Positions 1-64,000 of a stretch of DNA of 64,000 nucleotides are shown piece after piece. How positions within the stretch are numbered: position 1 is the first letter of the stretch; each line of letters starts with the position of its first letter. The DNA is taken from assembly GCA_963745835.1 (NCBI GenBank), contig CAVUZH010000022.1, positions 384,001 to 448,000 on the forward strand, in the 5' to 3' direction. The translations under genes and the position numbers were made by a program. Below the pieces are notes generated by a model, which had not been told where the DNA came from, did no database searches, and saw only the letters and a program-made list of their open reading frames with translations. The DNA is from an uncultured delta proteobacterium (GTDB lineage: Bacteria; Desulfobacterota; Binatia; UBA9968).

Positions 1-1
1 C

Positions 2-709
2 GTCGACCAATTCATCACCAGCGCCGAAGAAAAATGGCGCAGGCTAAGCGGCTTGGTTTTGTTGCTGCCGCATGGCTTTGAAGGGATGGGACCGGAGCAC
101 TCGAGCGCGCGCATCGAACGGTTTCTGCAGCTTTGCTCCAAGGATAATCTCCAGGTGGTTTACCCAACAACGCCAGCGCAATACTTTCATTGCCTGCGTC
201 GACAAGTGCTGCGCAGATGGCGTAAGCCGATGGTTATTATGACTCCCAAAAGTTTGCTGCGCCATCCCGGGGCAGTCTCCAATCTCGACGCCTTGGCTGA
301 TGGAGAATTTGAAACCGTCATCGGCGATCTTAGCGCGCGCCAAGATTGTCAGAAAATTCTCTTGTGCAGCGGCAAAGTTTATTATGATCTGGAGAAAAAG
401 CGCGCCGAGATGAACCGCGATGACGTCGCCATTGTGCGCATCGAGCAGTTTTATCCAGTTCCGGAAGAGCGGCTGCGGGCGGTTCTGGAAGGCTATGCCG
501 CTGGCACGCCGATAGTGTGGATTCAAGAAGAACCTCGCAACATGGGCGCCGCATGCTTTTGGCACCTTCAGCTCGGCAACAAGCTTTTCGATCGATTTCC
601 GTTTTCGGTGGTCGCACGCGCTGCTTCCGCCAGCCCGGCAACCGGCTCGGCAAGCCGGCATCATCAGCAACAAACCGAGCTGCTGGCCGCCGCTTTCGGA
701 AACCAGTAG
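2..709 (+). CDS. sucA: 2-oxoglutarate dehydrogenase E1, C-terminal part (5'-truncated by window)
   Basis: Frame open from base 2: [74 protein letters not shown]. Confidence 0.96.
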
Positions 710-762
710 CGAGCGCTAGTTTTAATGCTGTTTACGACCCGGTCAATTCCATAAGGTGGGCA

Positions 763-2053
763 ATGACCATTGAGGTTAAGGTTCCCGAGGTCGGCGAATC
801 AATCACCGAGGTTGAAATTGGTGATTGGCTCAAAGCCGTCGGCGACTCGGTTCAGCAGGATGAGGATCTTGTCGTCATCGAAACCGATAAGGCAACGGTT
901 GAAATTCTCGCGCCGCAAGCAGGCAGGCTTAGCAAAATTTTAAAAGCCAGCGGAGAAACAGCGCAGGTCGGTGAAGTTATCGGCCATCTGGACCAGGCTG
1001 AAGATACAAGCGCCGATGGAGCTGGAGAAAATCAGACCCGCGTCGCTGAGTCGCCGGAGGCTAAAAAGCCAAAGGGCCGCCGTCCTAAGGTCACCAAGCA
1101 GGAACAATCCATCAACGCCCGCGAATCTGATTCCGACGATTTGCCGGAGGCCCAGGCCGCCTCTACGGAATCCGCCGCAGGCCCCATCGAGTCACCGCCG
1201 CAACAAAACCAAATGAATGCCGCGGCGCGATCCAGCGAAGCCGCCGCAATCGAGATAGAGGCAAGGCCATCACTTCCCGATCTCGAGCCGCCATCAGAGA
1301 CGGCGCCGGAGAAGAGTTCAGAATCATTGGTGGCCGGCGCTACCCGGGGCGAGCGCCAGGAAAAACTCGTGCCGATGAGCCCGCTACGCCGCCGACTGGC
1401 CGAAAGGCTAGTCCAGGCACAGCAAACTGCGGCGCTGTTGACGACTTTTAATGAGATCGACATGTCCGCGGTCAATCAGCTGCGGCAAATCCATCAAGAT
1501 GCTTTCAAGGAAAAATACAACGTCAGACTCGGCTTGATGTCTTTTTTTGTCAGAGCGGCAATCGAAGCGCTCAAGCTTATTCCGGAAGTCAACGCGGAGA
1601 TACGCGACGGTAGTATCGTGTACCGGAACTATTTCGACATCGGCGTAGCTGTGGGCGGCGGGCGCGGGCTGGTCGTGCCGGTGCTGCGCGATGCCCAAAG
1701 CATGAGCTTTGCGGCAATCGAAATCGCCATCGGCGACTTTGCCCGCCGCGCCCGGGAGAACAAGTTGAAGCCGGACGAATTGCAAGGCGGGACTTTTACG
1801 ATCACTAACGGCGGCGTTTACGGATCGCTGCTGTCAACGCCGATCATCAATCCGCCGCAGAGCGCTATCTTGGGAATGCACGCGATGCAGGAGCGGCCGG
1901 TGGCGCATGACGGCGCTGTCGTAATCCGGCCGATGATGTATGTGGCGTTGAGCTATGATCATCGCCTCATCGACGGGCGCGAGGCGGTCACGTTTTTAAA
2001 ACAGATAAAAATAGCGCGTCGAGGAGCCGGTGCGAATGTTACTCGAACTTTAA
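763..2053 (+). CDS. sucB: Dihydrolipoyl succinyltransferase E2 (frameshift near 2007-2017, probably an assembly error)
   Basis: ATG 763 after AAGGTGG; lipoyl motif ETDKAT; core [26 protein letters not shown]; expected C-terminus [11 protein letters not shown] lies in the +1 frame (2018-2053). Confidence 0.92.
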
Positions 2054-2069
2054 TCAACGAGGATCAGAA

Positions 2070-2580
2070 ATGGCTGACTTACAAACCGCAGAAATACTCC
2101 AGCGGCTGGCAAAACTCGAGCAGCAGAATTTTCGTTATCGCCTCGCCAGTGTCGGCCTCGCCGTCCTGATTTTGGCCGCCTTCCTTTTGGGTCAAAGCAA
2201 GCCCAACGTGGCAAGCGCCGTCGAAGCGCAAAGTTTCGTTTTGCGAGACAAGAGCGGCAACCTGCGCGGCACCCTTGCCATGGACAGCAAGACGGAAGCA
2301 TCGACTCTGGTTTTGGCGGATCAGAGCCGCAAGATTCGCGCTGAATTCAAAGTGGCCAACGATGGCAACGCCGGCATTGCGTTCGGCGATGCCAATGGAA
2401 AACCGCGGCTGATTGTGCGTTTGAAGGACGCCGGTTCGCCGGACATGGGATTGGGTCGACAGCCAAGGCAATCTGCGCATGGGCATCGGGCTTGATCCTG
2501 ACGAGCTTCCCGCGATCGTTATGTACGAGACGACGAAAAGCGCAACATCGTCTGGCAGCGCAACCGGGCGCAAACCTTAA
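2070..2580 (+). CDS. Hypothetical membrane-anchored protein with beta-hairpin-like repeats (frameshifted near 2455)
   Basis: GAGGA RBS; N-terminal hydrophobic helix; repeated D..G..R units continue in another frame ([11 protein letters not shown]) to TAA 2580. Confidence 0.6.
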
Positions 2581-2593
2581 TCACAGCGGGTGA

Positions 2594-3250
2594 ATGGCTC
2601 AAATATTTCATCCCAGCACCAACACGGTTTCCAAGTTAACTATTTTTGGCGCCGTGTTTCTGATCGGCGGGCTCCTATGGCTACTCGCCGAGCTGAACCG
2701 GTCGTCTTATGTCACTCAGGCAAACGTGGTGCGCCCGCAACCAGTCCCGTTCAGCCACAAGCATCATGTCAGCGGGCTCGGCATCGATTGCCGATATTGC
2801 CACACCGCAGTGGAGCAAAGCGCATTCGCCGGTATTCCGTCAACGTCAACCTGCATGAATTGCCATTCGCAGATTTGGACCAACAGTCCGATGCTCGAAC
2901 CGGTGCGCGAAAGTTACCGCACCGGTCAACCCCTGCGCTGGACCCGGGTTCACAACCTGGCGGAGTTTGCCTATTTCAATCACAGCATCCATGTGAACAA
3001 GGGCGTCGGCTGCGCGACTTGTCATGGCGCGGTCGATCAGATGCCGCTGGTTGCCCAAGAAAAATCGCTGCTGATGGAATGGTGCCTGGATTGTCATCGC
3101 AATCCCGAGCAGTACCTCCGCCCCCGCGAGGAAGTCTTCAATATGTCCTGGACTGCGCCGGCGAACCAGTCGGAGCTCGGCATGGAGCTGGTTCGGAAGT
3201 ACAACGTTCGCACTGAACAGCTAACCGACTGCTCGGTTTGCCATAGATGA
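2594..3250 (+). CDS. actA: Alternative complex III pentaheme cytochrome c subunit
   Basis: One N-terminal TM helix, QPVPFSHKHH, five CxxCH (CRYCH, CMNCH, CATCH, CLDCH, CSVCH). Confidence 0.95.
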   Translation: MAQIFHPSTNTVSKLTIFGAVFLIGGLLWLLAELNRSSYVTQANVVRPQPVPFSHKHHVSGLGIDCRYCHTAVEQSAFAGIPSTSTCMNCHSQIWTNSPMLEPVRESYRTGQPLRWTRVHNLAEFAYFNHSIHVNKGVGCATCHGAVDQMPLVAQEKSLLMEWCLDCHRNPEQYLRPREEVFNMSWTAPANQSELGMELVRKYNVRTEQLTDCSVCHR

Positions 3251-3260
3251 GGATGACCAG

Positions 3261-6200
3261 GTGAGCCAACTCGGAAACACGAATCAAGTCGCCGCGGAAT
3301 GGCGCCAGCGGCTGTCCGGCTTGCAGGGTCGGCGTTACTGGCGCAGCTTGGAAGAGCTGGCGCAGAGCGATGAATTCGAGCGAATTGTCGAAGGAGAATT
3401 TCCCGGCGCTGCTTCATTGTTGAGCAATGGACTGAGCCGGCGCGAGTTTTTACGGATCATGGGCGCTTCACTCGCCCTGGCCGGTCTGGGCGCATGCGCT
3501 GAGCGGCCCACCGAGCAAATCGTGCCCTACGTTCATCCTCCCGAGGAGCGCACCACCGGCGAAACTTTCGATTACGCCAGCGCATTCACACTGGCAGGAG
3601 TTGCAACCGGGATTCTGGTCAAGAGCTATGAAGGCAGGCCGATCAAGATTGAAGGCAACCCGCAGCATCCGGCGAGTTTGGGTGGCACCAACCCATTCAT
3701 CCAAGCATCGATTCTAAGTCTTTACGATCCGGAACGTTCGCAAGTCGTGCGCCACTCGAGCGGTATCACCACCTGGGAGGACTTCCTTCGGACGGCGCGC
3801 ACGCGGCTTGATTCCCTGCGCCCGGCAGGAGGAGCGGGGCTGCGATTGCTCACAGGCACCGTGACCTCGCCGACGTTGGGAGAACAGATCAGGACTCTGT
3901 TAAAGCAATTGCCGCAGGCAAAGTGGCATGCCTACGAACCGGTGTCGCGCGATAACACTCGCGCAGGCGCGCGGATCGCTCTGGGACAGGAAGCCGAGAG
4001 CCTTTACCGTTTCGATGGCGCCGATGTAATTCTCTCGCTGGATTGCGATTTTCTCTTCAGCGAGCCCGGCTCACTTCGCTATGCGCGTGATTTCTCCAAT
4101 CGCAGAAAAGTGCGCGGCGACCAGGCGGAAATAAACCGGCTCTATGTCGCCGAACCGACGCCGTCGATCACCGGGTCAATCGCGGATCATCGCCTCGCCA
4201 TAGCCGCGGGCCGGATCGGATCATTGGCGCAGGCAGTGGCAGGCCGCCTAGGCGCCAAACAGTCCGGCGCCGAAGATGCTCAAGAACTTGCGCCGTACAA
4301 AGCCTGGATCGACACGGTTGCCGCAGATCTGCAACAGCATCGCGGCTCGAGCCTGGTTATTGCCGGTGAATTTCAGCCGCCCCGGGTGCACGCTCTAGCC
4401 CATTCGATGAACCAGCTGCTTGGCAACGTCGGGACCACGGTGGTTTATGCCGAGCCTGCCGAGGAGTCAGTAGCCGCCGGCGCAAGCTCCCTCCAAGAGC
4501 TCGCGCGCGATATGGCGCAAGGCGCTGTCGAAGCGCTGTTCATCATCGGAACTAACCCAGTTTACAGCGCACCGGCCGATCTGCGTTTCGCCGAGGCGCT
4601 GCCTAAAGTTCGGTTCCGCGCGCATTTCGGCGAATATGAAGATGAGACCTCGGCGCTATGCCAATGGCATGTTCCGCAAGCTCATTTCCTGGAGACCTGG
4701 GGCGATGCCCGAAGCTTCGACGGCATCGTAACTATTCAGCAGCCGTTGATCGCGCCGCTCTATGGCGGCAAATCGCCGCATGAGTTGCTCGCGGCGCTTA
4801 ACGGTAGCGCGGAGAGATCCGCTCATGACATCGTGCGCCGATTCTGGCGCAGCCGCATCGGCGGTGCCGATTTTGACGGATGGTGGCGACGCGCTTTGCA
4901 TGACGGGTTTATCCCCGATAGCGGCGCAAGGCGAAGGACTGCCGCCGTTCGCGCGCAAACTGCGGCGCCGTCGAGGCCGGACGCTCCTGCGGCAAATGCG
5001 GCGGAAGGTTTGGAGCTGGTATTTCGGCCCGATCCGACGATTTGGGATGGCCGCTTCGCTAACAACGCTTGGCTCCAGGAATTGCCGAAACCTTTGAGCA
5101 AGATGACCTGGGACAATGCGGCATTGATCAGTCCGCGCACGGCGCAACGACTGACATTGCACAATGGCGACGTTGTCGAACTCCGCTTGGGTGATTCTGC
5201 GATCGCCGCGCCGGTTTGGATCAGCCCCGGCCAAGCTGATGAGTCGGTTACGGTGCATCTGGGCTATGGCCGGACCCGCGCCGGCAAGGTGGGCAGCGCA
5301 CTCGGCTTCAACGCTTATCCTCTGCGTACCACCGGCCAGCCGTGGTTTGCCAGCGGCCTGCAGATTAGCAAAACCGGCAGACGCCATGAGCTTGTCACCA
5401 CACAGGGCCATCATACGATGGTAGGACGGCCCCTGGTTCGCAGCGGCACCTTGGAAGAGTTCCGTCAGCATCCGGAGTTCGTCCATGAGATGGCCCATGA
5501 ACCGCCGGCCGACTTGTCGCTCTATCCTCAACACAAGTTCGAAGGCAGCGCTTGGGCGATGGTGATTGATACCAGTGTATGCATCGGCTGCAACGCCTGC
5601 GTCGTCGCCTGCCAAGCGGAAAACAACATTCCGGTGGTCGGCAAAGCGGAAGTTGCCAGAGGCCGCGAGATGCTTTGGTTGAGAGTCGATCGTTACTACG
5701 AGGGGCCGGCGGAAAACCCTGACGTTTTGTTCCAGCCGGTGCCGTGCATGCATTGCGAGAACGCGCCGTGCGAACCGGTTTGTCCGGTGGGCGCCACAGC
5801 GCACAGCACCGAGGGTTTAAACGACATGGTTTACAACCGCTGCGTCGGCACTCGCTATTGTTCCAACAACTGTCCTTATAAAGTTAGGCGCTTCAATTTC
5901 TATCAGTATGCCGATTTCCGAACCGAAGTGCGCAAGCTGGGTTACAACCCCGACGTCACGGTCAGAAGCCGGGGTGTTATGGAAAAATGTACGTATTGCG
6001 TGCAGCGGATCAACCATGGACGCATCGAAGCAAAAAAGGAAAATCGACCGATACGCGACGGCGAAGTCATCACCGCCTGCGCGCAGGCTTGTCCAACCGA
6101 AGCGATCATCTTCGGCGATATGAGCGATGCCGACGCCGCGGTGTCAAAGCTGAAGAAGGATCCGCTCAACTATGCAATGCTGGCCGAGCTTAACACCCGG

Positions 6201-6266
6201 CCGCGAACAACGTATCTGGCCCGGCTTAAAAATCCTAATCCCGACCTGGGAGCTAAGAAAAAGTGA
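3261..6266 (+). CDS. actB: Alternative complex III molybdopterin-oxidoreductase-like/Fe-S subunit
   Basis: YWRSLEEL, Tat-type SRREFL and lipobox [14 protein letters not shown], ferredoxin motifs [27 protein letters not shown]. Confidence 0.95.
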
Positions 6267-7642
6267 CCGAACCCGCAGCAGCCGACACCAGAACACGCGA
6301 CAGTCGCTACGATGTGATCGGGCCTGGTCATACTTCCGGTTCGATTACCGACAAAATCAGCGAGATCGTTCTGACCCGCAAAACACCCAAGGGTTGGTGG
6401 ATTGGTTTCGGCATTTCGTTTCTTTTAATGAATCTCCTGTTTGTCGCAGTCGCCCATCTGTTGATTACCGGCATCGGCATCTGGGGCGTCAATGTCCCGG
6501 TGGCATGGGGCTTTGCGATCATTAATTTCGTCTGGTGGATTGGTATCGGCCATGCGGGGACCTTGATCTCGGCGATCCTGCTGCTGCTGCGCCAGCGCTG
6601 GCGCACTTCGATTAACCGTTTCGCCGAAGCGATGACGCTTTTCGCCGTGGCGTGCGCGGGTCTCTATCCGATTCTCCATCTGGGTCGTCCGGGATTTGCC
6701 TACTGGTTGTTTCCTTATCCCAACACGATGGGCGTTTGGCCGCAGTTTCGCAGCCCGCTGGTGTGGGATGTTTTTGCGGTATCAACCTACGCCACCGTTT
6801 CTTTCCTGTTCTGGTACATCGGCCTAATTCCGGATATGGCGACCTTGCGCGATCGCGCTCGGCACCGCTTTGCGCGAATGGCTTACGGCATGTTGGCCAT
6901 GGGCTGGCGCGGCTCGGCGGTGCATTGGTATCGCTATGAGACCGCTTACCTGCTGCTCGCCGGGTTGGCAACGCCGCTAGTAATTTCGGTCCACAGCATC
7001 GTCAGCTTGGATTTCGCCGTGAGCGTGTTGCCGGGCTGGCATTCGACGATTTTCCCCCCTTATTTCGTTGCTGGGGCGATCTACGCCGGCTTCGCCATGG
7101 TGCTGACCCTGGCAATTCCGTTGCGCGCTGCCTACCGGCTCGAGGACCTAATCACCATGCACCACCTCGACAACATGGCCAAGGTGATGCTGACGACAGG
7201 GCTGTTTGTCTTTTACGGCTATGTCATGGAGGCGTTCTTTGCCTGGTACAGCGCCAACCCAAACGAGGCCTACATGATGTCCAATCGCGCCACCGGACCG
7301 TATGCGCCTTACTATTGGCTCCTGCTGATTTGCAATGGCGTGGTGCCGCAACTCCTATGGTCGCCGCGGCTGCGCGCATCGGTGCCGCTGCTTTTTGTGA
7401 TCTCTCTGGTGGTCAGCCTGGGTATGTGGCTTGAACGCTACATCATCGTTGTCACCAGCCTTCATCGCGATTTTCTGCCTTCGTCCTGGGGCATGTATTC
7501 GGGGACCATCTGGGATTGGGCAACGTTTATAGGCACTCTGGGTCTTTTTCTTTCCTTGCTTTTTCTTTTTATCAGGGTGCTGCCGATGATCTCAATTTTC
7601 GAGATGCGGGAATTGGTGCATGAGGAACGGGAGGAGAGCTGA
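6263..7642 (+). CDS. actC: Alternative complex III NrfD/PsrC-family quinol-binding membrane subunit
   Basis: [37 protein letters not shown]; many TM helices. Confidence 0.95.
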
Positions 7643-8182
7643 GTGAAACAGCAGCCGCTCATTTACGGCGTGATGGCCGAATTTGATAGTCCGGAAATGC
7701 TCTGTGCCGGCGCCGAGCGCGCCCATGCCGCCGGCTACCGACGGATGGATGCGTACAGCCCGTTTCCAATCGAGGGATTAGCCGAACTGATCGGCTTTAA
7801 ACGCACACAGCTACCGTTGATCGTGCTGATCGGCGGCATCCTCGGCGGCATCGGCGGTTTCTACCTGCAGTATTGGACATCGGTGATCGACTATCCGCTG
7901 ATTGTCGGGGGCAAGCCGTATAACAGCTGGCCCGCCTTTATTCCGGTCACTTTCGAGACGACTATACTGGGCGCTGCCCTGGCCGCGGTCTTGGGCATGC
8001 TCGGATTAAACGGGTTGCCGATGCCGTATCATCCGGTATTCAACGTCGAGCGCTTCGCGCTGGCGAGTCGCGATCGTTTTTTCCTATGCATCGAGGCGGC
8101 AGACCCGAAGTTCGATATCGATAACACTGTCGAATTTTTGCGCAGCTTAAACCCGAGCTCGATTCATGAAGTGGAACCATGA
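7643..8182 (+). CDS. actD: Alternative complex III subunit D (DUF3341-like)
   Basis: DAYSPFPIEG, YPLIVGGKP, PAFIPVTFE; two TM helices; synteny. Confidence 0.93.
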   Translation: MKQQPLIYGVMAEFDSPEMLCAGAERAHAAGYRRMDAYSPFPIEGLAELIGFKRTQLPLIVLIGGILGGIGGFYLQYWTSVIDYPLIVGGKPYNSWPAFIPVTFETTILGAALAAVLGMLGLNGLPMPYHPVFNVERFALASRDRFFLCIEAADPKFDIDNTVEFLRSLNPSSIHEVEP

Positions 8183-8224
8183 CGAATTGAACCGAGTAAG
8201 GCGTTCAGCGCTCAATCGTTGATT

Positions 8225-8806
8225 ATGTTGAAACTGTTCCAAAAGTTGATGATGCTTACCTCTGTGGCGATATTCGCCATCGCCGGTTGCCGCCAGCAAA
8301 TGGCGGATCAGCCGCACCAGCGACCATTAGAGCCAAGCACCTTTTTTGATGACGGCATGGCTTCACGCCCGGTCGAGCCGGGCACAGTGGCGCGCGCCGG
8401 GAGAGAGCAGAACGGCCCGCGTTTCAATAGCAAAGTCGACGGCAAGCTGGTCGATACTTTCCCACTCGAGGTGACCATGGAAGTGCTGGCGCGTGGTCAG
8501 GAACGCTATGAAATCTTTTGCTCGCCGTGTCACGATCGGCTTGGCACCGGCCAGGGAATGATCGTCCGGCGCGGTTTTACGCCGGCGCGATCGTTTCACG
8601 ACCCCAGGCTGCGCGATGCGCCGGCAGGCCATTTCTTCGAGGTGATGACGCAGGGTTTTGGCCAGATGCCTTCTTATGCAAATCAGCTTTCCGAGCATGA
8701 TCGCTGGGCTGTCATTGCATACATTCGAGCCCTTCAGTTCAGTCGAAATGTGCGACTGGATCAGTTGCCGCCGGAGGATCGCGCCAAGATGAAAGCCACC
8801 CAATGA
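8225..8806 (+). CDS. actE: Alternative complex III monoheme cytochrome c lipoprotein
   Basis: Lipobox IAGC, CSPCH, MPSY, DRWAVIAYIRALQ; start uncertain. Confidence 0.92.
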   Translation: MLKLFQKLMMLTSVAIFAIAGCRQQMADQPHQRPLEPSTFFDDGMASRPVEPGTVARAGREQNGPRFNSKVDGKLVDTFPLEVTMEVLARGQERYEIFCSPCHDRLGTGQGMIVRRGFTPARSFHDPRLRDAPAGHFFEVMTQGFGQMPSYANQLSEHDRWAVIAYIRALQFSRNVRLDQLPPEDRAKMKATQ

Positions 8807-9975
8807 CCAACTCTGCCGCAAACAGCGACGGGACAACCGCAGGCGTGGCGCGCCTGGCTTTTATCGCCGGGGGCGTCGGCGCGGCTATCTCTGCCATCGG
8901 CGGCTTCTTCGATAGCGCGCAATTTTTTCGCTCGTACATCGTCGCTTATATTTTTTGGTTGGCGATTCCGCTGGGCTCTTTGGCCTTTCTGATGCTGCAC
9001 TTTCTCGTCGGCGGCAAATGGGGCGTGATGATCCGGCGCCTGCTCGAGTCGGCAACCCGCACTTTGCCGCTAATAGCGCTGCTGTTCGTCCCGCTCCTGT
9101 TCGGACTTCAAGCGGTTTATCCTTGGGCGACGCCCGGGCATATCGCCGAAGACGAAATTCTGCGCCAGAAATCGGCTTACCTGAATGTTCCCTTCTTTAT
9201 TGCTAGAACGATTTTGTATCTCGCCCTGTGGGGGATATTGGGCCACTTTTTAAACCGCTGGTCACGCCAACAAGATGCATCCGCGGAACTGCCCGCCGGC
9301 AAGCGCATGCGCCGCCTTAGCGGTCCGGGGTTGCTGATTTATCTTTTCACGATGAGCTTCGCATCGGTGGACTGGATCATGTCCATTGAACCGCACTGGT
9401 ATTCGACGGGATACGGCGTCATCTGGGTTATTAATCAAGGACTCGCCGCGCTGGCCTTCGCCATAGTCGGTCTGGCATGGCTTGGGGCGCGCGAACCGCT
9501 GGCAACGCGACTGCGTCCTAGCCACTTTCAAGATTTGGGCAATCTGTTACTCGCGTTCATCATGCTTTGGGCTTACATGATGTTTTCGCAATATCTGATT
9601 ATCTGGTCGGGCAACCTGGCCGAAGAAATTCCCTGGTACATTGCCCGCACCGAGGGGCTGTGGAGCTGGCTGCCGCCGCTGCTGGTGATTTTTCATTTCT
9701 TTGTGCCGCTTTTCCTGCTTCTCATGAGGGACGTTAAGCGCAACCCCAATGTCGTAGTTTGGGTGGCTGCGGGCGTGCTGGTGATGCGGCTTTTGGACAC
9801 TTACTGGATGATTGTGCCGGGCTTCGAAAACTCCGCTATCCATTGGCTGGATGCCACCCTGATGATCGGTATGGGCGGAATATGGCTCGGAGTTTTTCTC
9901 TGGCAATTGCAAAAGATGCCGTTGTTGCCGCTGCATGTAGCGCTGCTGGCGGAGGAGACAAACGCCCATGGCTGA
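8803..9975 (+). CDS. actF: Alternative complex III membrane subunit F
   Basis: Polytopic; KSAYLNVPFF, DWIMSIEPHWYST, WAYMMFSQYLIIW..NLAEE; synteny. Confidence 0.92.
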   Translation: MTNSAANSDGTTAGVARLAFIAGGVGAAISAIGGFFDSAQFFRSYIVAYIFWLAIPLGSLAFLMLHFLVGGKWGVMIRRLLESATRTLPLIALLFVPLLFGLQAVYPWATPGHIAEDEILRQKSAYLNVPFFIARTILYLALWGILGHFLNRWSRQQDASAELPAGKRMRRLSGPGLLIYLFTMSFASVDWIMSIEPHWYSTGYGVIWVINQGLAALAFAIVGLAWLGAREPLATRLRPSHFQDLGNLLLAFIMLWAYMMFSQYLIIWSGNLAEEIPWYIARTEGLWSWLPPLLVIFHFFVPLFLLLMRDVKRNPNVVVWVAAGVLVMRLLDTYWMIVPGFENSAIHWLDATLMIGMGGIWLGVFLWQLQKMPLLPLHVALLAEETNAHG

Positions 9976-10376
9976 CGCCGACGACCTGAAGTACGAGACC
10001 GAGGATTTCAGTCCGCGTGGGGTCCGCTGGTTCACCGCCGGACTGGCAGTGCTGGCGGTGATGGTTCTTGTATTGATGGGCGCCCTGTTGTGGTTCCTCA
10101 GCGGTGGGCGGCCGCCCGGCCAAGGGAGTCGTCACTCCCAGCGTACCCGCGCCGAATATGTCGCCGGAGCCGGATCTCCAGGTGGCATCTTCCCGTGATT
10201 ATCAGGAGATGCGAGCTGCCGAAGAGGCGCAATTGCACAGTTACCGCTGGGTCGATCGAGAGGCCGGCATTGCCGCGATACCGATCGAACGTGCCATGGA
10301 AATTTTGGCCGGCCGCGGATTGCCGGCGCAAAAGTCACCGGTAAAGAGGCCGCAAAGCACACAGGAGCAACCGTGA
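9968..10376 (+). CDS. actG: Alternative complex III small subunit G-like protein (frameshift near 10115)
   Basis: TM helix in ORF 9968 frame; LHSYRWVD..IPIERAME in ORF 10104 frame; start and stop overlap the neighbouring genes. Confidence 0.75.
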
Positions 10377-11236
10377 AGTCTGGTCTTTGGAAGGGATTTT
10401 CGGCGGCGATTTTTGCGCTCGCGATGACCCACATCGTGGCGCCCGAAGCTGCGCGCCCGCATGACGACAAAGTCGCTCCGATTGCATCGCACAATCAACC
10501 GGAGATTTTTAAGAACGTCGGGATTGAACAAAAGCTCGGCACCCGGCTGCCGCTAGAAACAAGCTTTCGCGATCAAACCGGCGCGTCGGTTTCGCTGCAA
10601 TCAACTTTATCCGGTAAGCCTGCAGTGCTGGTTTTTTCTTATTTCGACTGCCCCATGCTCTGTCCTCTGGTGCTTGAGGGATTGGTGCGGAGCCTCAAAC
10701 CTTTGTCGCTCAATGCGGGCCGCGATTTCGACGTGTTCGTGGTCAGCATTGATGAGCGGGATGGTCCGGAGATGGCGCAAAAAAAGCAACTCGAGATCAT
10801 CAATCGCTATGGCCGGAATCGCAGCGAGATTGGCTGGCACTTTCTCACCGGAGAAAAGAGCGCCATCGAAGAAATGACCCAAAGCGCCGGGTTCACTTAC
10901 GCCTGGGACGAGGCCAGCAAGCAGTACGTGCACGCATCCGGGATTTTCGTTCTTACGCCGCAGGGAAAGATAGCCCGGGTGCTCTACGGCATCGACTATA
11001 CAACGCGCGACGTTCGCCTGGCATTGGTGGAAGCCGGTGACGGCACCATTGGCAGCGCCATCGATCAACTGCTGCTCTACTGCTATCACTATAACCCGCT
11101 CACCGGAAAATATGGATTCGTAATCATGGGTGCTCTACGCCTGGCCGGAGTATCAACGGTGCTGGCGATGGCAACCTTTATTATCACGATGCTGCGGCGC
11201 GAGCGGCGCGGCTCAAACCCGGAAGCGGAGGCTTAG
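10373..11236 (+). CDS. SCO/SenC-family copper chaperone
   Basis: Signal peptide, CPMLC copper motif, H in QYVHASG, C-terminal TM helix. Confidence 0.92.
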   Translation: MKSGLWKGFSAAIFALAMTHIVAPEAARPHDDKVAPIASHNQPEIFKNVGIEQKLGTRLPLETSFRDQTGASVSLQSTLSGKPAVLVFSYFDCPMLCPLVLEGLVRSLKPLSLNAGRDFDVFVVSIDERDGPEMAQKKQLEIINRYGRNRSEIGWHFLTGEKSAIEEMTQSAGFTYAWDEASKQYVHASGIFVLTPQGKIARVLYGIDYTTRDVRLALVEAGDGTIGSAIDQLLLYCYHYNPLTGKYGFVIMGALRLAGVSTVLAMATFIITMLRRERRGSNPEAEA

Positions 11237-11238
11237 CG

Positions 11239-12192
11239 GTGTTTGAAGACCTTCCGCTGTTCCCTGTGCCAGCCTCGACCTTCGCCGGCCAAGTCGATGC
11301 GCTCTACTTCTCTTTAGTGGCGATGGCCACTTTTTTCGTCGCTCTGATATTCGGCACGGTGATTTACTTTACGGCTAAGTATCGGCGCCGCTCCGCGACC
11401 GAGCGGCCGCCGCCTATCCACATCGACATGCGCCTAGAAATTCTCTGGTCGATTGTCCCGTTGATTTTGGTCATGATCAGTTTCGGCTGGGGCGCCAGCC
11501 TGTTCGTGCATATGTCCCAAGCGCCGGAGGACGCCCTGGAACTGCGCGCGGTGGGACGCCAGTGGATGTGGAAGCTGCAACACCCAAGCGGTGCCCGAGA
11601 AATCAATCAAATGCATATTCCGGTGGGCAAGCCGGTCAAAGTTATCCTCGCCTCGGAAGATGTCATTCATAGTTTTTATGTGCCGGCCTTTCGCATCAAG
11701 ATGGACGTCGTTCCGGGCCGATATACCACGACTTGGTTCGAAGCCAACCGGGAAGGCGAGTTTCACCTGTTCTGCGCCGAATACTGCGGCACGCAACATT
11801 CCGGAATGATTGGCAGAGTGGTCGCCATGAAGCCTGTCGACTACCAGAGGTGGCTTACCTCGCAAGCCGGTGATGAACCGATTGCGGTCAGCGGCGAGCG
11901 GTTGTTTCAGCAACTCGGGTGTGAAACCTGCCATCAGACCACCTCCACGGCGCAGGGACCGACGTTGACCGGCCTGTTCGGACGTCAAGTCAAACTCGAG
12001 TCGGGCGAGTCCGTGCTGGCCGACGAGGCATACATCCGCGAATCGATCCTCAATCCCCACAACAAGATCGTCGCCGGATACCGGCCGATCATGCCGACCT
12101 ATCAAGGCCAGATCAGCGAAGATGCGCTGCATCAGATCATCGTCTATCTAAGAACGCTCGGCAGAGCGCCGGAGGAAAAGAACCCATCATGA
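11239..12192 (+). CDS. coxB: Cytochrome c oxidase subunit II with fused cytochrome c (caa3 type)
   Basis: DVIHSF, CuA motif [13 protein letters not shown]-terminal CETCH..MP. Confidence 0.96.
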
Positions 12193-13826
12193 GTGTGATA
12201 GCCGAGACCACCGTCGCCGCACGAGCGCGTCCGCCGCGACGGCATTATTTGAACGTCAATTACGGCGTTCGTTCCTGGCTATTTACCGTCGATCACAAAC
12301 GCATCGCACTGCTGTATCTGGTTTCAATCACTTTATTCTTTTTCCTGGGCGGGGCCGCGGCGGTGATGTTTCGCCTGGAGTTACTCACGCCTCAAGCGGA
12401 TCTTTTCGAAGCCGAGACGTACAACAAACTGTTCACCCTGCACGGATTGGTGATGATCTTCTTTTTTCTGATTCCATCGATACCCGCGGTGCTGGGAAAT
12501 TTTCTCGTACCCTTGATGATCGGCGCGCGCGATTTGGCGTTCCCCAAGTTAAATCTCTTGAGTTGGTACGTGTTCATCATCGGCGGTCTGTTCACGTTGA
12601 TGGCCGCCATCATGGGAGGGGTCGATACCGGCTGGACCTTCTACACCCCGTACAGCAGCACCTACGCTAATAGTTACGTGGCCCTAACCGTGACAGGAGC
12701 TTTCATTACCGGCTTCTCCTCGATCCTGACCGGCCTGAACTTTATCGTCACGATTCACAAAATGCGGGCGCCGGGAATGACCTGGCTACGCTTGCCGCTT
12801 TTCATTTGGTCCCACTATGCCACCAGCCTGATCATGGTACTGGGCACTCCGGTTTTGGCAATCAGCCTGGTTCTAGTTGCCCTGGAGCGGTTGTTTCAGT
12901 TAGGCATCTTCGATCCGCGCTTAGGCGGCGATCCGGTACTGTTCCAGCATCTATTTTGGTTTTATTCCCATCCTGCGGTTTACATCATGATCCTTCCGGC
13001 AATGGGCGTGGTCAGCGAGATCGTTCCGTGCTTCTCGCGCAAGTGTATTTTCGGCTATACGTTTATCGCTTTCTCCAGCATTGCCATTGCAGTCCTTGGC
13101 TTCTTTGTCTGGGGTCACCACCTGTTCGTCAGCAGCCAATCAGTTTATGCCGGGTTGGTTTTTTCGTTTCTCAGTATGCTAGTGGCGATTCCGTCGGCGA
13201 TCAAGGTATTTAATTGGACGGCGACGCTGTACAAAGGCTCGATCGTTTATCGCACGCCGTTGTTTTACGCGCTCGGATTTATCGGGCTGTTCACAATTGG
13301 CGGGCTGACGGGAATATTCGTTGCCACTCTGCCGATCGACGTGCATGTCCATGACACCTATTTCATAGTCGCCCATTTTCACTACATCATGGTCGGGGGC
13401 GCCATCATGGGGTACCTCGGCGGGCTCCATTTCTGGTGGCCGAAGATTACCGGCAGGCTTTATCCGGAAGGATGGGCGCGCTTCTCCGCTCTGATTATCT
13501 TCGTCGGCTTTAACCTGACGTTTTTTCCGCAATTTATTCTGGGATATCTAGGCATGCCGCGGCGCTATGCCGCCTATCCTGACGAGTTTCAAGTGCTTAA
13601 CGTCATGTCATCGGCGGGCGCTTCAATCCTCGGGGTGGGCTACCTGATTCCGTTGATTTATTTCTTCTGGTCGATGCGCTATGGCCCATACGCCGGCGCC
13701 AATCCTTGGGATGCCAGAGGCTTGGAGTGGACCACTGCTTCGCCGCCGCCAACCGATAACTTCGAGCATAAGCCGCGAGTATCGCAACCGGCGTACGCCT
13801 ACGAGGAGGAGCAGAAAGTTGGCTGA
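12189..13826 (+). CDS. ctaD: Cytochrome c oxidase subunit I, A2 type
   Basis: [21 protein letters not shown] (YS motif of the A2 subfamily), [21 protein letters not shown]. Confidence 0.97.
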
Positions 13827-14466
13827 GATACATGGCGCCGCGCTGGCGCATCAATTCGACGATCCCGAGCAGCAGGTTGAAGCGTCAACTCTCGGCATGT
13901 GGACGTTTCTGGCTACGGAGATCCTCTTTTTCGGCGGCTTGTTTGTCGCTTACATCGTCTATCGCCTGTCCTACCCGCAGGCGTTCGCCGCTGCCAGCCA
14001 TCATCTTGATATTATCCTTGGCACGATCAACACAGGAGTCCTGATCGGCAGCAGCCTGACAATGGTCCTGGCGGTTTACAGCGCGCAAATGGGCCGACCG
14101 CGTGGCCAAATCCTATTTCTTGCGGCAACGTTAGCGCTGGGTCTGGTTTTCCTCGGCATCAAGGGTGTTGAGTACCAGCACAAATTTCATGAGCACCTGG
14201 TTCCCGGCGCCGACTTTCAATTTAGTGACGCCGATCCACGTCACGCGGCGATCTTTTTCTCGCTCTATTTCGCTATGACCGGCATGCATGCTCTTCACAT
14301 GGTGATCGGCGCCGGGCTGATTATCTGGATGGCACTGCGCGCCTGGCGCGGAGAATTTTCCGCGAGCTATTATACTCCGGTGGAAATGGTCGGCCTCTAC
14401 TGGCATTTCGTTGATATCGTATGGATTTTTCTCTTCCCTCTGCTTTACCTGATTGGACGGCACTGA
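13819..14466 (+). CDS. ctaE: Cytochrome c oxidase subunit III
   Basis: TTG 13819 after GAGGAG; [33 protein letters not shown]. Confidence 0.94.
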
Positions 14467-14744
14467 TGGACTCCCACACAACAGCACGAAGAAACACTTA
14501 TTTTCTGGTATTCGGCGCGCTGCTGGTTCTTACCTTAGTCACCGCCGGAGTGGCCTTCATTAATCTCGGGCCGCTTAACACGCCGGTTGCACTGGGCATC
14601 GCCATGATCAAAGCGGCGCTGGTAATGATCTACTTCATGCATCTTAGACACAGCACTTTTCTGGTCCGTGTATTTGCCGGAGCCGGCCTTATATGGTTGC
14701 TGCATTTTATCACCTTCACTTTGAGTGATTATCTCACGCGCTGA
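14466..14744 (+). CDS. ctaF: Cytochrome c oxidase subunit IV
   Basis: TGATG coupling; three TM helices; KAALVMIYFMHL. Confidence 0.9.
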   Translation: MDSHTTARRNTYFLVFGALLVLTLVTAGVAFINLGPLNTPVALGIAMIKAALVMIYFMHLRHSTFLVRVFAGAGLIWLLHFITFTLSDYLTR

Positions 14745-14887
14745 CGCAGCGCCTTGCCATTTCCCAGCGTGCTGCTACCATTTCTCGTCGGTTTGATGCA
14801 GTTGTAAGGATCTGCCTTGTCTGATTCTGATACCTACATATAATCAATGCGCGGAGGGCTGGCTCTAAACTGTCGGTTCGATCACCG

Positions 14888-15622
14888 TTGAAACTGCACA
14901 AAGTCAAAGAAACGAGCACGCTATTTTCCGCGGTTAGCTACAACATTCATCAGTGCGTCGGTATCGATCGCCAGCGCAGGCCGGCAAGGATTGCTCAAGT
15001 TCTTAATGAACTCGATGCCGATGTGATCGGCCTGCAGGAAGTCCACTCTGAAAACAATGGCACCGGGGAGTCGCACCAGATGCAGTATCTGGCCGAGGCT
15101 ACAGGACGGATCGCCATCGCCGGACCGATGATCGCCCGAGCTAATGGCGAGTACGGCAACGTCTTGCTGTCGCGTCATCCGGTGATCAATGCGCGTCGCC
15201 TCGACTTGAGTGTTCCCGGGAGAGAAGCGCGCGGCGCCATCGACGTCGATATCGATACCGGCAATGGCGTACTGCGGGTGATTGTTTCTCACCTGGGATT
15301 GCGGGTACGCGAGCGCATCTACCAAACCAAACGTCTCCTGGGCGGTATCGCTAAAGAAGCCACCACGCCGGTGATTGTCCTGCTCGATTTCAACGAGTGG
15401 TTCCCCTGGGGCTTTCCCATTCTCCGCTTCAATGAAGAGTTCGGCAAAGCACCCTCCTTACGAACCTTCCCCTCGCCTGCGCCGATCTTTTCGCTCGATA
15501 GAATCTGGGTCAAACCGCAGCGAGCGCTGATCAGCGTGCGCCGCTGCATCACCCCGCTGACTCGAGTCGCATCAGATCATCTGCCGCTGCACGCCTGCAT
15601 CGACATTAATCGAAAAGAATAG
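14888..15622 (+). CDS. Endonuclease/exonuclease/phosphatase family protein
   Basis: SYNIH, LQEV, DFNEW, LDRIW, SDHLP motifs. Confidence 0.9.
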   Translation: MKLHKVKETSTLFSAVSYNIHQCVGIDRQRRPARIAQVLNELDADVIGLQEVHSENNGTGESHQMQYLAEATGRIAIAGPMIARANGEYGNVLLSRHPVINARRLDLSVPGREARGAIDVDIDTGNGVLRVIVSHLGLRVRERIYQTKRLLGGIAKEATTPVIVLLDFNEWFPWGFPILRFNEEFGKAPSLRTFPSPAPIFSLDRIWVKPQRALISVRRCITPLTRVASDHLPLHACIDINRKE

Positions 15623-15691
15623 CTCACCGGAGATTGCTCCGTTGACGGGGGGCGCACTCATGAGCATCCATGATCTTTGAATGATCGATTG

Positions 15692-15743
15692 TCGTCCCAG
15701 TTCTGCATGCGAGCTTTGCGCGCTCGTACCGGCTTTGGGACGA
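15692..15743. promoter_or_regulatory. Candidate upstream activator site (TCGTCCCA-N36-TGGGACGA)
   Basis: 8-bp inverted repeat about 70 bp upstream of a sigma-54 motif; same core and spacing at 20448 and 46497. Confidence 0.45.
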
Positions 15744-15812
15744 GGAATCGGCGCTGGCGAGACACGCAAGGATAACGTGGGGCAAACATCGAGTGTGAAA
15801 ACACCGGCTCCG

Positions 15813-15827
15813 TGGCATATTTCTTGC
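15813..15827 (+). promoter_or_regulatory. Sigma-54 -24/-12 promoter
   Basis: TGGCATATTTCTTGC (GG-N10-GC), intergenic, upstream of the BON gene. Confidence 0.75.
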
Positions 15828-15866
15828 CCCTAGTAATTTAATTACGACAGATCCCGGAGCGTTTTC

Positions 15867-16248
15867 ATGATCAGGAAATCACTGGCAGTGTTTATTGTTC
15901 CTGGCGATCGCAGCGGTTGCCTGCAACAGATCCGGTGATTCCGACAACAAAGCACCTACCCTCAGCGAAACGACAGTGATGGTGCGGAGCAACGCGGACC
16001 TCGAGAGTGCAGTTAAAGCGAAGTTCAAAGCCGACGAACAGTTGAGATCGGCGGATCTTGGCGTCAGCGCTAATTCGACTAACAATGAGATTACTCTCTC
16101 AGGGTCAGTTGAATCTGAGGCGTTGCGTTCCAAAGCAGTCGATCTGGCTAAGAGCGTCGATTCAGGATTGACCGTGAACGATCAAATCGAAGTAAAACCA
16201 AGTGGCCGCACCGCAACTGTTCTTCCAAACCAGCAGCACCATGGCTGA
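15867..16248 (+). CDS. BON-domain (OsmY-like) lipoprotein (indel in signal peptide near 15891)
   Basis: GGAG then ATG 15867 MIRKSLAV, continuing LFLAIAAVAC lipobox in the next frame; BON motif ITLSGSV..A..LAKSV..V.DQI. Confidence 0.8.
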
Positions 16249-17347
16249 ACGAGCTAAAATCAGATACGCCGTGGTCGGCCTCGGGCACATCGCGCAAGTT
16301 GCCGTCTTGCCTGCATTCGCTCACGCCCGCCAGAATTCCCAGCTCACCACCTTGGTGTCGGATGATCCGGTCAAGCATGAAAAACTCCGCAGTAAATACA
16401 AAATCCAACATAGTTACTCGTATGAGGAGTATGACAAGTGCTTGAGCAGCGGCGCTATCGATGCCGTGTATATCGCGCTGCCTAACAACCTCCACTGTGA
16501 CTTTACCGTGCGCGCGGCACGAGCCGGCATCCATGTTCTCTGTGAAAAGCCGATGGCGGTGACTGAAGATGACTGCGAGAAGATGATTTCGGCCGCCGAA
16601 AAGGGCGGAGTGAAGCTAATGATTGCCTACCGCCTTCATTTCGAGAAGGCCAATCTTGAAGCGGTCGAGATTGCGCGTTCCGGCAAACTAGGTGAGCCGC
16701 GATTCTTCTCGTCCGTGTTTGCAATGCAAGTAAAGGAAGATAACATTCGGCTGAAACGAGAGCTCGGCGGCGGCACGCTCTACGATATCGGCGTGTACTG
16801 CATCAATGCAGCGCGCTCCCTGTATCAGGCCGAGCCGTCGGAAGTCCACGCGTTCAGCATCAGCGGTAAAGACCCGCGCTTCGGGGAAATCGATGAGATG
16901 ACCGGCGCGGTTTTGCGTTTTCCCGAAGGGCGCTTAGCATCATTCACCTGCAGCTTTGGAGCCGCGGATGTATCGGCCTATGAGCTGGTCGGCACCGAGG
17001 GTAGCCTGCATGTTGAACCGGCTTACGAGTATGTTGGAGAGCTCAAGCACCGGCTCACCGTCAAAGGCAAAACCCGCGAACGGACTTTTTCCAGCCGTGA
17101 TCAATTTGCCCCGGAGCTAATCTATTTTTCCAACTGCATTATCAATAATGTCGATCCGGAACCATCCGGAGCGGAAGGATTGGCCGATGTGCGCGTTATC
17201 CGCGCACTATACCGTTCGGCGGAAATCGGCAGCGTCGTAGAACTGGAACCCTATATCAAACGGCAGAGACCGGGAATCGAACAGGAGATCAGCCGGCCTC
17301 CGGTAGACAAACCCGAGCTGGTAAACGTACAGAGCGCATCGGAGTAA
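16241..17347 (+). CDS. Gfo/Idh/MocA oxidoreductase, glucose-fructose-oxidoreductase-like
   Basis: YAVVGLGHIA, DAVYIALPN, HVLCEKPMA, GGGTLYDIGVY. Confidence 0.9.
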   Translation: MAERAKIRYAVVGLGHIAQVAVLPAFAHARQNSQLTTLVSDDPVKHEKLRSKYKIQHSYSYEEYDKCLSSGAIDAVYIALPNNLHCDFTVRAARAGIHVLCEKPMAVTEDDCEKMISAAEKGGVKLMIAYRLHFEKANLEAVEIARSGKLGEPRFFSSVFAMQVKEDNIRLKRELGGGTLYDIGVYCINAARSLYQAEPSEVHAFSISGKDPRFGEIDEMTGAVLRFPEGRLASFTCSFGAADVSAYELVGTEGSLHVEPAYEYVGELKHRLTVKGKTRERTFSSRDQFAPELIYFSNCIINNVDPEPSGAEGLADVRVIRALYRSAEIGSVVELEPYIKRQRPGIEQEISRPPVDKPELVNVQSASE

Positions 17348-17382
17348 AACAACCAATTGTCACTTAAGAATGGAGGAACGAT

Positions 17383-18035
17383 ATGCCTAATGCAACTCAG
17401 ATGATTCGTCAGGACCACAAGAAAGTCGAAGGGTTGTTTAAAAAATTTGAGCAGACCCAAGGGTCGCAAGCCAAACGCCGGTTGGCTGAGAATGCCATGG
17501 CTGAGCTCGAAGTTCATGCTGCTCTCGAGGAGGAAATCTTCTACCCCGCGGTGAAAAATGAAGTCGATGACGGCTCGTCGATGGTCCAGGAGGCGATCGA
17601 GGAACACCAAACCGTCAAACAACTGATCAGCGAGCTTAAGAGGATGGAAGAAGCGGACCAAGAATTCGAATCGCAATTCTCCCAGCTAATGGAAAATGTG
17701 CAGCACCATGTTGAGGAGGAAGAGAGCGAAATGTTGCCCAAGGTTGAAGAGAGCGAGCTCGATCTAAACTCGCTGGGTCAGCAGATGTCGCAAAGAAAGC
17801 AGGAAATGCAGAACGGCGGTCGCGCAACTAAGAAGGCATCGAGTGCCAGATCGCCGGAAGATCCAATGCCGGATCCCGCCGGAAACGCGCCGGTTCCAAG
17901 TCCACAGCAGCCCGGAAGTCCGCGGGCAAAAAGGCAGGTAGCAAGACTGCAGCGCGTAAGACCGGCAGCACGAAAAAGAGCACCGGGCGCAAGGCGACTA
18001 AAAAATCAGGAAGCCGCTCCAGGCGGCGAGCTTAA
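17383..18035 (+). CDS. Hemerythrin/HHE-domain protein with basic tail (tail in -1 frame after about 17852; in-frame reading ends at 18075)
   Basis: GGAGG RBS; DHKKV, HAALEEEIFYP, EEHQ, HHVEEEE motifs. Confidence 0.85.
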
Positions 18036-18161
18036 AAAAGAGGCACATTCCGCTAGCACTGCCGCCGATAAATAGCGCCCCAAAGCGGACAATCATCGAC
18101 TTGCGCCGCAGCCGACAATTTGGCTATAAGCGGTGATGAGTTCACTGTGAAAGGAGGATTT

Positions 18162-18716
18162 ATGGCTGATAAGCCTTTTTTGACCGATATCAAGACGCTC
18201 CGAGAGCGGGCGCGTCAACACATCGAACAAGGCGCCATCACGCCGGGTTACAAAGCCGATCGCGACACCGTCGTTAAACTACTCAATGAAGCGTTAGCGA
18301 CGGAGATCGTGTGCACACTGCGCTACAAGCGACACTATTACATGGCTTCGGGAATCCATGCTCAGGCAGTGGCCCAGGAGTTTCTCGAGCACGCCAACCA
18401 AGAACAGGGACATGCCGATCAAATCGCCCAGCGTATCGTTCAGCTCGGCGGCGCTCCTGACTTATCGCCCGATGGCCTAACGACCCGCAGTCACGCAGAG
18501 TATGTCGAAGGCGAAACCCTCCTCGACATGATTAAAGAGGATCTGGTAGCCGAGCGCATTGCCATCGACAGCTATCGGGAGATGGCGCACTATATGGGCG
18601 AAAATGACTCCACCAGCCGTCGATTGATGGAAGAGATCTTGGCGGTCGAAGAAGAGCACGCTGACGATCTCGTCACACTATTACAAGAGTTGGGCACGGA
18701 TCACGGATCGAAATAA
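18162..18716 (+). CDS. Ferritin-like/bacterioferritin-family protein
   Basis: AAGGAGG RBS; LNEALATE..Y..H, EQGHAD, EDLVAERIAI, EEEHADDL di-iron ligands. Confidence 0.9.
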   Translation: MADKPFLTDIKTLRERARQHIEQGAITPGYKADRDTVVKLLNEALATEIVCTLRYKRHYYMASGIHAQAVAQEFLEHANQEQGHADQIAQRIVQLGGAPDLSPDGLTTRSHAEYVEGETLLDMIKEDLVAERIAIDSYREMAHYMGENDSTSRRLMEEILAVEEEHADDLVTLLQELGTDHGSK

Positions 18717-18769
18717 AATACTAAACTGTTCAATCGGCTAGACAAACTCAACAGAAGAAAGGAACTACT

Positions 18770-19030
18770 ATGTTTGGATGGATTGGATGGATTATCTTCG
18801 GACTGATTGTCGGAATCGTCGGGAAGTTCTTGATGCCAGGGCGCGATCCCGGTGGATTTATCGTTACGATTCTGTTAGGCATTGCCGGCGCCTTGCTGGG
18901 CGGCTTCGTCGGGCGTGCTCTCGGGTTCTATCAAGAAGGGGAGCCAGCCGGCTTCATCATGGCGGTGATCGGTGCGATCATTTTGCTGGCGATCTATCGC
19001 GCGGTAGTCGGGCGACGGCGCACTGTTTAA
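18770..19030 (+). CDS. GlsB/YeaQ/YmgE (transglycosylase-associated) membrane protein
   Basis: WIIFGLIVG..LMPGRDPGG..GIAGALLGG..AVIGAIILL. Confidence 0.92.
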   Translation: MFGWIGWIIFGLIVGIVGKFLMPGRDPGGFIVTILLGIAGALLGGFVGRALGFYQEGEPAGFIMAVIGAIILLAIYRAVVGRRRTV

Positions 19031-19053
19031 CCGCGGCCGTTAACCCGTTCTTC

Positions 19054-19133
19054 GTTCGACGTTCAGGCTCAAGGCTCAATCGGTGACGGCTCTAAAAGGC
19101 TGACGTTTGAGCCTTGAACTTCTAACGTTCAAC
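19054..19133. repeat. Imperfect inverted repeat built of heptamer units; possible terminator or REP-like element
   Basis: Perfect core TCAAGGCTCAA (19069-19079) / TTGAGCCTTGA (19107-19117), just after the GlsB stop. Confidence 0.5.
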
Positions 19134-19198
19134 GCCCATAGCTTTCCAATTAGGCCTCCATCAAGTGGGTTTTCTGGCAGGCCATCGGATAATTTTGC

Positions 19199-20152
19199 AT
19201 GCTCAAAATCGGATATAAGCTGTCGAGCGAGGAGCATCGGCCACAGGATTTAATCGCTCAAGCACGGCGAGCCGAACAATGCGGATTCAGGTTCGCGATG
19301 ATTTCCGATCACTTTCATCCATGGATCGATGCGCAGGGACAGAGCCCGTTTGTATGGCCGGTGATTGGTGCGATCGCTCAAGTGACCAGCAAACTGCTGC
19401 TAGGCACCGCAGTGACTTGTCCGACCATCAGAATACATCCCGGCATCATTGCGCAAGCGGCGGCTACGGCCGCTTCCATGATGCCGGGGCGCTTCATCCT
19501 CGGTTTGGGAGCAGGGGAAAATCTTAATGAACATATCTTTGGGGATCGGTGGCCGCCGGTGCGCATTCGCCATGCCATGCTTAAGGAAGCCGTGGAAATC
19601 ATCCGCTTGCTTTGGCGCGGAAAGCAGGAAAATTTCTCCGGCGAGTATTACCAGGTAGAGAACGCGCGCCTCTATACCTTACCGGATGAGCTGCCACCAA
19701 TTGCACTCGCCGCCAGTGGCTCAAACGCGGCCAAGCTGGCGGCAGAAATCGGCGATGGTTTTGTCGGCACTACCCCCAATGCGGAGATAATCGATGTTTT
19801 CAATCGCTCGGCCGGCAGCGGAAAACCACGATACGGCGAGCTCACCGTCTGCTGGGCCGAAAACCAAAATCAAGCTGAGGAGACCGCGTACAAGGAGTGG
19901 CCGATCTCAGGACTGAGTGGGCCGCTGATGTCCGAGTTGGCGCTGCCGAATTATTTCGAACAAGCAGCCACTATGATCGACAAAGGCGCAGTGGCAAAAA
20001 CTGTCATCTGCGGACCCGATCCCGAACGTCACTGGGAAGCAATTCAGGAGTATGAGCGCGCCGGTTACGATCATGTTTTTGTCCATCAGGTGGGTGCCGA
20101 TCAGGAAGGCTTTTTTCAATTCTACGAGCGAGAGATTCTGCCGCGGCTCTAG
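19199..20152 (+). CDS. LLM-class F420-dependent oxidoreductase (G6PDH-like family)
   Basis: GYKLSSEE, SDHFHPW..QGQSP, GTAVTCP, GLGAGENLNEH. Confidence 0.88.
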   Translation: MLKIGYKLSSEEHRPQDLIAQARRAEQCGFRFAMISDHFHPWIDAQGQSPFVWPVIGAIAQVTSKLLLGTAVTCPTIRIHPGIIAQAAATAASMMPGRFILGLGAGENLNEHIFGDRWPPVRIRHAMLKEAVEIIRLLWRGKQENFSGEYYQVENARLYTLPDELPPIALAASGSNAAKLAAEIGDGFVGTTPNAEIIDVFNRSAGSGKPRYGELTVCWAENQNQAEETAYKEWPISGLSGPLMSELALPNYFEQAATMIDKGAVAKTVICGPDPERHWEAIQEYERAGYDHVFVHQVGADQEGFFQFYEREILPRL

Positions 20153-20447
20153 TTCGTGCCAGCATAATACTCGCCTGCAACCCTCGTCCTTGATGTAGAA
20201 GGTCTTGCGACTGAGTAACTTTATCAACTACTCGGTTCGGTTAATCTGCGCGGTTCCACACGCCCCTCGCGAGCTAAAGCGTCAAGCTCCTCAAGATTTC
20301 GGCGCAGCTTTGTCTCCGGCAATTGCCAATCTGAAAATACCGGCCCAATGTCGCTACCGTATCACGGGTGTGCTAACTCGCGGAGCGCGCCACCCTAGAT
20401 CAGCCACATTCGTTGCGCTTCTTGTTCAAACCTATCGTAAAACCTTC

Positions 20448-20495
20448 GTCCCGTTTGCGAAAGGCACTTGCTGCTGCTTTACCCGGATTCGGGAC
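20448..20495. promoter_or_regulatory. Candidate upstream activator site (GTCCC-N38-GGGAC)
   Basis: Same core, spacing and distance (about 70 bp) to the sigma-54 motif as at 15694-15741. Confidence 0.45.
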
Positions 20496-20565
20496 ATAAT
20501 TCGCCGTAAAGATCGGACCCTCGACGGGCATCATCGAGAATGCAACACTATTATTTCTATATACG

Positions 20566-20580
20566 TGGCATATCGGTTGC
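20566..20580 (+). promoter_or_regulatory. Sigma-54 -24/-12 promoter
   Basis: TGGCATATCGGTTGC, 50 nt upstream of ATG 20631. Confidence 0.75.
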
Positions 20581-20630
20581 ACAAACGCTGACGGACGCAA
20601 CGCCACAAATCGTAGAAAGGAGAAAAACTG

Positions 20631-21419
20631 ATGCATCGAAAACTGTTGATTTTATCCGGTATCGTTTTTAGCGGTACGATTGCACTCAACGGCAATCTGG
20701 TATGGTCACAAACCAAAGGCTCGAGCGGGTCGCCGGGCCCTGCAGGACAGGAAAGTTCGGACAGACCGTCGAGCCAAAAGGGCAGCAGCGCGTCCTCGGC
20801 ACCATCAAGCAGTCAGGATAAAAGTGGTTCTGCTACAGGATCAAGCAAATCCGGTAGCGGGAGTCAGATGGATCGGGCAGGAGGCAGCGGCAGCATGAGC
20901 GGACAATCCAGCGCGCGAGGTATGGGCGGACAATCCAGCGAAAACATCAAGCAGGTTCAGGAAGCGCTAAAAAACAAGGGACACGATCCAGGTCCGGCAG
21001 ACGGAGTGATGGGACCCAAAACGCAGCAAGCTCTGCGTGCCTTTCAAAAAGAGAGTGGTATGCAGGCAACTGGACGCCTCGACGATAAGACCGCCAGCGC
21101 ACTTGGAGTGGATGCTTCGGGTAGCGGAAAAGGTTCCTCGTCCAGCGGAGCTTCGTCGAGCAGCGACAAAAGCTCGTCGGGAAGCGGAGCTTCTTCATCG
21201 GGGCGTAGCTCGTCGAGCGAGAAGTCATCCTCTGGCGGGTCCTCTACTAGCCCGTCAAGCAGTGGATCTTCCGGCAGCTCATTGGGCACCGGCGGTTCAT
21301 CGGGGAGCGACGCTTCGGGCAGCGGCTCATCTAAAAGCGGTTCCGGCGGATCGTCGAGTGGCGGCTCATCCAAGAGTGATTCCAGCAGCGGATCGAGCAG
21401 TGGCTCTTCCGGCAAATAA
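20631..21419 (+). CDS. Secreted peptidoglycan-binding (PG_binding_1) protein with Ser/Gly-rich low-complexity arms
   Basis: AAGGAG RBS; signal peptide; VQEALKNKGHDPGPADGVMGPKTQQALRAFQ..TGRLD. Confidence 0.88.
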   Translation: MHRKLLILSGIVFSGTIALNGNLVWSQTKGSSGSPGPAGQESSDRPSSQKGSSASSAPSSSQDKSGSATGSSKSGSGSQMDRAGGSGSMSGQSSARGMGGQSSENIKQVQEALKNKGHDPGPADGVMGPKTQQALRAFQKESGMQATGRLDDKTASALGVDASGSGKGSSSSGASSSSDKSSSGSGASSSGRSSSSEKSSSGGSSTSPSSSGSSGSSLGTGGSSGSDASGSGSSKSGSGGSSSGGSSKSDSSSGSSSGSSGK

Positions 21420-21572
21420 TCGTCGAGTACGAAGTCATGAGGTGATAAGCGCGTGGCGTTGCGTTTATCTCTACTTGGCTCCAGTCGACTGGCGCCAATC
21501 AGCCTACACAAGCAGGGAGGCCCAAGGCTTCCCTGCTGTAGCTTTGCAGCTCTCAAGCACTGAAATGTTTTC

Positions 21573-22661
21573 TCACGGAGCTTTCAAATGGAGCAGCTTG
21601 CGAGTGTAGCCTTCAAGCTCCGCGGCCCGGCGCGACGCCGTGTGTTCAGACAGAACGCGCTCACGGGCTCGTTGCCCGATGTGGTCACGTTCTTGGGCGC
21701 TTAGTTCGAATAGGTATTCGAGCGTCTTTTCCGGTGAGTCGGCTACCAGAATCTCATCCCCCACCTTGAAAAAAGCATCCAGCCCCTCCCACCAATCGCT
21801 GATAATCGGGCAACCACAGGCAGCCGCTTCAAACAGCCGGATACTTGGTGAATAACCGGCGTCAACCATATTGGCCCGAGTTATATTGAGAGTAAAAGTT
21901 TGTTGGTTGTAAAAAGCTGGATGCGCGCATGGCGCCAGATGCTCGATGCGCTCAACATTTGTAGGCCACTCGATGGAACTGGGATACTGCGGGCCGGCAA
22001 CCACCATGCGAGCATCGGAGCAACGGCTGGCCGGATCGAGCAGCAGCTCTTGCAGACCCTGTTGGCGATCGGCGCTGTAAGTTCCCATGTAGCCCAAATC
22101 CCACCGCTTTGGCAGCGCCAGCGGTCTGTATAGATCGGCATCGACAGCGCAATACAGCGCTCGCGCCATCGGTGCGCCATAGTGCAGTTCCAGCTGCTCT
22201 AGGATCGGCCCTCCGGTAAACGAGAGATACAGCTGGTATTGTGGGATTAGGTCGGCGGAAAGGTAAAAAGAATCGCCGCGCTCCACAGAAGCCAGAGTCA
22301 CCGGCGTGTCGATATCATAAAAGGCCGTGATGCCGCGGGCGGTTTCCATGACCCACCGGCCAAGCTCAATTCCGTCTGGGACATACGAGCCTACCACCAC
22401 CAGATCGGCGTCGCGCACCATATCGTAAAAACGTTTCCTGAGTTGGTCCAAGCTGCGGTAGAGAAACGTTCCCCCCCGACGCGCATGGATTTGATCGCGA
22501 GCGGCGGCATACCAGGGCATATCGCGTTCGAGAAATAAAACCTGATGGCCGCGCTGTTCGAGTCCGCGCACCAGAGCTCGGTAAGTGGTCGCATGTCCAT
22601 TGCCCCAGGACGAAGTAATCGAAAGACCGAGGATCACAATGTTGAGCGGTTGAGTAGTCAT
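21573..22661 (-). CDS. CgeB-family (GT-B) glycosyltransferase
   Basis: SSWGNGHATTYR, FYDIDTPVT, SPSIRLFEAAACG..ISD, HT..RA. Confidence 0.88.
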   Translation of the reverse strand: MTTQPLNIVILGLSITSSWGNGHATTYRALVRGLEQRGHQVLFLERDMPWYAAARDQIHARRGGTFLYRSLDQLRKRFYDMVRDADLVVVGSYVPDGIELGRWVMETARGITAFYDIDTPVTLASVERGDSFYLSADLIPQYQLYLSFTGGPILEQLELHYGAPMARALYCAVDADLYRPLALPKRWDLGYMGTYSADRQQGLQELLLDPASRCSDARMVVAGPQYPSSIEWPTNVERIEHLAPCAHPAFYNQQTFTLNITRANMVDAGYSPSIRLFEAAACGCPIISDWWEGLDAFFKVGDEILVADSPEKTLEYLFELSAQERDHIGQRARERVLSEHTASRRAAELEGYTRKLLHLKAP

Positions 22662-23731
22662 AGACTCTGCAGCAACGATTCCAGCTCAGCGGCCCGGTGC
22701 GCATAAGTATGCTCGCCGAGGATTCGGCGCAAAGCAGCTTGCCCGATCTCTTTAGCTTGGGCTCTCGTTAAATGACGCAGCTGTTCACCGACCTCGTCGC
22801 CATCGTTGGCAACTAAACACTCGCGGTCCGGCTCGAGAAAATCTTCGATGCCATCCCAAGCATCGGTAATCAGACAGCCGGCGGCGCCGGCGACCTCGAA
22901 CAGACGAGTCGGCGGAGAGTAGCCGCAGCGCGCCATGCTTTCCCGGCAGACATTCAGAACGGCCATGGGCGTTGAATTGAAGGCGTTGTGTGCTGCGGTA
23001 TAGACGTGGCCAAGATAGGCGACATTGGCATAAGCCGGCACCGCATCGTCCCAACCGCTGCCACCGAGAATAAAGCGCATGCGTGGATTGGCTTGGGCCG
23101 GTTTGAAAAAGAATTCGAAGACCCGCGCCTCGCGATCCGGCAGGCGATTGCCGAGAAAGCTCAGCGCGCCGTCATAGCTCGAATCGGCAGGCGCGGGATG
23201 ATGCGTGCGGGGGTCCAACGCGTTGTATATTGGAAAGCATCGCTGCGCGCCAAGTTGCTTATAACTCTGCACCACCGCATCGCCACCGCCATAGGTAAGA
23301 ACCAGATCGTAGAGCGGAATCAGCGAGCGAAACGGATGGGCCTCGTCCCGACCGATTCGTTCCAGTGTCGCCGCGGCATCGACATCCCAAAAGGCAACAA
23401 TGCTGTCAGGGCGGCGCAACTCCAGAACAGTTTGTTCCAGGAGCGCATCGAAGACACCGACGCCGCTGGCCTTCACCAACAAATCCGATTCGCGCGCGGC
23501 TTTCTTGACCATCTCGATAACGGCTGACTCCCCGTCAACCGCATACACCACCGTCTGCGCGTAGGCCGTTTCGGTGAGATCTCGGTGCCGCTGCCGGTCC
23601 CAAGCATCAGGCTCATAAAAAACAATCTGATGCCCCCGCTCAAAGAGCGCGCTCAAAATTCCCCGGTAATAGGTCGCCGCGCCGTTCCAGTACGCCGACA
23701 GCAAACTCGATCCGAAAAACGCAATCTTCAT
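22658..23731 (-). CDS. CgeB-family glycosyltransferase
   Basis: SAYWNGAATYYRG, GNRLPDRE, PTRLFEVAGA, HTYAHRA. Confidence 0.88.
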   Translation of the reverse strand: MKIAFFGSSLLSAYWNGAATYYRGILSALFERGHQIVFYEPDAWDRQRHRDLTETAYAQTVVYAVDGESAVIEMVKKAARESDLLVKASGVGVFDALLEQTVLELRRPDSIVAFWDVDAAATLERIGRDEAHPFRSLIPLYDLVLTYGGGDAVVQSYKQLGAQRCFPIYNALDPRTHHPAPADSSYDGALSFLGNRLPDREARVFEFFFKPAQANPRMRFILGGSGWDDAVPAYANVAYLGHVYTAAHNAFNSTPMAVLNVCRESMARCGYSPPTRLFEVAGAAGCLITDAWDGIEDFLEPDRECLVANDGDEVGEQLRHLTRAQAKEIGQAALRRILGEHTYAHRAAELESLLQSL

Positions 23732-24867
23732 AGGTGCTTCTCGGGCGGTTGCTCCATCGCGTGATCTGATGGGACCGGCGAGTCGATGCGGTGGTAGATC
23801 TCGATCAGTTCGTCGAGCCGGTGGGCGCAGGTATGACGCTGCAGAATTGTCTTGCGCCCATGCGCCGACAATCGGCCGGCGAGTTGAGGATCGGCGAGCA
23901 GACGCTGCAGCTGCCGCTTCATCTCCGCACCGTCACGGGCGACCAGATAATCCTCGCCAGGGGTGAATAGATGTTCGCTGTCTTCCCAGGGCGCGCAAAC
24001 CAGAGGAATGCGGCAGGCCAGCGCTTCAAATGGACGAATGGTCGGAACACCGGGCAAAGCTTTGACGTAGGGCCGGCGCGGGATGTGAACCGTGACTCGG
24101 AAGCGGGCCAATGTGGCGGGCACTTGGAAGTTGGGCAACCAGCCGCCGTACTCGATACACGCGGCTGAAAGCGCTGCCAATGCTTCTGCCGGATAACGGA
24201 CGCCGTAAACGCGCGCTTTGAGACCCAGCGCTTTTACCGGCTCAAGAAGAAACTCATAGAGTTCCGCCGTGCGTTCTTCATCGCCCCAGTTGCCGATCCA
24301 GACCAGATCGCCCTCTTTTTCCTCATCGGGCAGCGGCATGAAAACTCTCGTGTCCGCGGCTTCATGCCACACCCAAACACGCTTGGCACAATTGCGCGAG
24401 CGATAAATTTCCGCAATTGCTTTACCGAAAACGAGAACACCATCATAGTCCGCCAAGTCGTAGGCCGCCATTTTCTCGGGTTCGGTAACGGACCGATGAT
24501 GCGTGTCATGAAACAGCAAGCGGTAATCGCCCTTGATTCTATGGTGCGCGCCGATTCGCCGGACCAAGGCCGGGTCATTCCATTCGTGAACGATGACGAG
24601 ATCGATCCGATCGAGCGCGCGATCCAGATCGAGAGTTGCCGGATCGTAAAAGGTGCTGCGCAAGCCGGGATAGATCTGTCGGAATGCCTCGACCGGCGCT
24701 TGGCCGTGCTCTCGCACTAAATTTGTACGACTCCATCCGTCGGCCGGTTCAAAGATCCGCAGCGTATGGCCGCGCCGCTGAACCTCCCAGGCGACACCGC
24801 GCAAGAAGTGCGCGTTGCCGTGATTCCAGTCCGACACCAGCGAATGAATAAAAAGAGCGATATTCAT
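23728..24867 (-). CDS. CgeB-family glycosyltransferase
   Basis: SDWNHGNAHFLRG, HDTHHR, PTIRPFEALAC, HTCAHR. Confidence 0.88.
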   Translation of the reverse strand: MNIALFIHSLVSDWNHGNAHFLRGVAWEVQRRGHTLRIFEPADGWSRTNLVREHGQAPVEAFRQIYPGLRSTFYDPATLDLDRALDRIDLVIVHEWNDPALVRRIGAHHRIKGDYRLLFHDTHHRSVTEPEKMAAYDLADYDGVLVFGKAIAEIYRSRNCAKRVWVWHEAADTRVFMPLPDEEKEGDLVWIGNWGDEERTAELYEFLLEPVKALGLKARVYGVRYPAEALAALSAACIEYGGWLPNFQVPATLARFRVTVHIPRRPYVKALPGVPTIRPFEALACRIPLVCAPWEDSEHLFTPGEDYLVARDGAEMKRQLQRLLADPQLAGRLSAHGRKTILQRHTCAHRLDELIEIYHRIDSPVPSDHAMEQPPEKHL

Positions 24868-25994
24868 GACGGGTATTCGCCGTGGGTTGTTTCTTCCGAG
24901 AACAGGCCCCGTTGCGCCCGCAGCAGTTTGGCGTAGATCTCCAAATATGCCCGCGCCATCCGCTCCGGTGAAAACGAATCCGCCCGTTTTCTCGCGCGCC
25001 GGGAGAAATCCTCGCGTAAGGATGGGTTTGCAATCAATTCGACAAGCGTCGCGCGAATATGCTCGGGATCGTCCGGTCGAATAAAAAGCGCGGCGTCATG
25101 CCAGATTTCGCGCAGGCTTTCAGTGTCCCCCAAAACCACAGCGCAGCCGCAGAGCGCCGCCTCCAGCGCGGATAAGCCAAACGGCTCGTAGCGAGCCGGC
25201 AAAATAAAAATCGCCGCGCGGCGAAACCACTGCCCGAGCATTTCCGGATCGAGGCGGCCTAGTAAATTCGGACCCTCCACAAGCGCCTGTTTTCCGTCGG
25301 GCGCGCGGCTCTCTCCGGCGGCATAAATCGGCCAGGGAACCTTTCCGACGATCGAGTTCAGGCTCGCAATGTTCTTGGCCTCGTCCCACAGGCGACCGGC
25401 GGTAAAGATGTAGTCTTCCTTTTTCCCGGGAGCGAAGCGCGCGCCGCTGCGACCGTTGTAAATTGGCTCTGCTGCGGCAAAGCGTCCATAATGTTTTTCC
25501 AAGGACGACAGCATCGAGCGGCTAGGCGCCGTCACTAAATCGGCGCCTTGCAGACCCAATCGCACGGCTTCCCGGTAAGATCGCCATTCCGGGCCAGGCG
25601 GCGCGCCTTTGACGGCTTCGAACCACGAGTAAACACACGAGTGGCCGACCACCAGAACCGGAACATTCCAGGGAATGGCGCCGTGGCTATATTGATTTAG
25701 ATGGATCAGGCTTGGTTGAAAGCGCGCTTCTAGATCGAGCAACCATTGTCCGGCGGCTTTCACATCGCTGCACGGCTCGTTCATCCACTCGAGCTTGTAG
25801 CTGCTCTCGCGCAGCTCGACGTTCTGCAAATCGCAAATCAATGCTCGCTCGCCGCGCTCGAGCTGCCTTCCCATGGTTGCCAGCACCACGTTGACGTCTC
25901 TCTTGGCCAGTTCCCGGCAAAGCTCCAGCGAGTATTGCCAAACTCCGCCGATGGGATCGGCGGTCATCAGTATCGGTCGCGTCGGTAACACCAC
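24864..25994 (-). CDS. Glycosyltransferase family 4
   Basis: MTADPIGGVW, AGRLWDEAKN, YEPFGLSALEAA. Confidence 0.9.
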   Translation of the reverse strand: MVLPTRPILMTADPIGGVWQYSLELCRELAKRDVNVVLATMGRQLERGERALICDLQNVELRESSYKLEWMNEPCSDVKAAGQWLLDLEARFQPSLIHLNQYSHGAIPWNVPVLVVGHSCVYSWFEAVKGAPPGPEWRSYREAVRLGLQGADLVTAPSRSMLSSLEKHYGRFAAAEPIYNGRSGARFAPGKKEDYIFTAGRLWDEAKNIASLNSIVGKVPWPIYAAGESRAPDGKQALVEGPNLLGRLDPEMLGQWFRRAAIFILPARYEPFGLSALEAALCGCAVVLGDTESLREIWHDAALFIRPDDPEHIRATLVELIANPSLREDFSRRARKRADSFSPERMARAYLEIYAKLLRAQRGLFSEETTHGEYPS

Positions 25995-26012
25995 TCGCAG
26001 TATTCCTCCCGT

Positions 26013-27065
26013 TCAATCAGAGACATTCTGCCGGTAAATTTCGTCGATTACTTCAGCCACCAGGTGCGCGGGTTCAATCCGCGCATCAAAGGTCGGGTCG
26101 ACGCTCAGCTGCTCGGCCCAGGCAACCGCGGCGCGCCCGCCCCACGGATCCGGGGGCTGGTCGAGAAGCATCCGACTGGTGCCTTGAAAACGTTCGGCAC
26201 GAAAATCGTAGAAAGAACCGCCGACGTTTTTTACGGACAAACCGCCTGCGGTGCCGAAGAAAGATGCGCTAATCAACGCATCGCGTCCCGCCGGCAGTCG
26301 CCAGGAGCAGGCCAGGTTGACGGTCGCGCCGGTCGTCAGATCCAGGCGCGCCAGAGCATAATCTTCGAGAGCGCCTGCCCGCCCCGGCACCGGTCTGCCC
26401 TGGCTGAACAAGCGGCTCGAAACTTTCTCAACGACAGGGAAATCGAGCATCCATAACGCCAGATCAATCAGGTGAATGCCCAGATCGATCATGCAACCGC
26501 CACCGGAAAATTTGCGGTCGTAGTACCAAGCTTTGTCTGGCCCATACGCATTATGAAAGACAAGATCAGCAACATAGATTGTGCCGATCTCCCCTGCGCT
26601 GATCATCTGTTTGATTTTTTGAACGCCGCGAACAAAGCGATAGGACAGGTCGACAGCTAAGAGCCGGTTCACCAGCCGCGCAGCCCGAATCACCCGCGCC
26701 GTCTCATCGGCGCTTCTTCCCAGCGGCTTCTGGCAGAAAACGGCCGTGTTGCTCTGCAGGGCGGCGATAGCTTGCTCGGCATGTAACGCCGTCGGCGTGG
26801 CGATCACCACACCATCGAGCTGCAATTCGAGCAAAGCATCCAGTGACGGCGCCGCCACTGCACCGGGAATTTGCGCGGCAACCTCGCTTGCGGCAGCGGT
26901 ATCGAAATCCGCCACCGCCGCGACTTGGACCGCGCCGCTTTCACAAATCGATTGCAGACGATGGCGGCCGATCCAGCCGACGCCGAGAAAACCCACTCGC
27001 GGCCGTAGTGAGGCGTCAGCAATGGGCAAGCAAGGTTCGGCCGATTTATCAAAGTGTCTAGTCAC
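26013..27065 (-). CDS. Gfo/Idh/MocA NAD(P)-dependent oxidoreductase
   Basis: GTG 27065 overlapping the upstream stop; GFLGVGWIG, IATPTALH, FCQKPL, GGCMIDLGIH. Confidence 0.88.
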   Translation of the reverse strand: MTRHFDKSAEPCLPIADASLRPRVGFLGVGWIGRHRLQSICESGAVQVAAVADFDTAAASEVAAQIPGAVAAPSLDALLELQLDGVVIATPTALHAEQAIAALQSNTAVFCQKPLGRSADETARVIRAARLVNRLLAVDLSYRFVRGVQKIKQMISAGEIGTIYVADLVFHNAYGPDKAWYYDRKFSGGGCMIDLGIHLIDLALWMLDFPVVEKVSSRLFSQGRPVPGRAGALEDYALARLDLTTGATVNLACSWRLPAGRDALISASFFGTAGGLSVKNVGGSFYDFRAERFQGTSRMLLDQPPDPWGGRAAVAWAEQLSVDPTFDARIEPAHLVAEVIDEIYRQNVSD

Positions 27066-27660
27066 TAATTTCTTCCGTGTTGTTGATGCAGAGAACCCGC
27101 GGCCCGTCCTGCTGCATGGCAACGATGCTGATCGATGCCGGACTGACTTCGAGCCGAAGCACAAGATCGAGCGGCATGCCCAAACAATGCGCCAGCGCGC
27201 CGCGGATAACGTCGGCATGACTGATCAGCGCAACGGTCATCGCCGGGTGGCGCCGGCACAGGAGCTCCATCAGGGCAAGCACACGGGCTTGAACCTCGAT
27301 CATCAGCTCGCCACCAGGAATGCGCGTGCAGCTACGCAGCGAATTGAAATCGCGCCATTGGGCGATGCCGCGCAAGTCGTCGAAGCTCTGCCCGCTCCAT
27401 TCGCCATAGTCGATCTCGTCGAGCTGCGGTGCGATCGTGACAGTCTCGCCAGAAAGCTCCGCCAAGAACTCTGCGGTCTCCCGCGCTCTTGGTTGAGGAC
27501 TGCTGTAGATTTTACCGATCCCCAGCTGCTTCAAGGAATGCACCAAGCGTTGGCCCTGAACTTTGCCGGCGGCGCTCAGATGCACGTTCGCATCCCGGCC
27601 GGCAAGACGACTTGGAACGCAGTCGGTGGCAGCGTGCCGGACAAAGATCAACCGTGTCAT
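27058..27660 (-). CDS. Histidine phosphatase family protein
   Basis: ATG 27660; FVRHA, YSSP..RARETA, EIDYGEW, ISHAD. Confidence 0.88.
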   Translation of the reverse strand: MTRLIFVRHAATDCVPSRLAGRDANVHLSAAGKVQGQRLVHSLKQLGIGKIYSSPQPRARETAEFLAELSGETVTIAPQLDEIDYGEWSGQSFDDLRGIAQWRDFNSLRSCTRIPGGELMIEVQARVLALMELLCRRHPAMTVALISHADVIRGALAHCLGMPLDLVLRLEVSPASISIVAMQQDGPRVLCINNTEEISD

Positions 27661-28367
27661 GGCGCGCCACATAGCTCGGCGCAGAGCTCGGTCAATGAAC
27701 TGACCACCTGGACTGTTGCCGGGCGTTGCGTTCGGCGTCGATCGAGCCAAACGCCCCGCATGCCCGCTGCCTGGCTCGCCAGCGCATCGACGTGAAGGCG
27801 ATCGCCGACATAGATCGATTGTTCGGCCGCACAACCGGCGATTCGGCAGGCAGCGCGAAAAATATCGGGATGTGGCTTAGCGGCGCCCACCTCCTGTGAC
27901 ACCACAGTCACCGCAAAGAAAGCCGCGATGCCGGTTTCTGCCAGCTTGCGCTTTTGGTGCTCGGCGCTGCCGTTGGAAATGATGCCGATAGGGTGCTGCG
28001 ATAACGCTTGCAGGCAAGGCAGCACGTCGTCGAACAGAGTCCAATGCCGGCGATAGTGCCGCTCGTAGAGCGCAAAGCAGTCATCGGCTTCGCGATCGGA
28101 GAGCTCCCAACCGATGCGACCGAACAACTCGCGCACTCGCAACCGGCGCTGCTCTTCGCTGGTAATGACGCCGGCGAAGAACGCGCGCGCATGCTTGTCG
28201 CGCAAGAAATCCCAAATCCGGCAGAAGCTGACCACCGAATAATTTCGACCCAGCGAATCGTGATAGACCGCCAGCAACTCGCGCGCAGCCGCTGCTTCGG
28301 CTTTTCGCTGGTCAATCAGGGTCTGATCGATATCGAAGAAGATCATCATTGCTGCGCAAGGTTTCAA
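27657..28367 (-). CDS. HAD-superfamily hydrolase (subfamily IA)
   Basis: FDIDQTL, IISNG, KPHPDIF, YVGD..D; start may be ATG 28349. Confidence 0.88.
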   Translation of the reverse strand: MKPCAAMMIFFDIDQTLIDQRKAEAAAARELLAVYHDSLGRNYSVVSFCRIWDFLRDKHARAFFAGVITSEEQRRLRVRELFGRIGWELSDREADDCFALYERHYRRHWTLFDDVLPCLQALSQHPIGIISNGSAEHQKRKLAETGIAAFFAVTVVSQEVGAAKPHPDIFRAACRIAGCAAEQSIYVGDRLHVDALASQAAGMRGVWLDRRRTQRPATVQVVSSLTELCAELCGAP

Positions 28368-28413
28368 ATTGATTCGAGTGAGCCCCTGAATGCCGCCCTG
28401 CTTTCCTGCTAGA

Positions 28414-28959
28414 CTATTCGCGGCTTGTTTGAGAAACCTCCCATTCCATTGCCCTCGGGCGCAGGCGCTTGCGAAAAATCCACAGTTGGAGATTCAGCGC
28501 CACGAATTTTTTTTCCGGTGTAGTGTAACTGAGCAGCCCTTCGGTGGAACCCGCAGAGCGATAACCCAGACGCTCGTAAAGCCGGCGCGCGCGCGGCTCT
28601 TGTTGATCCACCGTCAGCTCGCTCCAACGATAACCTCGCTCGAGCAGCAACCGTTCCGCGGCAATCATTAGACGGGAGCCGATGCCGTGATTGCGCAACA
28701 GTGGAAACACCCGCAGCGCCCATATCACGCCCACCGAATCGGTTTCTCGAACGCTCAGATCGAGCCATGCCTGACCGACCGGAAAATCGTCGAGATCAGC
28801 CACCAGCATCATCACCTCGCCAGCTTGCTGACGTCGAAAAGCCTCCTCGATCAGTTGGCGATATTCAGTATAGAGGCCGAACCATTCGAGCTGTGGCAAA
28901 TCCTGGCGCGCGCATTGGCGAATCTTCAGCTCTAGCTCTAAAGAGAAGCGACTTTTCAT
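28414..28959 (-). CDS. GNAT-family N-acetyltransferase
   Basis: V.P.LRNHGIGSRL (motif A), ARRLYERLGY (motif B). Confidence 0.88.
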   Translation of the reverse strand: MKSRFSLELELKIRQCARQDLPQLEWFGLYTEYRQLIEEAFRRQQAGEVMMLVADLDDFPVGQAWLDLSVRETDSVGVIWALRVFPLLRNHGIGSRLMIAAERLLLERGYRWSELTVDQQEPRARRLYERLGYRSAGSTEGLLSYTTPEKKFVALNLQLWIFRKRLRPRAMEWEVSQTSRE

Positions 28960-29403
28960 TTCTTGCTTGGTAGTACACCATCCGGTACAGCGGATGGTAA
29001 AGTCTCACCGGCTTCTCGAACCGCGTTTAGCGGCTTTGCGGCCGGTTTTCCTCGCGGCGGCCCCGCTGGATTTGCCCGCTGCGCTGCGCTTGCCGGCGGC
29101 GCGTGCGTCACACTCTCGCGGCTGACGATCTTGTTGAAATTACTCTTCTGCCCCCGCGCGGTGGTGTCCTGATAGACCAGAGCGAGTTTTTCACGATCGA
29201 ATTTTTCGAAGAATTCTTTCCACGAGATCTCCTCCAACGAACCGGAGCCGCTGTAGCCAGGAAAATCGATCCGCAGAATTCCACTATCATTCCCCTTTGC
29301 CGCGGGTGCTTTTCACGACCGCGGGGCGTCCGCCGCGGGCTTCGGCCCATTGACGGATTTCGCCGTGGTCGGTGACGGTTTTGGATTGGCTTCTACTGAC
29401 CAT
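28956..29403 (-). CDS. Conserved hypothetical protein (frameshift near 29293; alternative basic tail ending at 29005)
   Basis: GAGGAGG then ATG 29403: [30 protein letters not shown], then [24 protein letters not shown] in the next frame. Confidence 0.72.
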
Positions 29404-30344
29404 GAGTCACCCTCCTCAGTGGATTTCTTTTTGGTCGATTCATTCGTTGCCGTTCCTGCCGAGCTATAACGATGCACCATACGCGCGCAGAAATCGGCGA
29501 ACTCTTCGATGCACTGCGGCGGGCTGGTATGGTGCGGCTGGACACCGCACGATTCCGGCGTAAAGCACATCGTCAAAGTAACATCGAACTCCTCAAGAGC
29601 GCGCATCTGCCGGTCAAACCATTCCATGGCCCCCGGGCGCAGGCTGTCTGACCAGCTCAAGCCGGTGCGTAGATAACGAACATTCAATTTGCGCAGCCAG
29701 CGCACCGCTTGATCCAGCCGGTAATCCTCGAAGTGAAACCATTGGCAAATACCGAGCCGGGGCGTGTACGGCGAAAAATGTTTGAGCGCCAGCTTGGGAG
29801 TGCCGTCCTCATGAAGCAGTCCCATGTAAAAGTGGCGGTAGTATGATGAGCCCTCGGCCTCGCGATGGCGTGTCGTGGCCGGCCACGCGCGCGGCAGATC
29901 ATACAGGCTATACCAGTGTATCCGCGGCGCCCGCTCAATCAGCAGATCGGCGGTGCGCTGCAAGCCCCACTCCTGGACTTCTTCGGCGCCGAAGCTCGAG
30001 ACGCCGACTTCTGAAACCCAGATCGGCAAATCCGTCACGGCGCGAATCTCATCGAGCTTTGCCGGCCACTCATGAATATTCCAGTGATTCCAGTCCAGCG
30101 GAAAACCATGAACCGCCACCGCGTCGAGACTTTCGAGCACGTGCTGTGACTGCATATTGCGGATGAAAGCGCCGTCTATCGGAGAAATGCCGCCGAGCAC
30201 CCGGAAAAGCCGGGGATTTTCAGCCGCTACGGCGGTCGCCGCGAGCTTGACCATTTCGCCATAGATCCGCCACTCCGGATCGAGCGAAAAATCCCAATGC
30301 GATTTGTTGTTGGGCTCGTTCCAAAACATTACCGCTTCGACCAT
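29313..30344 (-). CDS. Clan GH-A-like glycoside hydrolase ('beta-xylosidase'), circularly permuted; true 3' end probably near 29400-29460
   Basis: TAATG-coupled start; WNEP acid/base, AVHGFP, WVSEVG nucleophile; LRTGLSW block at the C-terminus. Confidence 0.8.
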
Positions 30345-31123
30345 TAGGGCTCCTCTATCTCGCCGGGCCAGTGACGGCCGCCAGCAGTGATTGCCGCGCA
30401 CCGGCAGACGTACACTTCGGCTTCAGGATTGGCTTCGATGGTGAATCCAGCGCTGCGCAGCATCGCCTCGCTGCAGGCGCGATTGGGCACCCACCAGTTG
30501 GTCGGATCGCCGGAGTATTTTTTTTCGATGAAGCACAAGCGCGGAAACCCGGGCTTCTCGAAAATATCCTCGTTCCAGAATTCGTAATCGTCCTCCAGAG
30601 ATGCGACTTCATTGCTGCCACGTTGCATCGATTGAAAGACGAATAAATCCTTGGCGACATGCCGGCGAATCAAATCCAGAGCCAGCAGCGGGTGGCGCAG
30701 ATGATAGAGAACGCCCATGAAGAGCACGATATCGAACTTTTCCGCCAGCGCGCCGACATCGTAGACCGAAAGTTTGCGGAGCTCGATGTCAACGCCGCAG
30801 ATCTCCGCGGCCAGGCGCGCCTGAAGCAAATAGTCATTGTCCGAATCGATGCCGACCACCCGCGCCGCGCCACGGCGTTTCATCTCGATGGAGTAAAAGC
30901 CGCCATTGCAACCGATGTCGAGAACCGTTTTGTCCGCGAGATTGTCCGGGATCGCGTGGGCAAAGCGTTGCCACTTCACCCGTGGGTAATCTCCAAGAAA
31001 ATGCTCGGGGGCGGTCTGCACGCCCGCCAGATCGAGGTTGTGAAACCAGGGGCCGAGCCGGCGCACTTGATTTTCGATCTCATCGCGGGTCATCTTCCGC
31101 CGAGGAACCGCAAGCCGATTCAC
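30344..31123 (-). CDS. SAM-dependent methyltransferase, TIGR04290-like family
   Basis: AGGAG then GTG 31123; PWFHNLDL, HFLGDYP, VLDIGCNGG, MGVLYHLRHP, DPTNWW.PN. Confidence 0.87.
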   Translation of the reverse strand: MNRLAVPRRKMTRDEIENQVRRLGPWFHNLDLAGVQTAPEHFLGDYPRVKWQRFAHAIPDNLADKTVLDIGCNGGFYSIEMKRRGAARVVGIDSDNDYLLQARLAAEICGVDIELRKLSVYDVGALAEKFDIVLFMGVLYHLRHPLLALDLIRRHVAKDLFVFQSMQRGSNEVASLEDDYEFWNEDIFEKPGFPRLCFIEKKYSGDPTNWWVPNRACSEAMLRSAGFTIEANPEAEVYVCRCAAITAGGRHWPGEIEEP

Positions 31124-31875
31124 GCCTTGATCTCCTGAAGTTCTGAGCGCTGCTCGGAACCGCTGAGCAGCCGGATCGCTTCGCGATAGCCGTACAGAGT
31201 GCCCACATCGACATAAGCGCTGCCGGCGCGGACGCCCCACGCCTGACCGCCTTCGCCGAGATAGGCATTGACCAGAGTGCCTACGTACTCGTCGGCGCGC
31301 CCACGCCGGCACCACAACTCATGCAGCTTGATCATGACCGAACCGGGCATCTGGAAGGCGCCCCAGACCCAGTGCGATAACGGCTCACGCGATTTGACCC
31401 GGATCTGGCGCACGCAACCCACGTCGTCGGTCAGAACGGCATCGAATAATTCTGGACGGCTCACGGGAAAAAGCAGAAACGATAAAGCATCGCGCGGCAG
31501 TGAGCAGAAACCATCTTCTGGAAACCAGATGGTATCGGGCAGGCCGATCATCACCGGATCATCGGCGCCGATTAGCGGCAGCGCGCAGAACAGCGCGTCG
31601 CACAAACCTGACGTCTGGGGCTGCACAACATAACACAAACGCGCAGGCCCGAAGCTGGCGCCGTAGTATTCGAGAATGTCACATTTGCCGGGCGAGATAA
31701 TGAAGCAGATTCGGCTGGCGCCGGCCCGAACCATGCGTTCCATAATGTATTCGCTGACCGCCCGAGGCCGCTCGGTCTCGCCATCGAAGCGGCTCCCTAC
31801 CGGCAGCAGTTCTTTGGAAAACGCCAGCGGTTGAATTCGGCGGCCGGCACCGGCGGCCGGAATGATTCCCCACAT
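31120..31875 (-). CDS. Sugar-phosphate nucleotidyltransferase (RmlA-like)
   Basis: GIIPAAGAGRRIQPL..SKELLPV, GLPD, YVDVGT. Confidence 0.88.
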   Translation of the reverse strand: MWGIIPAAGAGRRIQPLAFSKELLPVGSRFDGETERPRAVSEYIMERMVRAGASRICFIISPGKCDILEYYGASFGPARLCYVVQPQTSGLCDALFCALPLIGADDPVMIGLPDTIWFPEDGFCSLPRDALSFLLFPVSRPELFDAVLTDDVGCVRQIRVKSREPLSHWVWGAFQMPGSVMIKLHELWCRRGRADEYVGTLVNAYLGEGGQAWGVRAGSAYVDVGTLYGYREAIRLLSGSEQRSELQEIKA

Positions 31876-31877
31876 TC

Positions 31878-33002
31878 TCAGGCTTCTCCCCGCAGGACAC
31901 GGCAATTTTCTGCGGCGCCCACAAGCGGCTCCGGCCCATGAGCCGCAACGCTATCGAGTATGGCTTCCAGTTGCCGCGCCCTTCTGGCGGCGCAATGCTC
32001 CTCCATAGCGCGTTGCCGCGCGCGCCCGGCAATGCGCGCCAGTTGAGCATCGCTCAATTCCAACGCTGCCATAACATCGGCAGTTTGAGTCGCTACGAGA
32101 ATCTCTTCGCCCGGTTGAAAAAAACTTTCCAGACCGTCCCAACAGTCGGTGACGACCGGCGTGCCGCATGCCGCGGCTTCGAAGAGGCGCCCCGACGGGC
32201 AATAGCCTGACTGCGCCATGGCGCGACGGGTGACGTTGAGAGTCAGGCGTGATGACGAGTAAAGCGCCGGATGATCCGGCGGGGCGATGTGGCGCACGAA
32301 AAAAAGGTTTTGCAGCCAAGCGAACGCCGGCGGGTACTGCGCTCCGGCGATTAGAAAACGCCGCTCCGGCAGGCGCCGCGCCGGCTCGAGAAAGAGCGCG
32401 TTGAGCATTGCTTGGCGATCATCGGCGTAAGTGCCGATATACGACAAGTCGGCGCGGTAGCTTTCCCGCGCCATTACCGGTCGATGCACAGCGGGATCGA
32501 CACTGCCGTAAAGCGCCACCGCCCGCTTGGCGCCGAGCCGGCTCTGGAGCTCCAGCAGCGCGCGCCCGCCGGTAAAACTCAAGACGATGTCAAAATCGCG
32601 CAATCCCGAAGCGCCGATGTAACCGACGCCATGACCGGCTTCGATCCGTTCCAAGGTCACCGGGGTGTCGAGATCATAGAAAACCCTCAAGGGCCGCGAG
32701 CTGACAACGACCTCGGTAGCGGCGATCCCATCCGGACAATAGGACGTCACCATCGCCACCTCGGCATCGGCCAGATGCTGCCGGGCTTGGGAGAGCGCTT
32801 CACTCCAGGTCTCATAAAGAATGAGCTTGCCGCCGGGAATGTCGTGAAAATCGCGGTGCGCCGCATAATAGGCAACGTTCTTTTCGAAAAAAATCACTTG
32901 GTGCCCCAGGCGCGCCAACTCCCGACACAAGCCGCGCCAAACCGTAGCATGGCCGTTGCCCCAGGATGAGCTGATCGTCAGGCCAAAAATAACCAGCTTC
33001 AT
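31878..33002 (-). CDS. CgeB-family glycosyltransferase
   Basis: SSWGNGHATVWRG, FYDLDTPVT, PSGRLFEAAACG. Confidence 0.88.
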   Translation of the reverse strand: MKLVIFGLTISSSWGNGHATVWRGLCRELARLGHQVIFFEKNVAYYAAHRDFHDIPGGKLILYETWSEALSQARQHLADAEVAMVTSYCPDGIAATEVVVSSRPLRVFYDLDTPVTLERIEAGHGVGYIGASGLRDFDIVLSFTGGRALLELQSRLGAKRAVALYGSVDPAVHRPVMARESYRADLSYIGTYADDRQAMLNALFLEPARRLPERRFLIAGAQYPPAFAWLQNLFFVRHIAPPDHPALYSSSRLTLNVTRRAMAQSGYCPSGRLFEAAACGTPVVTDCWDGLESFFQPGEEILVATQTADVMAALELSDAQLARIAGRARQRAMEEHCAARRARQLEAILDSVAAHGPEPLVGAAENCRVLRGEA

Positions 33003-33061
33003 TTTTCCGCCATTCGCAGTATTCCGGATCGCACGCTTGAGGATTCGTTCATGCGTTGTCG

Positions 33062-34186
33062 TTAAGCTCGCTTTCTGACCGGCCGCGGCGTTGCTCTGAC
33101 GGTTGTCGATTGATGATTGCGAATGAATGCTTCGGTGCGCTCGCGCGCTTCGTTATCGGTAAATTGCTGCGGTGGCGATTTCATAAAGTAACTCGACGGG
33201 CCGATCACGGCGCCGCCCATACCGCGGTCGAGGGCCAGTTTGGCGCAGCGCACCGCGTCGATCACGACGCCCGCAGAATTGGGCGAATCCCAAACTTCGA
33301 GCTTCACCTCGCAGTTGAGCGGCACGTTGCCGAAGGTGGTGCCTTCCAGGCGGATGTAGCACCACTTGCGGTCGTGCAGCCACGGCACGTAGTCGCTCGG
33401 ACCGACATGCGCATCATCGCTCGACATTGGGTAATCGAGCTGGCTGGTCACCGCGTTGGTTTTGGAAATTTTTTTCGATTCCAGTCGCTCGCGTTCGAGC
33501 ATGTTGAGGAAGTCGGTGTTGCCGCCGAAATTCAGTTGATAGGTTCGATCCAGGCGCACGCCGCGCTCGCGAAACAGGTTCGCCAGTATCCGGTGCGTAA
33601 TCGTCGCGCCGAGTTGCGACTTAATGTCGTCGCCGATGATCGGCAGGCCGCGCTCTTTAAAGCGCTTACGCCAATAGGGCTGTGAGGCGATGAATACCGG
33701 AATGCAATTGACGAACGCGCATCCAGCTTCGAGGATCTGCTCGACGTACCACTTGGTCGCCATTTCGGAACCCACCGGCAGGTAAGACACAACCACATCG
33801 GTGCGTGTGGAACGCAGCGTTCCGACGATATCGCTGGTTGAGCCCGGCGCCTTGCGGATTTTTTGGCTCAAATATCTGCCGAGACCGTCATGGGTCATGC
33901 CGCGCCGAACTTCTACGCCGCTGCGCGGCACATCGGTAAAGCGGTAGGTGTTGTTCGGTTCGGCGAAAATCGCCTCGGACAGGTCCTTGCCGACTTTGTT
34001 GCTATCGATATCGAACGCGGCGCTGAATTCGACATCACGCACGTGATAGCCGCCTAGGCTCACGTGCATCAGACCGGGCACAAACTGATGGGGATCGGCG
34101 CTTTTGTAAAATTGCACTCCCTGAACCAGGGACGAGGCGCAGTTCCCGACGCCGATCACGGCGACTCGCACTTTTCTGTTGCTCAT
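33062..34186 (-). CDS. ino1: myo-Inositol-1(3)-phosphate synthase
   Basis: [56 protein letters not shown]. Confidence 0.94.
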
Positions 34187-35187
34187 TCTTGGACGCTCGC
34201 CTGATTGGGGCGCGGTTGTATCCATGATTTTAGAAATCCTTCCGGCCGCTCATCGAGCGCGGCAAACGCGGCGCTGATGTTCTCGAGTGGAAACCCGTGA
34301 GTGTAGAGAGATTCGGTCTCCAACGCCCCTTGCGCCACCCGCTCGGCCGCTGCTTTCATCCCTGCGACATAGCGGCGCGGATCGCGCTCGTGAGCGTTGA
34401 TGACATCGATGCCGCGCCAGTTCCAAAGCTGCATATTCACCCGGCGCGGCGCGTCCTGATGATAGCCCGCAATCACCAGCCGGCCGCGAACACCGACCAG
34501 CTCGCTTGCCAGATCGATCGTCTCCTGTTCGCCGGCGGCTTCGATGACACACGAGCAGCCCGATCCATCGGTCCGTTCCATGACCCGCGCAATCACGGCC
34601 GTCTGATCGCTACTAGCCAATGCCTCTGCAGCGCCGTAGCGGCGCGCCACGTGCAACGCGAACGGGCGTCGCGAAATAGCGAGAACATGCGCGCCCGCAG
34701 CAACAGCAAGCTGGATCAGGAGCGCGCCCAAAAATCCGATCCCCACTACCGCGACCGTCTGCTCCGGTTCGATGCCACAGCGGCGAAAAATATTCATCGC
34801 GCAACCCAACGCCTCGCCCGGGAATATTTCAGTAGTTGCAGGAACGCGCACCAGGCTGTCGGCGCGGGCGATGTCGTACTCGGCGTAAGCTCGGCTGGAT
34901 AAGAAGGCAACCCGCTCTCCGGGCCGGACGCCATCGACCTGCGCCCCGACCAAATCAACCCGCCCCCATCCCTCATGTCCGGGCGCGCCGGGCTCGATCG
35001 GGTAGTGAAACCAGGGCCGGCCGCGCCACAGCGGTAAGTTCGATCCGCAGACGCCGCAACCATCCACTTGAATCCGCACTTCGCCGGCACCCGGTTCGGG
35101 CACCGCGATCTCATCGATTTCGACCTGCCGCGGCGCGACGATTCGCGCCGCGCGCATGGTCCGGCGATTAGAATGATCGAGGTTCAT
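34183..35187 (-). CDS. Zinc-dependent medium-chain (polyol-type) dehydrogenase
   Basis: GVCGSN, GHEGWG, GIGFLG; lacks the four-Cys structural Zn loop. Confidence 0.88.
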
Positions 35188-35190
35188 GGG

Positions 35191-37383
35191 TCAATACGGC
35201 TGCGAGGCCTTGCCCGCTCGTTCTTGTCGATCTTGCGCGACCAGGCCGCTTCTCATTCCAGTTTTCCGTCTGAACGATCCGTTGCGGGAGGCGCCGCCGA
35301 CAACACGAACTTGTTCCAGACCGCGGGCGCGGCGCAACCATTCATAAAGTTTCTGCACGCCTTCTTCGGGATCGACGCGCGGCGCCCAACCGGTTGCGTC
35401 CTGGAACTTGCGGGTATCGGAAACATAGTAACGCTGATCTCCGGCGCGCCAGTCACTGCTTTCGCAGGCCGGGGCTTCGCCATGAAGCTCGACGATCATG
35501 TCGACGAGCTCTAAAAGACTCAGCGCGCGCGGCGGCCCGCCGCCCATGTTGAAAGCCTGCCCGGAAATGTTGCGCATCTGCGAGCGCGCCGCCAAAAAGG
35601 CTTCTACCAAATCGTCGATGTAAAGCACGTCACGCACCTGCATACCGTCGCCGTAGAGCGTCAGCGGGCGGTCTTCGAGCGCACAGATTAAGAAGTGCGC
35701 CACCCAACCCTGATCTTCGTTGCCCATTTGATGCGGGCCATAGATGCAGCTCATGCGAAACACCGCCGCAGGGAGTCCGAAGGTTCGGGCGTAGTCGATG
35801 ACGTACTCGTCGGCCGCTCCCTTGGAGCAGCCGTAAGGGCTGTGCAGATCCAGCGGCCGCGATTCGTTGATCCCATGCTCGCGCAAAAACGGATCGAGCG
35901 GGTGATAAGCGCCTTCTTCGCAGCTCAGTCGGACATTCTCGAGGCCGCCATAGACTTTATTGGTCGAGGTAAATATTAGCGGCGCGGGGTCATCGGCACC
36001 GCGTAATGCTTCGAGCAAGTTGAGTGTTCCAAGCGCGTTGACATCAAAATCGTGGCGCGGGTTGGCCAAGCTGGTGGTGACCGCGACTTGCGCCGCGAAA
36101 TGAAATACCTGTTTGGCATTACGCACCGCGCGGCGCAGCGCGTAAGGATTGCGCACGTCGGCAAACTCCACCTGGACTCGCTTTGCGTGCGTTTCCAACA
36201 ACCATTTCAAATTGCGCTCAACACCCGGGCGTGACAAGTTATCGAACACCAAAACACGCTCGCCGTCGCTCGCCAGACGATGCGCCAAATTGGTGCCGAT
36301 AAAACCGGCGCCGCCGGTGATGACCACCGGTTGAGTCGGCTTGGCGGCGCTGCGGCGCGCGCCAGGATGCGGTTCGAGCGCTTCACACACCGCGTCCAGT
36401 CCGCCCTCACCCCACAGTCGCGCCAGTAATTTCTCGCTACCGTCGCTGCGGCGCAGCCCGAAATGATAATCCCGATCGTCGGCATGAAAGCCATCACGCG
36501 TCGAAAATTCCGGGTCGAGATCGCGCGCCCCGAGCCAGTAAAGTCGCTCCACCGGCGCTTCCAAAGCCCGGGCGAAGGCGCGCAATTGTTCGTACTCGTC
36601 GTGGCGCCAAGTGGAATATCCGGTGGCGCTGATCCAGATTTCAGCGCCGGAACGGTGCTGCGTCAAAATCTGCTGCACGCTCTGAACCACCGCCGGCCAA
36701 CTCTCCCAATTAGCTTCAGAGGTGCCCGGAAATCTATGAATACCGACGGCATCGATGTACTGCATCACGCCGCGCCGGAACATCAATTCGAGCCAGTTAG
36801 GGTCGAACGCATTGAGCCCGGCAAGCAATGTACGCTTGCCGCGTCGCTGCGCCCAATAAGCGGCGCCGCCGATCATGGCACAGAATGTTTGCCAGTGCGG
36901 ATCGAGGGTGCGATCCCATTCACTCAACCGATCGGGCTCGTTCCATAGCTCGATCCATTCAAAACAATTGCCCAGACGGGTGATCAGCACGTCGATAAAA
37001 TCGCCGTAGGCCTTGGGATCCCAGGGCGGAGCCGAGACACGCGGCGCCACCGCCTGCGATAACGGCGTGTAGAGCACGCACGGGATCAGATTCACTTGCC
37101 TAGCCAGATGCGGCAAGAGCCAACTGTACCAGGTTTCGCCTTCGGCGCTGTCCCAATCGGCCCACGACACCGTGGTACGCAGGTCGGCGACTCTCAATTC
37201 GCGCAGATCGGCGAGAACTTTTTCAACCCCGGCGCGATCGCCGATGCGAAAGCTTTCGACGACTCCGATCCGGACTCCGGCGCCATCGTCGGCTTCGGCG
37301 ATTTGGGCGCGCAAACTGGGATGCTTGCAGACATCTGCCTTGCTGCCTGCCGCGCCGTTTCGGCCGGCCCTCGCCTTCTTCAC
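35191..37383 (-). CDS. Fusion of a GH-A-like domain and an NAD-dependent epimerase (CDP-paratose 2-epimerase-like)
   Basis: N-terminal LRTTVSW, WNEP, GIHRFP; C-terminal TGGAGFIG, AAQVAVTTS, STNKVYG, YGCSK, DQGWVAHF. Confidence 0.88.
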   Translation of the reverse strand: MKKARAGRNGAAGSKADVCKHPSLRAQIAEADDGAGVRIGVVESFRIGDRAGVEKVLADLRELRVADLRTTVSWADWDSAEGETWYSWLLPHLARQVNLIPCVLYTPLSQAVAPRVSAPPWDPKAYGDFIDVLITRLGNCFEWIELWNEPDRLSEWDRTLDPHWQTFCAMIGGAAYWAQRRGKRTLLAGLNAFDPNWLELMFRRGVMQYIDAVGIHRFPGTSEANWESWPAVVQSVQQILTQHRSGAEIWISATGYSTWRHDEYEQLRAFARALEAPVERLYWLGARDLDPEFSTRDGFHADDRDYHFGLRRSDGSEKLLARLWGEGGLDAVCEALEPHPGARRSAAKPTQPVVITGGAGFIGTNLAHRLASDGERVLVFDNLSRPGVERNLKWLLETHAKRVQVEFADVRNPYALRRAVRNAKQVFHFAAQVAVTTSLANPRHDFDVNALGTLNLLEALRGADDPAPLIFTSTNKVYGGLENVRLSCEEGAYHPLDPFLREHGINESRPLDLHSPYGCSKGAADEYVIDYARTFGLPAAVFRMSCIYGPHQMGNEDQGWVAHFLICALEDRPLTLYGDGMQVRDVLYIDDLVEAFLAARSQMRNISGQAFNMGGGPPRALSLLELVDMIVELHGEAPACESSDWRAGDQRYYVSDTRKFQDATGWAPRVDPEEGVQKLYEWLRRARGLEQVRVVGGASRNGSFRRKTGMRSGLVAQDRQERAGKASQPY

Positions 37384-38492
37384 AGGGTCAATCCTCGAGC
37401 TGCCAGCTCGGCGCTGGCACTATCGACGTGATCGTTGGCGATCTGCCCTTCGAGCCAATCGGCAAGCTCCAAGACCCCGTCCTCGAGCGTTACCCGCGGT
37501 GCGTAGCCGAGGATCGATCTGGCAAGCGTTATATCGGCAAAACAGTGGCGTATGTCACCCACGCGATATTTACCGGTGATTTGCGGCTCGAGACTTTTGC
37601 CGAGTGCGTCCGCCATCCGTTCAGCTAACTCGGAAATGGTAAAGGCCTGACCGCTGCCGATGTTGAGAACTTTGTCCGGCGCTGCCGCTGCATCAAGAGA
37701 CAATCTGCAGGCCTGCACCACATCTCTGACATTGACAAAGTCCCGTTGTTGTTCGCCATCCTCAAAGATCAGCGGCGCTTTGCCGTTGAGCAAACGAGAG
37801 GCGAAAATCGCCAGCACACCGGTATACGGATTGGATAGCGCCTGTCGCGGTCCGTACACGTTGAAAAAACGCAGGGCGACGGTGGGAATATTGTAGGCGC
37901 GGCCGATCATCAGACACAGCCGTTCCTGAACATACTTCGACAGCGCATAAACCGAACTGAGCGCCGGCGTCTTGGTCTCCGGCGTTGGGATCGGTTCGAG
38001 AGCCGCGCCTTCGTCATCAAGCGGATCCCAACGGGCGGAACGCAGCTGCGTCGGGCTGCGCTCGACGGCACAATGAATAGCTCCACGGCGCGAACGATAG
38101 AGTCCTTCGCCGTAGACGCTCATACTCGACGCAACGATCAGCCGTTCAACTGGACGTTTGATGAGTGCTTCTAAGAGCACGGCGGTGCCGATATCGTTGA
38201 TACTGGCGTAATGCTCGACCTCGTACATGCTCTGGCCAACGCCGACCGCCGCGGCAAAATGATAGACTGCGTCAATTCCCTGCAATGCCCGCTGAACTGC
38301 AGCGCGGTCGCGAACATCGCCGAGCACGAGTTCGACATCAGGATTCAAATATTCAGGCGATTGCTTTTCGGCGCCATGTACTTGCGAGCACAGGAGATCG
38401 AAGACTTTGACGGTATGGCCATTGTGCAGAAGCTCGTCGGCTAAATGAGAGCCGATAAATCCAGCTCCGCCGGTGATGAGAATTCTAGCCAT
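37380..38492 (-). CDS. NAD-dependent epimerase/dehydratase (extended SDR)
   Basis: TGGAGFIG, ASSMSVYG, YALSK, NVYGP..NPYTGV. Confidence 0.92.
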   Translation of the reverse strand: MARILITGGAGFIGSHLADELLHNGHTVKVFDLLCSQVHGAEKQSPEYLNPDVELVLGDVRDRAAVQRALQGIDAVYHFAAAVGVGQSMYEVEHYASINDIGTAVLLEALIKRPVERLIVASSMSVYGEGLYRSRRGAIHCAVERSPTQLRSARWDPLDDEGAALEPIPTPETKTPALSSVYALSKYVQERLCLMIGRAYNIPTVALRFFNVYGPRQALSNPYTGVLAIFASRLLNGKAPLIFEDGEQQRDFVNVRDVVQACRLSLDAAAAPDKVLNIGSGQAFTISELAERMADALGKSLEPQITGKYRVGDIRHCFADITLARSILGYAPRVTLEDGVLELADWLEGQIANDHVDSASAELAARGLTL

Positions 38493-38618
38493 TCAACAAC
38501 TCAGTTCCTCTCGGATTCTTATCCCTGGTGTGGCTACTCTCGGGACAGAACCAAGTTTTTGGAAACGCGAAAGTGATATGAGGTAATGTTTTTTCAGCGC
38601 GTGTTGGCTGGTTGGGCA

Positions 38619-38633
38619 GCAACAAATATGCCA
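38619..38633 (-). promoter_or_regulatory. Sigma-54 -24/-12 promoter of the glycan cluster
   Basis: Minus strand TGGCATATTTGTTGC, about 127 nt upstream of ATG 38492. Confidence 0.75.
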
Positions 38634-39075
38634 CTGAGATACATCGCGCCATGCAACGTAGATGGCGGATCAATGAGAATCTGACGTGTGCATCTCACGC
38701 GCAGCTGGATTGTTGGTCAACGTACATACAATCGTTCAAGAGTTTGTACGCGATCACGATGGATGCCGACGCACTAACAGCAATGATGCTGCTACCCTTA
38801 TTAATATTACGCGAAGTCGTCTTGTACTCGATCGTCCCAAAGGAGAAACTATTAAACATGAATGATGTTTCAATTACGCGATTGATCGCGGCGGCGCGGC
38901 GTGTGCCGATTTGAGGACACGCGCTCCTGCGTTCGAAGCCCGCGTCGTCCAGTATTGCGATGGCCCTCGTTTTGCGCCGACATTAGGACACTAGCGATGA
39001 GTTTAGCCTGCGTGTGCGCCCGGGCATAAGCGGCATGTGATTGCTGCGGACCATTCACAAACATTGCAAAGAAAA

Positions 39076-40224
39076 ATGACGATCCTCACGAAAGATCGCA
39101 TAGGGACTCGTTCATCGCGGGTGCGAGGCGCAGTGGTTCTGTATACCGACCGTGCCTGCGAGCCGCCGGCTCAACACGAGAGCGTCACACGCTCGATGAT
39201 TGCGGCAAAGCTCGCGGCATTGAAGGATTATGAGTTCGCCGGAGATTACGATCCGGCGCGCCGCTACGCCGGTCCATTGTATTTCGTTCCGAGTGACACT
39301 CTCACAGGATCTGAGTTGGTTCGAAAACTCGGTATTCGCGATCATCATGACTTGTTTGGCGGCGTCGTTCCGTATCCGTTCGCTGCAACCAAAACGATCA
39401 CACACCCGTTAGTGTCGAGCGACGCGTTCGCTCCGGAGGGTTGGTCACATGAGTTCGCGCGCAGCGTTCAGGGTGTGGTTCTTTTTGGCTTTTCCGCATT
39501 TGCACCTGCTGACCTGCGTCGCGCAACGGCACGGGTGCTGGCGCGCGGCCGCGCCCGCTTTAAACCGGCGTGTGGCATCGGCGGGCGCGGCCAGACCGTG
39601 ATCACGTCCGCTGCGGATTTGGACGCGATTCTCGATACCATCGATCCAGCGGAACTCGCTCTTTATGGGGCCGTGATCGAACAAAATTTCGATCAGATTG
39701 AAACCTACAGCGTCGGCCAGACTTATGTAGCGGACCTGTTGGCGACCTACTATGGCAGGCAGTTACTGACCAGAGACAACCGAGACGTCACCGTTTACGG
39801 CGGCTCGGATTTAATCGTAGTGCGCGGCGACTACGATGATCTGCTCAGACTCGAGCTGCCGCCAGAGGCGCGGCGGGTGATAAACAACGCGCGCACATAC
39901 GAAGCCGCCGCGTCACGGGCCTTTGCGGGATGGCTAGCCTCCCGGCGCAACTACGATGTTGCGCAGGTCGTCGACGATGACGGGCGCCGTTCCTCCGGCG
40001 TACTCGAACAATCTTGGCGCATCGGCGGCGCCAGCGCTGCGGAGATTGCCGCCCTTGAAGCTTTTCGCGCAGACCCGAGCCTGCGCTGGACGCGCGCGGC
40101 CTGTATCGAGGTCTACGGCCAGCACCAAGTGCCGCCGGAGGCGGTGGTTCATTTCCACGGTGTCGATGATCGGGTCGGACCAATCACCAAATATTCTCAG
40201 GTTAAAGCCTATGCCCATTCATGA
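39076..40224 (+). CDS. DUF3182-like protein (possible ATP-grasp-related fold)
   Basis: YFVPSDTL, DLFGGVVP..ATKTITH, GGRGQ, YGGSDL, SRRNYDV, LEQSWRIGGAS. Confidence 0.78.
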   Translation: MTILTKDRIGTRSSRVRGAVVLYTDRACEPPAQHESVTRSMIAAKLAALKDYEFAGDYDPARRYAGPLYFVPSDTLTGSELVRKLGIRDHHDLFGGVVPYPFAATKTITHPLVSSDAFAPEGWSHEFARSVQGVVLFGFSAFAPADLRRATARVLARGRARFKPACGIGGRGQTVITSAADLDAILDTIDPAELALYGAVIEQNFDQIETYSVGQTYVADLLATYYGRQLLTRDNRDVTVYGGSDLIVVRGDYDDLLRLELPPEARRVINNARTYEAAASRAFAGWLASRRNYDVAQVVDDDGRRSSGVLEQSWRIGGASAAEIAALEAFRADPSLRWTRAACIEVYGQHQVPPEAVVHFHGVDDRVGPITKYSQVKAYAHS

Positions 40225-40972
40225 TGAGCCGATCGAGATCGCGGTTGATGATCAACAGATCGAGGGCCGGCTGATCGCCGGCGTAAGCGCTGGGCCCGCC
40301 GTGCTGTTTGTCCACGGCTGGGGCGGCAATCAACAGCAATACCTCAATCGGGCTCGCGCCGTCGCCGAGCTGGGTTTTATCTGCTTGACGTTCGATCTGC
40401 GCGGTCACGCGCGTAACGATGGCCAACGCGAGATCGTTTCGCGTGAAGACAATCTAAGGGACCTCTTGGCCGCTTACGATGTATTGGCAAGCCGACCTGG
40501 CTCGGACCCCACAGCTCTAGGCGTTGTCGGCAGCAGTTATGGCGCATATCTCGCGGTCATAATGACCTCTCAGCGAGCGGTGCGATGGCTCGCGCTGCGC
40601 GCGCCCGCCCTCTACAACGATGCCAATTGGGAGTTGCCCAAGCGCAAGCTTCATGAAGATCCGGATTTTTGCGCATACCGCAGGCGGGCGGTGGCTCCGG
40701 AGGAAAATCGGGCGCTGCGCGCGTGCGCGGCGTTTGCCGGTGATGTGTTGATCGTCGAGTCCGAGCAGGACAATACCGTGCCGCATCCGGTCATCGCTAA
40801 TTACTTAGACGCCTTCACCCGGGCACGGTCGGTAACGCACCGCTTGATCAAAGACGCAGATCACGGCCTATCCAACGTGTCGTGGCAGCGAACTTCTACA
40901 TCATTCCTATTACAGTGGATTGCAGATCGGATCATCGGCGCAAGCGCCGGCGCGACTTATGCGCACGAGTAA
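40211..40972 (+). CDS. Alpha/beta hydrolase
   Basis: ATG 40211; HGWGG, FDLRGH, nucleophile GSSYG, D..VP, ADHGL. Confidence 0.88.
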   Translation: MPIHDEPIEIAVDDQQIEGRLIAGVSAGPAVLFVHGWGGNQQQYLNRARAVAELGFICLTFDLRGHARNDGQREIVSREDNLRDLLAAYDVLASRPGSDPTALGVVGSSYGAYLAVIMTSQRAVRWLALRAPALYNDANWELPKRKLHEDPDFCAYRRRAVAPEENRALRACAAFAGDVLIVESEQDNTVPHPVIANYLDAFTRARSVTHRLIKDADHGLSNVSWQRTSTSFLLQWIADRIIGASAGATYAHE

Positions 40973-41069
40973 ATGTTCACCGCGTAACACACCGTCGCGT
41001 ATGACACGGCCGAGCTATGAATCGACGGGATTCATCGAATTCGGCGCGATCGCAGCGGGCGCAACTGCG

Positions 41070-41837
41070 ATGAGTTCGGGTTGCAGTCTGAGCGTGCCGC
41101 CGGTGACGGACCAAACATCGCACCGGCCTTGGCCGCTACCAAAATCGCGCTGGATGATGTTCATGCGCTGGCATGATCTGCTGTTTCTTCATTGGCCGAT
41201 TCGGCCCGAATACATTAGGCCGCTGATCCCCGCAGCGATCGAGCTCGATACCTTTGACGGATGGTGCTGGGTCGGAATCGTTCCGTTCCACATGAGCGGC
41301 GTGCGCCCGCGTTACGTTCCGCTGCCGCTGTCATTGCCGGAGCTGAACGTCCGAAGCTATGTCAAAACAGCAGGCAAAAGCGGCGTGTGGTTTTTCAGTC
41401 TCGACGCGGCGAGTTGGATTGCCGTCAGAGTGGCGCGATGGCTTGGCTTGCCCTATTACGATGCGCGCATGAAAGTCGAATCTGTCGCGGATATTATTCG
41501 TTATGACAGTGTCCGCAACCATAAGAACTCTGCGCGCGCGGAGTTCCGCGCCGACTATGGACCTACCGGACCGATTTATCGAGCTACTCCGGGCACGCTC
41601 GATCATTGGCTCACCGAGAGGTACTGCCTGTTTGCCGCATTGAATCCTGATCGAGTGGTTTTTAACGAGATTCATCATCCACCCTGGGCGCTCCAACATG
41701 CCGAAATAAAGTTGGACGTGAACACGATGACACAGTCGATCGGAATCGAACTACCGGAACAAAGACCGTTGGCTCACTTCGCGCGGCTTCAGGAAGTAGT
41801 TGCGTGGCCGATCGTCCCTCTCGCCGCAAATGCCTAG
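41070..41837 (+). CDS. YqjF/DUF2071-family protein
   Basis: HRPWPLP, WHDLLFLHW, ELNVRSYV, GVWFFSLDA, WLTERY; start uncertain. Confidence 0.85.
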   Translation: MSSGCSLSVPPVTDQTSHRPWPLPKSRWMMFMRWHDLLFLHWPIRPEYIRPLIPAAIELDTFDGWCWVGIVPFHMSGVRPRYVPLPLSLPELNVRSYVKTAGKSGVWFFSLDAASWIAVRVARWLGLPYYDARMKVESVADIIRYDSVRNHKNSARAEFRADYGPTGPIYRATPGTLDHWLTERYCLFAALNPDRVVFNEIHHPPWALQHAEIKLDVNTMTQSIGIELPEQRPLAHFARLQEVVAWPIVPLAANA

Positions 41838-42332
41838 TGTCTAAACGTCATACGTGAACGACGACCTGCAGAAAACCAGTGAAGACTGCTCATATATATT
41901 CACCTGCCGAGCTATCCGTGTAGGTTAGAATAGGTGACAGTTCGGAGAACTAAGGGATGCTGCCAAAGTTCTGCGCAGCTGATCAGCGCCTGTGCCGATC
42001 AATCATAGCTCGCCCGATTTGTTCAATACTGTTCCGGTCTATCCCCTTATAGTAGCTTGACCGCAGTTTAGTCCTACGACGTATTTCGCTGTCGATATTG
42101 TACAGCAGCGAGCGAGCAAACCATCAACTTAGATGTTCTCGAGGAATTGCTTGTCGTGATCGGCCAATATTGTCTCGTTCGTGATCCGCGACTGGTGAAG
42201 CTTCGAGCCTACAGTTCAGAATGGAGATTCCATTCGCAACAACGCGACGGTGGGAGCCTTCAGCAACTAATTTTCCTCGAGGGAGGGAAGAAATCATCAC
42301 TAAAAGTAGAGATTTTTTTGCTCGTTAGTAGA

Positions 42333-42347
42333 TGGCATATGCCTTGC
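42333..42347 (+). promoter_or_regulatory. Sigma-54 -24/-12 promoter
   Basis: TGGCATATGCCTTGC, 13 nt before ATG 42361. Confidence 0.7.
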
Positions 42348-42360
42348 TCGCCGTATGCAC

Positions 42361-42552
42361 ATGGCCAGGGAATTATTTTGCGATCACTGCGAGCGGACGC
42401 TTACAAGCAAAGCCTACCGTGTGATCAGCGAGGATCCGGGTGGCGTACTGCTCAATATGCTTGTGTGTCATCCATGCAATCAGAAGGCGCGAGAACTGGG
42501 GCTCGAAACGCGCGAGATTAATTTGGACGAACTTCATCTTAAAAGGGGGTAG
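42361..42552 (+). CDS. Small zinc-finger-like protein
   Basis: 63 aa with CDHC..CHPC; directly behind a sigma-54 motif. Confidence 0.65.
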   Translation: MARELFCDHCERTLTSKAYRVISEDPGGVLLNMLVCHPCNQKARELGLETREINLDELHLKRG

Positions 42553-42636
42553 CTGAGCAGCAAAACCTAGAATAAACGCGGCGAAGTAACAGGCGATTGT
42601 TTTCTTAGCTGGAACTGCGAACCGGAGGGTATCAGC

Positions 42637-42876
42637 ATGGCTATGTATAACGTCTGTGCCGTGTGCAATGCGTGTGGTGATCTGCATACGACTGGCATTA
42701 CTGTTAGCTTAAATGGAGGGCCCGGCAGTAAACAAAGCATCGAGGAGGCTTTTGCCAATAAAGATCCTCCTGCGATTATTGCGGAGTTAAAGGAAAAACG
42801 GGTGCACTGCCCTAAAATTGGACGACAGTATGCTCAAAGGGATAGCAAGAAAATATTCCTGATCCCGATGGGCTGA
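42637..42876 (+). CDS. Small Cys-rich hypothetical protein
   Basis: GGAGG RBS; CAVCNACGDLH..HCPK. Confidence 0.65.
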   Translation: MAMYNVCAVCNACGDLHTTGITVSLNGGPGSKQSIEEAFANKDPPAIIAELKEKRVHCPKIGRQYAQRDSKKIFLIPMG

Positions 42877-43177
42877 TCAGCTTTCTTGAATCAATATTAG
42901 GGAGTACCACTCTGGCGGTTGGCTTCAGCGGGAGGAAGCTCGACCCTTACGATGACCACTGACCTCCCGCACCCCAGCGGAAACTTCTTGCCTACGCATT
43001 CAGAAGATCATCAAGAGATGTCCTACACTGACTCCGCTCGAAAGACTCTAGCACTGCTAAGTTTGAGCTTCTCGTACTCGTTACGTTTAGGTGTGACAAT
43101 TGCATCTGCAAGGAAACGGGGCACATATATCTGCCCTTTATGTATGCTCCTTCCCACACGATGACTGGAGGTCAACG

Positions 43178-43315
43178 ATGGACGGACATCAGGAATTGGA
43201 AAATCCGCTTTCACTTCTGCAGTGGCTCGCCGGTTGGGCCGTTATTCTTGGAACCTGCATGCTCTTCTGGTTGGCAGTTTACGGTTGGGCAGTAGACTGG
43301 CGCACGGCGTATTGA
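43178..43315 (+). CDS. Small single-TM hypothetical protein
   Basis: GGAGGT RBS; 45 aa with a Trp-rich hydrophobic stretch. Confidence 0.5.
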   Translation: MDGHQELENPLSLLQWLAGWAVILGTCMLFWLAVYGWAVDWRTAY

Positions 43316-43477
43316 ACTTCTGCCTGTCCTCTTATTCGAAATACCTGCCGAGCTCGCTCCCATCTCAAGTAAAGGCGACACAGAACCTTTGGATTGCACT
43401 AGAGAGCGGACATAGAGACGCTATCATCTTCGCTGCCGCTCTGAACGTAGTCGGAATCGGAGCCAATCCGCCCATTC

Positions 43478-44380
43478 TCACGCGTTCGCGGACTGAGGCG
43501 CAGCATCCATCGGTTGAGCGTTTTCAGCAGGGGCAACGCCGGATCCATATTGAGTCGCATACACTCTGGTAAATTCGGCGCCGAGAAAAAAGATCAAAGA
43601 TGAGTAATAGACCCAGACCAGAATCGTAATCAGCGAACCCGCGGCGCCAAACGTCGAGCTGACACCGCTGGTTCCAATATAAAGTCCGATAAGATACTTC
43701 CCTACCGTAAACAGTATCGAAGTTAACGCGGCACCGACCCAGACATCTCTCCACTGGATCTCTACATCCGGCACGTACTTATAAATGAGCGCAAATAGTA
43801 ACGTGACGAATCCAAAGGACACGAGGATATCGATCGCATGAGCCACGAATGTCGCGTCGCCTAAAAAGCTGGTCAGCATTGACGTGAAGCTACTCAGAAC
43901 AGCGGTCACGACAAGCGAGACCAGCAGCAAGAACCCAATTGCTAGCACCATCGCGAAAGAGAAGAAGCGCTGCCGCAAAAAACCCCAGATGCCCTGGCCC
44001 GGCTTTGGGGTTACTTCCCACATCTTGTTGAGCGAAGTCTGCAGCTGGCCTACGACCCCGCCTGCGCCAAACAGCAAGGCGACAAAACCAATGATGGTGG
44101 ACAACATCCCGGTCTTTGGTTTTTCACTGGATGCTTGGATCATTTCCTGAACGGCTTTAGCGCTGTCTTGTCCAATCATCCCCTGAAGCGTTTCAACGAT
44201 CTGATTCTGCGCCGCTTCTCTGCCGAAGACGAGGCCAGCGACTCCAATAGCGATCAGCAGGAGTGGAGCCAGAGAAAATAGAGTGTAATACGATAATGCG
44301 GCCGCCAGCTGGAACGGTTCTGCTTCGACCCATTCGTTGATGGTAGTTTTAAGAAACTGCCAAATAGACTTACGTTGCAT
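43478..44380 (-). CDS. YihY/virulence factor BrkB family membrane protein
   Basis: AAALSYYTLFSLAP, LQTSLN.MW, FGAAGSL..LVWVYYS..GAE. Confidence 0.92.
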   Translation of the reverse strand: MQRKSIWQFLKTTINEWVEAEPFQLAAALSYYTLFSLAPLLLIAIGVAGLVFGREAAQNQIVETLQGMIGQDSAKAVQEMIQASSEKPKTGMLSTIIGFVALLFGAGGVVGQLQTSLNKMWEVTPKPGQGIWGFLRQRFFSFAMVLAIGFLLLVSLVVTAVLSSFTSMLTSFLGDATFVAHAIDILVSFGFVTLLFALIYKYVPDVEIQWRDVWVGAALTSILFTVGKYLIGLYIGTSGVSSTFGAAGSLITILVWVYYSSLIFFLGAEFTRVYATQYGSGVAPAENAQPMDAAPQSANA

Positions 44381-44507
44381 TCAACGGACTCCTGAACAAC
44401 TCTTCAGCTCGAGAGTGACTACGACCATCCCGAGTCGGAACCCGGGACATGGGACTCAATTCCAGCCTCGTACTCTCTGAGCGTGTGGCTTGGTCCAATA
44501 ACATCGA

Positions 44508-45338
44508 CTAAGTGGATTCCCGGACCGCATTGGAAATCGATTGCTTTGCCTCTTCGCCAACAGCATTAGCCTTGTCGCGCACCTGCTCATACGTCTCGGT
44601 CCCACGCTGCTTGACCTCGGAGAGGGCTTTGTCGCGCGCCGAACCGAACAACCGATCTTCTTGTTCGGTGGCGGGCAGAGCCGCACCAATGGCAGCTCCT
44701 ACGGCGATGCCCAAAGCGCCCAGGAGCAGCGGCTGTTCAGTCAGAAGACTGTTAAAACCCTCGCGCACTCGTTGCGTTTGGAGTTGTGCAGTGCCTGAAC
44801 TTCTTCTCAGTCCTGCTGACACTGTATCTTTAGTTCCTGCGAGCTTCTGTCGAGCTCGCTCGGCGGCGGACTTCACCCGCTGCCCTGCTTCACTCAAGCT
44901 TCCCTCGGCAGAGGCTTTGAGGCGTTGCGCTTTATCAGTCAAGCCTTCCTTCTGATCGCCTGCATCGTCCTCATAGCCTGTATCATCGATCTCAACGGCG
45001 TTGAGATCATCGCGTGCATAGCGATCGTCGTAAGCATCAGCGAGCGACGGTTTGGGTCGATTACTCGAAGCGACCATCCAGGCAATTCCCACTGCGGTTA
45101 ATAGCGCCGGCACCGGGTTCTCTTTCACTGACCGGCCGAGATTGTTTGCGAACTCTCCGCCATTCTCTCGAGCGAATTCCATCGCCTGATCTAACAGTTG
45201 ACCCGGCGAAAACTTGCGCTCCAATGCGCCGAGCGTCCGGTCCATGTTCGCCCGGGTCTGGTCGATCTCTCGTTCCAGGGTTGCCGGATCTTTTCGCGCA
45301 TCATCTCTGAGGTTGCTTGTGTTATTTATGTTGCTCAC
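44508..45338 (-). CDS. DUF3618-domain protein with LEA-like helical region
   Basis: LEREIDQTRANMDRTL.AL, ENPVP, QPLLLGALGIAVGAAIGAALP. Confidence 0.82.
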   Translation of the reverse strand: MSNINNTSNLRDDARKDPATLEREIDQTRANMDRTLGALERKFSPGQLLDQAMEFARENGGEFANNLGRSVKENPVPALLTAVGIAWMVASSNRPKPSLADAYDDRYARDDLNAVEIDDTGYEDDAGDQKEGLTDKAQRLKASAEGSLSEAGQRVKSAAERARQKLAGTKDTVSAGLRRSSGTAQLQTQRVREGFNSLLTEQPLLLGALGIAVGAAIGAALPATEQEDRLFGSARDKALSEVKQRGTETYEQVRDKANAVGEEAKQSISNAVREST

Positions 45339-45778
45339 GACGCCCTCCTTTGAACCATCTCCTTGTCTTTGCGCAGCGCATCCTGAGTCCGCTCAGGCTT
45401 GAAAGACAATGGATCTAACTTCTTCTTGCCGCTTTGGATCATCACAAAGCCAATGACCCCTACCACCACGGCGACGATAAGAGCTGCCAACCAAGGCTCC
45501 ATCCGTTCGGCCAGCAGCAGGACAATTGCGCCAAGTAGGACGAGAACGGCGGCGAAAACAATTGCGCCGCCAGCTACCAGGCTGATGGCTCCGGCCTTCG
45601 CTTCTGAAGCCGCTTCGGATACCTCTGCCTTTGCCAGCGCTATCTCTTTGCGAAACAGCGTCGACACTTCCCCCATGAGACGACTTAGAAGGCCGGCTGC
45701 CGAATCGGGTTCACGGTCGACGCGAGATGACTCGGTTGCTGGCGTAGCTTGCAATGGCGGTTGTTTTGCCATGATCAA
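45335..45778 (-). CDS. Holin-like (YqjE/phage_holin_3_6-type) membrane protein
   Basis: LFRKEIALAKAE, two TM helices, PERT..L..D. Confidence 0.82.
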   Translation of the reverse strand: MIMAKQPPLQATPATESSRVDREPDSAAGLLSRLMGEVSTLFRKEIALAKAEVSEAASEAKAGAISLVAGGAIVFAAVLVLLGAIVLLLAERMEPWLAALIVAVVVGVIGFVMIQSGKKKLDPLSFKPERTQDALRKDKEMVQRRAS

Positions 45779-46347
45779 ACTCCTTTCTCCAGATCGTCAG
45801 CGAAAGACGGACTGCCCGCGGATGACGAGGGCGTCGTCCTAGCTGATTCGGATATAACCGACGGGCGCGACTCAAAGGTGATCGGTTGCACGGTCGATTG
45901 GCTCGAGCCGTAGAACTCAGATTCATTCTGCCGGTTGGCGCCGCCACGCTGGGTCGATGCCTTCAGAAACCTCGAAAGCGCAATGCCAACGGCCACACTC
46001 CCCACCAAGAAAAGGGTCGGATTATTGCGCGCCAGTTGTTGGGTATCTCTGACCAGCTCGTCGAGATTCCGCTGCCTCAAGCTTTCAGCGAAATCCTTCA
46101 TACTGCCTGCCAACTGACCTGCGTAATCAGCCAACGATTCTTGATTCTGACTTTTGAGTTCCTCGGAAACTCGGTCGACCACGCCGGCCAGCTTTTCAGT
46201 TTGGTCCGCCGCCGTCTGTTTACGCGCTTCGAATTGTTCCTGACTCTGCCGCTTCACATCCTGCGCCACTCCGGCCGCCTCATTCTTCACCTTATTGATT
46301 GCGCCGCCGTCGGTTACGCCGGCGGTTTGGCTTGATTGGTTCTCCAT
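45775..46347 (-). CDS. Conserved hypothetical protein (ElaB/YqjD-like C-terminal anchor)
   Basis: AAGGAG RBS; amphipathic helices then ARNNPTLFLVGSVAVGIALSRFLK. Confidence 0.78.
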   Translation of the reverse strand: MENQSSQTAGVTDGGAINKVKNEAAGVAQDVKRQSQEQFEARKQTAADQTEKLAGVVDRVSEELKSQNQESLADYAGQLAGSMKDFAESLRQRNLDELVRDTQQLARNNPTLFLVGSVAVGIALSRFLKASTQRGGANRQNESEFYGSSQSTVQPITFESRPSVISESARTTPSSSAGSPSFADDLEKGV

Positions 46348-46440
46348 GGATACACACTCCTTTTGAATTTAAAATACTCGACCGTAAAATTCTGAGTTCC
46401 GAGATTAAGCGTTGACGCGGTGGGAATGCAGGTGGTCAAC

Positions 46441-46455
46441 GCAATGGTTATGCCA
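46441..46455 (-). promoter_or_regulatory. Sigma-54 -24/-12 promoter
   Basis: Minus strand TGGCATAACCATTGC, about 94 nt upstream of ATG 46347. Confidence 0.75.
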
Positions 46456-46496
46456 CGGCATAGCTTACGCATTTAGCTCGAAGCAGCTTGATAAAT

Positions 46497-46544
46497 GTCG
46501 CAGGGCTGCGAAACATCGATCCATGCAAGGTGCGTGAGGGGGAC
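46497..46544. promoter_or_regulatory. Candidate upstream activator site (GTCGC-N38-GGGAC)
   Basis: One mismatch to the element at 15694 and 20448; same 38-nt spacer. Confidence 0.35.
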
Positions 46545-47026
46545 GAATTCTATGTGCCTAGGCTGGCACCTCTGTGAAGTTGCCTGAGATCGAGTTCGAT
46601 GCAGATTATCGGCGGTTAACTAGCGGCTACCGTTTTCCTGACCTTGATCCTTTCAAGCGCCGTTTCGAAGCTCGATTGAAATCGATCACACTGCCGCTTG
46701 TAGTCCGCGCGAGCTTAACAACTAGCAGCTTTGCAAGATTCACTTCTTCTGCGGAGAGAGCGATGCCATCTATCTGAGCTATCGCTATAGAAGCGGGGTA
46801 CGTATCCGAGCGCAGCGCTTTATGTGTTTTGGTCATGAGATCAGCTTAACAAGTCCCTCGACTCACGGGAATACACCTCTAAAATAATCAGATTGCCGTC
46901 AAGCAATTCCCTCAAGTATGTCGCCGTCATAACGGCAACGGCTGGGCTTAATGATGGCTGCAGAGCTCACTCAGAAAAACCCGCTCTCCGTGGTAGAACC
47001 ATCTATGAAAGAAGGATTTTTAATCA

Positions 47027-47173
47027 ATGAGAAATTCCACCGTAACCCTCCTGCTGGATCAGCTCCGTCGAGAATCGCAAAAACAGAAGGAAGACGGAGA
47101 TCTAAAGGACGGCGAGTATCAGGAAATTAGTGAATTGATCAGCCAAATTGAGCGAGCTTTTACCAATGGGTAA
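47027..47173 (+). CDS. 48-aa hypothetical helical protein (below the ORF-track cutoff)
   Basis: GAAGGA RBS; MRNSTVTLLLDQLRRESQKQKEDGDLKDGEYQEISELISQIERAFTNG. Confidence 0.45.
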   Translation: MRNSTVTLLLDQLRRESQKQKEDGDLKDGEYQEISELISQIERAFTNG

Positions 47174-47184
47174 GTAGGAAGGAA

Positions 47185-47430
47185 TTATCTTGACGATAAG
47201 GATAAGCTTAATGTTGTTCCTTTTCCCGGCTCGCTAAAATAATCGACTGCGCCACGGTAAGCTGAAACTATTTGGCCGACCAGAGGCAGCCCTAGACCCG
47301 GCCGTCGGCTTGGTGGTTCGGAAGATTTCGAAAACTTTGATCCCCCCGAGACGGTATCGCTGATTTGTAAAACGAGCGTCTCCGCACGGAAAGATAACCC
47401 TTGACAGTAAGGCATCCGCCTTCCGGCATT
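47185..47430 (-). pseudogene. Remnant of a histidine kinase HATPase domain
   Basis: MPEGGCLTV / LVLQISDT / GLGLPLV..IV..Y.G..SEPGKGT spread over different frames; no H-box. Confidence 0.6.
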
Positions 47431-47628
47431 GGAAACGCGCAGGCCCTTGCGATATTCGCCATTCATCCATTCGCCGATGGATCTTCCGACAACGCTGACA
47501 AATCCCGAAGCTTCTTTATGCCGAGGACATCTTCAAGAACGCCGGAGAGCTCCCGAACGAGAGAGCGCCAAGAAGACGTCACGTTCAAGAGGAATATCCA
47601 TTTCATCGAGTCTCATGATGTCCTTCCA

Positions 47629-47994
47629 TCACGGAGACGTCAACTGCCGGACATGAACCAGCAGGTCATCGAGCTGAACCGGCTTATCAAGATACACGGC
47701 GCCTAGCGCGGCGGCTTGGAATTTTATCTGATTAGAACCATATGCGGTTACCAGAATAGTCTTCGTGCGTGGAGATAGTTCGTTTTGAACCCGAAGAACC
47801 TCCAACCCATCGACCATTCCCGGCATTCGCAAATCGGTAATCACGACATCAAAGTTGTCAACGTCCCGAATTAATTCGAGAGCTTCTTCTCCGCGTTGCG
47901 CTTCAAAAACGTCGTAACCATGGATCTTGAAAAAAATCATCATATTACGGCGGGCCAAAGGGTTGTCTTCGACGAGGAGAATAGTCGCGGGCAT
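47629..47994 (-). CDS. Single-domain response regulator receiver
   Basis: ILLVED, ITDLRMPG.DG, VTAY, KPV. Confidence 0.9.
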   Translation of the reverse strand: MPATILLVEDNPLARRNMMIFFKIHGYDVFEAQRGEEALELIRDVDNFDVVITDLRMPGMVDGLEVLRVQNELSPRTKTILVTAYGSNQIKFQAAALGAVYLDKPVQLDDLLVHVRQLTSP

Positions 47995-48372
47995 CACTTC
48001 TCGTTTATACAACAAAAAACCGGCGTGGCAATAGGGGTCGCCGACTTTCGTACTACGACTACATGGCTCGTTAGGACCAAGCAAATTCTAGGTATGCTCG
48101 TGAAACTAACCGGCATGTAGTTTGGAAAGTCGCCAATTTCAGTCTGAGATAACGCATTCGCGGAACGCCGCATCCGGACGGGGATTGCGCTTGACTGCGC
48201 AACCGGTTGGAAGTATGACTCAGAATAACGAAGCCTATTTAGACTCAGAAAAATTCTTAATCGACGAACCAGATCAAAGCAGTGCAAGCAATTTTTACTG
48301 CGCTTCTTCGATTGGCCGTGGTATACGAATGTCGTTGACGGCGCGGTCAATGATTTCAGAGCACATGAAAGG

Positions 48373-48606
48373 ATGAGAATGAGCAGCGAGTCGCGAGAAA
48401 CTTTCAGCGATTACACCCGAGAATACATCAGGCTTAGAGAAGAAACCAACCGGCTTCTTAGAGAGGGAAAAATCGACAAGCATGAGGCCAATCACCGAAA
48501 TGGCAACGCCAGGCAATTTATGATGTTCGCGCGCTATCGCCTCGAAGCTGCAAAGAAAACGAACAACCTCAAAAAGCCCGCAAGCTCGCCCATAACTGGA
48601 ACCTAG
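48373..48606 (+). CDS. Hypothetical small protein
   Basis: AAAGGA RBS; charged helical ORF; no family recognised. Confidence 0.45.
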   Translation: MRMSSESRETFSDYTREYIRLREETNRLLREGKIDKHEANHRNGNARQFMMFARYRLEAAKKTNNLKKPASSPITGT

Positions 48607-48654
48607 AGTCGGAAGACAATTGGCACGCAAAGGAGCGGTGAACTGCACGACACG

Positions 48655-50613
48655 CTAGCGCGGCCGAGCACAGAGATGATTCTTTATCATCTGGTCGAGC
48701 GATTTTAGATCAACCGGCTTGACGCAGTATTCGTCAAAACCGGCCTGTTTCGCCAATTGCTGGTGCTCATCCTGTGCGTACCCCGAGATCGCGATCAAGT
48801 AAACATTTTTGAGCTCGGCGTCTTGCCGGATCGTCCGCGCAATCGCGTAGCCATCCACCCAGGGCAGCGCAATGTCGCAGAGCACGACATCGGGTCTCAG
48901 GTTTCTCGCGATCACGAACGCTTCGACTCCGTTATGGGCTATCTCGACCAGGTGGCCAGCATCTTGAAGGAACAGTTGCATGGCGCGAGCTCCAACCTGA
49001 TTGTCGTCGATAATGAGAACACGGCATGCGATCGGATCCGTCGATTGAGAAGCGCTCAATTCAGGCTTGGAATCGCTCGGCGCACTAGGATCTCTCTGGA
49101 CCGGCAACCGAACGATGAACTCTGTACCCTTTCCGGGTCCCTTACTGCTCGCCGACACCGTCCCACCGTGCATTTCAATGAATGCCTTAACTAAAGTTAG
49201 ACCCAAGCCGAGACCGCCGCGGCTACGATCGAAAGATCGCAACGCCTGGCTGAATGGCTCGAACAAACGGGTCAGCTTGCTCTCATCCATGCCGATCCCG
49301 GTATCACGAACCTTGAGAACAGCTGTTTGTTGATTCGGAACGATGGCTAGGGTCACGGTCACCGTGCCAGCCGGTGGCGTGAACTTTTGGGTATTGTGCA
49401 AGAGGTTTCCAACCGCCTGTCCCAAACGCCTGCAATCCCCTAGGACCCAGACAGGATCCTGCGGCAGCTGCAGCGCGAGGCGGATGCCGGCGGAGCCTAG
49501 GATCCCTCGATAGTCCTCCGCTGCTTCGCGCACAATCGCCGCGAAATCGCAGGACTGTTTACCAATTTCAACCTGCCCGGCAGAGATCCGCGAAAGGTCG
49601 AGCAGGTCGTTAGTAAGATGTGTCATGCGAGTGATCTGCCGCTTGATGATAGCCCTGAGTTGTCGCGCTTCCGGTGTATCTGAAACGGGCAGCAGCTCAA
49701 CGGCATTGCCGATGACGCCTAACGGATTGCGCCACTCATGCCCGAGTACGGCTAAAAACTCATCCTTCCGTTTGTCAGCCTCGCGCAATCTCCCTTCTAG
49801 TTGTCTTTGATCGGTGAGATCCTGAATCACCACATTGACCCCGATACACTCGCCATTTAGATCCTTTAATGGGAAATAGCTGTTTAGCCATGTTCTCTTA
49901 ACACCTGGTTGCGCGCCGGTCTCGCCTATCATCTGGACATTGAGACGAGGCTTTCCTGTAACTAGCACCTCCCGGCACGCTGTTTCGACCGCGCCGGCGA
50001 TGCTAGGGATTATTTCGCGGACGGTTCGTCCGATGTGTTGGTCAGCCGGTATGCCATTCTTCTCCGCGAGCAAATCGTTTACCCGGATATAACGCAACTC
50101 GGTATCTAGTACGGCGAGACCCACCGGAGCTGTTGCATAGATAGAATTGAGTTCCGCCAGCTGCGCCGCATTTTGACGATTAGCCTCGCGAAGTTGATCA
50201 AGGAGAAAGCGTTTCTCTTGATCGCGTTCGTAGAGACGCAACAACGCCTTTGTCGCGCCTAGAAGTTCCGCGGGTTCAACCGGCTCAGTCAAATACGTGT
50301 CAGCCCCGCGCTCCAATCCAATAGCCCGATCCTCGGGGCTAAGATACATAGCCGAAATTTGCAGAACCATAATGTGCGCGGTTGCCGGGTCTGCTTTAAT
50401 CGCTTCGCAGACTGCAAAGCCGCTGGTATCGGGCAACTTGACATCGAGCAGTACAAGACTCGGTTGGAACTCCTTGACAACCCGCAATGCCTCGGCGCCG
50501 GTCTCCGATTCGATCACCTGATATCCGCCGCGTTTGAGGATGCGGCTCTTGGCGTATCGCCGCGCTTCGTTGTCATCGACGTTGAGAACCGTGGGAAGTT
50601 CTAAGCCATTCAT
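48655..50613 (-). CDS. Cytoplasmic hybrid histidine kinase (REC-PAS-HisKA-HATPase-REC)
   Basis: VLNVDD..LLDVKLPD; PAS YIRVN; GHEWRNPL; NLLHN..KF, DTGIG, GGLGLGL; VLIIDD..LCDIALP. Confidence 0.92.
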   Translation of the reverse strand: MNGLELPTVLNVDDNEARRYAKSRILKRGGYQVIESETGAEALRVVKEFQPSLVLLDVKLPDTSGFAVCEAIKADPATAHIMVLQISAMYLSPEDRAIGLERGADTYLTEPVEPAELLGATKALLRLYERDQEKRFLLDQLREANRQNAAQLAELNSIYATAPVGLAVLDTELRYIRVNDLLAEKNGIPADQHIGRTVREIIPSIAGAVETACREVLVTGKPRLNVQMIGETGAQPGVKRTWLNSYFPLKDLNGECIGVNVVIQDLTDQRQLEGRLREADKRKDEFLAVLGHEWRNPLGVIGNAVELLPVSDTPEARQLRAIIKRQITRMTHLTNDLLDLSRISAGQVEIGKQSCDFAAIVREAAEDYRGILGSAGIRLALQLPQDPVWVLGDCRRLGQAVGNLLHNTQKFTPPAGTVTVTLAIVPNQQTAVLKVRDTGIGMDESKLTRLFEPFSQALRSFDRSRGGLGLGLTLVKAFIEMHGGTVSASSKGPGKGTEFIVRLPVQRDPSAPSDSKPELSASQSTDPIACRVLIIDDNQVGARAMQLFLQDAGHLVEIAHNGVEAFVIARNLRPDVVLCDIALPWVDGYAIARTIRQDAELKNVYLIAISGYAQDEHQQLAKQAGFDEYCVKPVDLKSLDQMIKNHLCARPR

Positions 50614-50829
50614 GAGAGGTAAGGGATCGTATACGAATCCGCTGAGATTCGTCAATCGATTCTGCGAGTCGGGCTTTTGCCCCGAGATAATGAATTTTTG
50701 CCGGCGCGGTCTCGAATCGATCAGACCGTCCGATCGGTGGACCAAAATTATGAAAGCGCGAGGAGAGAGGATGTGTAATTCACAAAATAAGCATAAACGT
50801 CGCTGTCCGACAGCATTTTGGATTCGTGT

Positions 50830-50997
50830 TTACTCATCGGTCGCTACCACCTCGACTCGATCCTGGTAGCCGCATTTGTCGCACCTTGCCTTGAGTTCGT
50901 TATCTTCGGGTAGATCCGGCGCAAGGGCTTTCTGCTCAGGAACTATTTTCATGATCCCGTCGCCGCATTTTGGGCACTTGGTATTGGCTTCAATCAT
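50830..50997 (-). CDS. 55-aa zinc-ribbon microprotein (not in the ORF track)
   Basis: GGAG RBS; MIEANTKCPKCGDGIMKIVPEQKALAPDLPEDNELKARCDKCGYQDRVEVVATDE*. Confidence 0.7.
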   Translation of the reverse strand: MIEANTKCPKCGDGIMKIVPEQKALAPDLPEDNELKARCDKCGYQDRVEVVATDE

Positions 50998-51059
50998 CTG
51001 CAAGATCTCCCTTGATTAGTAGCATTTCCATCCACCGTTCAGCGAGTCAGCATTGTTGG

Positions 51060-51530
51060 TTATGCCAGGCGAAACTCCGCAATCGAGGCGTGAGCTGCCG
51101 ATCCTCTGAGATCGGGAACGATACTGAGCTCCAATTCGGCGCAGCTGTCGAGATTAACCTTGTAATCTTCAATCTCTCTGCTGGTGGTTGGGGGGCTAAA
51201 GTTGTATTGCTGTCGCACGATCTCGCGATAAGGCTGGCCGCCACCCGAGCACCATCGCAGCGTATACTCCTGCAGCCGTTCCTCCTCATGCTCATCGAAC
51301 ACCAGATGAATCAGCCGGAGATTCTGCGGCTCGTCGAACATCAGGCGAACAATCTGCTGCCCCGGCGCTGCCGCGCGCCAACCGGGCGAGGCGACCGGCA
51401 ACAGCGCCGATTCGATCGGATGCTCTGCTTCTTCAGAGGACACTTCGACCTGCGCAAGGGATTCCAGGTCCAACCACGGTTTATCGAGAGGTAAGGAGTT
51501 TCTCTCACGGTTAACGATGTGCTTTCGCAT
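51060..51530 (-). CDS. Conserved hypothetical protein, galactose-binding-like/carbohydrate-binding fold
   Basis: GGAGGAG RBS; VEVSSE..HPIESAL..GWRAA.PG.Q, EIVRQQYNFSP. Confidence 0.72.
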   Translation of the reverse strand: MRKHIVNRERNSLPLDKPWLDLESLAQVEVSSEEAEHPIESALLPVASPGWRAAAPGQQIVRLMFDEPQNLRLIHLVFDEHEEERLQEYTLRWCSGGGQPYREIVRQQYNFSPPTTSREIEDYKVNLDSCAELELSIVPDLRGSAAHASIAEFRLA

Positions 51531-51850
51531 GGGCCTTCTCCTCCGCAGATAGTCTGCTGCGCGAATCCGGACGTGATCCGACAACCTAATTTAGCTTAAC
51601 ATTTTGGTCGCCGAGAAAAAGACCGGATGGTTATCTGATTTAAGGAAGTTTACCTTCCTTGTCCTAGGGGCGCGGTTGAATACTCTGGCATCTGTGGCCT
51701 CCTCCGCAAGAACGCCTCCGTCTCAAAATAGATACAGGGCGGATTTATAATTTGTGCCGTTCGCGCAATGCGGAGCAACTATCGTTGCTGCTGAAGATGT
51801 TTAAGCATCAACTCTGCTGCTTTTTCGACCTCTCAGTTCGGCATCCTAGA

Positions 51851-51865
51851 TGGCATCGCCATTGC
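51851..51865 (+). promoter_or_regulatory. Sigma-54 -24/-12 promoter
   Basis: TGGCATCGCCATTGC, about 98 nt upstream of ATG 51963. Confidence 0.72.
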
Positions 51866-51962
51866 GTATTAGGAATTTACCGCGTCTTCGATTTACTTGA
51901 TTTAAAGTTTCCGCCGCAATCAGCTCCTAGCATCGTTGTCGGCGCTTTTATAAGGATCCCGA

Positions 51963-53069
51963 ATGAAAATCGCCCAGGTCGCGCCTCTCTATGAAAGTGT
52001 GCCGCCACGAACTTACGGCGGTACTGAGCGCATCGTTTCCTATCTTACCGAGGAATTGGTGGCGCAGGGACACGAGGTCACGCTCTTCGCCAGCGGCGAT
52101 TCGGTCACCGCGGCGCAACTTATAGCGGCGCGCAAGCGTGCCTTGCGGCTCGACAATGTATTTGATCCGCTACCTCATCATTACGTCATGCTCGAAGAGG
52201 TATTCGAGAGGGCGTCTCGGTTCGACATTATTCACTTTCATACCGATTACCTTCATTTCCCGCTTGCCCGGCGGCACCCAATTCCGCACCTGACAACCCT
52301 TCATGGCCGACTCGATATTGCCGACCTGATGCCCGTGTACAAAAAGTTTAGCGAAATGCCGGTTGTGTCGATCTCGAATGCGCAACGCAAACCTCTTCCG
52401 CGCGCCAACTGGCAACAGACGATTTATCATGGCTTGCCTCTGGAGCTTTATGATTGCGGTGAGAAACCCGGGGATTATCTCGCGTTCATTGGACGAATCT
52501 CACCGGAAAAGCGGCTCGATCGCGCAATCGAAATCGCCGCTCGTTCGGGCATGAGACTTCGCATCGCCGCCAAAACCGATGCCGCCGATCATGATTACAT
52601 GGAGCAGGTGATCAGACCCATCCTGAGCAATTCGTCGGCGGAGTTCATCGGCGAGATCGGCGACAAGGACAAAAAAGGATTTCTCGCGAATGCTTATGCC
52701 TTGCTATTTCCGATCGATTGGCCGGAACCGTTCGGCCTGGTGATTATCGAGGCGATGGCATGCGGCACTCCGATTATCGCCTATCGCTGTGGCTCGGTAC
52801 CGGAGTTGATCCAGGATGGAATCACGGGTTACATCGTCGATGACATCGAAGGTGCCCTTCACGCGCTTCGTAAGATTCCAGCTTTTGACCGCCGGCGCTG
52901 CCGCCGGGTTTTCGAAGAACGTTTTAGCGCGTCTCGCATGGCGCAAGATTACCTGAATGTCTACCGCCGCGTAATCAAAGCTTCAGCTGATCACGATGCT
53001 CGCATCGCCCTGGCGGCGCTCGACTCCGATCCCCTGGAACGTGCGATCAACTACCAGGTCGAGAAGTGA
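51963..53069 (+). CDS. Glycosyltransferase family 4
   Basis: VPPRTYGGTE, GRISPEK, WPEPFGLVIIEAMACGTP. Confidence 0.92.
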   Translation: MKIAQVAPLYESVPPRTYGGTERIVSYLTEELVAQGHEVTLFASGDSVTAAQLIAARKRALRLDNVFDPLPHHYVMLEEVFERASRFDIIHFHTDYLHFPLARRHPIPHLTTLHGRLDIADLMPVYKKFSEMPVVSISNAQRKPLPRANWQQTIYHGLPLELYDCGEKPGDYLAFIGRISPEKRLDRAIEIAARSGMRLRIAAKTDAADHDYMEQVIRPILSNSSAEFIGEIGDKDKKGFLANAYALLFPIDWPEPFGLVIIEAMACGTPIIAYRCGSVPELIQDGITGYIVDDIEGALHALRKIPAFDRRRCRRVFEERFSASRMAQDYLNVYRRVIKASADHDARIALAALDSDPLERAINYQVEK

Positions 53070-55133
53070 CGAATCGACCCGCAGGTTCTTCAGATATATC
53101 TGATTGATGCACTCAGGCAGCACAGGCGAATCGAAGTGAACCTTGCCCTCGCTCGCGTGAACCGAAAGTCCCAAACACGCTTGCAGCATTAGGAACACCG
53201 AGCCCGCCGCCCATGCCTGGGGAGCGCAGGCAACCGGATAGAGAGTCGGCCCTTCGCCTTCGCGTCTCTGAAATCCACAGAAAAGCTCGGGCAATCGATG
53301 CATTTCGAAATAGAGACTGGCCTCGAAGAGTCCGGTGATCACCTTGGATATCGGCTCTTTCAACCCATAGCGAGCAAAGCCGGCAGCGATCACCGCATTA
53401 TCGTGCGGCCAAACCGATCCATTATGGTAGGACATCGGGTTGTAACGCACTTCGTTGGTCGACAATGTCCGAATTCCCCAGCCGGAAAACAAATCCTCGC
53501 TCATCAACGTTTTTGCGGTACGCTCGGCGTACTCATCAGTAGCGATACCGGCAAACAGACAATGGCCGGCATTCGATGCTCGCACCTTGCAAGGACGCTT
53601 TTGTTGGTCGAGGGCCAATGCGTAGGTTGAAAGCTCGTCACACCAGAACACTCGGTTAAATTGTTCTTTGAGTAGCTCCGCCTCGCTAACAAGCCTCACG
53701 GCTTCGTCGCTATCGTCGAGGAGCGTCGCGATTGCTGCTGCCGCAAGTTTGGCGGCATACACGTAGCCCTGAACCTCGCACAGAGCTAGCGGCGCCTGGA
53801 TAAGAGTTCCGTCTTGATGGAAAACAGAGTCCCAGGAGTCTTTCCAGCCTTGTTGCACCAGACCATGCGATGAGCGATGCAAAGTTTCGACAAAGCCGTC
53901 GCCGTCAACGTCGCCGTATTCTTTAATCCAATGCAGCGCGCGCTTGACGCGCGGCCAGATCCAGCGAGCAAATTCAACATCGTTGGTGCGAGCGACATAA
54001 GCACCCGCCAGCATAACAAACAAGGGCGTGCTGTCAGTGCTGCCGTAGTAGCGATCAAAAGGAATTTCACCCAAGCTGGCCATTTCTCCGCGGCGCATTT
54101 CGTGCAGAATCTTTCCGGGTTCGGCGTCGCGCTCGGAGATAATTTCCGTCGCTTGCGTCTCCGCCAGGCAACTCAGCACGCCGCGCGCGACTCGGGGGAA
54201 AATCCACAAGAGCTCCCATGATGTCAAAATTCCGTCTCGGCCGAATACTGTGCTGAACCACGGCACTCCCGCGTACGGGTAGAAACCTTGGCTGTCGGTA
54301 ATCATCATGTGAATATCCGCATAGGAGCGGTCGAGCCAGCCGTTGAACTCATGATTGGAGGTGCGGATTTGGCACTCCTCCGTCTTGTATGCGGTTAACG
54401 CTTGCTCCGCCTGTTTTAACGCCAGCTCCACGGGGCGGCGAGCCGGTACTGGGCCATTCGATTTGCACGCATAGGAGATTAAAAACGCCTCCTGCTTTTT
54501 AGGATCGAGAACTCTGTGGAACGATGCTTGCCCCGGCGACAGCTTCTCCGGGGCTGGAGAAAACTCGATGATCGTTTGGCGAACAATGTCATCCAGCCCA
54601 CGATAACTTAGGGTGACCCGGTTGCCATCGATCTCGTCCTCCAGACGCGTCCCCCGTTTTTCCCTTTTGACGCCACGCACTTCGAAAATGTCTGCAAAAT
54701 CCGCGTCGAAGCGAATCGCAAAAGAAATCGCGATGGGCAACAGGCTATAGTTGACCAGTTGCAGCCGTTCATAACAGACTGCCTGCCAGATGAATTTCGA
54801 GCGATAAAGATGCAAATCACCGCGGCGCAGCGCGATCGTGCCGTCGACGTAAACATCGGGATTGGTCGAATCGACGGTGAAGAGAATATTGTCTTCTTTG
54901 ATCATCGAGCTCAGGAGAAAGGGGCGGATGTTTCCCATGCGAAGTTCAAGATACGAGAGGAACCGTGTTCCCTCGTGATAGATTCCTTGTTCGCCTAAGC
55001 CATACTGAAGAATATCGCCGTAGCGGTCGAAAATCCCAAAGCTCTCGCCCATCTTTAAGACTCGGGACTCCTCTGCAGCGGATGCTGTCGCGAGGATGTA
55101 GAATTCATCGGGCAAGCGAATAATTTCGTTCAT
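52983..55133 (-). CDS. Amylo-alpha-1,6-glucosidase / glycogen-debranching-like six-hairpin glycosidase
   Basis: DFADIFEVRG, AGVPWFSTVFGRD, EPGKILHE, QGWKDS, YHNGSVWPHDN, LPELFCG. Confidence 0.9.
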   Translation of the reverse strand: MNEIIRLPDEFYILATASAAEESRVLKMGESFGIFDRYGDILQYGLGEQGIYHEGTRFLSYLELRMGNIRPFLLSSMIKEDNILFTVDSTNPDVYVDGTIALRRGDLHLYRSKFIWQAVCYERLQLVNYSLLPIAISFAIRFDADFADIFEVRGVKREKRGTRLEDEIDGNRVTLSYRGLDDIVRQTIIEFSPAPEKLSPGQASFHRVLDPKKQEAFLISYACKSNGPVPARRPVELALKQAEQALTAYKTEECQIRTSNHEFNGWLDRSYADIHMMITDSQGFYPYAGVPWFSTVFGRDGILTSWELLWIFPRVARGVLSCLAETQATEIISERDAEPGKILHEMRRGEMASLGEIPFDRYYGSTDSTPLFVMLAGAYVARTNDVEFARWIWPRVKRALHWIKEYGDVDGDGFVETLHRSSHGLVQQGWKDSWDSVFHQDGTLIQAPLALCEVQGYVYAAKLAAAAIATLLDDSDEAVRLVSEAELLKEQFNRVFWCDELSTYALALDQQKRPCKVRASNAGHCLFAGIATDEYAERTAKTLMSEDLFSGWGIRTLSTNEVRYNPMSYHNGSVWPHDNAVIAAGFARYGLKEPISKVITGLFEASLYFEMHRLPELFCGFQRREGEGPTLYPVACAPQAWAAGSVFLMLQACLGLSVHASEGKVHFDSPVLPECINQIYLKNLRVDSSLLDLVVDRTFQGIGVERRQGDASIVIS

Positions 55134-55237
55134 ACTCTCAGGTCCTTCCAATGGCCAACTGCAGAGATGTTTGAAATGCTCCCATGCATCCCCTATTCTA
55201 GAAGTATGCAACCGAGATACTCGGAGGAAATGGAAAC

Positions 55238-56677
55238 ATGCGCTACCTCGCTTTAGCCTGTGATTACGATGGAACTCTGGCTAGCGATGGTCAAGTCTCG
55301 ATCGGCACATTAGCGGCCCTGCAACGATTCATAGCATCGGGCCGGAAGCTGATCCTCGTCACTGGGCGTGAGTTAGAAGATCTTCTCTCGGTATTTCCTC
55401 ATTATACTATTTTTGAACGAGTTGTCGCCGAAAATGGTGTTTTGCTGTATCACCCGGCAACTGGCGAGAAAAAACCTCTAGCGAGTCCACCACCCGCAAA
55501 GTTCGTGGCGCGTCTTCGGGAACGAGGCGTGCCGATTTCCGTAGGCAATGTCATTCTCTCGACGCATCATCCGCATGAGACGTTGGTCCTCGATACCATT
55601 CGCGAGCTTGGGCTGGAGCTGCAGTTGATCTTCAACAAAGGGGCGGTGATGATCCTGCCTTCGGGCACGAGCAAGGCCACCGGACTCGCCGCCGCTCTGA
55701 AGGAGATGGGTTTGTCGCCGCACAACGTTGTGGCGGTGGGAGACGCAGAAAACGACCATGCTCTTCTGGCGCTTTGTGAATGTTCTGTCGCCGTCGCTAA
55801 TGCGCTGCCGATGTTGCAGGAAAAGGCGGATTTCGTTACCGAGGCTGCCAATGGCAAAGGCACCGCAGAGCTAATCAACGAAATTATTGTTAGCGATCTT
55901 CGTGATCGCGACACGGCGTTGACCAGGCATCATTTGCTGCTGGGCACTGCGGCTGATGGCAGGCAAATTGGCATTTCACCGTTTGCGTCAAACATTTTAG
56001 TCGCCGGTTCATCTGATGATCAGAGACGAAACGTTGCCACCGTGTTTATCGAGATTCTTTGCAAACAACGGTATCAGTACTGCCTGCTTGATCCGCGCGG
56101 CGCTTTCGAGGGGGTGCCCAACGCAATCGTGCTCGGCCGTCATAAACGAGCGCCGACGGTGGATGAAGTCATCCGTCTTCTGAAGGATCCAGCGGAGAAT
56201 GCGATTATCAATTTAAGCGGCGTAAGCATGCGCCAGCGAAGCTCCTTCGTTCAAGAGCTGTTCGCCCGGCTTCAACAACTTCGCGCCAGGACCGGCCATC
56301 CTCATTGGATCGTTGTCGATGAAGCGCAGGATGTCCTATCCAGATCGTGGCAACCCGCGCCGCTGGATATTCCTTCTCAGTTTGAAGGAATGATGTGCGT
56401 GACCGGTAATCCCGCCGCCGTCGCGCGCTCCTTCCGGGCATGTGTGAATATCGTATTGGCGCTCGATCCCTCGGGCGCGGCGGCTGCGTTCGGTCAACTC
56501 CCAGGGTTGTCGCAAGCCGGAATGTTCGAGATCCCCGCCATTCCAGCGAACACCGGCGAGGCGATCATCTGGTTACGTAATGCAGGTGCTCCTTTTAGAA
56601 TCAGATTAGGGTCGGAAAAAGATCGCAGCCACAGTTCGCCCTCCGGCACTGCCACGATGCCCCAACGCGTTAGTTGA
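55238..56677 (+). CDS. HAD-IIB hydrolase fused to a degenerate P-loop ATPase-like domain
   Basis: DYDGTL, VTGR, ENG, K..GL, GDAEND; later LLDPRG and WIVVDEAQ. Confidence 0.85.
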   Translation: MRYLALACDYDGTLASDGQVSIGTLAALQRFIASGRKLILVTGRELEDLLSVFPHYTIFERVVAENGVLLYHPATGEKKPLASPPPAKFVARLRERGVPISVGNVILSTHHPHETLVLDTIRELGLELQLIFNKGAVMILPSGTSKATGLAAALKEMGLSPHNVVAVGDAENDHALLALCECSVAVANALPMLQEKADFVTEAANGKGTAELINEIIVSDLRDRDTALTRHHLLLGTAADGRQIGISPFASNILVAGSSDDQRRNVATVFIEILCKQRYQYCLLDPRGAFEGVPNAIVLGRHKRAPTVDEVIRLLKDPAENAIINLSGVSMRQRSSFVQELFARLQQLRARTGHPHWIVVDEAQDVLSRSWQPAPLDIPSQFEGMMCVTGNPAAVARSFRACVNIVLALDPSGAAAAFGQLPGLSQAGMFEIPAIPANTGEAIIWLRNAGAPFRIRLGSEKDRSHSSPSGTATMPQRVS

Positions 56678-56869
56678 TTGCCTGTCCGTGCGAATATGTT
56701 CGCTAATCCGCAACGATAAAAAGTCGCCCGAACACCACGCTCTGCGTTGAACCCTTTGCCGTCTCAGAGTTAAGACTGAGATCCTCACCTTTGCGCCGAT
56801 CGTAAGATCGGCCTGTTGGCGGCTTGGGAATATCTCCAAGCAATCAATGTCGCGCCCGCGATTTGATGC

Positions 56870-56884
56870 TGGTATGTGTTTTGC
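56870..56884 (+). promoter_or_regulatory. Sigma-54 -24/-12 promoter
   Basis: TGGTATGTGTTTTGC, about 96 nt upstream of ATG 56980. Confidence 0.6.
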
Positions 56885-56979
56885 TCTACTTACACACATA
56901 CTGCTCTGCAAGGCAAAATTAGTAAACGTGTCGACTCGATTATCTTCACTAAACGTCAGCAAACTGAAGGAGGCTATTC

Positions 56980-57282
56980 ATGGAGAATTATGAAGGAGCT
57001 TTTGGCGGGCAATCGCAACAGCCCACCAGGACTGAGGATCAGTTTACAAAATCGGTGGAAAAATATACCGCCGCGATACCGTCTTCCGCTTTCTTAGGAG
57101 TCGCGCTCGGGGCGATGGCGCTGTCACTGGCGATGCAGATCGGCGGTCAGGGCAAGTGGGGGAACTTCATCGGACAGTGGGTTCCCACCTGGTTGATCAT
57201 CGGACTCTATAACAAGCTGGTGAAGCTTGAGGGTCATGATCAGAGCGATCGAGGTGATGGCTATTCGCGCTACAGCAGCTAA
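56980..57282 (+). CDS. Conserved small membrane protein
   Basis: AAGGAGG RBS; TAAIPS..FL..FIGQWVPT..GLYNKLVK. Confidence 0.78.
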   Translation: MENYEGAFGGQSQQPTRTEDQFTKSVEKYTAAIPSSAFLGVALGAMALSLAMQIGGQGKWGNFIGQWVPTWLIIGLYNKLVKLEGHDQSDRGDGYSRYSS

Positions 57283-57441
57283 GCCGCTACTGATATCAAG
57301 CGGCTCGGCCCGTCGTAGGGGCCGGGCCGCAAAACACTCGAGTACAACTCTGACCATGCACGATAAACTTCGCATCGGTGATCACGCGTCCTCCTCTCAT
57401 AGAGCCGATAACGCGAATTCTCTGGCAGAGTCTCTACCACG

Positions 57442-58590
57442 ATGAAAGCCGATCTCGCCTTGAACCGGAAGCGGCCAGCAAGGCGGCTTGGCGCGATCGT
57501 GTCTCCGGATCCAGTCGAGTCAGCCAAGGCTGCGAGCCTGCGCTACGTTACAGATGATCAGCCAGGTATTTCCCGGCGAAGAAGCGGCGCAGCCTTCCAA
57601 TACATTGATCCCTCAGGCAAAGTCATCCGTGATCCGGAAGAATTGCAACGCATCAAATCTTTGGCGATACCGCCGGCCTGGCGTGAGGTTTGGATCTGTC
57701 CGATACGCAATGGCCACCTGCAAGCGACCGGGCGCGATGCTAAGGGCAGAAAACAGCATCGTTATCACCCCCGCTGGCGCGAGATCAGAGATGAAAACAA
57801 ATATGGTCGTATTCTGGCTTTCGCGAAAGCTCTGCCGCTCATTCGTCAAAGAGTCGACAACGACCTTCGGCTGCCCGGGCTCCCGCGCGATAAAATCCTC
57901 GCAACGGTGGTAAGGCTGCTCGAAACCAGCCACATTCGTGTCGGCAACGAGGAGTACGCTCGGCAAAATAAATCTTTTGGCCTGGCAACCCTGAGGAATC
58001 GCCACGTCAATGTCTCCGGTTCGACGATCAGTTTCGAGTTTCGCGGCAAGAGCGGCGTCGAGCATGCGTTGGATATCAATGATCGTCGCTTGGCAAAGAT
58101 CATCAAGCGCTGCCAGGATCTGCCGGGTTATGAGCTGTTTCAGTACATCGACGATGTTGGCGAGCGTCGCACCATCGACTCCACCGATGTTAACGAGTAC
58201 ATCCGCCAGATTGCCGGTGAAGAATTCAGCACTAAGGATTTCCGCACCTGGGCCGGAACGGTGTTGGCCGCACGAGCATTGCAGGAGTTCCAAAGCGCTG
58301 CGTCTGATGCGGAAAGCAAACGCAATATAGTTCAAGCGATTGAATCCGTCGCCAAGAAACTGGGCAATACCAAAGCGGTGTGCCGGAAATGCTATATTCA
58401 CCCGGCGGTGATTCAGTCCTATTCCGATGGAACTCTGTTGCGCGCTTTACGCCGGCGGCTCAAAAAGGAAATCAACGACTCGCATGAACTCGAACCGGAA
58501 GAGGCCGCTGTGCTGAGGCTGCTGAAGGCTGGAGTTACCTCGGATAGTAAAGCAGCGCAAAAATGCTCAGCCAATGGAGCGAGAGGCTAG
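57442..58590 (+). CDS. DNA topoisomerase IB (bacterial/poxvirus type)
   Basis: IPPAW, GRDAKGRKQ.RYH, RVGNEEY, FRGKSG, KDFRTW, LGNT.AVCRKCY (catalytic Tyr). Confidence 0.95.
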   Translation: MKADLALNRKRPARRLGAIVSPDPVESAKAASLRYVTDDQPGISRRRSGAAFQYIDPSGKVIRDPEELQRIKSLAIPPAWREVWICPIRNGHLQATGRDAKGRKQHRYHPRWREIRDENKYGRILAFAKALPLIRQRVDNDLRLPGLPRDKILATVVRLLETSHIRVGNEEYARQNKSFGLATLRNRHVNVSGSTISFEFRGKSGVEHALDINDRRLAKIIKRCQDLPGYELFQYIDDVGERRTIDSTDVNEYIRQIAGEEFSTKDFRTWAGTVLAARALQEFQSAASDAESKRNIVQAIESVAKKLGNTKAVCRKCYIHPAVIQSYSDGTLLRALRRRLKKEINDSHELEPEEAAVLRLLKAGVTSDSKAAQKCSANGARG

Positions 58591-58633
58591 CGCTCGATTT
58601 GCGCAGCAAAGTGATGATAGATAACCGCATGAG

Positions 58634-60256
58634 ATGATTCCGTCCGCACCGATTGTTTCAGCAGCACACCCCGAAGCCACCTGGTGGCAAAAGGGTTCGA
58701 TCTATCAAATTTATCCGCTGTCATTCAAAGACAGCAATGGTGACGGCAGCGGTGACCTGCGCGGAATTATCATTCGGCTTGATTACTGCCGCTGGCTCGG
58801 GATCAATGCGGTCTGGCTATCGCCGATCTATCCTTCGCCGATGATTGATTTCGGCTATGACATATCAAATTTCACCGATATTCATCCGCTGTTTGGCACC
58901 CTCAGTGATTTTGATGCGCTGGTCAGCGAGGCGCGGCGTTTAAACCTAAAAATCCTTTTGGATTACGTGCCCAATCACAGCTCGGACCAACACTCCTGGT
59001 TTCTCGAGTCCAGGTCGTCCCGGAACAATCCCTACCGCGCCTGGTACATCTGGCGCGATCCAGCGCCCGGAGGCGGGCCGCCCAACAATTGGTTGAGCGC
59101 ATTCGGCGGCAGCGCTTGGGAGTGGGATGAAAACACCGGGCAATACTATTTGCATTCCTACCTTAAAGAGCAGCCCGATCTAAACTGGCGCAGTCCTGAC
59201 GTCGAGCAGGCGATGATCGACGTGCTGAGATTCTGGCTTGATCGAGGCGTCAGCGGTTTCCGAGTAGATTCAATCGCTCACTTGATGAAAGATACTCAGT
59301 TTCGAGACAACCCCTTGAATCCCGATTGGGACCCAGCCACCGGTCCGTATTTTCGCTATCTGCCGGTCCACTCGCGGGATCATCCGGACACCGCGAACGT
59401 CATCCGCCAGATACGGCAAGTCATCGATGGATACGAGGATTGCGTGATCATCGGTGAGGCCTACCTATCTTTGGAGCGCACGGTTGCCTATTACGCCGCC
59501 GGAGTCCATCTGCCTTTTAACTTTGCCTTGATCACCAGTCCCTGGACCGCTCGCGAGGTGCATCGCATAATCACAACTTACGAGTCACTGCTCGGACCTG
59601 ATCAGTGGCCCAATTGGGTGCTGGGAAATCATGACCGTCACCGGATTGCCACTCGCGTCGGCAGGGCTCAGGCGCGCGTAGCGGCAATGCTTCTGCTCAC
59701 CTTGCGTGGCACACCGACGCTTTATTACGGTGATGAAATTGCGATGCTGGATGTTTCGATACCGGCTGAGCTGGTCAAGGATCCCTGGGAATTAAACGTT
59801 CCTTCCCTCGGCTTGGGGCGAGATCCCGAGCGCTCACCGATGCAATGGGATTCGACCAATCACGCTGGCTTCAGCACCGCCATTCCGTGGTTGCCGGTGG
59901 CCAGTGATTTCAATCGCTTCAACGTTGCCATCGAGAGTCAGGAAGCCGACTCAGTGCTCACTCTATTTCGCCGCTTGATCGCGCTTCGAACCGAAAAGCC
60001 GGCACTGCACAGCGGCTCCTATGGAGAACTTTTGTGCGAGGATCATGTGCTATGTTACAGCCGCCAGTCCGGGTCGGAGCGTTTTTTGATCGTGCTAAAT
60101 TTCACCGCGGAGCCTAAAATGTTTGAGCACCGCGGTCTCCACGGCAGAGTAATTCTAACCACCGCTCTCGATCGTAATAGTGAACCTGTTGGCGAAAAAC
60201 TTCGACTGCGCCCTGATGAAGGAGTCATTGTCGAAGTAGAACATCCAAACGTTTGA
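58634..60256 (+). CDS. GH13 alpha-glucosidase / oligo-1,6-glucosidase family
   Basis: YQIYP.SF.DSNGDG.GD, DYVPNH, QPDLNW, GFRVD, GE, NHD. Confidence 0.93.
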   Translation: MIPSAPIVSAAHPEATWWQKGSIYQIYPLSFKDSNGDGSGDLRGIIIRLDYCRWLGINAVWLSPIYPSPMIDFGYDISNFTDIHPLFGTLSDFDALVSEARRLNLKILLDYVPNHSSDQHSWFLESRSSRNNPYRAWYIWRDPAPGGGPPNNWLSAFGGSAWEWDENTGQYYLHSYLKEQPDLNWRSPDVEQAMIDVLRFWLDRGVSGFRVDSIAHLMKDTQFRDNPLNPDWDPATGPYFRYLPVHSRDHPDTANVIRQIRQVIDGYEDCVIIGEAYLSLERTVAYYAAGVHLPFNFALITSPWTAREVHRIITTYESLLGPDQWPNWVLGNHDRHRIATRVGRAQARVAAMLLLTLRGTPTLYYGDEIAMLDVSIPAELVKDPWELNVPSLGLGRDPERSPMQWDSTNHAGFSTAIPWLPVASDFNRFNVAIESQEADSVLTLFRRLIALRTEKPALHSGSYGELLCEDHVLCYSRQSGSERFLIVLNFTAEPKMFEHRGLHGRVILTTALDRNSEPVGEKLRLRPDEGVIVEVEHPNV

Positions 60257-60436
60257 GCAATCCCCTAATCCAAACGCACCGATGGGCAAGCTCGCGTGCT
60301 CTGATCATCTACGGCAAACTTCTCGGCATGCGTCGCGCTGCTCTCAGAGTTCGGCATTTGCAACCCTCGGACTGCCGCTCGGTTCGCTGTCCCAGTTTTG
60401 CTAAAACTGGTCGAGGAAAAACAGGCCATTCTCCCC

Positions 60437-60451
60437 TGGCATAGGCTTTGC
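60437..60451 (+). promoter_or_regulatory. Sigma-54 -24/-12 promoter, preceded by palindrome CCAGTTTT-gct-AAAACTGG (60392-60410)
   Basis: TGGCATAGGCTTTGC, about 76 nt upstream of GTG 60527. Confidence 0.72.
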
Positions 60452-60526
60452 GGCAGTGTGATCAGAACCGCCGCACCAACGATGTCCAGATTCTTTTTTA
60501 GGACAGGCCGTTACGGAGGTGTTCTT

Positions 60527-61231
60527 GTGCTTAGCAAGTCTCTATCCGGCGAACCCCTCATTATTCCTTTTGCGGATCGGCGTCAGGCAGGTAAGCAGCT
60601 CGCGACCCAACTAGCCGCCTATGCGAATCGTTCGGATGTTCTGGTGCTGGCCTTGCCGCGCGGCGGCGTGCCGGTAGCTTTTGAAGTCGCCAGCGCGCTT
60701 CGTGCTCCCTTGGATGTTTTTTTGGTGCGCAAGCTTGGCGTCCCAGGGCACGAAGAATTAGCCATGGGCGCGATCGCCACCGGTGGAGTTCGGGTCCTTA
60801 ATGAGGAAGTCACTAGCCGAATGCACATTCCGAGTTCGGCAATTGACGAGGTGGCCGGTCGCGAGGAGCAGGAGTTGAAACGCCGCGAACGGCTATACCG
60901 GGGAGATCAGCCACCCCCCAATGTACAAGGCCGGACGGTGATTCTCATCGATGACGGGCTGGCAACGGGAGCGACGATGCGCGCCGCCGCTACCGCGCTC
61001 CGGCAGATGCACCCGGCAAAGATCATTATCGCTGTGCCTGTCGCTGCTTCCGAGACCTGCGAGGAGTTTCGCAGCGAAGTCGATGACGTCATCTGCGTCG
61101 CGGTCCCCGAGCCGTTTATGGCCGTTGGGGCATGGTATTCGGACTTCTCGCAGACCAGCGACGATGAGGTTCGCGAGTTGCTGCGGAAAAACGTGTATAA
61201 CCAGCCGGACAATTCTCCACTGCTTTCGTGA
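60527..61231 (+). CDS. Phosphoribosyltransferase-like protein
   Basis: GGAGG then GTG; [40 protein letters not shown]. Confidence 0.9.
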
Positions 61232-61259
61232 CGGGAGCTGTAAAAAGAAAAGAACTCGT

Positions 61260-62596
61260 ATGCAGCCGGCGGATGAGATTGTTGGCGTATTGCGAGATTC
61301 AGCTCAGCCGCTCACGGGCGCGAGCAATGATTATGATCCACTGCTCGAACTAATCGGTGACGCTCGTTTTGTCTTGCTCGGTGAAGCCACACCGGCACGC
61401 ATGAGTTTTACCGAGAGCAAGCCCAAATTACCAAACGGCTGATCGCCGAAAAGGGCTTTACCGCCGTAGCCGTCGAAGCCGATTGGCCGGATGCTTATCG
61501 TGTGGACCGTTACGTGCGCGGCACTGGCATGGACCCTAGCGCCGATGCTGCGTTGGCGGGTTTCGAGCGCTTCCCGACCTGGATGTGGCGCAACGCCGAG
61601 GTTCTCGATTTCGTCGGTTGGCTCCGCGCCCATAACGACACTATCAACTTGACTGAAATGAATGTCGGCTTTTACGGTTTCGATCTCTATAGCTTCTACA
61701 GCTCGATGGCGGCGGTGCTCGCCTATTTGGACAAGGTCGACCCAGAGGGCGCCAAACGGGCGCGCTACCGTTATTCCTGCTTTGATCAGTTTGGCGAGAA
61801 CACGCAGGCCTATGGCTATGCCGCAAGCCTTGGCCTGAGGGAATCCTGCGAACACGAAGCGATCGGTCAACTCGTTGAGCTGCGCCGTAACGCAATTGAA
61901 TATGCGAGCCGCGATGGCCGCGTCGCCGCTGAGGAATTCTTTTTTGCCGAACAGAACGCGCGGCTCGTCAAGGACGCCGAAGAGTACTATCGGGAAATGT
62001 TCCGGGGGCGCGAGTCGTCCTGGAACCTGCGCGACCGCCACATGGTAGATACATTGGAGCACCTGATCGGCTTTCTCGCGCGGCAAACCCTACGGCCTAA
62101 AATCGTCGTCTGGGCACACAACTCTCATCTCGGCGATGCCCGCGCCACCGAGATGACCAAGGGCGGAGAAATCAATGTCGGGCAACTCGTGAGCGAGCGC
62201 TACAAGAACGAAGCCGTGCTGATTGGCTTCAGCACATATATAGGGACGGTAACGGCTGCGACGGACTGGGATGGACCTGCCGAACGCAAGCGCGTCCGTC
62301 CGGCGCTTCCGGACAGTTATGAAGCGATATTCCATGATGCCGGCCTCAAGCGGTTCCTTCTCGACTTACACGATGAGCGCGTTCAAGTCCTGCGCGAACC
62401 GCGATTGGAGCGAGCGATCGGCGTTGTTTACCGGCCGGAAACTGAGCGTGCCAGTCATTACTTTCACGCCAATTTACCCGCGCAGTTCGACGCGATCCTG
62501 CACTTTGATCAGACGCGAGCGGTGGAGCCTTTGCAACCAACGGTCCACTGGCAAAAAGATCAAGAAGCTCCCGAGACGTTTCCATCCGGCGTGTGA
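61260..62596 (+). CDS. Erythromycin-esterase-family protein (1-nt deletion near 61392)
   Basis: LLGEA[T-H]GTHEFY split across frames; EADWPD, WMWRN, WNLRD, WAHNSHLGD, ERAIGV.Y. Confidence 0.88.
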
Positions 62597-62929
62597 GCGA
62601 GAGTCTGAAACCATGGCCGATTTGCGTGGCTTAAAACCAACGTCTCGTCGAATACCGGCGAAAGTAAGTTTAATGCGGATCGGAGCGAAAACATTAGGAG
62701 ACCGATATAGCAATCGACGGTGAAAACCGCAACGCAGCCGCTTGGCAATGATTCTCGTGTCCGTCTCAAGTCGGTTTCGATCTGAGCGGTGATATCGCAC
62801 AGAAATTCGCTATTGGTTCCGATATCTGTAATAAGTCTTATGCGATTCATTCCTGAAAGGATGCTGAAGTGTGATGATGGGCCGCCGTCAATTTTTCAGC
62901 ATGCTCACCTTCGCAGCGGCCGGGGCGGC

Positions 62930-63091
62930 GCTGAGCGGATGCCAGTGGTGCGAGATATCGCCCGTCTGTGCCCGCGCGGGCGTCTCGTGCTAATTCCCGA
63001 GGTCGCGCATACCCTGTGCTATACCGCGCCTGTCGAACTGGCGGATGTCACCCGATCATTCGTGAATGAGGCAAAGGACCTGATGTTGTAA
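62930..63091 (+). pseudogene. C-terminal remnant of an alpha/beta hydrolase
   Basis: P.GRLVLIPEVAH....APVELA....F resembles the His-loop end; no nucleophile region upstream. Confidence 0.35.
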
Positions 63092-63155
63092 AAAAAGATT
63101 TTTACAGGGATGCGGAACTAAAACCGACGTCCCGCCGATACTATAAGGAGATATC

Positions 63156-63653
63156 ATGCCGGAGAAAAAAACTGTCGAGAAAGCCAAGAGCGCCAGGCGG
63201 GAAGGAAAGGCGCCGAGCACACAGGCCGGCGAGTTCGTGCGCGAGGAGGTGCACCACGTAAGGGAAGGCAAGCATGGCGCACGATCCACGAAACAGGCTA
63301 TCGCGATCGGATTATCGAAAGCGCGTCGTGCGGGAGTCGATCTGCCGCCGCCCGAGAAAGGCACGGTTTCCGAAAAGACCCGGCGCAGCGCCGAGCGCGC
63401 CCGCAAGTCCGGCCGGCGCGGCAAGACCAGAACATCCCCTCGTCGCGCGCAAGCCACCAAGCGCGCCCTGAAGCGCGAAGGCCGCAGCGCCGCCTCGCGC
63501 AAGGAACTCTCGAAGCAGGCGCGTTCCGCGGCGCAAAGGCGCACGCCGTCCGAGCGCAAGACCTCGGCGAAACGAGCCGCGCGAACCAAAAGGCGCGGCG
63601 GGCGTTCCGCAGCCGCTCGTAAAGCCGCGCGCACCCGTGCTCGCCGCGGATAA
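63156..63653 (+). CDS. Basic histone-like DNA-binding protein (DUF6496-like N-terminus)
   Basis: TAAGGAG RBS; STQAGEFVREE..GKHGARS.KQAIAIGLSKARRAGV; R/K/A/S-rich tail. Confidence 0.85.
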   Translation: MPEKKTVEKAKSARREGKAPSTQAGEFVREEVHHVREGKHGARSTKQAIAIGLSKARRAGVDLPPPEKGTVSEKTRRSAERARKSGRRGKTRTSPRRAQATKRALKREGRSAASRKELSKQARSAAQRRTPSERKTSAKRAARTKRRGGRSAAARKAARTRARRG

Positions 63654-63686
63654 TGGGCACGACGACAAGTCTCGTCGATTCTTTAC

Positions 63687-63998
63687 CTAGAGCCACTGCA
63701 CCGCGTAACGTCCAAGACTTTGTGCGAGAAAATCGTCGAGCTGATTCAAGCTCAGCGGCGGAGGCATCGGGTATCGTGAATGAATTTTGCGTTTGAGTTC
63801 GAAATGGTAGCGTACGAACACGGCGAAATCGCGGGGGTAGGCGCGCTCGTCCACGCCGATAAAGGCACCTTCTTTCCGCGCACGCAGGAGAATCCTGCGC
63901 CAATGTTCGATAGGGGTCAATCCGATTGACTCGACGCCGTGCGAAAAAAGCATCATGTAAATTTCGTCGAAAGGATCACTCGCATCGAGATAGGTTTC
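63687..63998 (-). CDS. Hypothetical protein, C-terminal part (5'-truncated by window)
   Basis: Frame open to the window edge: FSHGVESIG..GVDERAYPRDF. Confidence 0.6.
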   Translation of the reverse strand, partial: ETYLDASDPFDEIYMMLFSHGVESIGLTPIEHWRRILLRARKEGAFIGVDERAYPRDFAVFVRYHFELKRKIHSRYPMPPPLSLNQLDDFLAQSLGRYAVQWL

Positions 63999-64000
63999 GA

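Follow-up and report, generated by a model that had tools for sequence, protein, structure and literature searches.

Sigma-54 promoters with a common upstream palindrome at stress-type genes and a glycan cluster of a Candidatus Binatia genome, and a candidate activator

Well-studied bacteria control their stress genes through a sigma factor reserved for that purpose. For the Binatia, which live in soil and are uncultured, no transcriptional regulation is described in the literature searched. In the 64,000-nucleotide stretch of a Candidatus Binatia genome that was analysed here (the window), stress-type genes and a large glycan cluster follow sites that resemble sigma-54 promoters, which raises the question of what sigma factor and what regulator drive them. 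A sequence-only reading of the window had proposed that this lineage runs its general stress or dormancy response through sigma-54, possibly through a dedicated RpoN paralog.

Sigma-54 promoters in the window and across the genome

The seven exact TGGCAT-N5-TTGC sites of that reading were confirmed at 15813+, 20566+, 38633-, 42333+, 46455-, 51851+ and 60437+, together with the TGGTAT variant at 56870+, and six of the seven exact sites have the form TGGCATA. A chance origin had been discounted, in agreement with 100 dinucleotide shuffles that gave a mean of 0.18 and a maximum of 1. The sites are intergenic and correctly oriented as claimed, since nowhere in the window does the exact pattern fall in coding DNA or on the wrong strand; the sole relaxed match noted is TGGCAA-N5-TTGC at 7110+, inside the NrfD/ActC gene (18.8 bits). 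The gap to the first gene, given earlier as 13–127 nt, is 13 to about 126 nt when measured from the conserved C to the start codon. With eight sites compared with 1.2 expected at the genome average, the window is rich in them. Its features are listed below, with C-to-start gaps as read from the sequence.

1..14744, plus: sucA end, sucB, alternative complex III and caa3-type oxidase operon (Pfam)
15724..15743, unstranded: putative activator box, 12.7 bits, centre 79 nt upstream of 15813; same spot by motifs trained without the contig or the genome
15813..15827, plus: sigma-54 promoter, BON/oxidoreductase/hemerythrin/ferritin-Dps-like/GlsB-like/LLM unit; gap about 39 nt (BON lipoprotein, ATG 15867)
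15867..20152, plus: stress unit of BON lipoprotein, Gfo/Idh/MocA oxidoreductase, hemerythrin-domain protein, ferritin/Dps-like protein, 86-aa PRK10457-like protein and luciferase-like monooxygenase (Pfam, NCBIfam)
20478..20497, unstranded: putative activator box, 12.5 bits, centre 78 nt upstream of 20566; held-out motifs agree
20566..20580, plus: sigma-54 promoter, secreted peptidoglycan-binding protein; gap 50 nt
20631..21419, plus: secreted PG_binding_1 protein, 262 aa (Pfam)
21573..38492, minus: glycan cluster (Pfam, NCBIfam)
38619..38633, minus: sigma-54 promoter of the glycan cluster, exact motif; gap 126 nt
38832..38851, unstranded: distant putative activator box, 10.7 bits, 208 nt upstream of 38633 in a divergent intergenic region
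38961..38975, plus: possible weak ninth sigma-54 site, uncertain, 7.7 bits; faces a DUF3182 unit and shares the boxes at 38832-38920
42231..42250, unstranded: putative activator box, 10.5 bits, centre 92 nt upstream of 42333; picked by one of three held-out models
42333..42347, plus: sigma-54 promoter, small CxxC..CxxC protein; gap 13 nt
42361..42552, plus: 63-aa zinc-ribbon-like protein; two paralogs elsewhere with the same 13-nt geometry
43478..46347, minus: unit of 190-aa protein, holin-X family, DUF3618 and YihY/BrkB family (Pfam)
46441..46455, minus: sigma-54 promoter of the 46347-43478 unit, exact motif; gap 93 nt
46495..46514, unstranded: putative activator box, 12.6 bits, centre 49 nt upstream of 46455; held-out motifs agree
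51718..51737, unstranded: putative activator box, 12.7 bits, centre 123 nt upstream of 51851; held-out motifs agree
51851..51865, plus: sigma-54 promoter, GT4 glycosyltransferase (51963-53069); gap 97 nt
56759..56778, unstranded: putative activator box, 12.7 bits, centre 101 nt upstream of 56870; held-out motifs agree
56870..56884, plus: sigma-54 promoter, TGGTAT form, 100-aa protein/topoisomerase IB/alpha-glucosidase unit (56980-60256); gap 95 nt
60387..60406, unstranded: putative activator box, 14.4 bits, centre 40 nt upstream of 60437; held-out motifs agree
60437..60451, plus: sigma-54 promoter, phosphoribosyltransferase/erythromycin-esterase-family unit, start probably 60527; gap 75 nt

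The BON lipoprotein of the 15867 unit carries a frame break near 15900 that is probably an assembly error. RNA contigs from four soil or rhizosphere runs, which consist of contigs only, cover this unit as a weak sign of its transcription. The CxxC..CxxC gene at 42361 is probably leaderless, as the ATG is positioned exactly 13 nt after the GC in all three paralogous small genes, a geometry that fits the expectation for leaderless sigma-54 transcripts.

When the scan was extended to the whole genome, intergenic position and orientation were both enriched over spacer controls. A spacer of 5 nt gave 85 matches, compared with 12–30 at spacers of 2–4 and 6–9. Most of the spacer-5 matches (82/85) lie outside confidently called genes, compared with 26/141 spacer controls in a genome that is 78% coding, and 56/85 are followed by a same-strand gene within 400 nt, compared with 9/141 controls. 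An opposite-strand gene call follows 16 of the 85 matches, and at least 2 of these 16, both of them window sites, reflect gene-caller misses. The resulting promoter matrix reads TGGCAT-n5-TTGC[GT] with GG and GC at 98–99%, and the described sigma-54 consensus is YTGGCACG-N4-TTGCW, in which GG and GC stand a fixed distance apart (PMC2725144). The genome contains about 140 sigma-54 promoters, and the window sites belong among them.

The dedicated paralog suggested earlier would be a second RpoN whose altered specificity for TGGCATA runs the stress genes. That form is more frequent among the exact window sites than genome-wide (39/85), and TGGCACG-N4-TTGC occurs only four times in the genome. Against this, rpoN is a single-copy gene in the usual lptB-rpoN-hpf-ptsN locus (24 candidates scored), and among 61 genomes 58 have one copy, three have none and zero have two. 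The canonical sigma-54 targets amtB, P-II, pilB and pilT are also preceded by the TGGCAT/TGGTAT form, which is simply the RpoN consensus of this lineage. A second RpoN is thereby largely refuted and hardly credible, and the window sites are almost certainly ordinary sigma-54 promoters served by the only RpoN of the genome.

A palindromic box and the activator family linked to it

The sequence-only reading overlooked the probable specificity element, which is a common upstream palindrome together with its candidate activator. The 18-bp palindrome TGTCYCA-N4-TGRGACA lies upstream of all eight window promoters, and its log-likelihood in expectation maximization was 119, compared with 16–36 in six random control sets. 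At 10 bits or more the box is found at 46/132 promoters and in 88/2436 background regions, and only the N4 spacer is enriched (46 compared with 4–10 at other spacers). The box is placed mostly 37–140 nt upstream of the promoter on one helix face, the distance being helically phased with a period of 10.5–10.75 nt (jitter-null p=0.0004), and 41/53 promoters have a single box. Weak promoters held out of training carry it in 33/285 upstream regions, compared with 8/285 downstream regions and 9/877 stretches of coding DNA, and the loci of relatives show the same asymmetry (19/42 upstream, 4/42 downstream). With a model trained without the window's contig (C22), all eight window promoters exceed the 90th percentile of background; an earlier, under-seeded leave-contig-out run settled on an off-axis optimum, with only 4/8 window sites passing at 8 bits. 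Motifs were also derived de novo from the DNA that precedes the activator gene in other genera: the one from 31 loci recovered the same window box positions in 8/8 cases, and the one from 11 own-clade loci in 6/8.

The candidate activator is a 450-aa NtrC-type response regulator of REC-AAA+-HTH architecture, encoded at C22:374965-376317, 7.7–9.0 kb left of the window. It has the Pfam domains REC, Sigma54_activat and HTH_8 and a GAFTGA loop. None of the named NCBIfam equivalogs shown has its cut-off reached, the best score being 447 with AtoC (cut-off 714). A box within 400 nt upstream is present at 27/30 loci of activator homologues, compared with 1/29 loci of other activators. The activator is distributed family- and class-wide; its identity is 96–100% in six genus relatives, where neighbouring genes show 57–97%, and at the class-level homologue loci outside the family (L372-L395) the upstream box is below 9 bits in 14/24. 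The recognition helix and the half-site co-vary, with G in 33/34 half-sites of the clade with SRSS and T in 36/38 of the clade with SLS, a covariation that represents one split of a quick tree. Taken together, the 450-aa protein very probably binds the box. The half-site pairs in this genome are 19 GG, 19 GT and 5 TT, and with this degeneracy a sister activator may share some promoters.

PF00158 has 33 matches in the genome, about 24 of them full activators, so that the promoters could be real and yet be served by many local activators, with the box as a statistical by-product or as the site of a repressor or architectural protein. The boxes are indeed degenerate, and 15 of at least 10 bits are seen in the 64 kb compared with about 7 expected by chance. 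The strict N4 spacer, the helical phasing, the upstream-only enrichment, the selective placement before one activator family and the covariation with its recognition helix make such an explanation very improbable.

Gene content and role of the regulon

BON/OsmY, YihY and glycogen/trehalose genes are members of general stress responses, and PhyR-NepR-EcfG runs one such response. The regulon predicted here comprises about 50–60 promoters, and the eight of the window are all among them. Its targets include CsbD, KatE, YflT, Dps-like ferritins, BON lipoproteins, cardiolipin synthase, DNA-maintenance enzymes, glycogen/trehalose enzymes (glgE-treS-glgB, treZ-type) and several PG-binding proteins. 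Genes for hemerythrins, cytochrome c' and a CBS protein also carry the box or a sigma-54 promoter. Two RpoD-like sigma-70 paralogs also have sigma-54 promoters, with boxes of 14.1 and 8.5 bits, and the sucAB-complex III-caa3 operon has one at C22:381724+, 2.3 kb left of the window (23.4 bits), with a weak box of 8.5 bits. Boxes stand at 15/20 stress-type first genes and 39/112 others, in classes drawn post hoc, and are absent from 15/15 named non-stress promoters. By an operon rule, 7/28 independently listed stress genes have a sigma-54 promoter (8 with the miscalled window BON gene), well above the background of 194/6251 genes. Among the markers, a promoter was found for CsbD in 3/3, ferritin-like genes in 3/8, BON in 1/12 (2 with the window gene), Ku in 0/4 and OtsA in 0/1; katE has one in this genome, a sigma-70-like promoter precedes the main ku here and in relatives, and DUF892/YciF was looked for and not found. 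CsbD is present in 14/14 genomes whose best activator match is of the SRSS clade, compared with 5/16 with the sister clade only, in genomes that are non-independent by kinship.

No alternative stress sigma factor was detected among the proteins scanned. The cut-offs for RpoS and SigB/F/G (NCBIfam) were reached by none of the 15 of 19 PF04542 matches scanned, RpoD and RpoH passing theirs; the remaining four are open frames of 108–239 aa, one of which gave only a region-2 match in Pfam. The two RpoD-like paralogs score 235 and 254 with the RpoS model (cut-off 379 bits), and the PhyR model has no match in the genome at E≤1e-20. The proposal of a general stress response through sigma-54 is partly supported: many stress-type genes lie behind such sites, but Ku, OtsA and most BON genes have none by the operon rule, and sigma-54 covers part, not the whole, of the stress response. 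The glycan-cluster promoter recurs at 21 bits or more in 7/7 orthologous loci, near-invariant amid diverging flanks. A sigma-54 site lies nearby in only 12/30 CsbD and 6/20 katE loci (6/9 of the katE loci of at least 78% identity).

The best explanation overall, which we consider reasonably likely, is that one RpoN and one activator drive a stationary-phase, starvation or dormancy regulon, and a role in general stress or dormancy is about equally probable. The activator, phosphorylated by a putative kinase upon a presumed signal, would bind TGTCYCA-N4-TGRGACA upstream and open the waiting sigma-54 complex with ATP, giving transcription from predicted start sites. It would turn on its own promoter, creating positive feedback and a switch, and the two RpoD-like paralogs, creating a second tier. 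The output would be a stationary-phase, starvation or dormancy programme to which the glycan genes for the cell coat and an alternative respiratory chain belong. It would replace sigma-S, sigma-B or EcfG, none of which was found here.

The glycan cluster (17 kb) encodes two NAD epimerases, a Zn dehydrogenase, an inositol-phosphate synthase, a nucleotidyltransferase, a methyltransferase, phosphatases and five glycosyltransferases, four of them PF13524. Its box, at 9 bits or more, lies 206–228 nt upstream in 7/7 orthologous loci, and a second conserved, half-similar block follows about 36 nt beyond it. Together with the several PG-binding proteins, the downstream sigma-70 paralogs and the activator's positive feedback, this cluster could point to a programme of development into a resting cell with a cyst or spore-like coat instead of a reversible stress response. 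The available text on Myxococcus xanthus describes sigma-54 activators such as Nla28 as running starvation development (PMC9765219). However, the first gene of the cluster is present in 6/7 genus relatives and 0/53 other relatives (E≤1e-100), whereas the activator is family- and class-wide, and most targets are generic protective proteins, making a developmental programme quite improbable.

Comparison with known stress and hypoxia systems

No description of the same system was found in the papers searched. Sigma-S and sigma-B run general stress responses (PMC3162934, available text), and KatE, CsbD, YflT and bacterioferritin are given as SigB-dependent stress proteins of Bacillus cereus in the portion available of PMC9912610. 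The regulon here shares CsbD, KatE, YflT and ferritin/Dps-type targets with the sigma-S, sigma-B and EcfG responses. Those use a dedicated sigma-70-family factor, whereas none was found here and sigma-54 acts with an ATP-dependent activator; Ku and OtsA also lie outside the direct regulon, unlike in those responses. In the Borrelia Rrp2-RpoN-RpoS cascade, as far as the source text available describes it (PMC4014564), a sigma-54 activator drives a sigma-70-family gene, a feature paralleled here by the sigma-54 promoters of the two RpoD-like paralogs. These paralogs, however, fall under the RpoS cut-off, and stress genes here have sigma-54 promoters of their own and do not depend on the second sigma for them. 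With Nla28, too, one sigma-54 activator has a key part in controlling a broad response to starvation, at the end of which resistant cells form; it is described with tandem 8-bp direct repeats, mostly intragenic promoters and fruiting-body development (PMC9765219, available portion), unlike the inverted repeat, intergenic promoters and classic stress-marker genes seen here.

A similar wiring is that of M. xanthus NmpRSTU, in which the NtrC-like activator NmpR controls its own expression, recognises a palindrome and acts at several dispersed sigma-54 promoters; under hypoxia it drives CBS, USP, cbb3 oxidase and hemerythrin genes (PMC11841059, available text). The same wiring could serve a response to low oxygen or to limited energy, of the NmpR or DosR type, and the hemerythrins, CBS protein, cytochrome c' and sucAB-complex III-caa3 operon among the box- or promoter-bearing targets would suit it. 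In addition, the sister clade of the activator adjoins a PAS kinase of FixL type, and the G000 homologue of this kinase matches FixL haem-domain structures (E 5e-28). The kinases beside the activator's own clade, in contrast, have the PAS-PAS kinase C22:464940 as their best match, and this kinase gave no match to isolated FixL haem domains. Both USP promoters are without a box, and CsbD, KatE, Dps-like, glycogen/trehalose and topoisomerase IB genes are outside the NmpR set as described in the text available. NmpR, compared by description, binds GCGCA-N5-TGCGC in tandem pairs at seven promoters (PMC11841059, same text), compared with mostly single TGTCYCA-N4-TGRGACA boxes at some 50–60 predicted promoters here. 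Its site is not enriched at the 132 promoters (4 compared with 2.2 expected at one mismatch; 23 compared with 21.8 at two). A low-oxygen response is thus unlikely, although less so than a developmental one.

If the stress or dormancy reading is true, the survival programme of Binatia gains a regulator with its binding site and a list of targets. It would also show that sigma-54 with a single activator, off until ATP is spent, can control the classic set of general-stress genes in place of a competing stress sigma. The idea is testable without culturing, the box-bearing genes could report dormancy or stress in metatranscriptomes of soil, and the paired change of helix residue and half-site would be a clean example, from nature, of how a regulon is rewired. 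More tentatively, and perhaps not in all its parts, soil-family Binatia may possess a fourth general stress/dormancy architecture beside sigma-S, sigma-B and EcfG, in which a single bistable phospho-ATPase switch controls 50–60 promoters, two RpoD-like sigmas and a respiratory chain, split by a one-residue helix change from a FixL-coupled hypoxia sister regulon. The available text on Desulfovibrio vulgaris DVU3305 also labels a sigma-54 response regulator 'general stress response'; its regulon is local, with two operons (PMC4641369), whereas the one predicted here is dispersed genome-wide.

Sigma-54 promoters in the window and across the genome

The sequence-only reading had described seven exact TGGCAT-N5-TTGC sites in the window and one TGGTAT variant at 56870 as sigma-54 promoters. 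The seven exact sites are found at the claimed positions, compared with a mean of 0.18 and never more than one in shuffled sequence, the variant is present, and all eight sites are intergenic and face a start codon at a distance of 13 to 126 nt.

Window promoters (position, strand), what lies behind them, and the distance upstream at which the palindromic box of the next section occurs
15813, plus: BON-oxidoreductase-hemerythrin-ferritin unit (Pfam); box at 79 nt
20566, plus: gene for a secreted peptidoglycan-binding protein (Pfam); box at 78 nt
38633, minus: glycan cluster of 17 kb (Pfam); box at 208 nt
42333, plus: small zinc-ribbon gene at 42361; box at 92 nt
46455, minus: holin-X/DUF3618/YihY unit (Pfam); box at 49 nt
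51851, plus: GT4 transferase gene (Pfam); box at 123 nt
56870, plus: topoisomerase IB/alpha-glucosidase unit (Pfam); box at 101 nt
60437, plus: phosphoribosyltransferase unit (Pfam); box at 40 nt

A break near 15900 in the reading frame of the BON lipoprotein gene (window 15867-16248) separates the signal peptide from the BON domain; several activator genes elsewhere are likewise split, which suggests assembly errors. A complete operon for alternative complex III and a caa3-type oxidase follows sucAB at window 2594-14744.

The genome (7.28 Mb, completeness 97.1%, contamination 9.33%; nearest matches Candidatus Binatia genomes, 98% and 95%) contains 85 matches to the motif at spacer 5 compared with 12-30 at other spacers. 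As judged with our own gene caller, 82 of the 85 are intergenic, compared with 26 of 141 spacer controls. A weight matrix with a cut-off of 15 bits yields 140 intergenic sites, with the consensus TGGCAT-n5-TTGC[GT]; the general sigma-54 consensus, as given in PMC2725144, is YTGGCACG-N4-TTGCW. The Pfam scan covered 98 first downstream genes and five neighbors, with 34 sites that lacked a fetched locus or a called gene falling outside it and other window genes scanned separately. One group of downstream genes comprises the textbook sigma-54 targets amtB, P-II, pilB, and pilT, and a second comprises stress genes: CsbD (three times), the long catalase KatE, DUF4142, BON, hemerythrins, SRPBCC, YihY, holin-X, YflT, PRC-barrel, USP, CBS, and glgX. 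Because both groups share TGGCAT, it is the normal RpoN consensus of the lineage and no mark of a paralog. The suggested dedicated RpoN paralog is likewise rejected, as the genome has a single rpoN, in an lptB-rpoN-hpf-ptsN locus, and among 61 genomes of the order 58 have one copy, three have none, and none has two.

Conservation of the motif before orthologs, which had been put forward as a check, was examined for three targets. All seven orthologous loci of the glycan cluster have a promoter of at least 21 bits amid divergent flanks, with a box 206-228 nt upstream in each, and katE has a sigma-54 site in six of nine close homologs but in none of 11 distant ones. Among 30 CsbD loci, 12 have a correctly oriented site no more than 250 nt away, compared with none in the opposite orientation. 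Enrichment of the motif extends to most genomes of families f1 and f2 and is slight in f3, a family (G038-G060) that has rpoN and lacks both CsbD and an activator homolog at E<=1e-120. An identical sigma-54 promoter with a 61-aa gene occurs at C25:9658 (minus) and C25:12008 (plus), as an inverted duplicate flanking an activator gene, and contigs C12 and C19 have an identical activator block in common.

Three genes for paralogous CxxC..CxxC proteins of 63-65 aa without a Pfam match have their start codon exactly 13 nt beyond the GC of their sigma-54 promoters.

Genes of the three small paralogs
Window 42361-42552
C3:1269675, plus
C15:213828, minus

This position of the ATG agrees with transcription starting about 12 nt beyond the GC, provides no space for a ribosome-binding site, and makes the three look like leaderless sigma-54 transcripts. 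Sixteen RNA runs contain about one-fifth of the words of window 15700-21500, and contigs of relatives in RNA data from four soil or rhizosphere studies extend over the units at 15813 and 20566. Contig depth is raised in the bins after 20566 in 4/4 examined runs; the rise at 15765 coincides with the edge of the stretch used for finding the runs. Being contigs, these RNA data can neither show starts nor rank genes, and they give no more than a weak hint.

A palindromic box upstream of the promoters

A dyad screen, and EM applied to the 245-nt upstream regions of 132 promoters, gave an 18-bp palindrome, TGTCYCA-N4-TGRGACA, with a log-likelihood of 119 compared with 16-36 in six control sets. Random seeds recover it, and N4 is the sole enriched spacer. 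A box of at least 10 bits is present at 46 of 132 promoters compared with 88 of 2436 background regions, and box-promoter distances have a period of 10.5-10.75 nt (55 hits, jitter-null p 0.0004), a pattern in keeping with a bound protein that has to face the polymerase. At held-out weak promoters the box lies upstream in 33/285 and downstream in 8/285, compared with 9/877 coding look-alikes; at promoters in relatives' loci the counts are 19/42 and 4/42. A model trained without contig C22, which carries the window, placed 8/8 window promoters above the 90th percentile of background when 120 seeds were used; an earlier model of this kind, with 25 seeds, settled off-axis and passed only 4/8.

By gene class, the box is present at 15 of 20 first genes of the stress type and at 39 of the other 112; at named non-stress targets, amtB, P-II, pilB, and pilT among them, the count is 0 of 15. 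All classes were set after the annotations were seen. With background subtracted, the scan that included the weak promoters points to roughly 50-60 box-bearing promoters, and the box appears to supply specificity among sigma-54 promoters.

Spacings of the NmpR, NtrC, and NifA types showed no clear enrichment. No second shared palindrome rose clearly above controls in 67 box-negative promoters (log-likelihood at most 39.5, compared with at most 26.6 in their own control and 36.3 in the six earlier sets). The exact combined box and promoter pattern matched twice in 201 class genomes and never in the genome under study, being too strict to be informative.

The candidate master activator

About 24 full sigma-54 activators are encoded in the genome. 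The candidate for the box is a 450-aa REC-AAA+-HTH protein with GAFTGA, encoded 7.7-9.0 kb left of the window with glgE, treS-mak, and glgB behind it.

Activator gene
C22:374965-376317 (L081:8966-10318), minus: own sigma-54 site and own box

The protein is 96-100% identical in six genus relatives, the neighboring genes being 57-97% identical. At E<=1e-120, homologs are found in 29 of 36 family genomes and in none of the 24 genomes from f2 and f3; at E<=1e-140 they occur in 106 of the 201 genomes of the class. A box lies within 400 nt upstream at 27 of 30 homolog loci compared with 1 of 29 loci with another activator; in more distant families, 14 of 24 homolog loci have no box upstream. Motifs derived de novo from DNA upstream of activators in other genera, with this genome and its genus kept out of the training, pick the same window positions in 8/8 cases (31 loci) or, for the activator's own clade, 6/8 (11 loci), and at a threshold of 10% background they mark 51 and 47 of the 132 promoters, respectively. 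The third half-site position is G in 33/34 cases for the recognition helix SRSS and T in 36/38 for SLS, a covariation that counts as one event because it reflects one split on a quick tree. CsbD is present in 14/14 genomes with an SRSS-clade best hit and in 5/16 with only the sister clade, in a comparison that scored 27 candidates per genome and in which six CsbD-bearing genomes had no hit.

The sister clade adjoins a FixL-like heme PAS kinase; for the SRSS-clade neighbors in family f9, the best match is a PAS-PAS kinase encoded 17 kb to the right of the window. Regular expressions for kinase and heme-PAS motifs gave zero matches. Among the 78 loci from a metagenome scan with the activator, only 4 exceed 60% identity. 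In relatives G020 and G028 the activator gene is directly upstream of actA.

In the SLST clade (L247-L263, L294-L297) the activator gene is usually preceded at 23-69 nt by a TTTC-type box, with a weaker sigma-54-like site upstream of that box, whereas in the SRSS clade the box is usually upstream of the promoter; the position between site and gene suggests negative autoregulation in the former. At locus L092 a split activator paralog with the helix SLSS lies between two PaaA/PaaC-like genes (C14:389214, plus; C14:394782, plus), whose promoters have boxes of the TT type, in internal agreement with the helix/half-site rule. An apparent HTH-less global activator at C14:77816 was rejected, as a frame break places the HTH in another frame; two orthologs have open frames of 444-464 aa, and the HTH-less frames at L166 and L168 lack canonical GAFTGA or may be truncated. 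A family of 130-160 aa without a Pfam or NCBIfam match occurs upstream of the activator in several genomes.

Members of the 130-160 aa family
L081:11014-11496
C1:62621
C19:312544
C20:164296
C25:17011
C20:159678
C8:94028

Other sigma factors, extent of the stress set, and known systems

The genome has 19 sigma-70 region-2 matches. Among the 15 scanned against NCBIfam, RpoD and RpoH exceed their own cut-offs, two RpoD-like paralogs fall below the RpoD and RpoS cut-offs, the others are ECF-type, and none reaches the cut-off for RpoS or SigB/F/G; a model search gave no PhyR match.

RpoD-like paralogs (510-520 aa), each behind a sigma-54 promoter
C22:379943-381511 (L081:13944-15512)
C15:142005-143534 (L083:6006-7535)

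These two could provide a second regulatory tier. In relatives the C15 type is a frequent neighbor of the activator's sister clade. A pcm-nlpD pair, usually followed by rpoS, has no rpoS after it here (C14:545822-547188; L412:5823-7189), and in relative G018 an nlpD homolog follows the activator gene itself.

In a motif-independent census, 7 of 28 stress-type genes have a sigma-54 promoter (8 with the miscalled window BON gene), compared with 194 of 6251 genes overall: CsbD 3/3, ferritin-like 3/8, BON 1/12, Ku 0/4, and OtsA 0/1. Because of this count, the sigma-70-like promoter of the main ku gene, and the failure to find DUF892, sigma-54 would control much of the set of stress genes and not all of it. 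The observation of the sequence-only reading is confirmed, and its interpretation, a general stress response through sigma-54, is partly supported: it would hold for much of the set and does not extend to Ku, OtsA, and most BON genes. A role in low oxygen is a live rival because the targets also include hemerythrins, cytochrome c', and the operon for sucAB, complex III, and the caa3 oxidase, which takes up the first 15 kb of the window.

Membership of the main Ku copy is unsupported, with a site of at least 13 bits within 1.5 kb in 2 of 19 family loci; in f3 the count is 0 of 9. Co-transcription with a promoter-bearing CBS gene is possible for the Ku paralog at C5:115885, which is 234 nt downstream of it.

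Control by sigma-54 with an enhancer-binding activator is of a known kind. Its use for a genome-wide stress/dormancy program under one master activator, in a soil lineage apparently without the usual stress sigma factors, would be an undescribed one. Our literature search found no paper on regulation in Binatia or on sigma-54 acting at genes of the CsbD/KatE type, and a 2025 survey (PMC12316311), whose supplements may list such genes, does not mention Binatia, CsbD, catalase, or general stress in its main text. The target content resembles SigB-type responses as described in parts of PMC9912610 and PMC3162934, although the dedicated sigma-70-family factor that defines those was not found in this genome. 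In its autoregulated activator and dispersed sigma-54 targets the system would resemble Myxococcus xanthus NmpR, as far as the available text of PMC11841059 describes it, but the NmpR site from that source is unenriched at the promoters studied here. Excerpts of two further reports describe, for Nla28, a larger starvation regulon with direct repeats as sites (PMC9765219) and, for Desulfovibrio DVU3305, a regulator labeled general stress that nevertheless has a local regulon (PMC4641369).

Follow-up and report, generated by a model that had tools for sequence, protein, structure and literature searches.

The locus considered here raises the question of what a tightly packed run of sugar-modifying genes in an uncultured delta proteobacterium makes, and whether it makes one compound. 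Within the window (the whole stretch of 64,000 nt that was analysed), the gene cluster consists of 17 ORFs on the minus strand, running from 38492 to 21573 (16,920 nt). We consider it reasonably probable that its 17 soluble enzymes build and trim one cytoplasmic, inositol-based O-methylated oligosaccharide, and that the cluster is a laterally acquired cassette variant with a sigma-54 promoter. The features are listed below, with start codons refined using HMM match ranges and homologue alignment.

38618..38633, minus strand: sigma-54-type -24/-12 motif TGGCAT-N5-TTGCT, located 126 nt ahead of the operon's first start codon
37380..38492, minus strand: G01, SDR, NDP-hexose 4-epimerase-like, 370 aa (PF01370, 181.8 bits)
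35191..37383, minus strand: G02, fusion protein, 730 aa (GH-A-like N-domain and SDR C-domain)
34183..35187, minus strand: G03, MDR zinc-type dehydrogenase, 334 aa (PF00107 and PF08240)
33062..34225, minus strand: G04, inositol-3-phosphate synthase Ino1 (TIGR03450, 549 bits; PF01658, 126 bits)
31878..33002, minus strand: G05, CgeB-type GT-B glycosyltransferase, lineage 'a', 374 aa (PF13524, 129.8 bits)
31120..31905, minus strand: G06, sugar-1-phosphate nucleotidyltransferase, distantly RmlA-like, 261 aa (alternative start 31875)
30344..31093, minus strand: G07, TIGR04290 SAM-dependent methyltransferase, 249 aa (381.4 bits, cut-off 300)
29313..30344, minus strand: G08, predicted circularly permuted clan GH-A glycoside hydrolase, 343 aa (alignment and structure model)
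28956..29237, minus strand: G09, conserved protein, 93 aa, without a family match
28414..28959, minus strand: G10, GNAT acyltransferase, 181 aa (PF00583, 50.8 bits)
27657..28367, minus strand: G11, HAD-IA phosphatase, 236 aa (PF13419, 86 bits)
27058..27660, minus strand: G12, histidine phosphatase superfamily, branch 1, 200 aa (PF00300, 153 bits)
26013..27065, minus strand: G13, Gfo/Idh/MocA oxidoreductase, about 350 aa (PF01408 and PF22725)
24864..25994, minus strand: G14, GT4 glycosyltransferase, 376 aa (PF00534 and PF13439)
23728..24867, minus strand: G15, CgeB-type glycosyltransferase, lineage 'b' (PF13524, 125 bits)
22658..23731, minus strand: G16, CgeB-type glycosyltransferase, lineage 'c' (PF13524, 128.4 bits)
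21573..22661, minus strand: G17, CgeB-type glycosyltransferase, lineage 'd', final gene of the operon (PF13524, 125.9 bits)

With the refined starts, neighbouring genes overlap, by 1 to 8 nt, at nine of the 16 junctions, and the widest gap measures 75 nt; the glycosidase start overlaps the methyltransferase stop codon by 1 nt, and Ino1 likely starts at Met14 (34186), giving an ATGA overlap with G03. The initial annotation had described 17 co-directional, mostly overlapping genes, as is seen here. Its gene set stands, but several of its starts do not, as the methyltransferase, glycosidase, histidine phosphatase, Gfo/Idh/MocA and probably Ino1 genes begin downstream of the longest-ORF start. Every gene class that it had assigned was recovered by profile search (NCBIfam and Pfam HMMs), including TIGR04290 at 381.4 bits and four PF13524 (CgeB-type) proteins at 125 to 130 bits. 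Within the cluster, the coding strand shows no sigma-70-like promoter. The absence of a flippase, polymerase, ABC exporter, priming transferase and obvious signal peptide was likewise borne out, since none of the 17 products matched the corresponding families, ABC transporters included, by HMM and a 19-residue Kyte-Doolittle scan found no membrane span or signal-peptide-like hydrophobic stretch in any of the 17 proteins (the highest mean, 2.44, falls on the Rossmann motif of the MDR enzyme, and the remaining proteins reach at most 1.66). The cluster is confirmed as one real operon of soluble sugar-building enzymes.

Ino1 matches TIGR03450 over its full length, under the equivalog cut-off of 638, and no other protein encoded in the genome matches PF01658. 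The best solved relative of G01 is the UDP-glucose 4-epimerase 4zrm (161.9 bits), followed by MoeE5, WbgU and WbpP, while the C-terminal SDR domain of the fusion protein (about 35305-36330) matches 9rl0 at 291.4 bits and 1orr at 277.5 bits, the next best score being 128.4. RmlA structures match the nucleotidyltransferase over its full length (E 1e-9). The best NCBIfam matches of the two dehydrogenases are scyllo-inosose 3-dehydrogenase IolM for G03 (96 bits, far below the cut-off of 450) and inositol 2-dehydrogenase IolG for G13 (105.8 bits, under the cut-off of 355). The methyltransferase is present in one copy in the genome, and among solved structures it comes closest to ToxA, CmoB, the sugar O-methyltransferase EvdMO1 and WbdD. 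An HMM search for a family matching G09 returned none.

The predicted glycosidase is of particular interest. Residues 22-204 of ORF 29313-30401 (G08) align to positions 142-319 of the fusion protein N-domain, and residues 215-314 to positions 38-139; these swapped blocks confirm the circular permutation that had been proposed. Glu10 (NEP) and Glu112 (SEVG) are invariant in all 16 glycosidase sequences, and the permuted enzyme is modelled as an 8-fold beta/alpha barrel. The model of a non-permuted relative has PslG as its best Foldseek match (E 1.1e-13, against 6.4e-9 for the next) and superposes on it with Z 22.2-22.7 and rmsd 3.3-4.0 over 292-301 residues, GH1 enzymes giving Z about 20.6, while the GH39 Pfam model weakly matches three of the 16 family members. 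These models place G08 in clan GH-A, with PslG as its nearest match. The extra N-terminal domain of the fusion protein is about 345 aa long, and its GH-A-like part (about 36427-37272) is homologous to G08. It reads ISATG at the position of ITETG in R. etli, and this half has lost its nucleophile.

PslG belongs to an exopolysaccharide operon, and clusters for an ordinary surface polysaccharide (O-antigen, capsule or EPS) typically hold epimerases, a nucleotidyltransferase and numerous glycosyltransferases; the priming transferase, flippase or exporter would then lie elsewhere in the genome. In rhizobia the cassette is located on megaplasmids, which are rich in polysaccharide loci. We nevertheless consider a surface polysaccharide unlikely. 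None of the 17 products is a membrane protein, and the additional families that recur in 80 related loci, drawn from several phyla, include no membrane or export protein. Neither glycosidase-type domain has a signal peptide, and one of them forms a single chain with a cytoplasmic NAD enzyme. Clusters of that kind do not usually contain Ino1, and general-stress promoters are found in relatives. The earlier proposal of a cytoplasmic product fits these missing membrane and export parts.

In a tree of CgeB-type proteins, the four glycosyltransferases fall into separate clades a, b, c and d (support 0.82, 1.0, 0.98 and 0.998, respectively), a test that is partly circular as clade labels were taken from best BLAST hits. 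In our preferred explanation they would be anciently separated lineages. The gene adjoining the operon (20631-21419) encodes a Ser/Gly-rich secreted protein with a signal-peptide-like N-terminus, carries its own sigma-54 motif and has high word depth in soil RNA libraries. CgeB is thought to decorate a Bacillus spore-surface protein, and with four PF13524 enzymes in the cluster and this neighbour, with its motif and word depth, as candidate target, glycosylation of a protein can be envisaged. This is highly improbable, as the neighbour is not among the families recurring in related loci, its N-terminus is signal-peptide-like while the enzymes are all cytoplasmic, and Ino1, the phosphatases and the glycosidase would be left unexplained.

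The initial annotation held that TIGR04290 marks a conserved neighbourhood, which agrees with at least 586 relatives confirmed by tblastn among the 600 pattern matches listed. Of 80 loci fetched, 47 were complete over 20 kb and 33 incomplete. The genes do co-occur in other genomes, and the counts over the 47 complete loci separate core from accessory genes: the methyltransferase and the permuted glycosidase are present in all 47, CgeB-a in 40, the nucleotidyltransferase in 39, the histidine phosphatase in 38, Ino1 in 35 (missing in 12), CgeB-d in 33, CgeB-b and CgeB-c in 25 each, GT4 in 24 and the G09 hypothetical in 12 (39-59% identity). GNAT and HAD had been regarded as additions of this variant, and neither occurs in any complete locus (0/47), with a GNAT-like match in two of the 33 incomplete ones. 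The B12-binding radical-SAM gene TIGR04295, taken earlier to be optional and missing here, is indeed present in 13 related loci (705 bits, cut-off 400) and absent from the cluster and the entire genome (best 97.8 bits). Its gene content makes the cluster one version of the TIGR04290/TIGR04295 cassette, an uncharacterised gene set that occurs in hundreds of soil bacteria. No product had been named for it, and the open-access and bioRxiv literature searched contained no characterised product or pathway.

Parts of the cassette are also found separately. Sinorhizobium copies carry the methyltransferase with the glycosyltransferase block and lack a glycosidase of the G08 family, R. etli likewise holds this type of block together with the methyltransferase, and three of five same-phylum loci examined carry the methyltransferase, glycosidase and phosphatase without the glycosyltransferase block. 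Since the Sinorhizobium and same-phylum loci carry the halves apart, the two halves may make separate things. A small core (Ino1, phosphatase, methyltransferase, glycosyltransferase 'a', nucleotidyltransferase and glycosidase) might yield a methyl-inositol or glycosyl-methyl-inositol solute, resembling plant ononitol, pinitol and galactinol, while a second block (epimerases, GT4 and three CgeB-type enzymes) might make a separate glycan. Ino1, phosphatase and methyltransferase suffice on paper for methyl-inositol, and one of the three core-only genomes has an adjoining Ino1. Still, two products seem rather unlikely to us: the methyltransferase accompanies either block, which is easier explained by one shared compound; the core lies amid the second block in a single tightly coupled operon; the glycosidase is closest to an endo-acting polysaccharide hydrolase, which suggests a longer chain; and the solved enzymes closest to the methyltransferase count O-methyltransferases of sugars, but none of cyclitols, among them.

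In terms of inositol, the preferred single-product reading draws on several neighbourhoods. In one same-phylum genome another Ino1 subtype (PF07994 and PF01658) lies directly before the methyltransferase, glycosidase and phosphatase, and on S. meliloti pSymB Ino1 is about 2 kb from the cassette copy. Other cassette variants carry a PIG-L deacetylase, GT4 and GNAT, a set typical of GlcNAc-inositol chemistry. Ino1 occurs in 183 of 301 genomes of the phylum and is thus too commonplace for genome-level co-occurrence to be informative.

The TIGR04290 family exceeds its cut-off in only six of these 301 genomes. The methyltransferase is 66-71% identical to copies from Alphaproteobacteria and Verrucomicrobia (among the matches listed) and 47-49% identical to four of the five same-phylum copies, and the GC content of the cluster is 0.58-0.62, against 0.50-0.56 in the flanks. 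Phylum rarity, identities and GC together suggest that the cluster was acquired laterally.

The cluster had been described as sigma-54-linked. An exact motif does precede it, but this is specific to the present genome, as the motif is absent at five same-phylum loci (the operon start of one lying outside the fetched range). The window contains three exact matches to TGGCAY-N5-TTGCW against 0.20 expected, a number reached in none of 100 shuffles, and the genome contains 48 against about 13 expected by base composition, 41 of them outside long ORFs, which make up 69% of the genome. The genome encodes rpoN (446.7 bits, cut-off 277), and a Pfam scan of 59 ORFs in the window revealed no gene for a sigma-54 activator. 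In our preferred explanation the operon would be read from this sigma-54 promoter.

Relatives point to general-stress control. Of 39 related loci, 21 carry the EcfG-type motif GGAAC-N16/17-CGTT between -400 and +60 relative to Ino1, and 18 of these have it at -18 to -99, against about 0.3 expected by chance from the opposite-strand rate of 22 matches per 1.455 Mb; these relatives use another sigma factor, and many of the loci are close kin and non-independent. In published arrays of M. extorquens, 9 of the 12 genes META1_0137-0148 were at least 2-fold lower in a strain lacking six ecfG genes, while only one of the 12, META1_0140, is in the regulon list at the study's own threshold. EcfG dependence of this copy (now Methylorubrum) is modest, and its homology to the cluster is apparent only. 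The flanking genes of the cluster encode BON, DUF3618, Dps-like and topoisomerase IB proteins, and the S. medicae copy is likewise accompanied by BON and DUF3618. Four soil RNA libraries contain contigs of ≥95% identity that cover 20-27 of the 30 bins of 20000-39900 and bridge several gene junctions, with DNA carry-over possible and strand not shown. The stress induction suggested in the initial annotation fits all four lines, and a stress link of the cassette is supported.

These results also bear on whether the product could be a secondary metabolite of the cyclitol type, a pseudo-oligosaccharide resembling an antibiotic, with GNAT for self-protection. Ino1, inositol-dehydrogenase-like enzymes, glycosyltransferases, a methyltransferase, phosphatases and GNAT, along with the B12 radical-SAM enzyme of relatives, form a set that recalls aminocyclitol pathways. 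We regard this as extremely improbable, as no aminotransferase, kinase, transporter or resistance pump was found in the cluster by HMM, and the core proteins are 57-81% identical across phyla and hundreds of species (among the matches listed). This conservation, together with general-stress regulation in relatives, points to physiology rather than a niche antibiotic.

Under the single-product reading, Ino1 would supply inositol-3-phosphate and the RmlA-like nucleotidyltransferase an NDP-hexose, which the 4-epimerase-like and tyvelose-2-epimerase-like SDRs would convert to further hexoses. The five glycosyltransferases (four CgeB-type and one GT4) would add one sugar each, probably starting from inositol or inositol phosphate, and the phosphate would be removed by the histidine phosphatase, joined in this variant by the HAD phosphatase. 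The TIGR04290 enzyme would O-methylate the cyclitol or a sugar, and GNAT would attach an acyl group. A ring hydroxyl may be oxidised, reduced or epimerised by the MDR and Gfo dehydrogenases, and the PslG-like permuted glycosidase may cut or recycle chains. The product would be a defined methylated inositol oligosaccharide, serving as a cytoplasmic protectant against drought, osmotic stress or starvation. We infer its acceptor, sugars, chain length and methylated position.

Several components have known counterparts. Like PslG of Pseudomonas aeruginosa (GH39, Psl exopolysaccharide operon), G08 is predicted to have a clan GH-A barrel with NEP and the nucleophile Glu and is encoded within a glycan-synthesis operon, but identity is 17-20%, and G08 is circularly permuted, lacks a signal peptide or anchor and adjoins a methyltransferase gene. 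The SDR half of the fusion protein matches CDP-tyvelose 2-epimerase (1orr, 9rl0) over its full length with more than twice the next score; this resemblance is by sequence, the half is fused to a degenerate glycosidase-like domain, and HMM searches revealed no other 3,6-dideoxyhexose pathway genes in the cluster. Four proteins match PF13524, the family of Bacillus subtilis CgeB, for which we know of no defined reaction, but they lack a spore context and their four lineages are conserved across Gram-negative phyla.

Among pathways, mycothiol biosynthesis (Ino1, MshA, phosphatase, MshB, MshC, MshD) shares the order of inositol-3-phosphate, GT-B glycosylation and dephosphorylation, with GNAT in the cluster and PIG-L deacetylase in other cassette variants. 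However, the models score far below their cut-offs (MshA 44 versus 462, MshD 22.8 versus 163, BshA 48 versus 274), and MshB and the MshC ligase are absent from the cluster. The mycobacterial polymethylated polysaccharides MMP and MGLP are cytoplasmic glycans whose synthesis involves soluble glycosyltransferases along with O-methyltransferases and an endo-hydrolase, and the MGLP primer passes through a phosphorylated intermediate that is dephosphorylated by a histidine-phosphatase-type enzyme; the primers are glucosylglycerate or methyl-mannoside, not inositol, the pathways are actinobacterial, and their likeness to the proposed pathway lies in pathway features. Plant cyclitol protectants (ononitol/pinitol, galactinol and the raffinose-family oligosaccharides) employ a stress-induced Ino1, an inositol O-methyltransferase and a glycosyl-inositol synthase, with chains extended by glycosidase-family transglycosylases; the likeness is in pathway logic only, as the enzyme families differ.

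The TIGR04290/TIGR04295 cassette, which we take to be the one named 'rhizo-twelve', shares with the cluster Ino1, the nucleotidyltransferase, the permuted glycosidase, two SDRs, GT4 and CgeB-type glycosyltransferases, and local gene orders are as in Bradyrhizobium, Rhodoplanes, Verrucomicrobia and Bryobacterales loci. In contrast, the cluster has 17 genes rather than 12, lacks TIGR04295 and adds GNAT and HAD, its core sits inserted within the glycosyltransferase/epimerase block, and its promoter motif is of the sigma-54 type instead of the EcfG type.

The cluster consists of 17 ORFs, all read in one direction on the minus strand from 38492 to 21573. With gene starts refined using HMM match ranges and homologue alignment, nine of the 16 junctions are overlaps of 1-8 nt, and gaps reach 75 nt at most. 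Listed as they are transcribed, the genes encode the following proteins.

G01, minus: SDR, epimerase type
G02, minus: 730-aa fusion of an unassigned N-terminal domain and a second SDR
G03, minus: MDR dehydrogenase
G04, minus: Ino1
G05, minus: CgeB-type glycosyltransferase (lineage 'a')
G06, minus: nucleotidyltransferase
G07, minus: TIGR04290 methyltransferase
G08, minus: protein without a Pfam match at the default threshold
G09, 28956-29237, minus: 93-aa protein, no family
G10, minus: GNAT
G11, minus: HAD phosphatase
G12, minus: histidine phosphatase
G13, minus: Gfo/Idh/MocA oxidoreductase
G14, minus: GT4 glycosyltransferase
G15-G17, minus: three further CgeB-type glycosyltransferases (lineages 'b', 'c' and 'd')

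The initial annotation, which described these 17 co-directional genes, proved correct in every item with respect to ORF layout, HMM assignments and the lack of membrane segments. None of the 17 proteins contains a hydrophobic segment suitable for a membrane span or a signal peptide, and all parts of the system are soluble. No family of priming transferases, flippases, polymerases or exporters was found among the 17 proteins or in the window flanks, and no membrane or export family recurs in related loci; for the cluster, this agrees with the earlier claim that export components are missing. A surface polysaccharide whose export genes lie elsewhere in the genome is a reading that we regard as distinctly unlikely. 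Rfam families were likewise not detected in the cluster or its leader.

The methyltransferase G07 matches TIGR04290 with 381.4 bits over model positions 2-226 of 226, which is above the curated cut-off of 300 bits and bears out its proposed membership in this family. It scored 382.5 bits in a scan of the genome and is the sole such gene in those 7.28 Mb; Ino1 is also present in a single copy. Profile matches of the methyltransferase include ToxA, CmoB, the sugar O-methyltransferase EvdMO1 and WbdD. The nucleotidyltransferase G06 aligns to RmlA over its full length (E 1e-9), and G01 comes nearest to UDP-hexose 4-epimerases. For the SDR half of G02, the best full-length matches are structures of CDP-tyvelose 2-epimerase (291.4 and 277.5 bits, the next match having 128.4), and it is therefore predicted to be CDP-tyvelose 2-epimerase-like.

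Glycosyltransferase 'a' gave a single match among solved structures, with E 0.039. In a phylogeny of 162 sequences (137 CgeB-type proteins and 25 GT4 proteins as outgroup), each of the four CgeB-type paralogues falls into a clean clade of its own (support 0.82 to 1.0), which suggests four old, distinct jobs, the clade test being partly circular because clade labels were taken from best BLAST hits. That these enzymes serve protein glycosylation is in our view very improbable. Mycothiol equivalog models gave scores well short of membership (MshA 44.1 against 462.5, MshD 22.8 against 163.1), and PIG-L or ligase families were not matched by any of the 17 proteins. A cyclitol secondary metabolite seems extremely improbable as the product.

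The start of G08 lies at 30344, one base inside the methyltransferase stop codon, and the same 1-nt stop/start overlap occurs in a second genome of the phylum (G038). The protein had been described as a permuted glycosidase, and indeed it aligns as a circular permutant of the N-terminal domain of G02. Glu10 (WNEPNN) and Glu112 (SEVG) are invariant in all 16 family sequences compared, from several phyla, as are many aromatic residues; clan GH-A enzymes have the acid/base glutamate after strand 4 (NEP) and the nucleophile glutamate after strand 7, a pattern with which these residues agree. All 16 members match PF11790 weakly (best E 5.5e-6), with G08 itself at 18.6 bits, under the gathering score of 21. 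The GH39 model is matched by three of them (best E 0.05), GH53 by four and GH5 by one, and by sequence models G08 belongs to no named GH family.

An AlphaFold model of G08 (pLDDT 76) forms a barrel of eight beta/alpha units. Foldseek searches with this permuted model returned generic TIM barrels only, the best being tagatose epimerases (E 4e-6, TM 0.35), and in VIA-align, run over 48,161 chains, scores stayed on a flat plateau of Z 11-14; we attribute both outcomes to the permutation defeating sequential alignment. A sequence search of solved structures with G08 found nothing below E 0.27. We therefore folded a natural non-permuted relative from G038 instead (4-sequence alignment, pLDDT 74). 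This stand-alone protein of 330 aa, encoded after the methyltransferase (locus L099, 9857-11646), keeps both catalytic glutamates. Foldseek placed Pseudomonas aeruginosa PslG first (E 1.1e-13, TM 0.69), the next entry having 6.4e-9 and all later matches being clan GH-A enzymes; VIA-align against PslG gave Z 22.2-22.7 and an rmsd of 3.3-4.0 over 292-301 residues, with GH1 enzymes at about 20.6. These structure matches make the predicted placement in clan GH-A firm, and the modelled nearness to GH39 (PslG) is nominal. The permuted G08 and its non-permuted relative offer a naturally occurring pair in which to study how a TIM-barrel enzyme tolerates circular permutation.

The N-terminal domain of G02 reads ISATG, with alanine instead of glutamate at the nucleophile position, and by its sequence is degenerate. 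Two Bryobacterales relatives of this domain have neither glutamate, and the Rhizobium etli protein keeps both; Pfam gave no match for the domain or two of its relatives.

The TIGR04290 methyltransferase family is large and its sequences are very conserved: all 8000 scored candidates had E <=1e-30 and identity across phyla is around 70%. In a scan of one genome per species, at least 586 relatives were confirmed among the first 600 pattern matches. The best 80 loci of these were kept, and gene counts were taken from the 47 with complete 20-kb flanks. Among the matches listed, the closest named record, which carries the label Candidatus Binatia, is a metagenome-assembled genome at 98% identity, and others come from Alphaproteobacteria (Bradyrhizobium, Mesorhizobium, Rhodoplanes, Azospirillum, Acetobacteraceae, Inquilinus) and, beyond these, from Verrucomicrobia, Acidobacteria, Sorangium, Rhodothermales and Armatimonadota.

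Occurrence of cluster genes in 47 related loci. The set holds the loci closest to the query, and the two counts of 47 in part reflect this selection.
Methyltransferase: 47/47
G08 homologue: 47/47
Glycosyltransferase 'a': 40/47
Nucleotidyltransferase: 39/47
Histidine phosphatase: 38/47
Ino1: 35/47
Glycosyltransferase 'd': 33/47
Glycosyltransferase 'b': 25/47
Glycosyltransferase 'c': 25/47
GT4: 24/47
G02-type SDR: 20/47
G01-type SDR: 15/47
93-aa protein G09: 12/47 (39-59% identity)
MDR: 4/47
Gfo: 3/47
GNAT: 0/47
HAD: 0/47

The cluster shares with the cassette both the order and the set of Ino1, nucleotidyltransferase, methyltransferase, glycosidase, SDR pair, GT4 and CgeB-type glycosyltransferases. 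The B12 radical-SAM enzyme TIGR04295 was found in 13 related loci (705 bits, cut-off 400) and is therefore an optional member; as the initial annotation stated, it is absent from the cluster, and it is also absent from the genome, where the best match reached 97.8 bits against the cut-off of 400. Recurrent extras in relatives are a PIG-L deacetylase, GT4, an Acetyltransf_6 GNAT, a second methyltransferase, phosphopentomutase and an ECF sigma factor, and several unassigned families in these loci are, from their positions, probably antisense ORFs of GC-rich genes. G09 is conserved apparently in its N-terminal half only and is sometimes encoded divergently, upstream of Ino1.

The cassette is also found on 132 plasmid or chromid records, including pSymB of Sinorhizobium meliloti 1021, p42b of R. 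etli, and replicons of Azospirillum and Roseomonas mucosa. The Sinorhizobium and R. etli form comprises Gfo, MDR / SDR, SDR, GT4, three glycosyltransferases, a UDP-glucuronate-decarboxylase-like SDR and the methyltransferase; in Sinorhizobium it has no glycosidase of the G08 family at all. On p42b a cytochrome oxidase cluster adjoins the cassette, which may be coincidence. Phosphopentomutase (DeoB, 521 bits) is encoded just after the glycosidase in three related loci (L016, L032, L065) and in other Bradyrhizobium, Rhodoplanes and Xanthobacteraceae loci, and the UDP-glucuronate-decarboxylase-like SDR of Rhizobiaceae copies takes the matching position; together they give a hint that the sugars of those variants may include a pentose.

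Within the phylum the cassette is rare and modular. Only six of 301 sampled genomes, this one included, have a TIGR04290 gene over the cut-off. One same-phylum locus carries both the core and the epimerase/glycosyltransferase block, and in another this block is followed by the methyltransferase and the stand-alone non-permuted G08 relative. Three further loci have only the methyltransferase, a G08 homologue and the histidine phosphatase as a common set; in one of these, glycosyltransferase 'a' and the nucleotidyltransferase are present too, and another has Ino1 of a different subtype directly upstream. The methyltransferase is the sole constant part of the cassette. Genome-level co-occurrence of Ino1 and the methyltransferase is uninformative, since 183 of the 301 genomes encode Ino1. 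Two separate products, with the core making a small methyl-cyclitol solute, would be one way to read this modularity; we consider that reading rather unlikely. The window methyltransferase shares 66-71% identity with copies from Alphaproteobacteria and Verrucomicrobia among the matches listed, and 47-49% with four of the five same-phylum copies. Together with the rarity in the phylum and the raised GC content of the cluster (0.58-0.62 versus 0.50-0.56 in its surroundings), this identity across phyla fits lateral acquisition.

An exact TGGCAY-N5-TTGCW motif lies on the coding strand at 38618-38633, 126 nt before the first ATG, with -24 GG and -12 GC elements at canonical spacing. The window contains three exact sigma-54 motifs where 0.20 are expected, and none of 100 shuffles reached three; the genome contains 48 where about 13 are expected from base composition. 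Outside long open frames, which make up 69% of the genome, lie 41 of these 48, and rpoN is present. The excess, the placement outside frames and rpoN together indicate that the motif behaves like a real promoter class in this organism. No sigma-54 activator (PF00158) was found among 59 window ORFs scanned, and the motif is absent from the five same-phylum cassette loci (in one, the operon start lies outside the fetched range). The sigma-54 link of the initial annotation is therefore credible for this copy, but it is no general property of the cassette. No inverted repeat was found in the 544-nt upstream region, and a scan for sigma-70 promoters and terminators did no better than shuffles.

The other two motifs and the genes next to the operon are as follows.

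20566-20581, plus: exact sigma-54 motif of the gene below
20631-21419, plus: Ser/Gly-rich secreted protein with PG_binding_1, converging on the operon end
39037-41837, plus: DUF3182 / alpha-beta hydrolase / DUF2071 trio, divergent from the operon promoter region and not recurrent beside the cassette in other genomes
42333-42348, plus: third exact sigma-54 motif
42355-42552, plus: 65-aa Cys-rich ORF 7 nt after the third motif, a spacing too short for a normal leader, so that the ORF may be leaderless or mis-called

The case for a link to stress rests on promoters in relatives, on published arrays and on the genomic neighborhood, and for this genome it is indirect. An EcfG-type motif (GGAAC-N16/17-CGTT) occurs within -400..+60 of the Ino1 start in 21 of the 39 loci with enough upstream sequence, at -18 to -99 in 18 of these 21, although many loci are close kin and the count overstates their independence. 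The opposite strand of these related loci, 1.455 Mb, holds 22 matches in all, from which about 0.3 are predicted by chance. By record titles, loci with the close motif are mostly from Alphaproteobacteria; in Mesorhizobium loci the motif either sits at about -355 or is lacking, and it is absent from Verrucomicrobia, Rhodothermales and Armatimonadota loci.

Francez-Charlot et al. 2016 compared wild type and ecfG mutants by arrays after ethanol (PMC4814048). In their table S2, 12 consecutive genes of Methylorubrum extorquens, META1_0137 to 0148, are a putative copy that fits the cassette by annotation and length: an epimerase, two dehydratase-like SDRs, a radical SAM protein, four glycosyltransferases, Ino1 and three genes annotated as hypothetical (786, 789 and 939 nt). 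Their tabulated fold changes in the sextuple mutant are, in order, -2.30, -2.93, -2.01, -2.29, -2.55, -2.44, -2.38, -1.46, -1.57, -2.64, -1.83 and -3.07, with nine of the 12 down at least 2-fold and the flanking genes 0135 and 0149 at +1.38 and +1.10. Only META1_0140 (Ino1) of the 12 meets p<0.005 and enters the regulon sheet (PMC4814048). Term searches of the main text of stress-regulon papers returned no mention of inositol or the cassette, and among the open-access and bioRxiv papers listed for Ino1, the general stress response and EcfG, none contained the Ino1 term.

The surroundings of the operon include BON, hemerythrin, Dps-like, BrkB, DUF3618 and topoisomerase IB genes, among the following features.

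15895-16248: BON
17383-18075: hemerythrin
18120-18716: ferritin/Dps-like
43478-44380: BrkB/YihY
44508-45338: DUF3618
51963-56677: GT4 / GDE-MGH1-like debranching-type hydrolase / HAD trio
57442-58590: topoisomerase IB
58634-60256: alpha-amylase-family enzyme

The Sinorhizobium medicae copy also adjoins DUF3618, BON and nutrient-deprivation genes, and in Sphingomonas melonis the tabulated EcfG regulon includes genes for topoisomerase IB, glycosyltransferases and glycosidases (PMC6599016). The regions 14888-20152 and 43478-60256 look like a stress island, and the set at 51963-56677 resembles genes for glycosylglycerate-type solutes. Farther out, alternative complex III genes (ActD, NrfD-like, multihaem cytochromes; 2594-14466, plus) are followed by SCO1 and cytochrome c oxidase II, I and III, and an erythromycin-esterase-family protein (PF05139, 424 bits; 61502-62596, plus), unrelated to the operon, is encoded near the window end.

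Near-identical sequence occurs in 20 public runs, six of which are soil metatranscriptomes. When four of these six were compared with 20000-39900, contigs of at least 95% identity covered 20 to 27 of 30 bins; most are at 95-99% identity and so derive from close relatives. Contigs span the junctions G05/G04, G04/G03 and G03/G02. Summed word depth varies greatly from bin to bin, with 284, 163, 64 and 39 in the Ino1 bin and single or low double digits in most other operon bins; 24648-25975 and 26640-27303 have no contigs in most runs, gaps from which we draw no conclusion. The bin of the Ser/Gly-rich protein (20631-21419) has depths of 225, 117, 25 and 0, among the highest in three of the four libraries. 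Since such contigs carry no information on strand or ends, and DNA may be present in RNA libraries, these data are only consistent with soil transcription of a near-identical operon.

The data establish the enzyme families, a conserved core, the solubility of every component and how relatives are regulated. We propose, as a reading that is moderately probable as a whole, a cytoplasmic, stress-linked pathway for an O-methylated oligosaccharide built on inositol; our confidence is much higher that this is an orphan glycan cassette, cytoplasmic and linked to stress, than it is for any specific chemistry. Ino1 would supply inositol-3-phosphate and the nucleotidyltransferase an NDP-hexose, which the two epimerase-type SDRs may convert to C4 and C2 epimers. 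The five glycosyltransferases would then add defined sugars, probably starting from inositol(-phosphate), a proposal that likens them to MshA, which glycosylates inositol-phosphate in mycothiol synthesis. The phosphatases would strip phosphate, the methyltransferase O-methylate, the GNAT acylate and the MDR and Gfo enzymes alter a ring hydroxyl, and the PslG-like glycosidase may cut or recycle the chain. More tentatively, and with the balance against it, soil bacteria of many phyla could share a stress-induced pathway for cytoplasmic protectants of a hitherto unrecognised class: short inositol-based oligosaccharides that are O-methylated, and in some lineages C-methylated as well, and that are trimmed by a dedicated circularly permuted glycosidase. 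If so, they would be the bacterial equivalent of cyclitol glycosides in plants and of polymethylated polysaccharides in mycobacteria. If the product is a new protectant against drying or salt, it would matter for how well inoculants and soil bacteria survive.

In the open-access and bioRxiv literature searched, we found no product or characterisation of the TIGR04290/TIGR04295 cassette, which places it among the more widespread clusters without a published product there. Among the bacteria that carry it are root-nodule genera (Bradyrhizobium, Mesorhizobium, Sinorhizobium), plant-growth promoters such as Azospirillum and the skin commensal Roseomonas mucosa, as well as Sorangium, Verrucomicrobia and Acidobacteria. 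Conservation of the core proteins is unusually high, and alphaproteobacterial copies have general-stress promoters. The cluster would define activities for CgeB-type glycosyltransferases, with known substrates, and for the TIGR04290 and TIGR04295 methylases, as well as a new glycosidase family with permuted and non-permuted forms. This copy adds that the cassette would work without the radical-SAM enzyme, that it seems rewirable to sigma-54 and that it is apparently transcribed in soil.

The mycobacterial polymethylated polysaccharide pathways (ManT, MeT1/MeT3, MmpH; MGLP) resemble the cassette in logic only. The closest known system is the TIGR04290/TIGR04295 neighborhood itself, which is database-defined and functionally empty; derived here are the predicted likeness of the glycosidase to PslG, its occurrence in permuted and non-permuted form, the loss of the nucleophile in the fused domain and the tyvelose-2-epimerase-like SDR. 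Compared with that neighborhood, the present copy lacks the radical-SAM enzyme and has a GNAT and a HAD protein, its core is nested inside the glycosyltransferase/epimerase block, and it has a putative sigma-54 promoter and a host of Binatia type.

Follow-up and report, generated by a model that had tools for sequence, protein, structure and literature searches.

A natural circular permutant of a GH-A-like barrel and its epimerase-fused paralog in a putative inositol-glycoside gene cluster

The window, by which we mean the whole 64,000-nucleotide stretch of DNA analysed here, encodes a protein, P0001, in which a known fold is naturally circularly permuted: its blocks are homologous to those of unpermuted relatives but swapped, they form a single domain, and the arrangement is found family-wide. 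The gene for P0001 (343 aa; 29313..30344, minus strand) was delimited from the open reading frame, its translation, evidence on the start and a structural model. Its paralog P0002 (730 aa; 35191..37383, minus strand; family scans, model pLDDT 80.4) joins an unpermuted GH-like barrel to an SDR epimerase domain, and these two are the sole copies found in the source genome. Taken together, the evidence is best explained, and in our judgement probably so, by P0001 being a permuted GH-A barrel, remotely PslG/GH39-like and active in an inositol-glycoside pathway, whose fused paralog has usually lost a catalytic glutamate in genomes with both forms.

Two homologous blocks in swapped order

Comparison of P0001 with P0002 by BLASTP gave two offset diagonals, one pairing P0001 3-185 with P0002 142-319 (27% identity, 188 columns, E 6e-17) and the other P0001 196-295 with P0002 38-139 (25% identity, 102 columns, E 4e-7). 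These bear out the original prediction that one barrel is a circular permutation of the other, and the motifs it quoted are all present in the translations in the order given. Block HMMs of the permuted family also match P0002 at 140-324 (E 1.2e-25) and 38-139 (E 8.3e-15), and hhalign comparison of block B between the permuted and unpermuted families returned a probability of 100 with E 4.7e-47.

Block B of P0001 (residues 1-192; 29769..30344, minus strand) covers beta4-alpha4 to beta8-alpha8 (model elements E4-7 to H187-193) and holds both N9-E10-P11, with the predicted acid/base, and S111-E112, with the predicted nucleophile. Block A (residues 196-295; 29460..29759, minus strand) is shifted C-terminally; it covers beta1-alpha1 to beta3-alpha3 (model elements E198-200 to H279-294) and also matches the N-terminal ~100 residues of the unpermuted relatives. 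In the model and in an alignment of 18 sequences (P0001 and 17 homologues) the ordered portion stops at residue 296. The variable tail (residues 296-343 with the stop codon; 29313..29459, minus strand) is probably disordered: the AlphaFold model has pLDDT <50 at 300-333 and 338-342, and neither length nor sequence is kept among the aligned homologues. At the other end, the ATG at 30344 shares one base with the stop codon of the upstream methyltransferase gene (TAATG), a Shine-Dalgarno sequence, GAGGAG, lies 5 nt before it, and the N-terminus reads M[IV]EAVM[FL]WNEPNN in 16 of the 18 aligned sequences, the remaining two starting at an internal Met.

The AlphaFold model of P0001 (pLDDT 86.6, pTM 0.82) contains eight strands and eight main helices in the order beta4-beta8 and then beta1-beta3, which is not the canonical beta1 to beta8 chain order of the clan GH-A fold. 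Generic TIM barrels align across model residues 1-300 with Z 12-14 (7uek_A, Z 13.8, 218 residues aligned). The model thus indicates a single eight-unit barrel, in which closure between the last helix and the first strand rests on these alignments; one barrel at this pTM, with whole-range TIM-barrel matches, argues against the C-terminal block being a separate domain. The chain starts at beta4 and continues through beta8; a linker of ~10 residues then bridges the two former termini, and the chain ends with beta1-alpha1 to beta3-alpha3, so that the permutation cut is the alpha3-beta4 loop. The proposal that this natural permutation begins at the acid/base strand agrees with the model, whose first strand (4-7) immediately precedes N9-E10-P11.

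The residue pattern of clan GH-A is present in P0001, with N9-E10-P11 after strand 4-7 and E112 closing strand 108-113. Both E10 (codon 30315..30317, minus strand) and E112 (codon 30009..30011, minus strand) are invariant in 18/18 sequences, as are H79, W144 and R226, the last a conserved residue from the moved block. The top-conserved stretch of the family is a family-specific Arg/His-rich loop, W154-F172, whose part 156-164 is predicted at low confidence, and a signal peptide is absent. Since both catalytic glutamates and further barrel residues of both blocks are conserved, P0001 is predicted to be an active, cytoplasmic, retaining glycosidase or transglycosidase.

A widespread family remotely related to PslG

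Far from being a local accident, the permuted form is shared by a highly conserved family found widely among bacteria. The permuted order was found in at least 8000 clusters at 90% identity (8000/8000 scored candidates), and the permuted gene was confirmed in at least 593 genome stretches (593/600, from a one-genome-per-species collection); the loci kept from these stretches span more than ten phylum-level groups as named in their records. Among the 120 matches listed, permuted proteins measure 279-368 aa. When 29 representatives (at least 270 aa, with block matches) were scored, 15 showed the order B-A, 9 A-B and 5 block B only. In a tree of 37 rows a branch with SH-aLRT 95 sets the permuted group apart, and the sequences place P0001 and P0002 in two deep, separately monophyletic groups, with 25-27% identity between the pair. 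The earlier idea of an unpermuted paralog kept nearby stands as regards location, P0002 being encoded in the same cluster 5 kb upstream; at such identity and with groups so deep, the two are not a recent local pair.

The unpermuted standalone relatives, of ~320 aa (P0307, P0325, P0360, P0370, P0371, P0376, P0387 and P0388), and the GH-like+SDR fusions (P0123-P0242) share the P0001 motifs GICQWFH, LRTG-SW-D, TPP, WNEPNN, VHGFP, W-[ST]E-G and YWYSL-DL, but unlike P0001 they have the canonical order A-B. The unpermuted relatives are 32-41% identical to the P0001 blocks and occur with the same pathway genes, and the fusions end in a CDP-tyvelose-2-epimerase-like SDR domain, with a catalytic residue lost in many of them. 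Given that the permutation is fixed in a large family on one side of a branch, beside unpermuted relatives of this size, it probably arose once. The usual route to circular permutation is duplication, fusion and truncation; no duplication intermediates (A-B-A or A-B-A-B) were found among the block-scored representatives and 27 long matches. In some of these long matches the permuted barrel is naturally fused to another protein: a PIG-L/LmbE deacetylase in 6 clean cases, the methyltransferase in 2 and a PF04230 domain in 1.

By profile, the best solved relative of P0001 is PslG of Pseudomonas aeruginosa (GH39; PDB 4zn2, 5bx9), which is also the only specific structural match of the model: PslG residues 156-356 superpose on block B with Z 12.0 and an rmsd of 2.2 Å over 175 residues (21% identity). 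The permuted-family profile aligns with PslG in swapped order, 3-193 on chain 132-328 and 200-295 on chain 25-130, with a whole-sequence E of 5e-6 (the second stretch alone has an independent E of 13, which is not significant), and the profile of the unpermuted relatives aligns collinearly (9-304 on 21-331, E 3e-14). Profile alignment and structural numbering pair E10 with PslG E165 and E112 with PslG E276, reported as the catalytic glutamates (PMC9075953). PslG and P0001 are both clan GH-A (beta/alpha)8 barrels in which beta4 is followed by the N-E-P motif of the acid/base and beta7 by the nucleophile, and both are glycosidase-type proteins encoded within a glycan biosynthesis cluster, PslG being described as a hydrolase encoded within a biosynthetic operon (PMC9075953). 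They differ in strand order, which is canonical in PslG and permuted in P0001, at ~21% identity, and P0001 has nothing outside the barrel but its disordered tail, with no signal peptide or anchor. PslG is membrane-anchored and has a further domain at its C-terminus, and GH39 structures in general have an additional non-catalytic domain beside the barrel; in P0001 only the variable, low-confidence tail follows residue 296.

PF11790 (Glyco_hydro_cc) is the only Pfam family that touches the barrel proteins. It covers block B and scores 18.6 bits on P0001 (residues 3-125, E 0.0014) against a cut-off of 21 bits, which the relatives P0388, P0243 and P0325 pass with 36.4, 23.1 and 22.2 bits; its linear model is unable to describe the permuted order of P0001. 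In the Pfam scan PF01229 had no match to P0001 and reached only E 0.058 with one relative, and an NCBIfam scan of P0001 returned no match. On sequence, the family is remotely related to PslG/GH39 and scores below or close to the Pfam cut-offs.

The fused paralog and the co-occurrence of both forms

The GH-like barrel of P0002 (residues 38-336; 36376..37272, minus strand) runs in canonical order beta1..beta8, as seen in the model (E38-43 to H319-336) and with the block HMMs. Its SDR domain (residues 353-686; 35326..36327, minus strand) is CDP-tyvelose 2-epimerase-like (PF01370, E 5e-48), with 1orr_D as the best Foldseek match (E 8.7e-31, 43% identity). In the BLASTP alignment the P0001 motif WVSEVG stands opposite WISATG of P0002, placing Ala253 (codon 36625..36627, minus strand) at the catalytic nucleophile position, and the N-terminal domain of P0002 consequently lacks the glutamate after beta7 that characterizes active GH-A enzymes. 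Across 121 fused sequences this column holds E in 69, A in 34, S in 14, D in 2 and Q in 2. Those with A or S (48/48) are 62-100% identical to the P0002 N-domain, and among the matches listed every fused sequence at least about 70% identical to that domain carries A or S.

Loss of catalytic residues tends to accompany the permuted gene. Of 13 genomes encoding both forms, 11 have a fused domain in which one or both catalytic glutamates are replaced or the motif is unrecognisable, and both glutamates are intact in all 6 genomes that yielded the unpermuted form alone (intact versus lost, Fisher p = 0.001 for 13 + 6 genomes, a small test on genomes that are not independent, the window and G805 coming from one genus and G786 and G768 sharing one pattern). 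The two exceptions (2/13), with both forms and both glutamates, are G820 (TEP) and G810 (DEP), and the replaced domains show eight different residue patterns. Most genomes in this test are fragmented MAGs, so that an apparent absence of the permuted gene may stem from missing sequence. Clusters of other genomes consistently include the permuted gene and mostly lack the fused GH-like domain, which appears in 2 of the 18 loci that show the stretch upstream of the second SDR gene. The fused unpermuted barrel may be an alternative carrier of activity where the permuted gene is not found; beside the permuted gene, where it is usually short of a catalytic glutamate, it would persist, conserved, as a non-hydrolytic module.

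Gene cluster and possible functions

Both genes lie in a co-directional cluster (21573..38492, minus strand), recognised by family scans and by a gene set that recurs in related loci. In order, it encodes an SDR, the GH-like+SDR fusion, a Zn-ADH, inositol-3-phosphate synthase, a CgeB-like GT, a nucleotidyltransferase, a methyltransferase and the permuted GH, followed by a GNAT, a HAD, a histidine phosphatase, a Gfo/Idh/MocA protein, a GT4 and three CgeB-like GTs. The methyltransferase gene (30344..31315, minus strand) belongs to the TIGR04290 family (381 bits, cut-off 300), for which a search found no literature mentioning 'TIGR04290'; the 1-nt overlap between its stop and the P0001 start would fit translational coupling. 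Across 80 related loci, the gene immediately upstream of the permuted one encodes a methyltransferase in 55, a nucleotidyltransferase in 10 and an inositol-phosphate synthase in 7. The median identity to P0001 in the best 80 loci is 73.5%, the same level as for inositol-phosphate synthase, a value inflated for P0001 because the list was picked by similarity to it. The cluster, with at least 593 confirmed stretches, appears to be without a described product. The permuted gene would be a core member of a conserved pathway comprising inositol-3-phosphate synthase, nucleotide-sugar enzymes and five glycosyltransferases, and we infer that P0001 is an active cytoplasmic glycosidase of this uncharacterised inositol-glycoside pathway, where it may trim or remodel the inositol-linked glycoside produced.

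A hydrolase without a signal peptide amid a biosynthetic cluster has no obvious job, which counts against a glycosidase. P0001 could instead be a real permuted barrel that is no hydrolase but, with the GH-A fold and carboxylates preserved, works in biosynthesis as a transglycosidase, phosphorylase-like enzyme or sugar-binding subunit, an account that we consider rather unlikely; it would explain the cytoplasmic location and the place among glycosyltransferases. The chain lacks a signal peptide and begins at beta4, its neighbours are all biosynthetic enzymes, the N-terminal part (156-164, predicted at low confidence) of the Arg/His-rich loop W154-F172 could bind an anionic group, and the identity on par with inositol-phosphate synthase in the similarity-picked, and hence inflated, best 80 loci fits as well. 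However, P0001 has preserved the two catalytic glutamates and the Asn that precedes the acid/base, as in retaining hydrolases, and its nearest relative of solved structure, PslG, is described as a hydrolase from a biosynthetic operon (PMC9075953). Hydrolases and transglycosidases use the same residues, so that sequence cannot separate these two.

The database label, by which P0001 would be a catabolic beta-xylosidase (GH39) for plant xylan, is very unlikely to be right. Most relatives do bear the JGI name 'beta-xylosidase', and the unpermuted profile weakly matches GH39 beta-xylosidases (E 8e-5 to 1e-2), but the best solved match is no xylosidase, PF01229 does not match P0001, the ~296 ordered residues leave no space for the second domain of GH39 xylosidases (chains of 500-524 aa), and in the conserved biosynthetic cluster no sugar-uptake or xylan genes were recognised. 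It is also very unlikely that the standalone gene is a dead remnant, or an assembly or gene-calling artefact in which the end of one barrel copy was joined to the beginning of another. A fresh permutation after tandem duplication and truncation would look alike, contamination of the source MAG is estimated at 9.33%, and frameshifts have let several of the long database relatives read through from the gene upstream; yet thousands of proteins from many phyla, at 70-94% identity, have this architecture with matching starts and ends, cultured strains with complete genomes, Sorangium cellulosum So ce56 for one, are among the carriers, and the model is confident, with invariant residues in both blocks.

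Natural TIM-barrel permutations are rare and serve as test cases for the tolerance of folds to re-ordering and for the origin of new families, and GH70 is the textbook case among glycosidases. In the literature library searched, no paper joins 'circularly permuted' with 'clan GH-A', and for GH39 the match was a single biofilm-enzyme review. GH70 glucansucrases, set against GH13 and non-permuted GH70 (GtfC), are described as a natural permutation of a glycoside-hydrolase TIM barrel, and there, as in the P0001 family, permuted and non-permuted relatives coexist (PMC9732880, PMC4919382). GH70 enzymes are large multidomain extracellular proteins of clan GH-H that act on alpha-glucans and have another cut point, whereas P0001 is a small, cytoplasmic, single-domain protein whose barrel is of the GH-A type and has its cut in the step from alpha3 to beta4.

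A bolder reading is possible, and we put it forward tentatively as a whole. P0001 would represent the first natural clan GH-A permutation described, a new widespread GH family or GH39 offshoot consisting of a minimal 296-residue cytoplasmic enzyme that starts at the acid/base strand. This enzyme would repeatedly have displaced the older epimerase-fused barrel from its catalytic role; the older barrel would have lost its glutamates many times independently and been kept as a conserved pseudo-glycosidase module, both serving an undescribed inositol-glycoside pathway of many soil and freshwater phyla. Linear profile models under-call the permuted family, and the 'beta-xylosidase' annotation is not backed by context. 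Because both topologies form large families, at 32-41% identity and in a shared pathway context, the consequences of the permutation are open to direct study, and an intact permuted enzyme next to a catalytically broken fused barrel offers a concrete, testable case of paralog displacement.

Two barrels with exchanged blocks

Using BLASTP we compared P0001, the 343-residue permuted barrel protein encoded at 29313-30344 (minus strand), with P0002, the 730-residue paralog encoded at 35191-37383 (minus strand), in which an unpermuted barrel is fused to an SDR domain. All the motifs listed in the original prediction are present in both translations in the order claimed, and the comparison gives exactly the two offset diagonals that it had called for: residues 3-185 of P0001 correspond to 142-319 of P0002 (27% identity, E 6e-17), and residues 196-295 to 38-139 (25% identity, E 4e-7). 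Block-specific HMMs of the P0001 family match P0002 at 140-324 (E 1.2e-25) and 38-139 (E 8.3e-15), and a search of the window's own genome gave no copy beyond these two proteins. Judged from the sequence, the start codon of P0001 is secure, since its ATG has one base in common with the TAA of the upstream gene, GAGGAG lies 5 bases upstream, and the N-terminus M[IV]EAVM[FL]WNEPNN is found in 16 of 18 aligned sequences (P0001 and 17 homologues), the remaining 2 starting at an internal Met.

In the structure predicted by AlphaFold2 from a 46-row alignment (mean pLDDT 86.6, pTM 0.82, 255 residues at 90 or above, low confidence only at 156-164 and in the tail from 300), both blocks make a single barrel. 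The P0001 model consists of eight beta-alpha units: strand 4-7 with helix 26-42, strand 47-53 with helix 58-66, strand 75-80 with helix 90-101, strand 108-113 with helix 121-135, strand 142-145 with helices 166-173 and 187-193, strand 198-200 with helix 210-219, strand 224-230 with helix 239-249, and strand 254-260 with helix 279-294. The P0002 model (pLDDT 80.4) shows the same eight units in canonical order at residues 38-336, followed by the SDR domain. In a representative-wide structural search, generic TIM barrels align over residues 1-300 of the P0001 model with Z 12-14, and a designed 228-residue barrel aligns over 218 residues, whole-range alignments that a closed barrel formed from both blocks should give. 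The sole specific match was PslG (4zn2_A; Z 12.0, rmsd 2.2 Å, 175 residues, 21% identity), with model residues 1-195 on PslG 156-356. Foldseek, a sequential aligner and as such a poor test for a permuted chain, returned weak, mixed TIM-barrel matches for P0001 (best E 2.9e-5, TM 0.3-0.46), among which the GH39 entry 5jvk covers 214 columns; for the whole P0002 model its matches were filled by SDR structures and were uninformative on the barrel. The stretch 154-171 of P0001 (29832-29885), [18 protein letters not shown], hardly varies between phyla and is confined to the permuted family, and its residues 156-164 are the sole low-confidence piece inside the barrel model; this stretch, rich in Arg and His, may act as a mobile lid covering the active site.

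Searches of PDB chains with single sequences yielded no meaningful match (best E 0.26 for P0001 and 0.18 for the N-terminal domain of P0002), so profiles were needed. The profile of the unpermuted relatives matches PslG collinearly over the full barrel (9-304 on chain residues 21-331, E 3e-14), with weaker matches to GH39, GH1, GH53 and GH5 entries. The permuted-family profile matches PslG (E 5e-6) in two stretches whose order is swapped: 3-193 lies on 132-328 and, weak alone (independent E 13), 200-295 lies on 25-130. The profile alignment, combined with the numbering of the structural search, places E10 with PslG E165 and E112 with PslG E276, which PMC9075953 gives as key hydrolytic residues; P0001 is thereby predicted from aligned positions to have PslG-type catalytic residues. 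All 18 aligned sequences have E10, E112, H79, W144 and R226, and as R226 sits in the moved block, both blocks are subject to the same constraint. Among domain models, Pfam gave only PF11790 on P0001, under its cut-off, which some relatives exceed, and the NCBIfam scan of P0001 gave no match; in a language-model atlas the clusters go by the names 'glycosyl hydrolase' or 'beta-xylosidase', and a minority of their members carry PF11790. For permuted glycosidase barrels there is already a precedent in GH70, as compared with GH13 and GtfC-type GH70, according to PMC9732880 and PMC4919382. Our literature search on circular permutation in clan GH-A or GH39, with subscription journals outside its scope, found no description of the P0001 case.

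Block order across the family and origin of the permutation

A word-indexed search gave at least 8000 matches to P0001 (8000 of 8000 scored candidates match). The best 120 of these at least 8000 matches are 279-368 residues long with best-alignment identities of 62-94%, and most of them carry the JGI name 'beta-xylosidase'. An exhaustive search of 50%-identity representatives returned 1195 proteins with E no higher than 1e-3; of the listed representatives, 29 are at least 270 residues long and match a block, and in these the order was B-A (beta4-beta8 before beta1-beta3, as in P0001) in 15, A-B in 9 and block B only in 5. The A-B proteins are standalone, about 310-340 residues long and 32-41% identical to the P0001 blocks, being more similar to P0001 than its neighbouring paralog P0002 is. 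Their N-termini read GICQWFH[YF]ED, words that in P0001 come after the linker of about 10 residues joining the old termini. Their alpha3-beta4 region reads RYG..F...ELWNEPNN, while P0001 ends with ..RRYAP and begins with [13 protein letters not shown]; the match of these words to the end and the start of P0001 places the cut in the alpha3-beta4 loop. The proposal of a natural circular permutation is thus borne out: the blocks are swapped relative to P0002 and the B-A order is fixed family-wide.

The permuted gene was confirmed in at least 593 genome stretches (593 of 600 candidates). The record titles of the 80 loci kept name Acidobacteriota, Verrucomicrobiota, Gemmatimonadota, Planctomycetota and Nitrospirota, as well as Armatimonadota, Bacteroidota, Myxococcota, several proteobacterial classes and others, and cultured strains of Sorangium and Archangium with complete genomes are among them. 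By record title, the cultured carriers include Sorangium cellulosum So ce56, Azospirillum oleiclasticum, Variovorax sp. and Hymenobacter cavernae. The nearest of the matches listed comes from a Candidatus Binatia MAG (95%); the cluster's closest public relative is likewise a Candidatus Binatia MAG, at 95-98% protein identity. The window's own genome is a MAG of 25 contigs, 97.1% complete with 9.33% estimated contamination.

We placed the blocks of 37 proteins (13 permuted, 8 unpermuted standalone and 16 fused) in a common order and built a quick IQ-TREE tree with midpoint rooting only. A single branch (SH-aLRT 95) separates the permuted proteins from the rest, so that one origin is not contradicted; the fused proteins form one clade (95) and the unpermuted standalones fall between the two groups. 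The canonical order would be the ancestral state, as it is common to PslG and the other GH-A matches. Duplication intermediates (A-B-A or A-B-A-B) were found neither in 150 listed representatives nor in 27 proteins of 602-2000 residues. Six candidate long forms (P0244, P0256, P0258, P0261, P0309 and P0405) were rejected as read-throughs with frameshift-like junk.

The cluster and its pathway

Both genes belong to a run of co-directional genes at 21573-38492 on the minus strand. From 38492 downwards it comprises an SDR epimerase/dehydratase, P0002, a Zn-dependent dehydrogenase (nearest model scyllo-inosose 3-dehydrogenase), an inositol-3-phosphate synthase, a CgeB-like glycosyltransferase, a nucleotidyltransferase (31120-31905), a TIGR04290 methyltransferase (30344-31315), P0001, a GNAT protein, a HAD phosphatase, a histidine phosphatase, a Gfo/Idh/MocA oxidoreductase (nearest model inositol 2-dehydrogenase), a GT4 glycosyltransferase and, down to 21573, three CgeB-like glycosyltransferases; these assignments come from family scans. 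In its longest ORF the methyltransferase gene shares 196 bases with that of the nucleotidyltransferase, and the TIGR04290 match does not begin before residue 80; the real start codon probably lies more downstream. Divergent beside the cluster (39037-41837, plus strand) lie genes for a DUF3182 protein (E 4.5e-138), an alpha/beta hydrolase and a DUF2071 protein.

The pathway context is conserved, the window's gene set being found again in related loci, where the gene directly upstream of the permuted one encodes the methyltransferase in 55 of 80, the nucleotidyltransferase in 10 and the synthase in 7. Other clusters also carry a PIG-L/LmbE deacetylase, a second GT4 and a FemAB-type acetyltransferase; a search for PIG-L in the window's genome (97.1% complete) gave no match. 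Fusions of the permuted barrel among the 27 long relatives involve PIG-L (6 clean cases), the methyltransferase (2) and a PF04230 domain (1). In the PIG-L/LmbE fusions (P0393-P0397 and P0400, about 605 residues) the partner is an N-acetylglucosaminyl deacetylase, and in one related locus (L009) a deacetylase gene follows immediately after the permuted gene (11225-12064); these fusions and this adjacency point to a GlcNAc-bearing substrate. The synthase, GT4, deacetylase and phosphatases together may resemble the first steps of mycothiol synthesis, an analogy which suggests a pathway that extends a GlcNAc/GlcN-inositol core with further sugars. Literature searches found no mention of TIGR04290, no work on inositol-1-phosphate synthase, LmbE, CgeB and methyltransferase together, and nothing relevant for the cluster's annotation words. 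A survey of the organism's own family found the genes in 6 of 7 other genomes of its genus, in none of 17 other genera of the family and in none of 16 genomes from elsewhere in the order, a patchy distribution that would fit acquisition by transfer.

Catalytic state of the unpermuted barrel

The SDR domain of P0002 shares 43% identity with CDP-tyvelose 2-epimerase (1orr, E 8.7e-31, Foldseek). Its barrel keeps N-E-P and has Ala253 at the nucleophile position, so that the fused paralog lacks its nucleophile. Over 121 fused sequences the nucleophile column holds E in 69, A in 34, S in 14, D in 2 and Q in 2, and the acid/base triplet is NEP in 110, DQP in 4 and another in seven. Every listed sequence at least about 70% identical to the P0002 barrel has A or S at the nucleophile, and as this A/S clade is 70-95% identical across the barrel, the domain would still be under selection. 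In a small fused clade (P0169-P0171 and P0174) the nucleophile Glu is kept and D-Q-P replaces N-E-P, the acid/base and not the nucleophile being replaced. The second SDR gene is mostly without a barrel in the 18 related loci with the upstream side visible; a clear barrel was found only in L029 (NRP, 'ITATG'), and that of L013 is degenerate.

We then asked how the catalytic state of the unpermuted barrel relates to the presence of the permuted gene. A second copy was found in 13 of 81 permuted-gene genomes searched (1 + 5 + 50 + 25), that of L013 by tblastn only. Given as acid/base triplet and nucleophile, these copies read NEP/A (the window, G805 and G819), NRP/A (G775), degenerate at both positions (G761), NSS/Q (G001), NAA/A (G002), NKP/E (G786 and G768), SEP/G (G778), NQP/Q (both copies of G784), TEP/E (G820) and DEP/E (G810). 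Both glutamates are kept in 2 of the 13 genomes, and the full NEP + E signature, a wider criterion picked after the data were seen, in none. Eight distinct patterns of replacement occur, which speaks for losses that happened repeatedly and separately. An unpermuted copy was found in six genomes in which the permuted gene was not, which may reflect MAG incompleteness: G018 and G084 of 201 Planctomycetota, and G442, G335, G279 and G353 of 251 Armatimonadota. All six have NEP + E, and the difference in intact glutamate pairs (2/13 versus 6/6) gives a Fisher p of 0.001 on few, mostly MAG, non-independent genomes. Two genomes of the window's genus with a fused NEP/A barrel and no permuted gene (G831 and G835) were left out, their contigs ending inside the cluster before the place of the permuted gene; G836 and G837 have both forms. 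In the Acidobacteriota sample the permuted gene occurs in 3 of 301 genomes and the fused form in none at E 1e-9, and the Armatimonadota gave twelve weak matches to block B only (E 1e-7 to 1e-10).

In G018, G335, G353 and G442 (loci L102, L101, L100 and L099) the intact fused gene lies in a sub-cluster of SDR, fused gene and three CgeB-like glycosyltransferases, with the Zn-dependent dehydrogenase in three, and the synthase-methyltransferase-permuted module is absent near the fused gene. The pathway thus looks modular, the fused-gene sub-cluster occurring without the module of synthase, glycosyltransferase, nucleotidyltransferase, methyltransferase and permuted GH. In G001 and G002 the two modules are on separate contigs. 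G784, a Bryobacteraceae MAG, has two permuted copies (on C360 and C90) and two fused copies (on C360 and C373), which may come from a genuine duplication or from a bin that mixes strains.

We infer that P0001 serves the pathway as its active retaining glycosidase or transglycosidase, located in the cytoplasm. The permuted protein and the fused barrel would be alternative carriers of one activity, and the fused barrel of the window may persist as a non-hydrolytic module.
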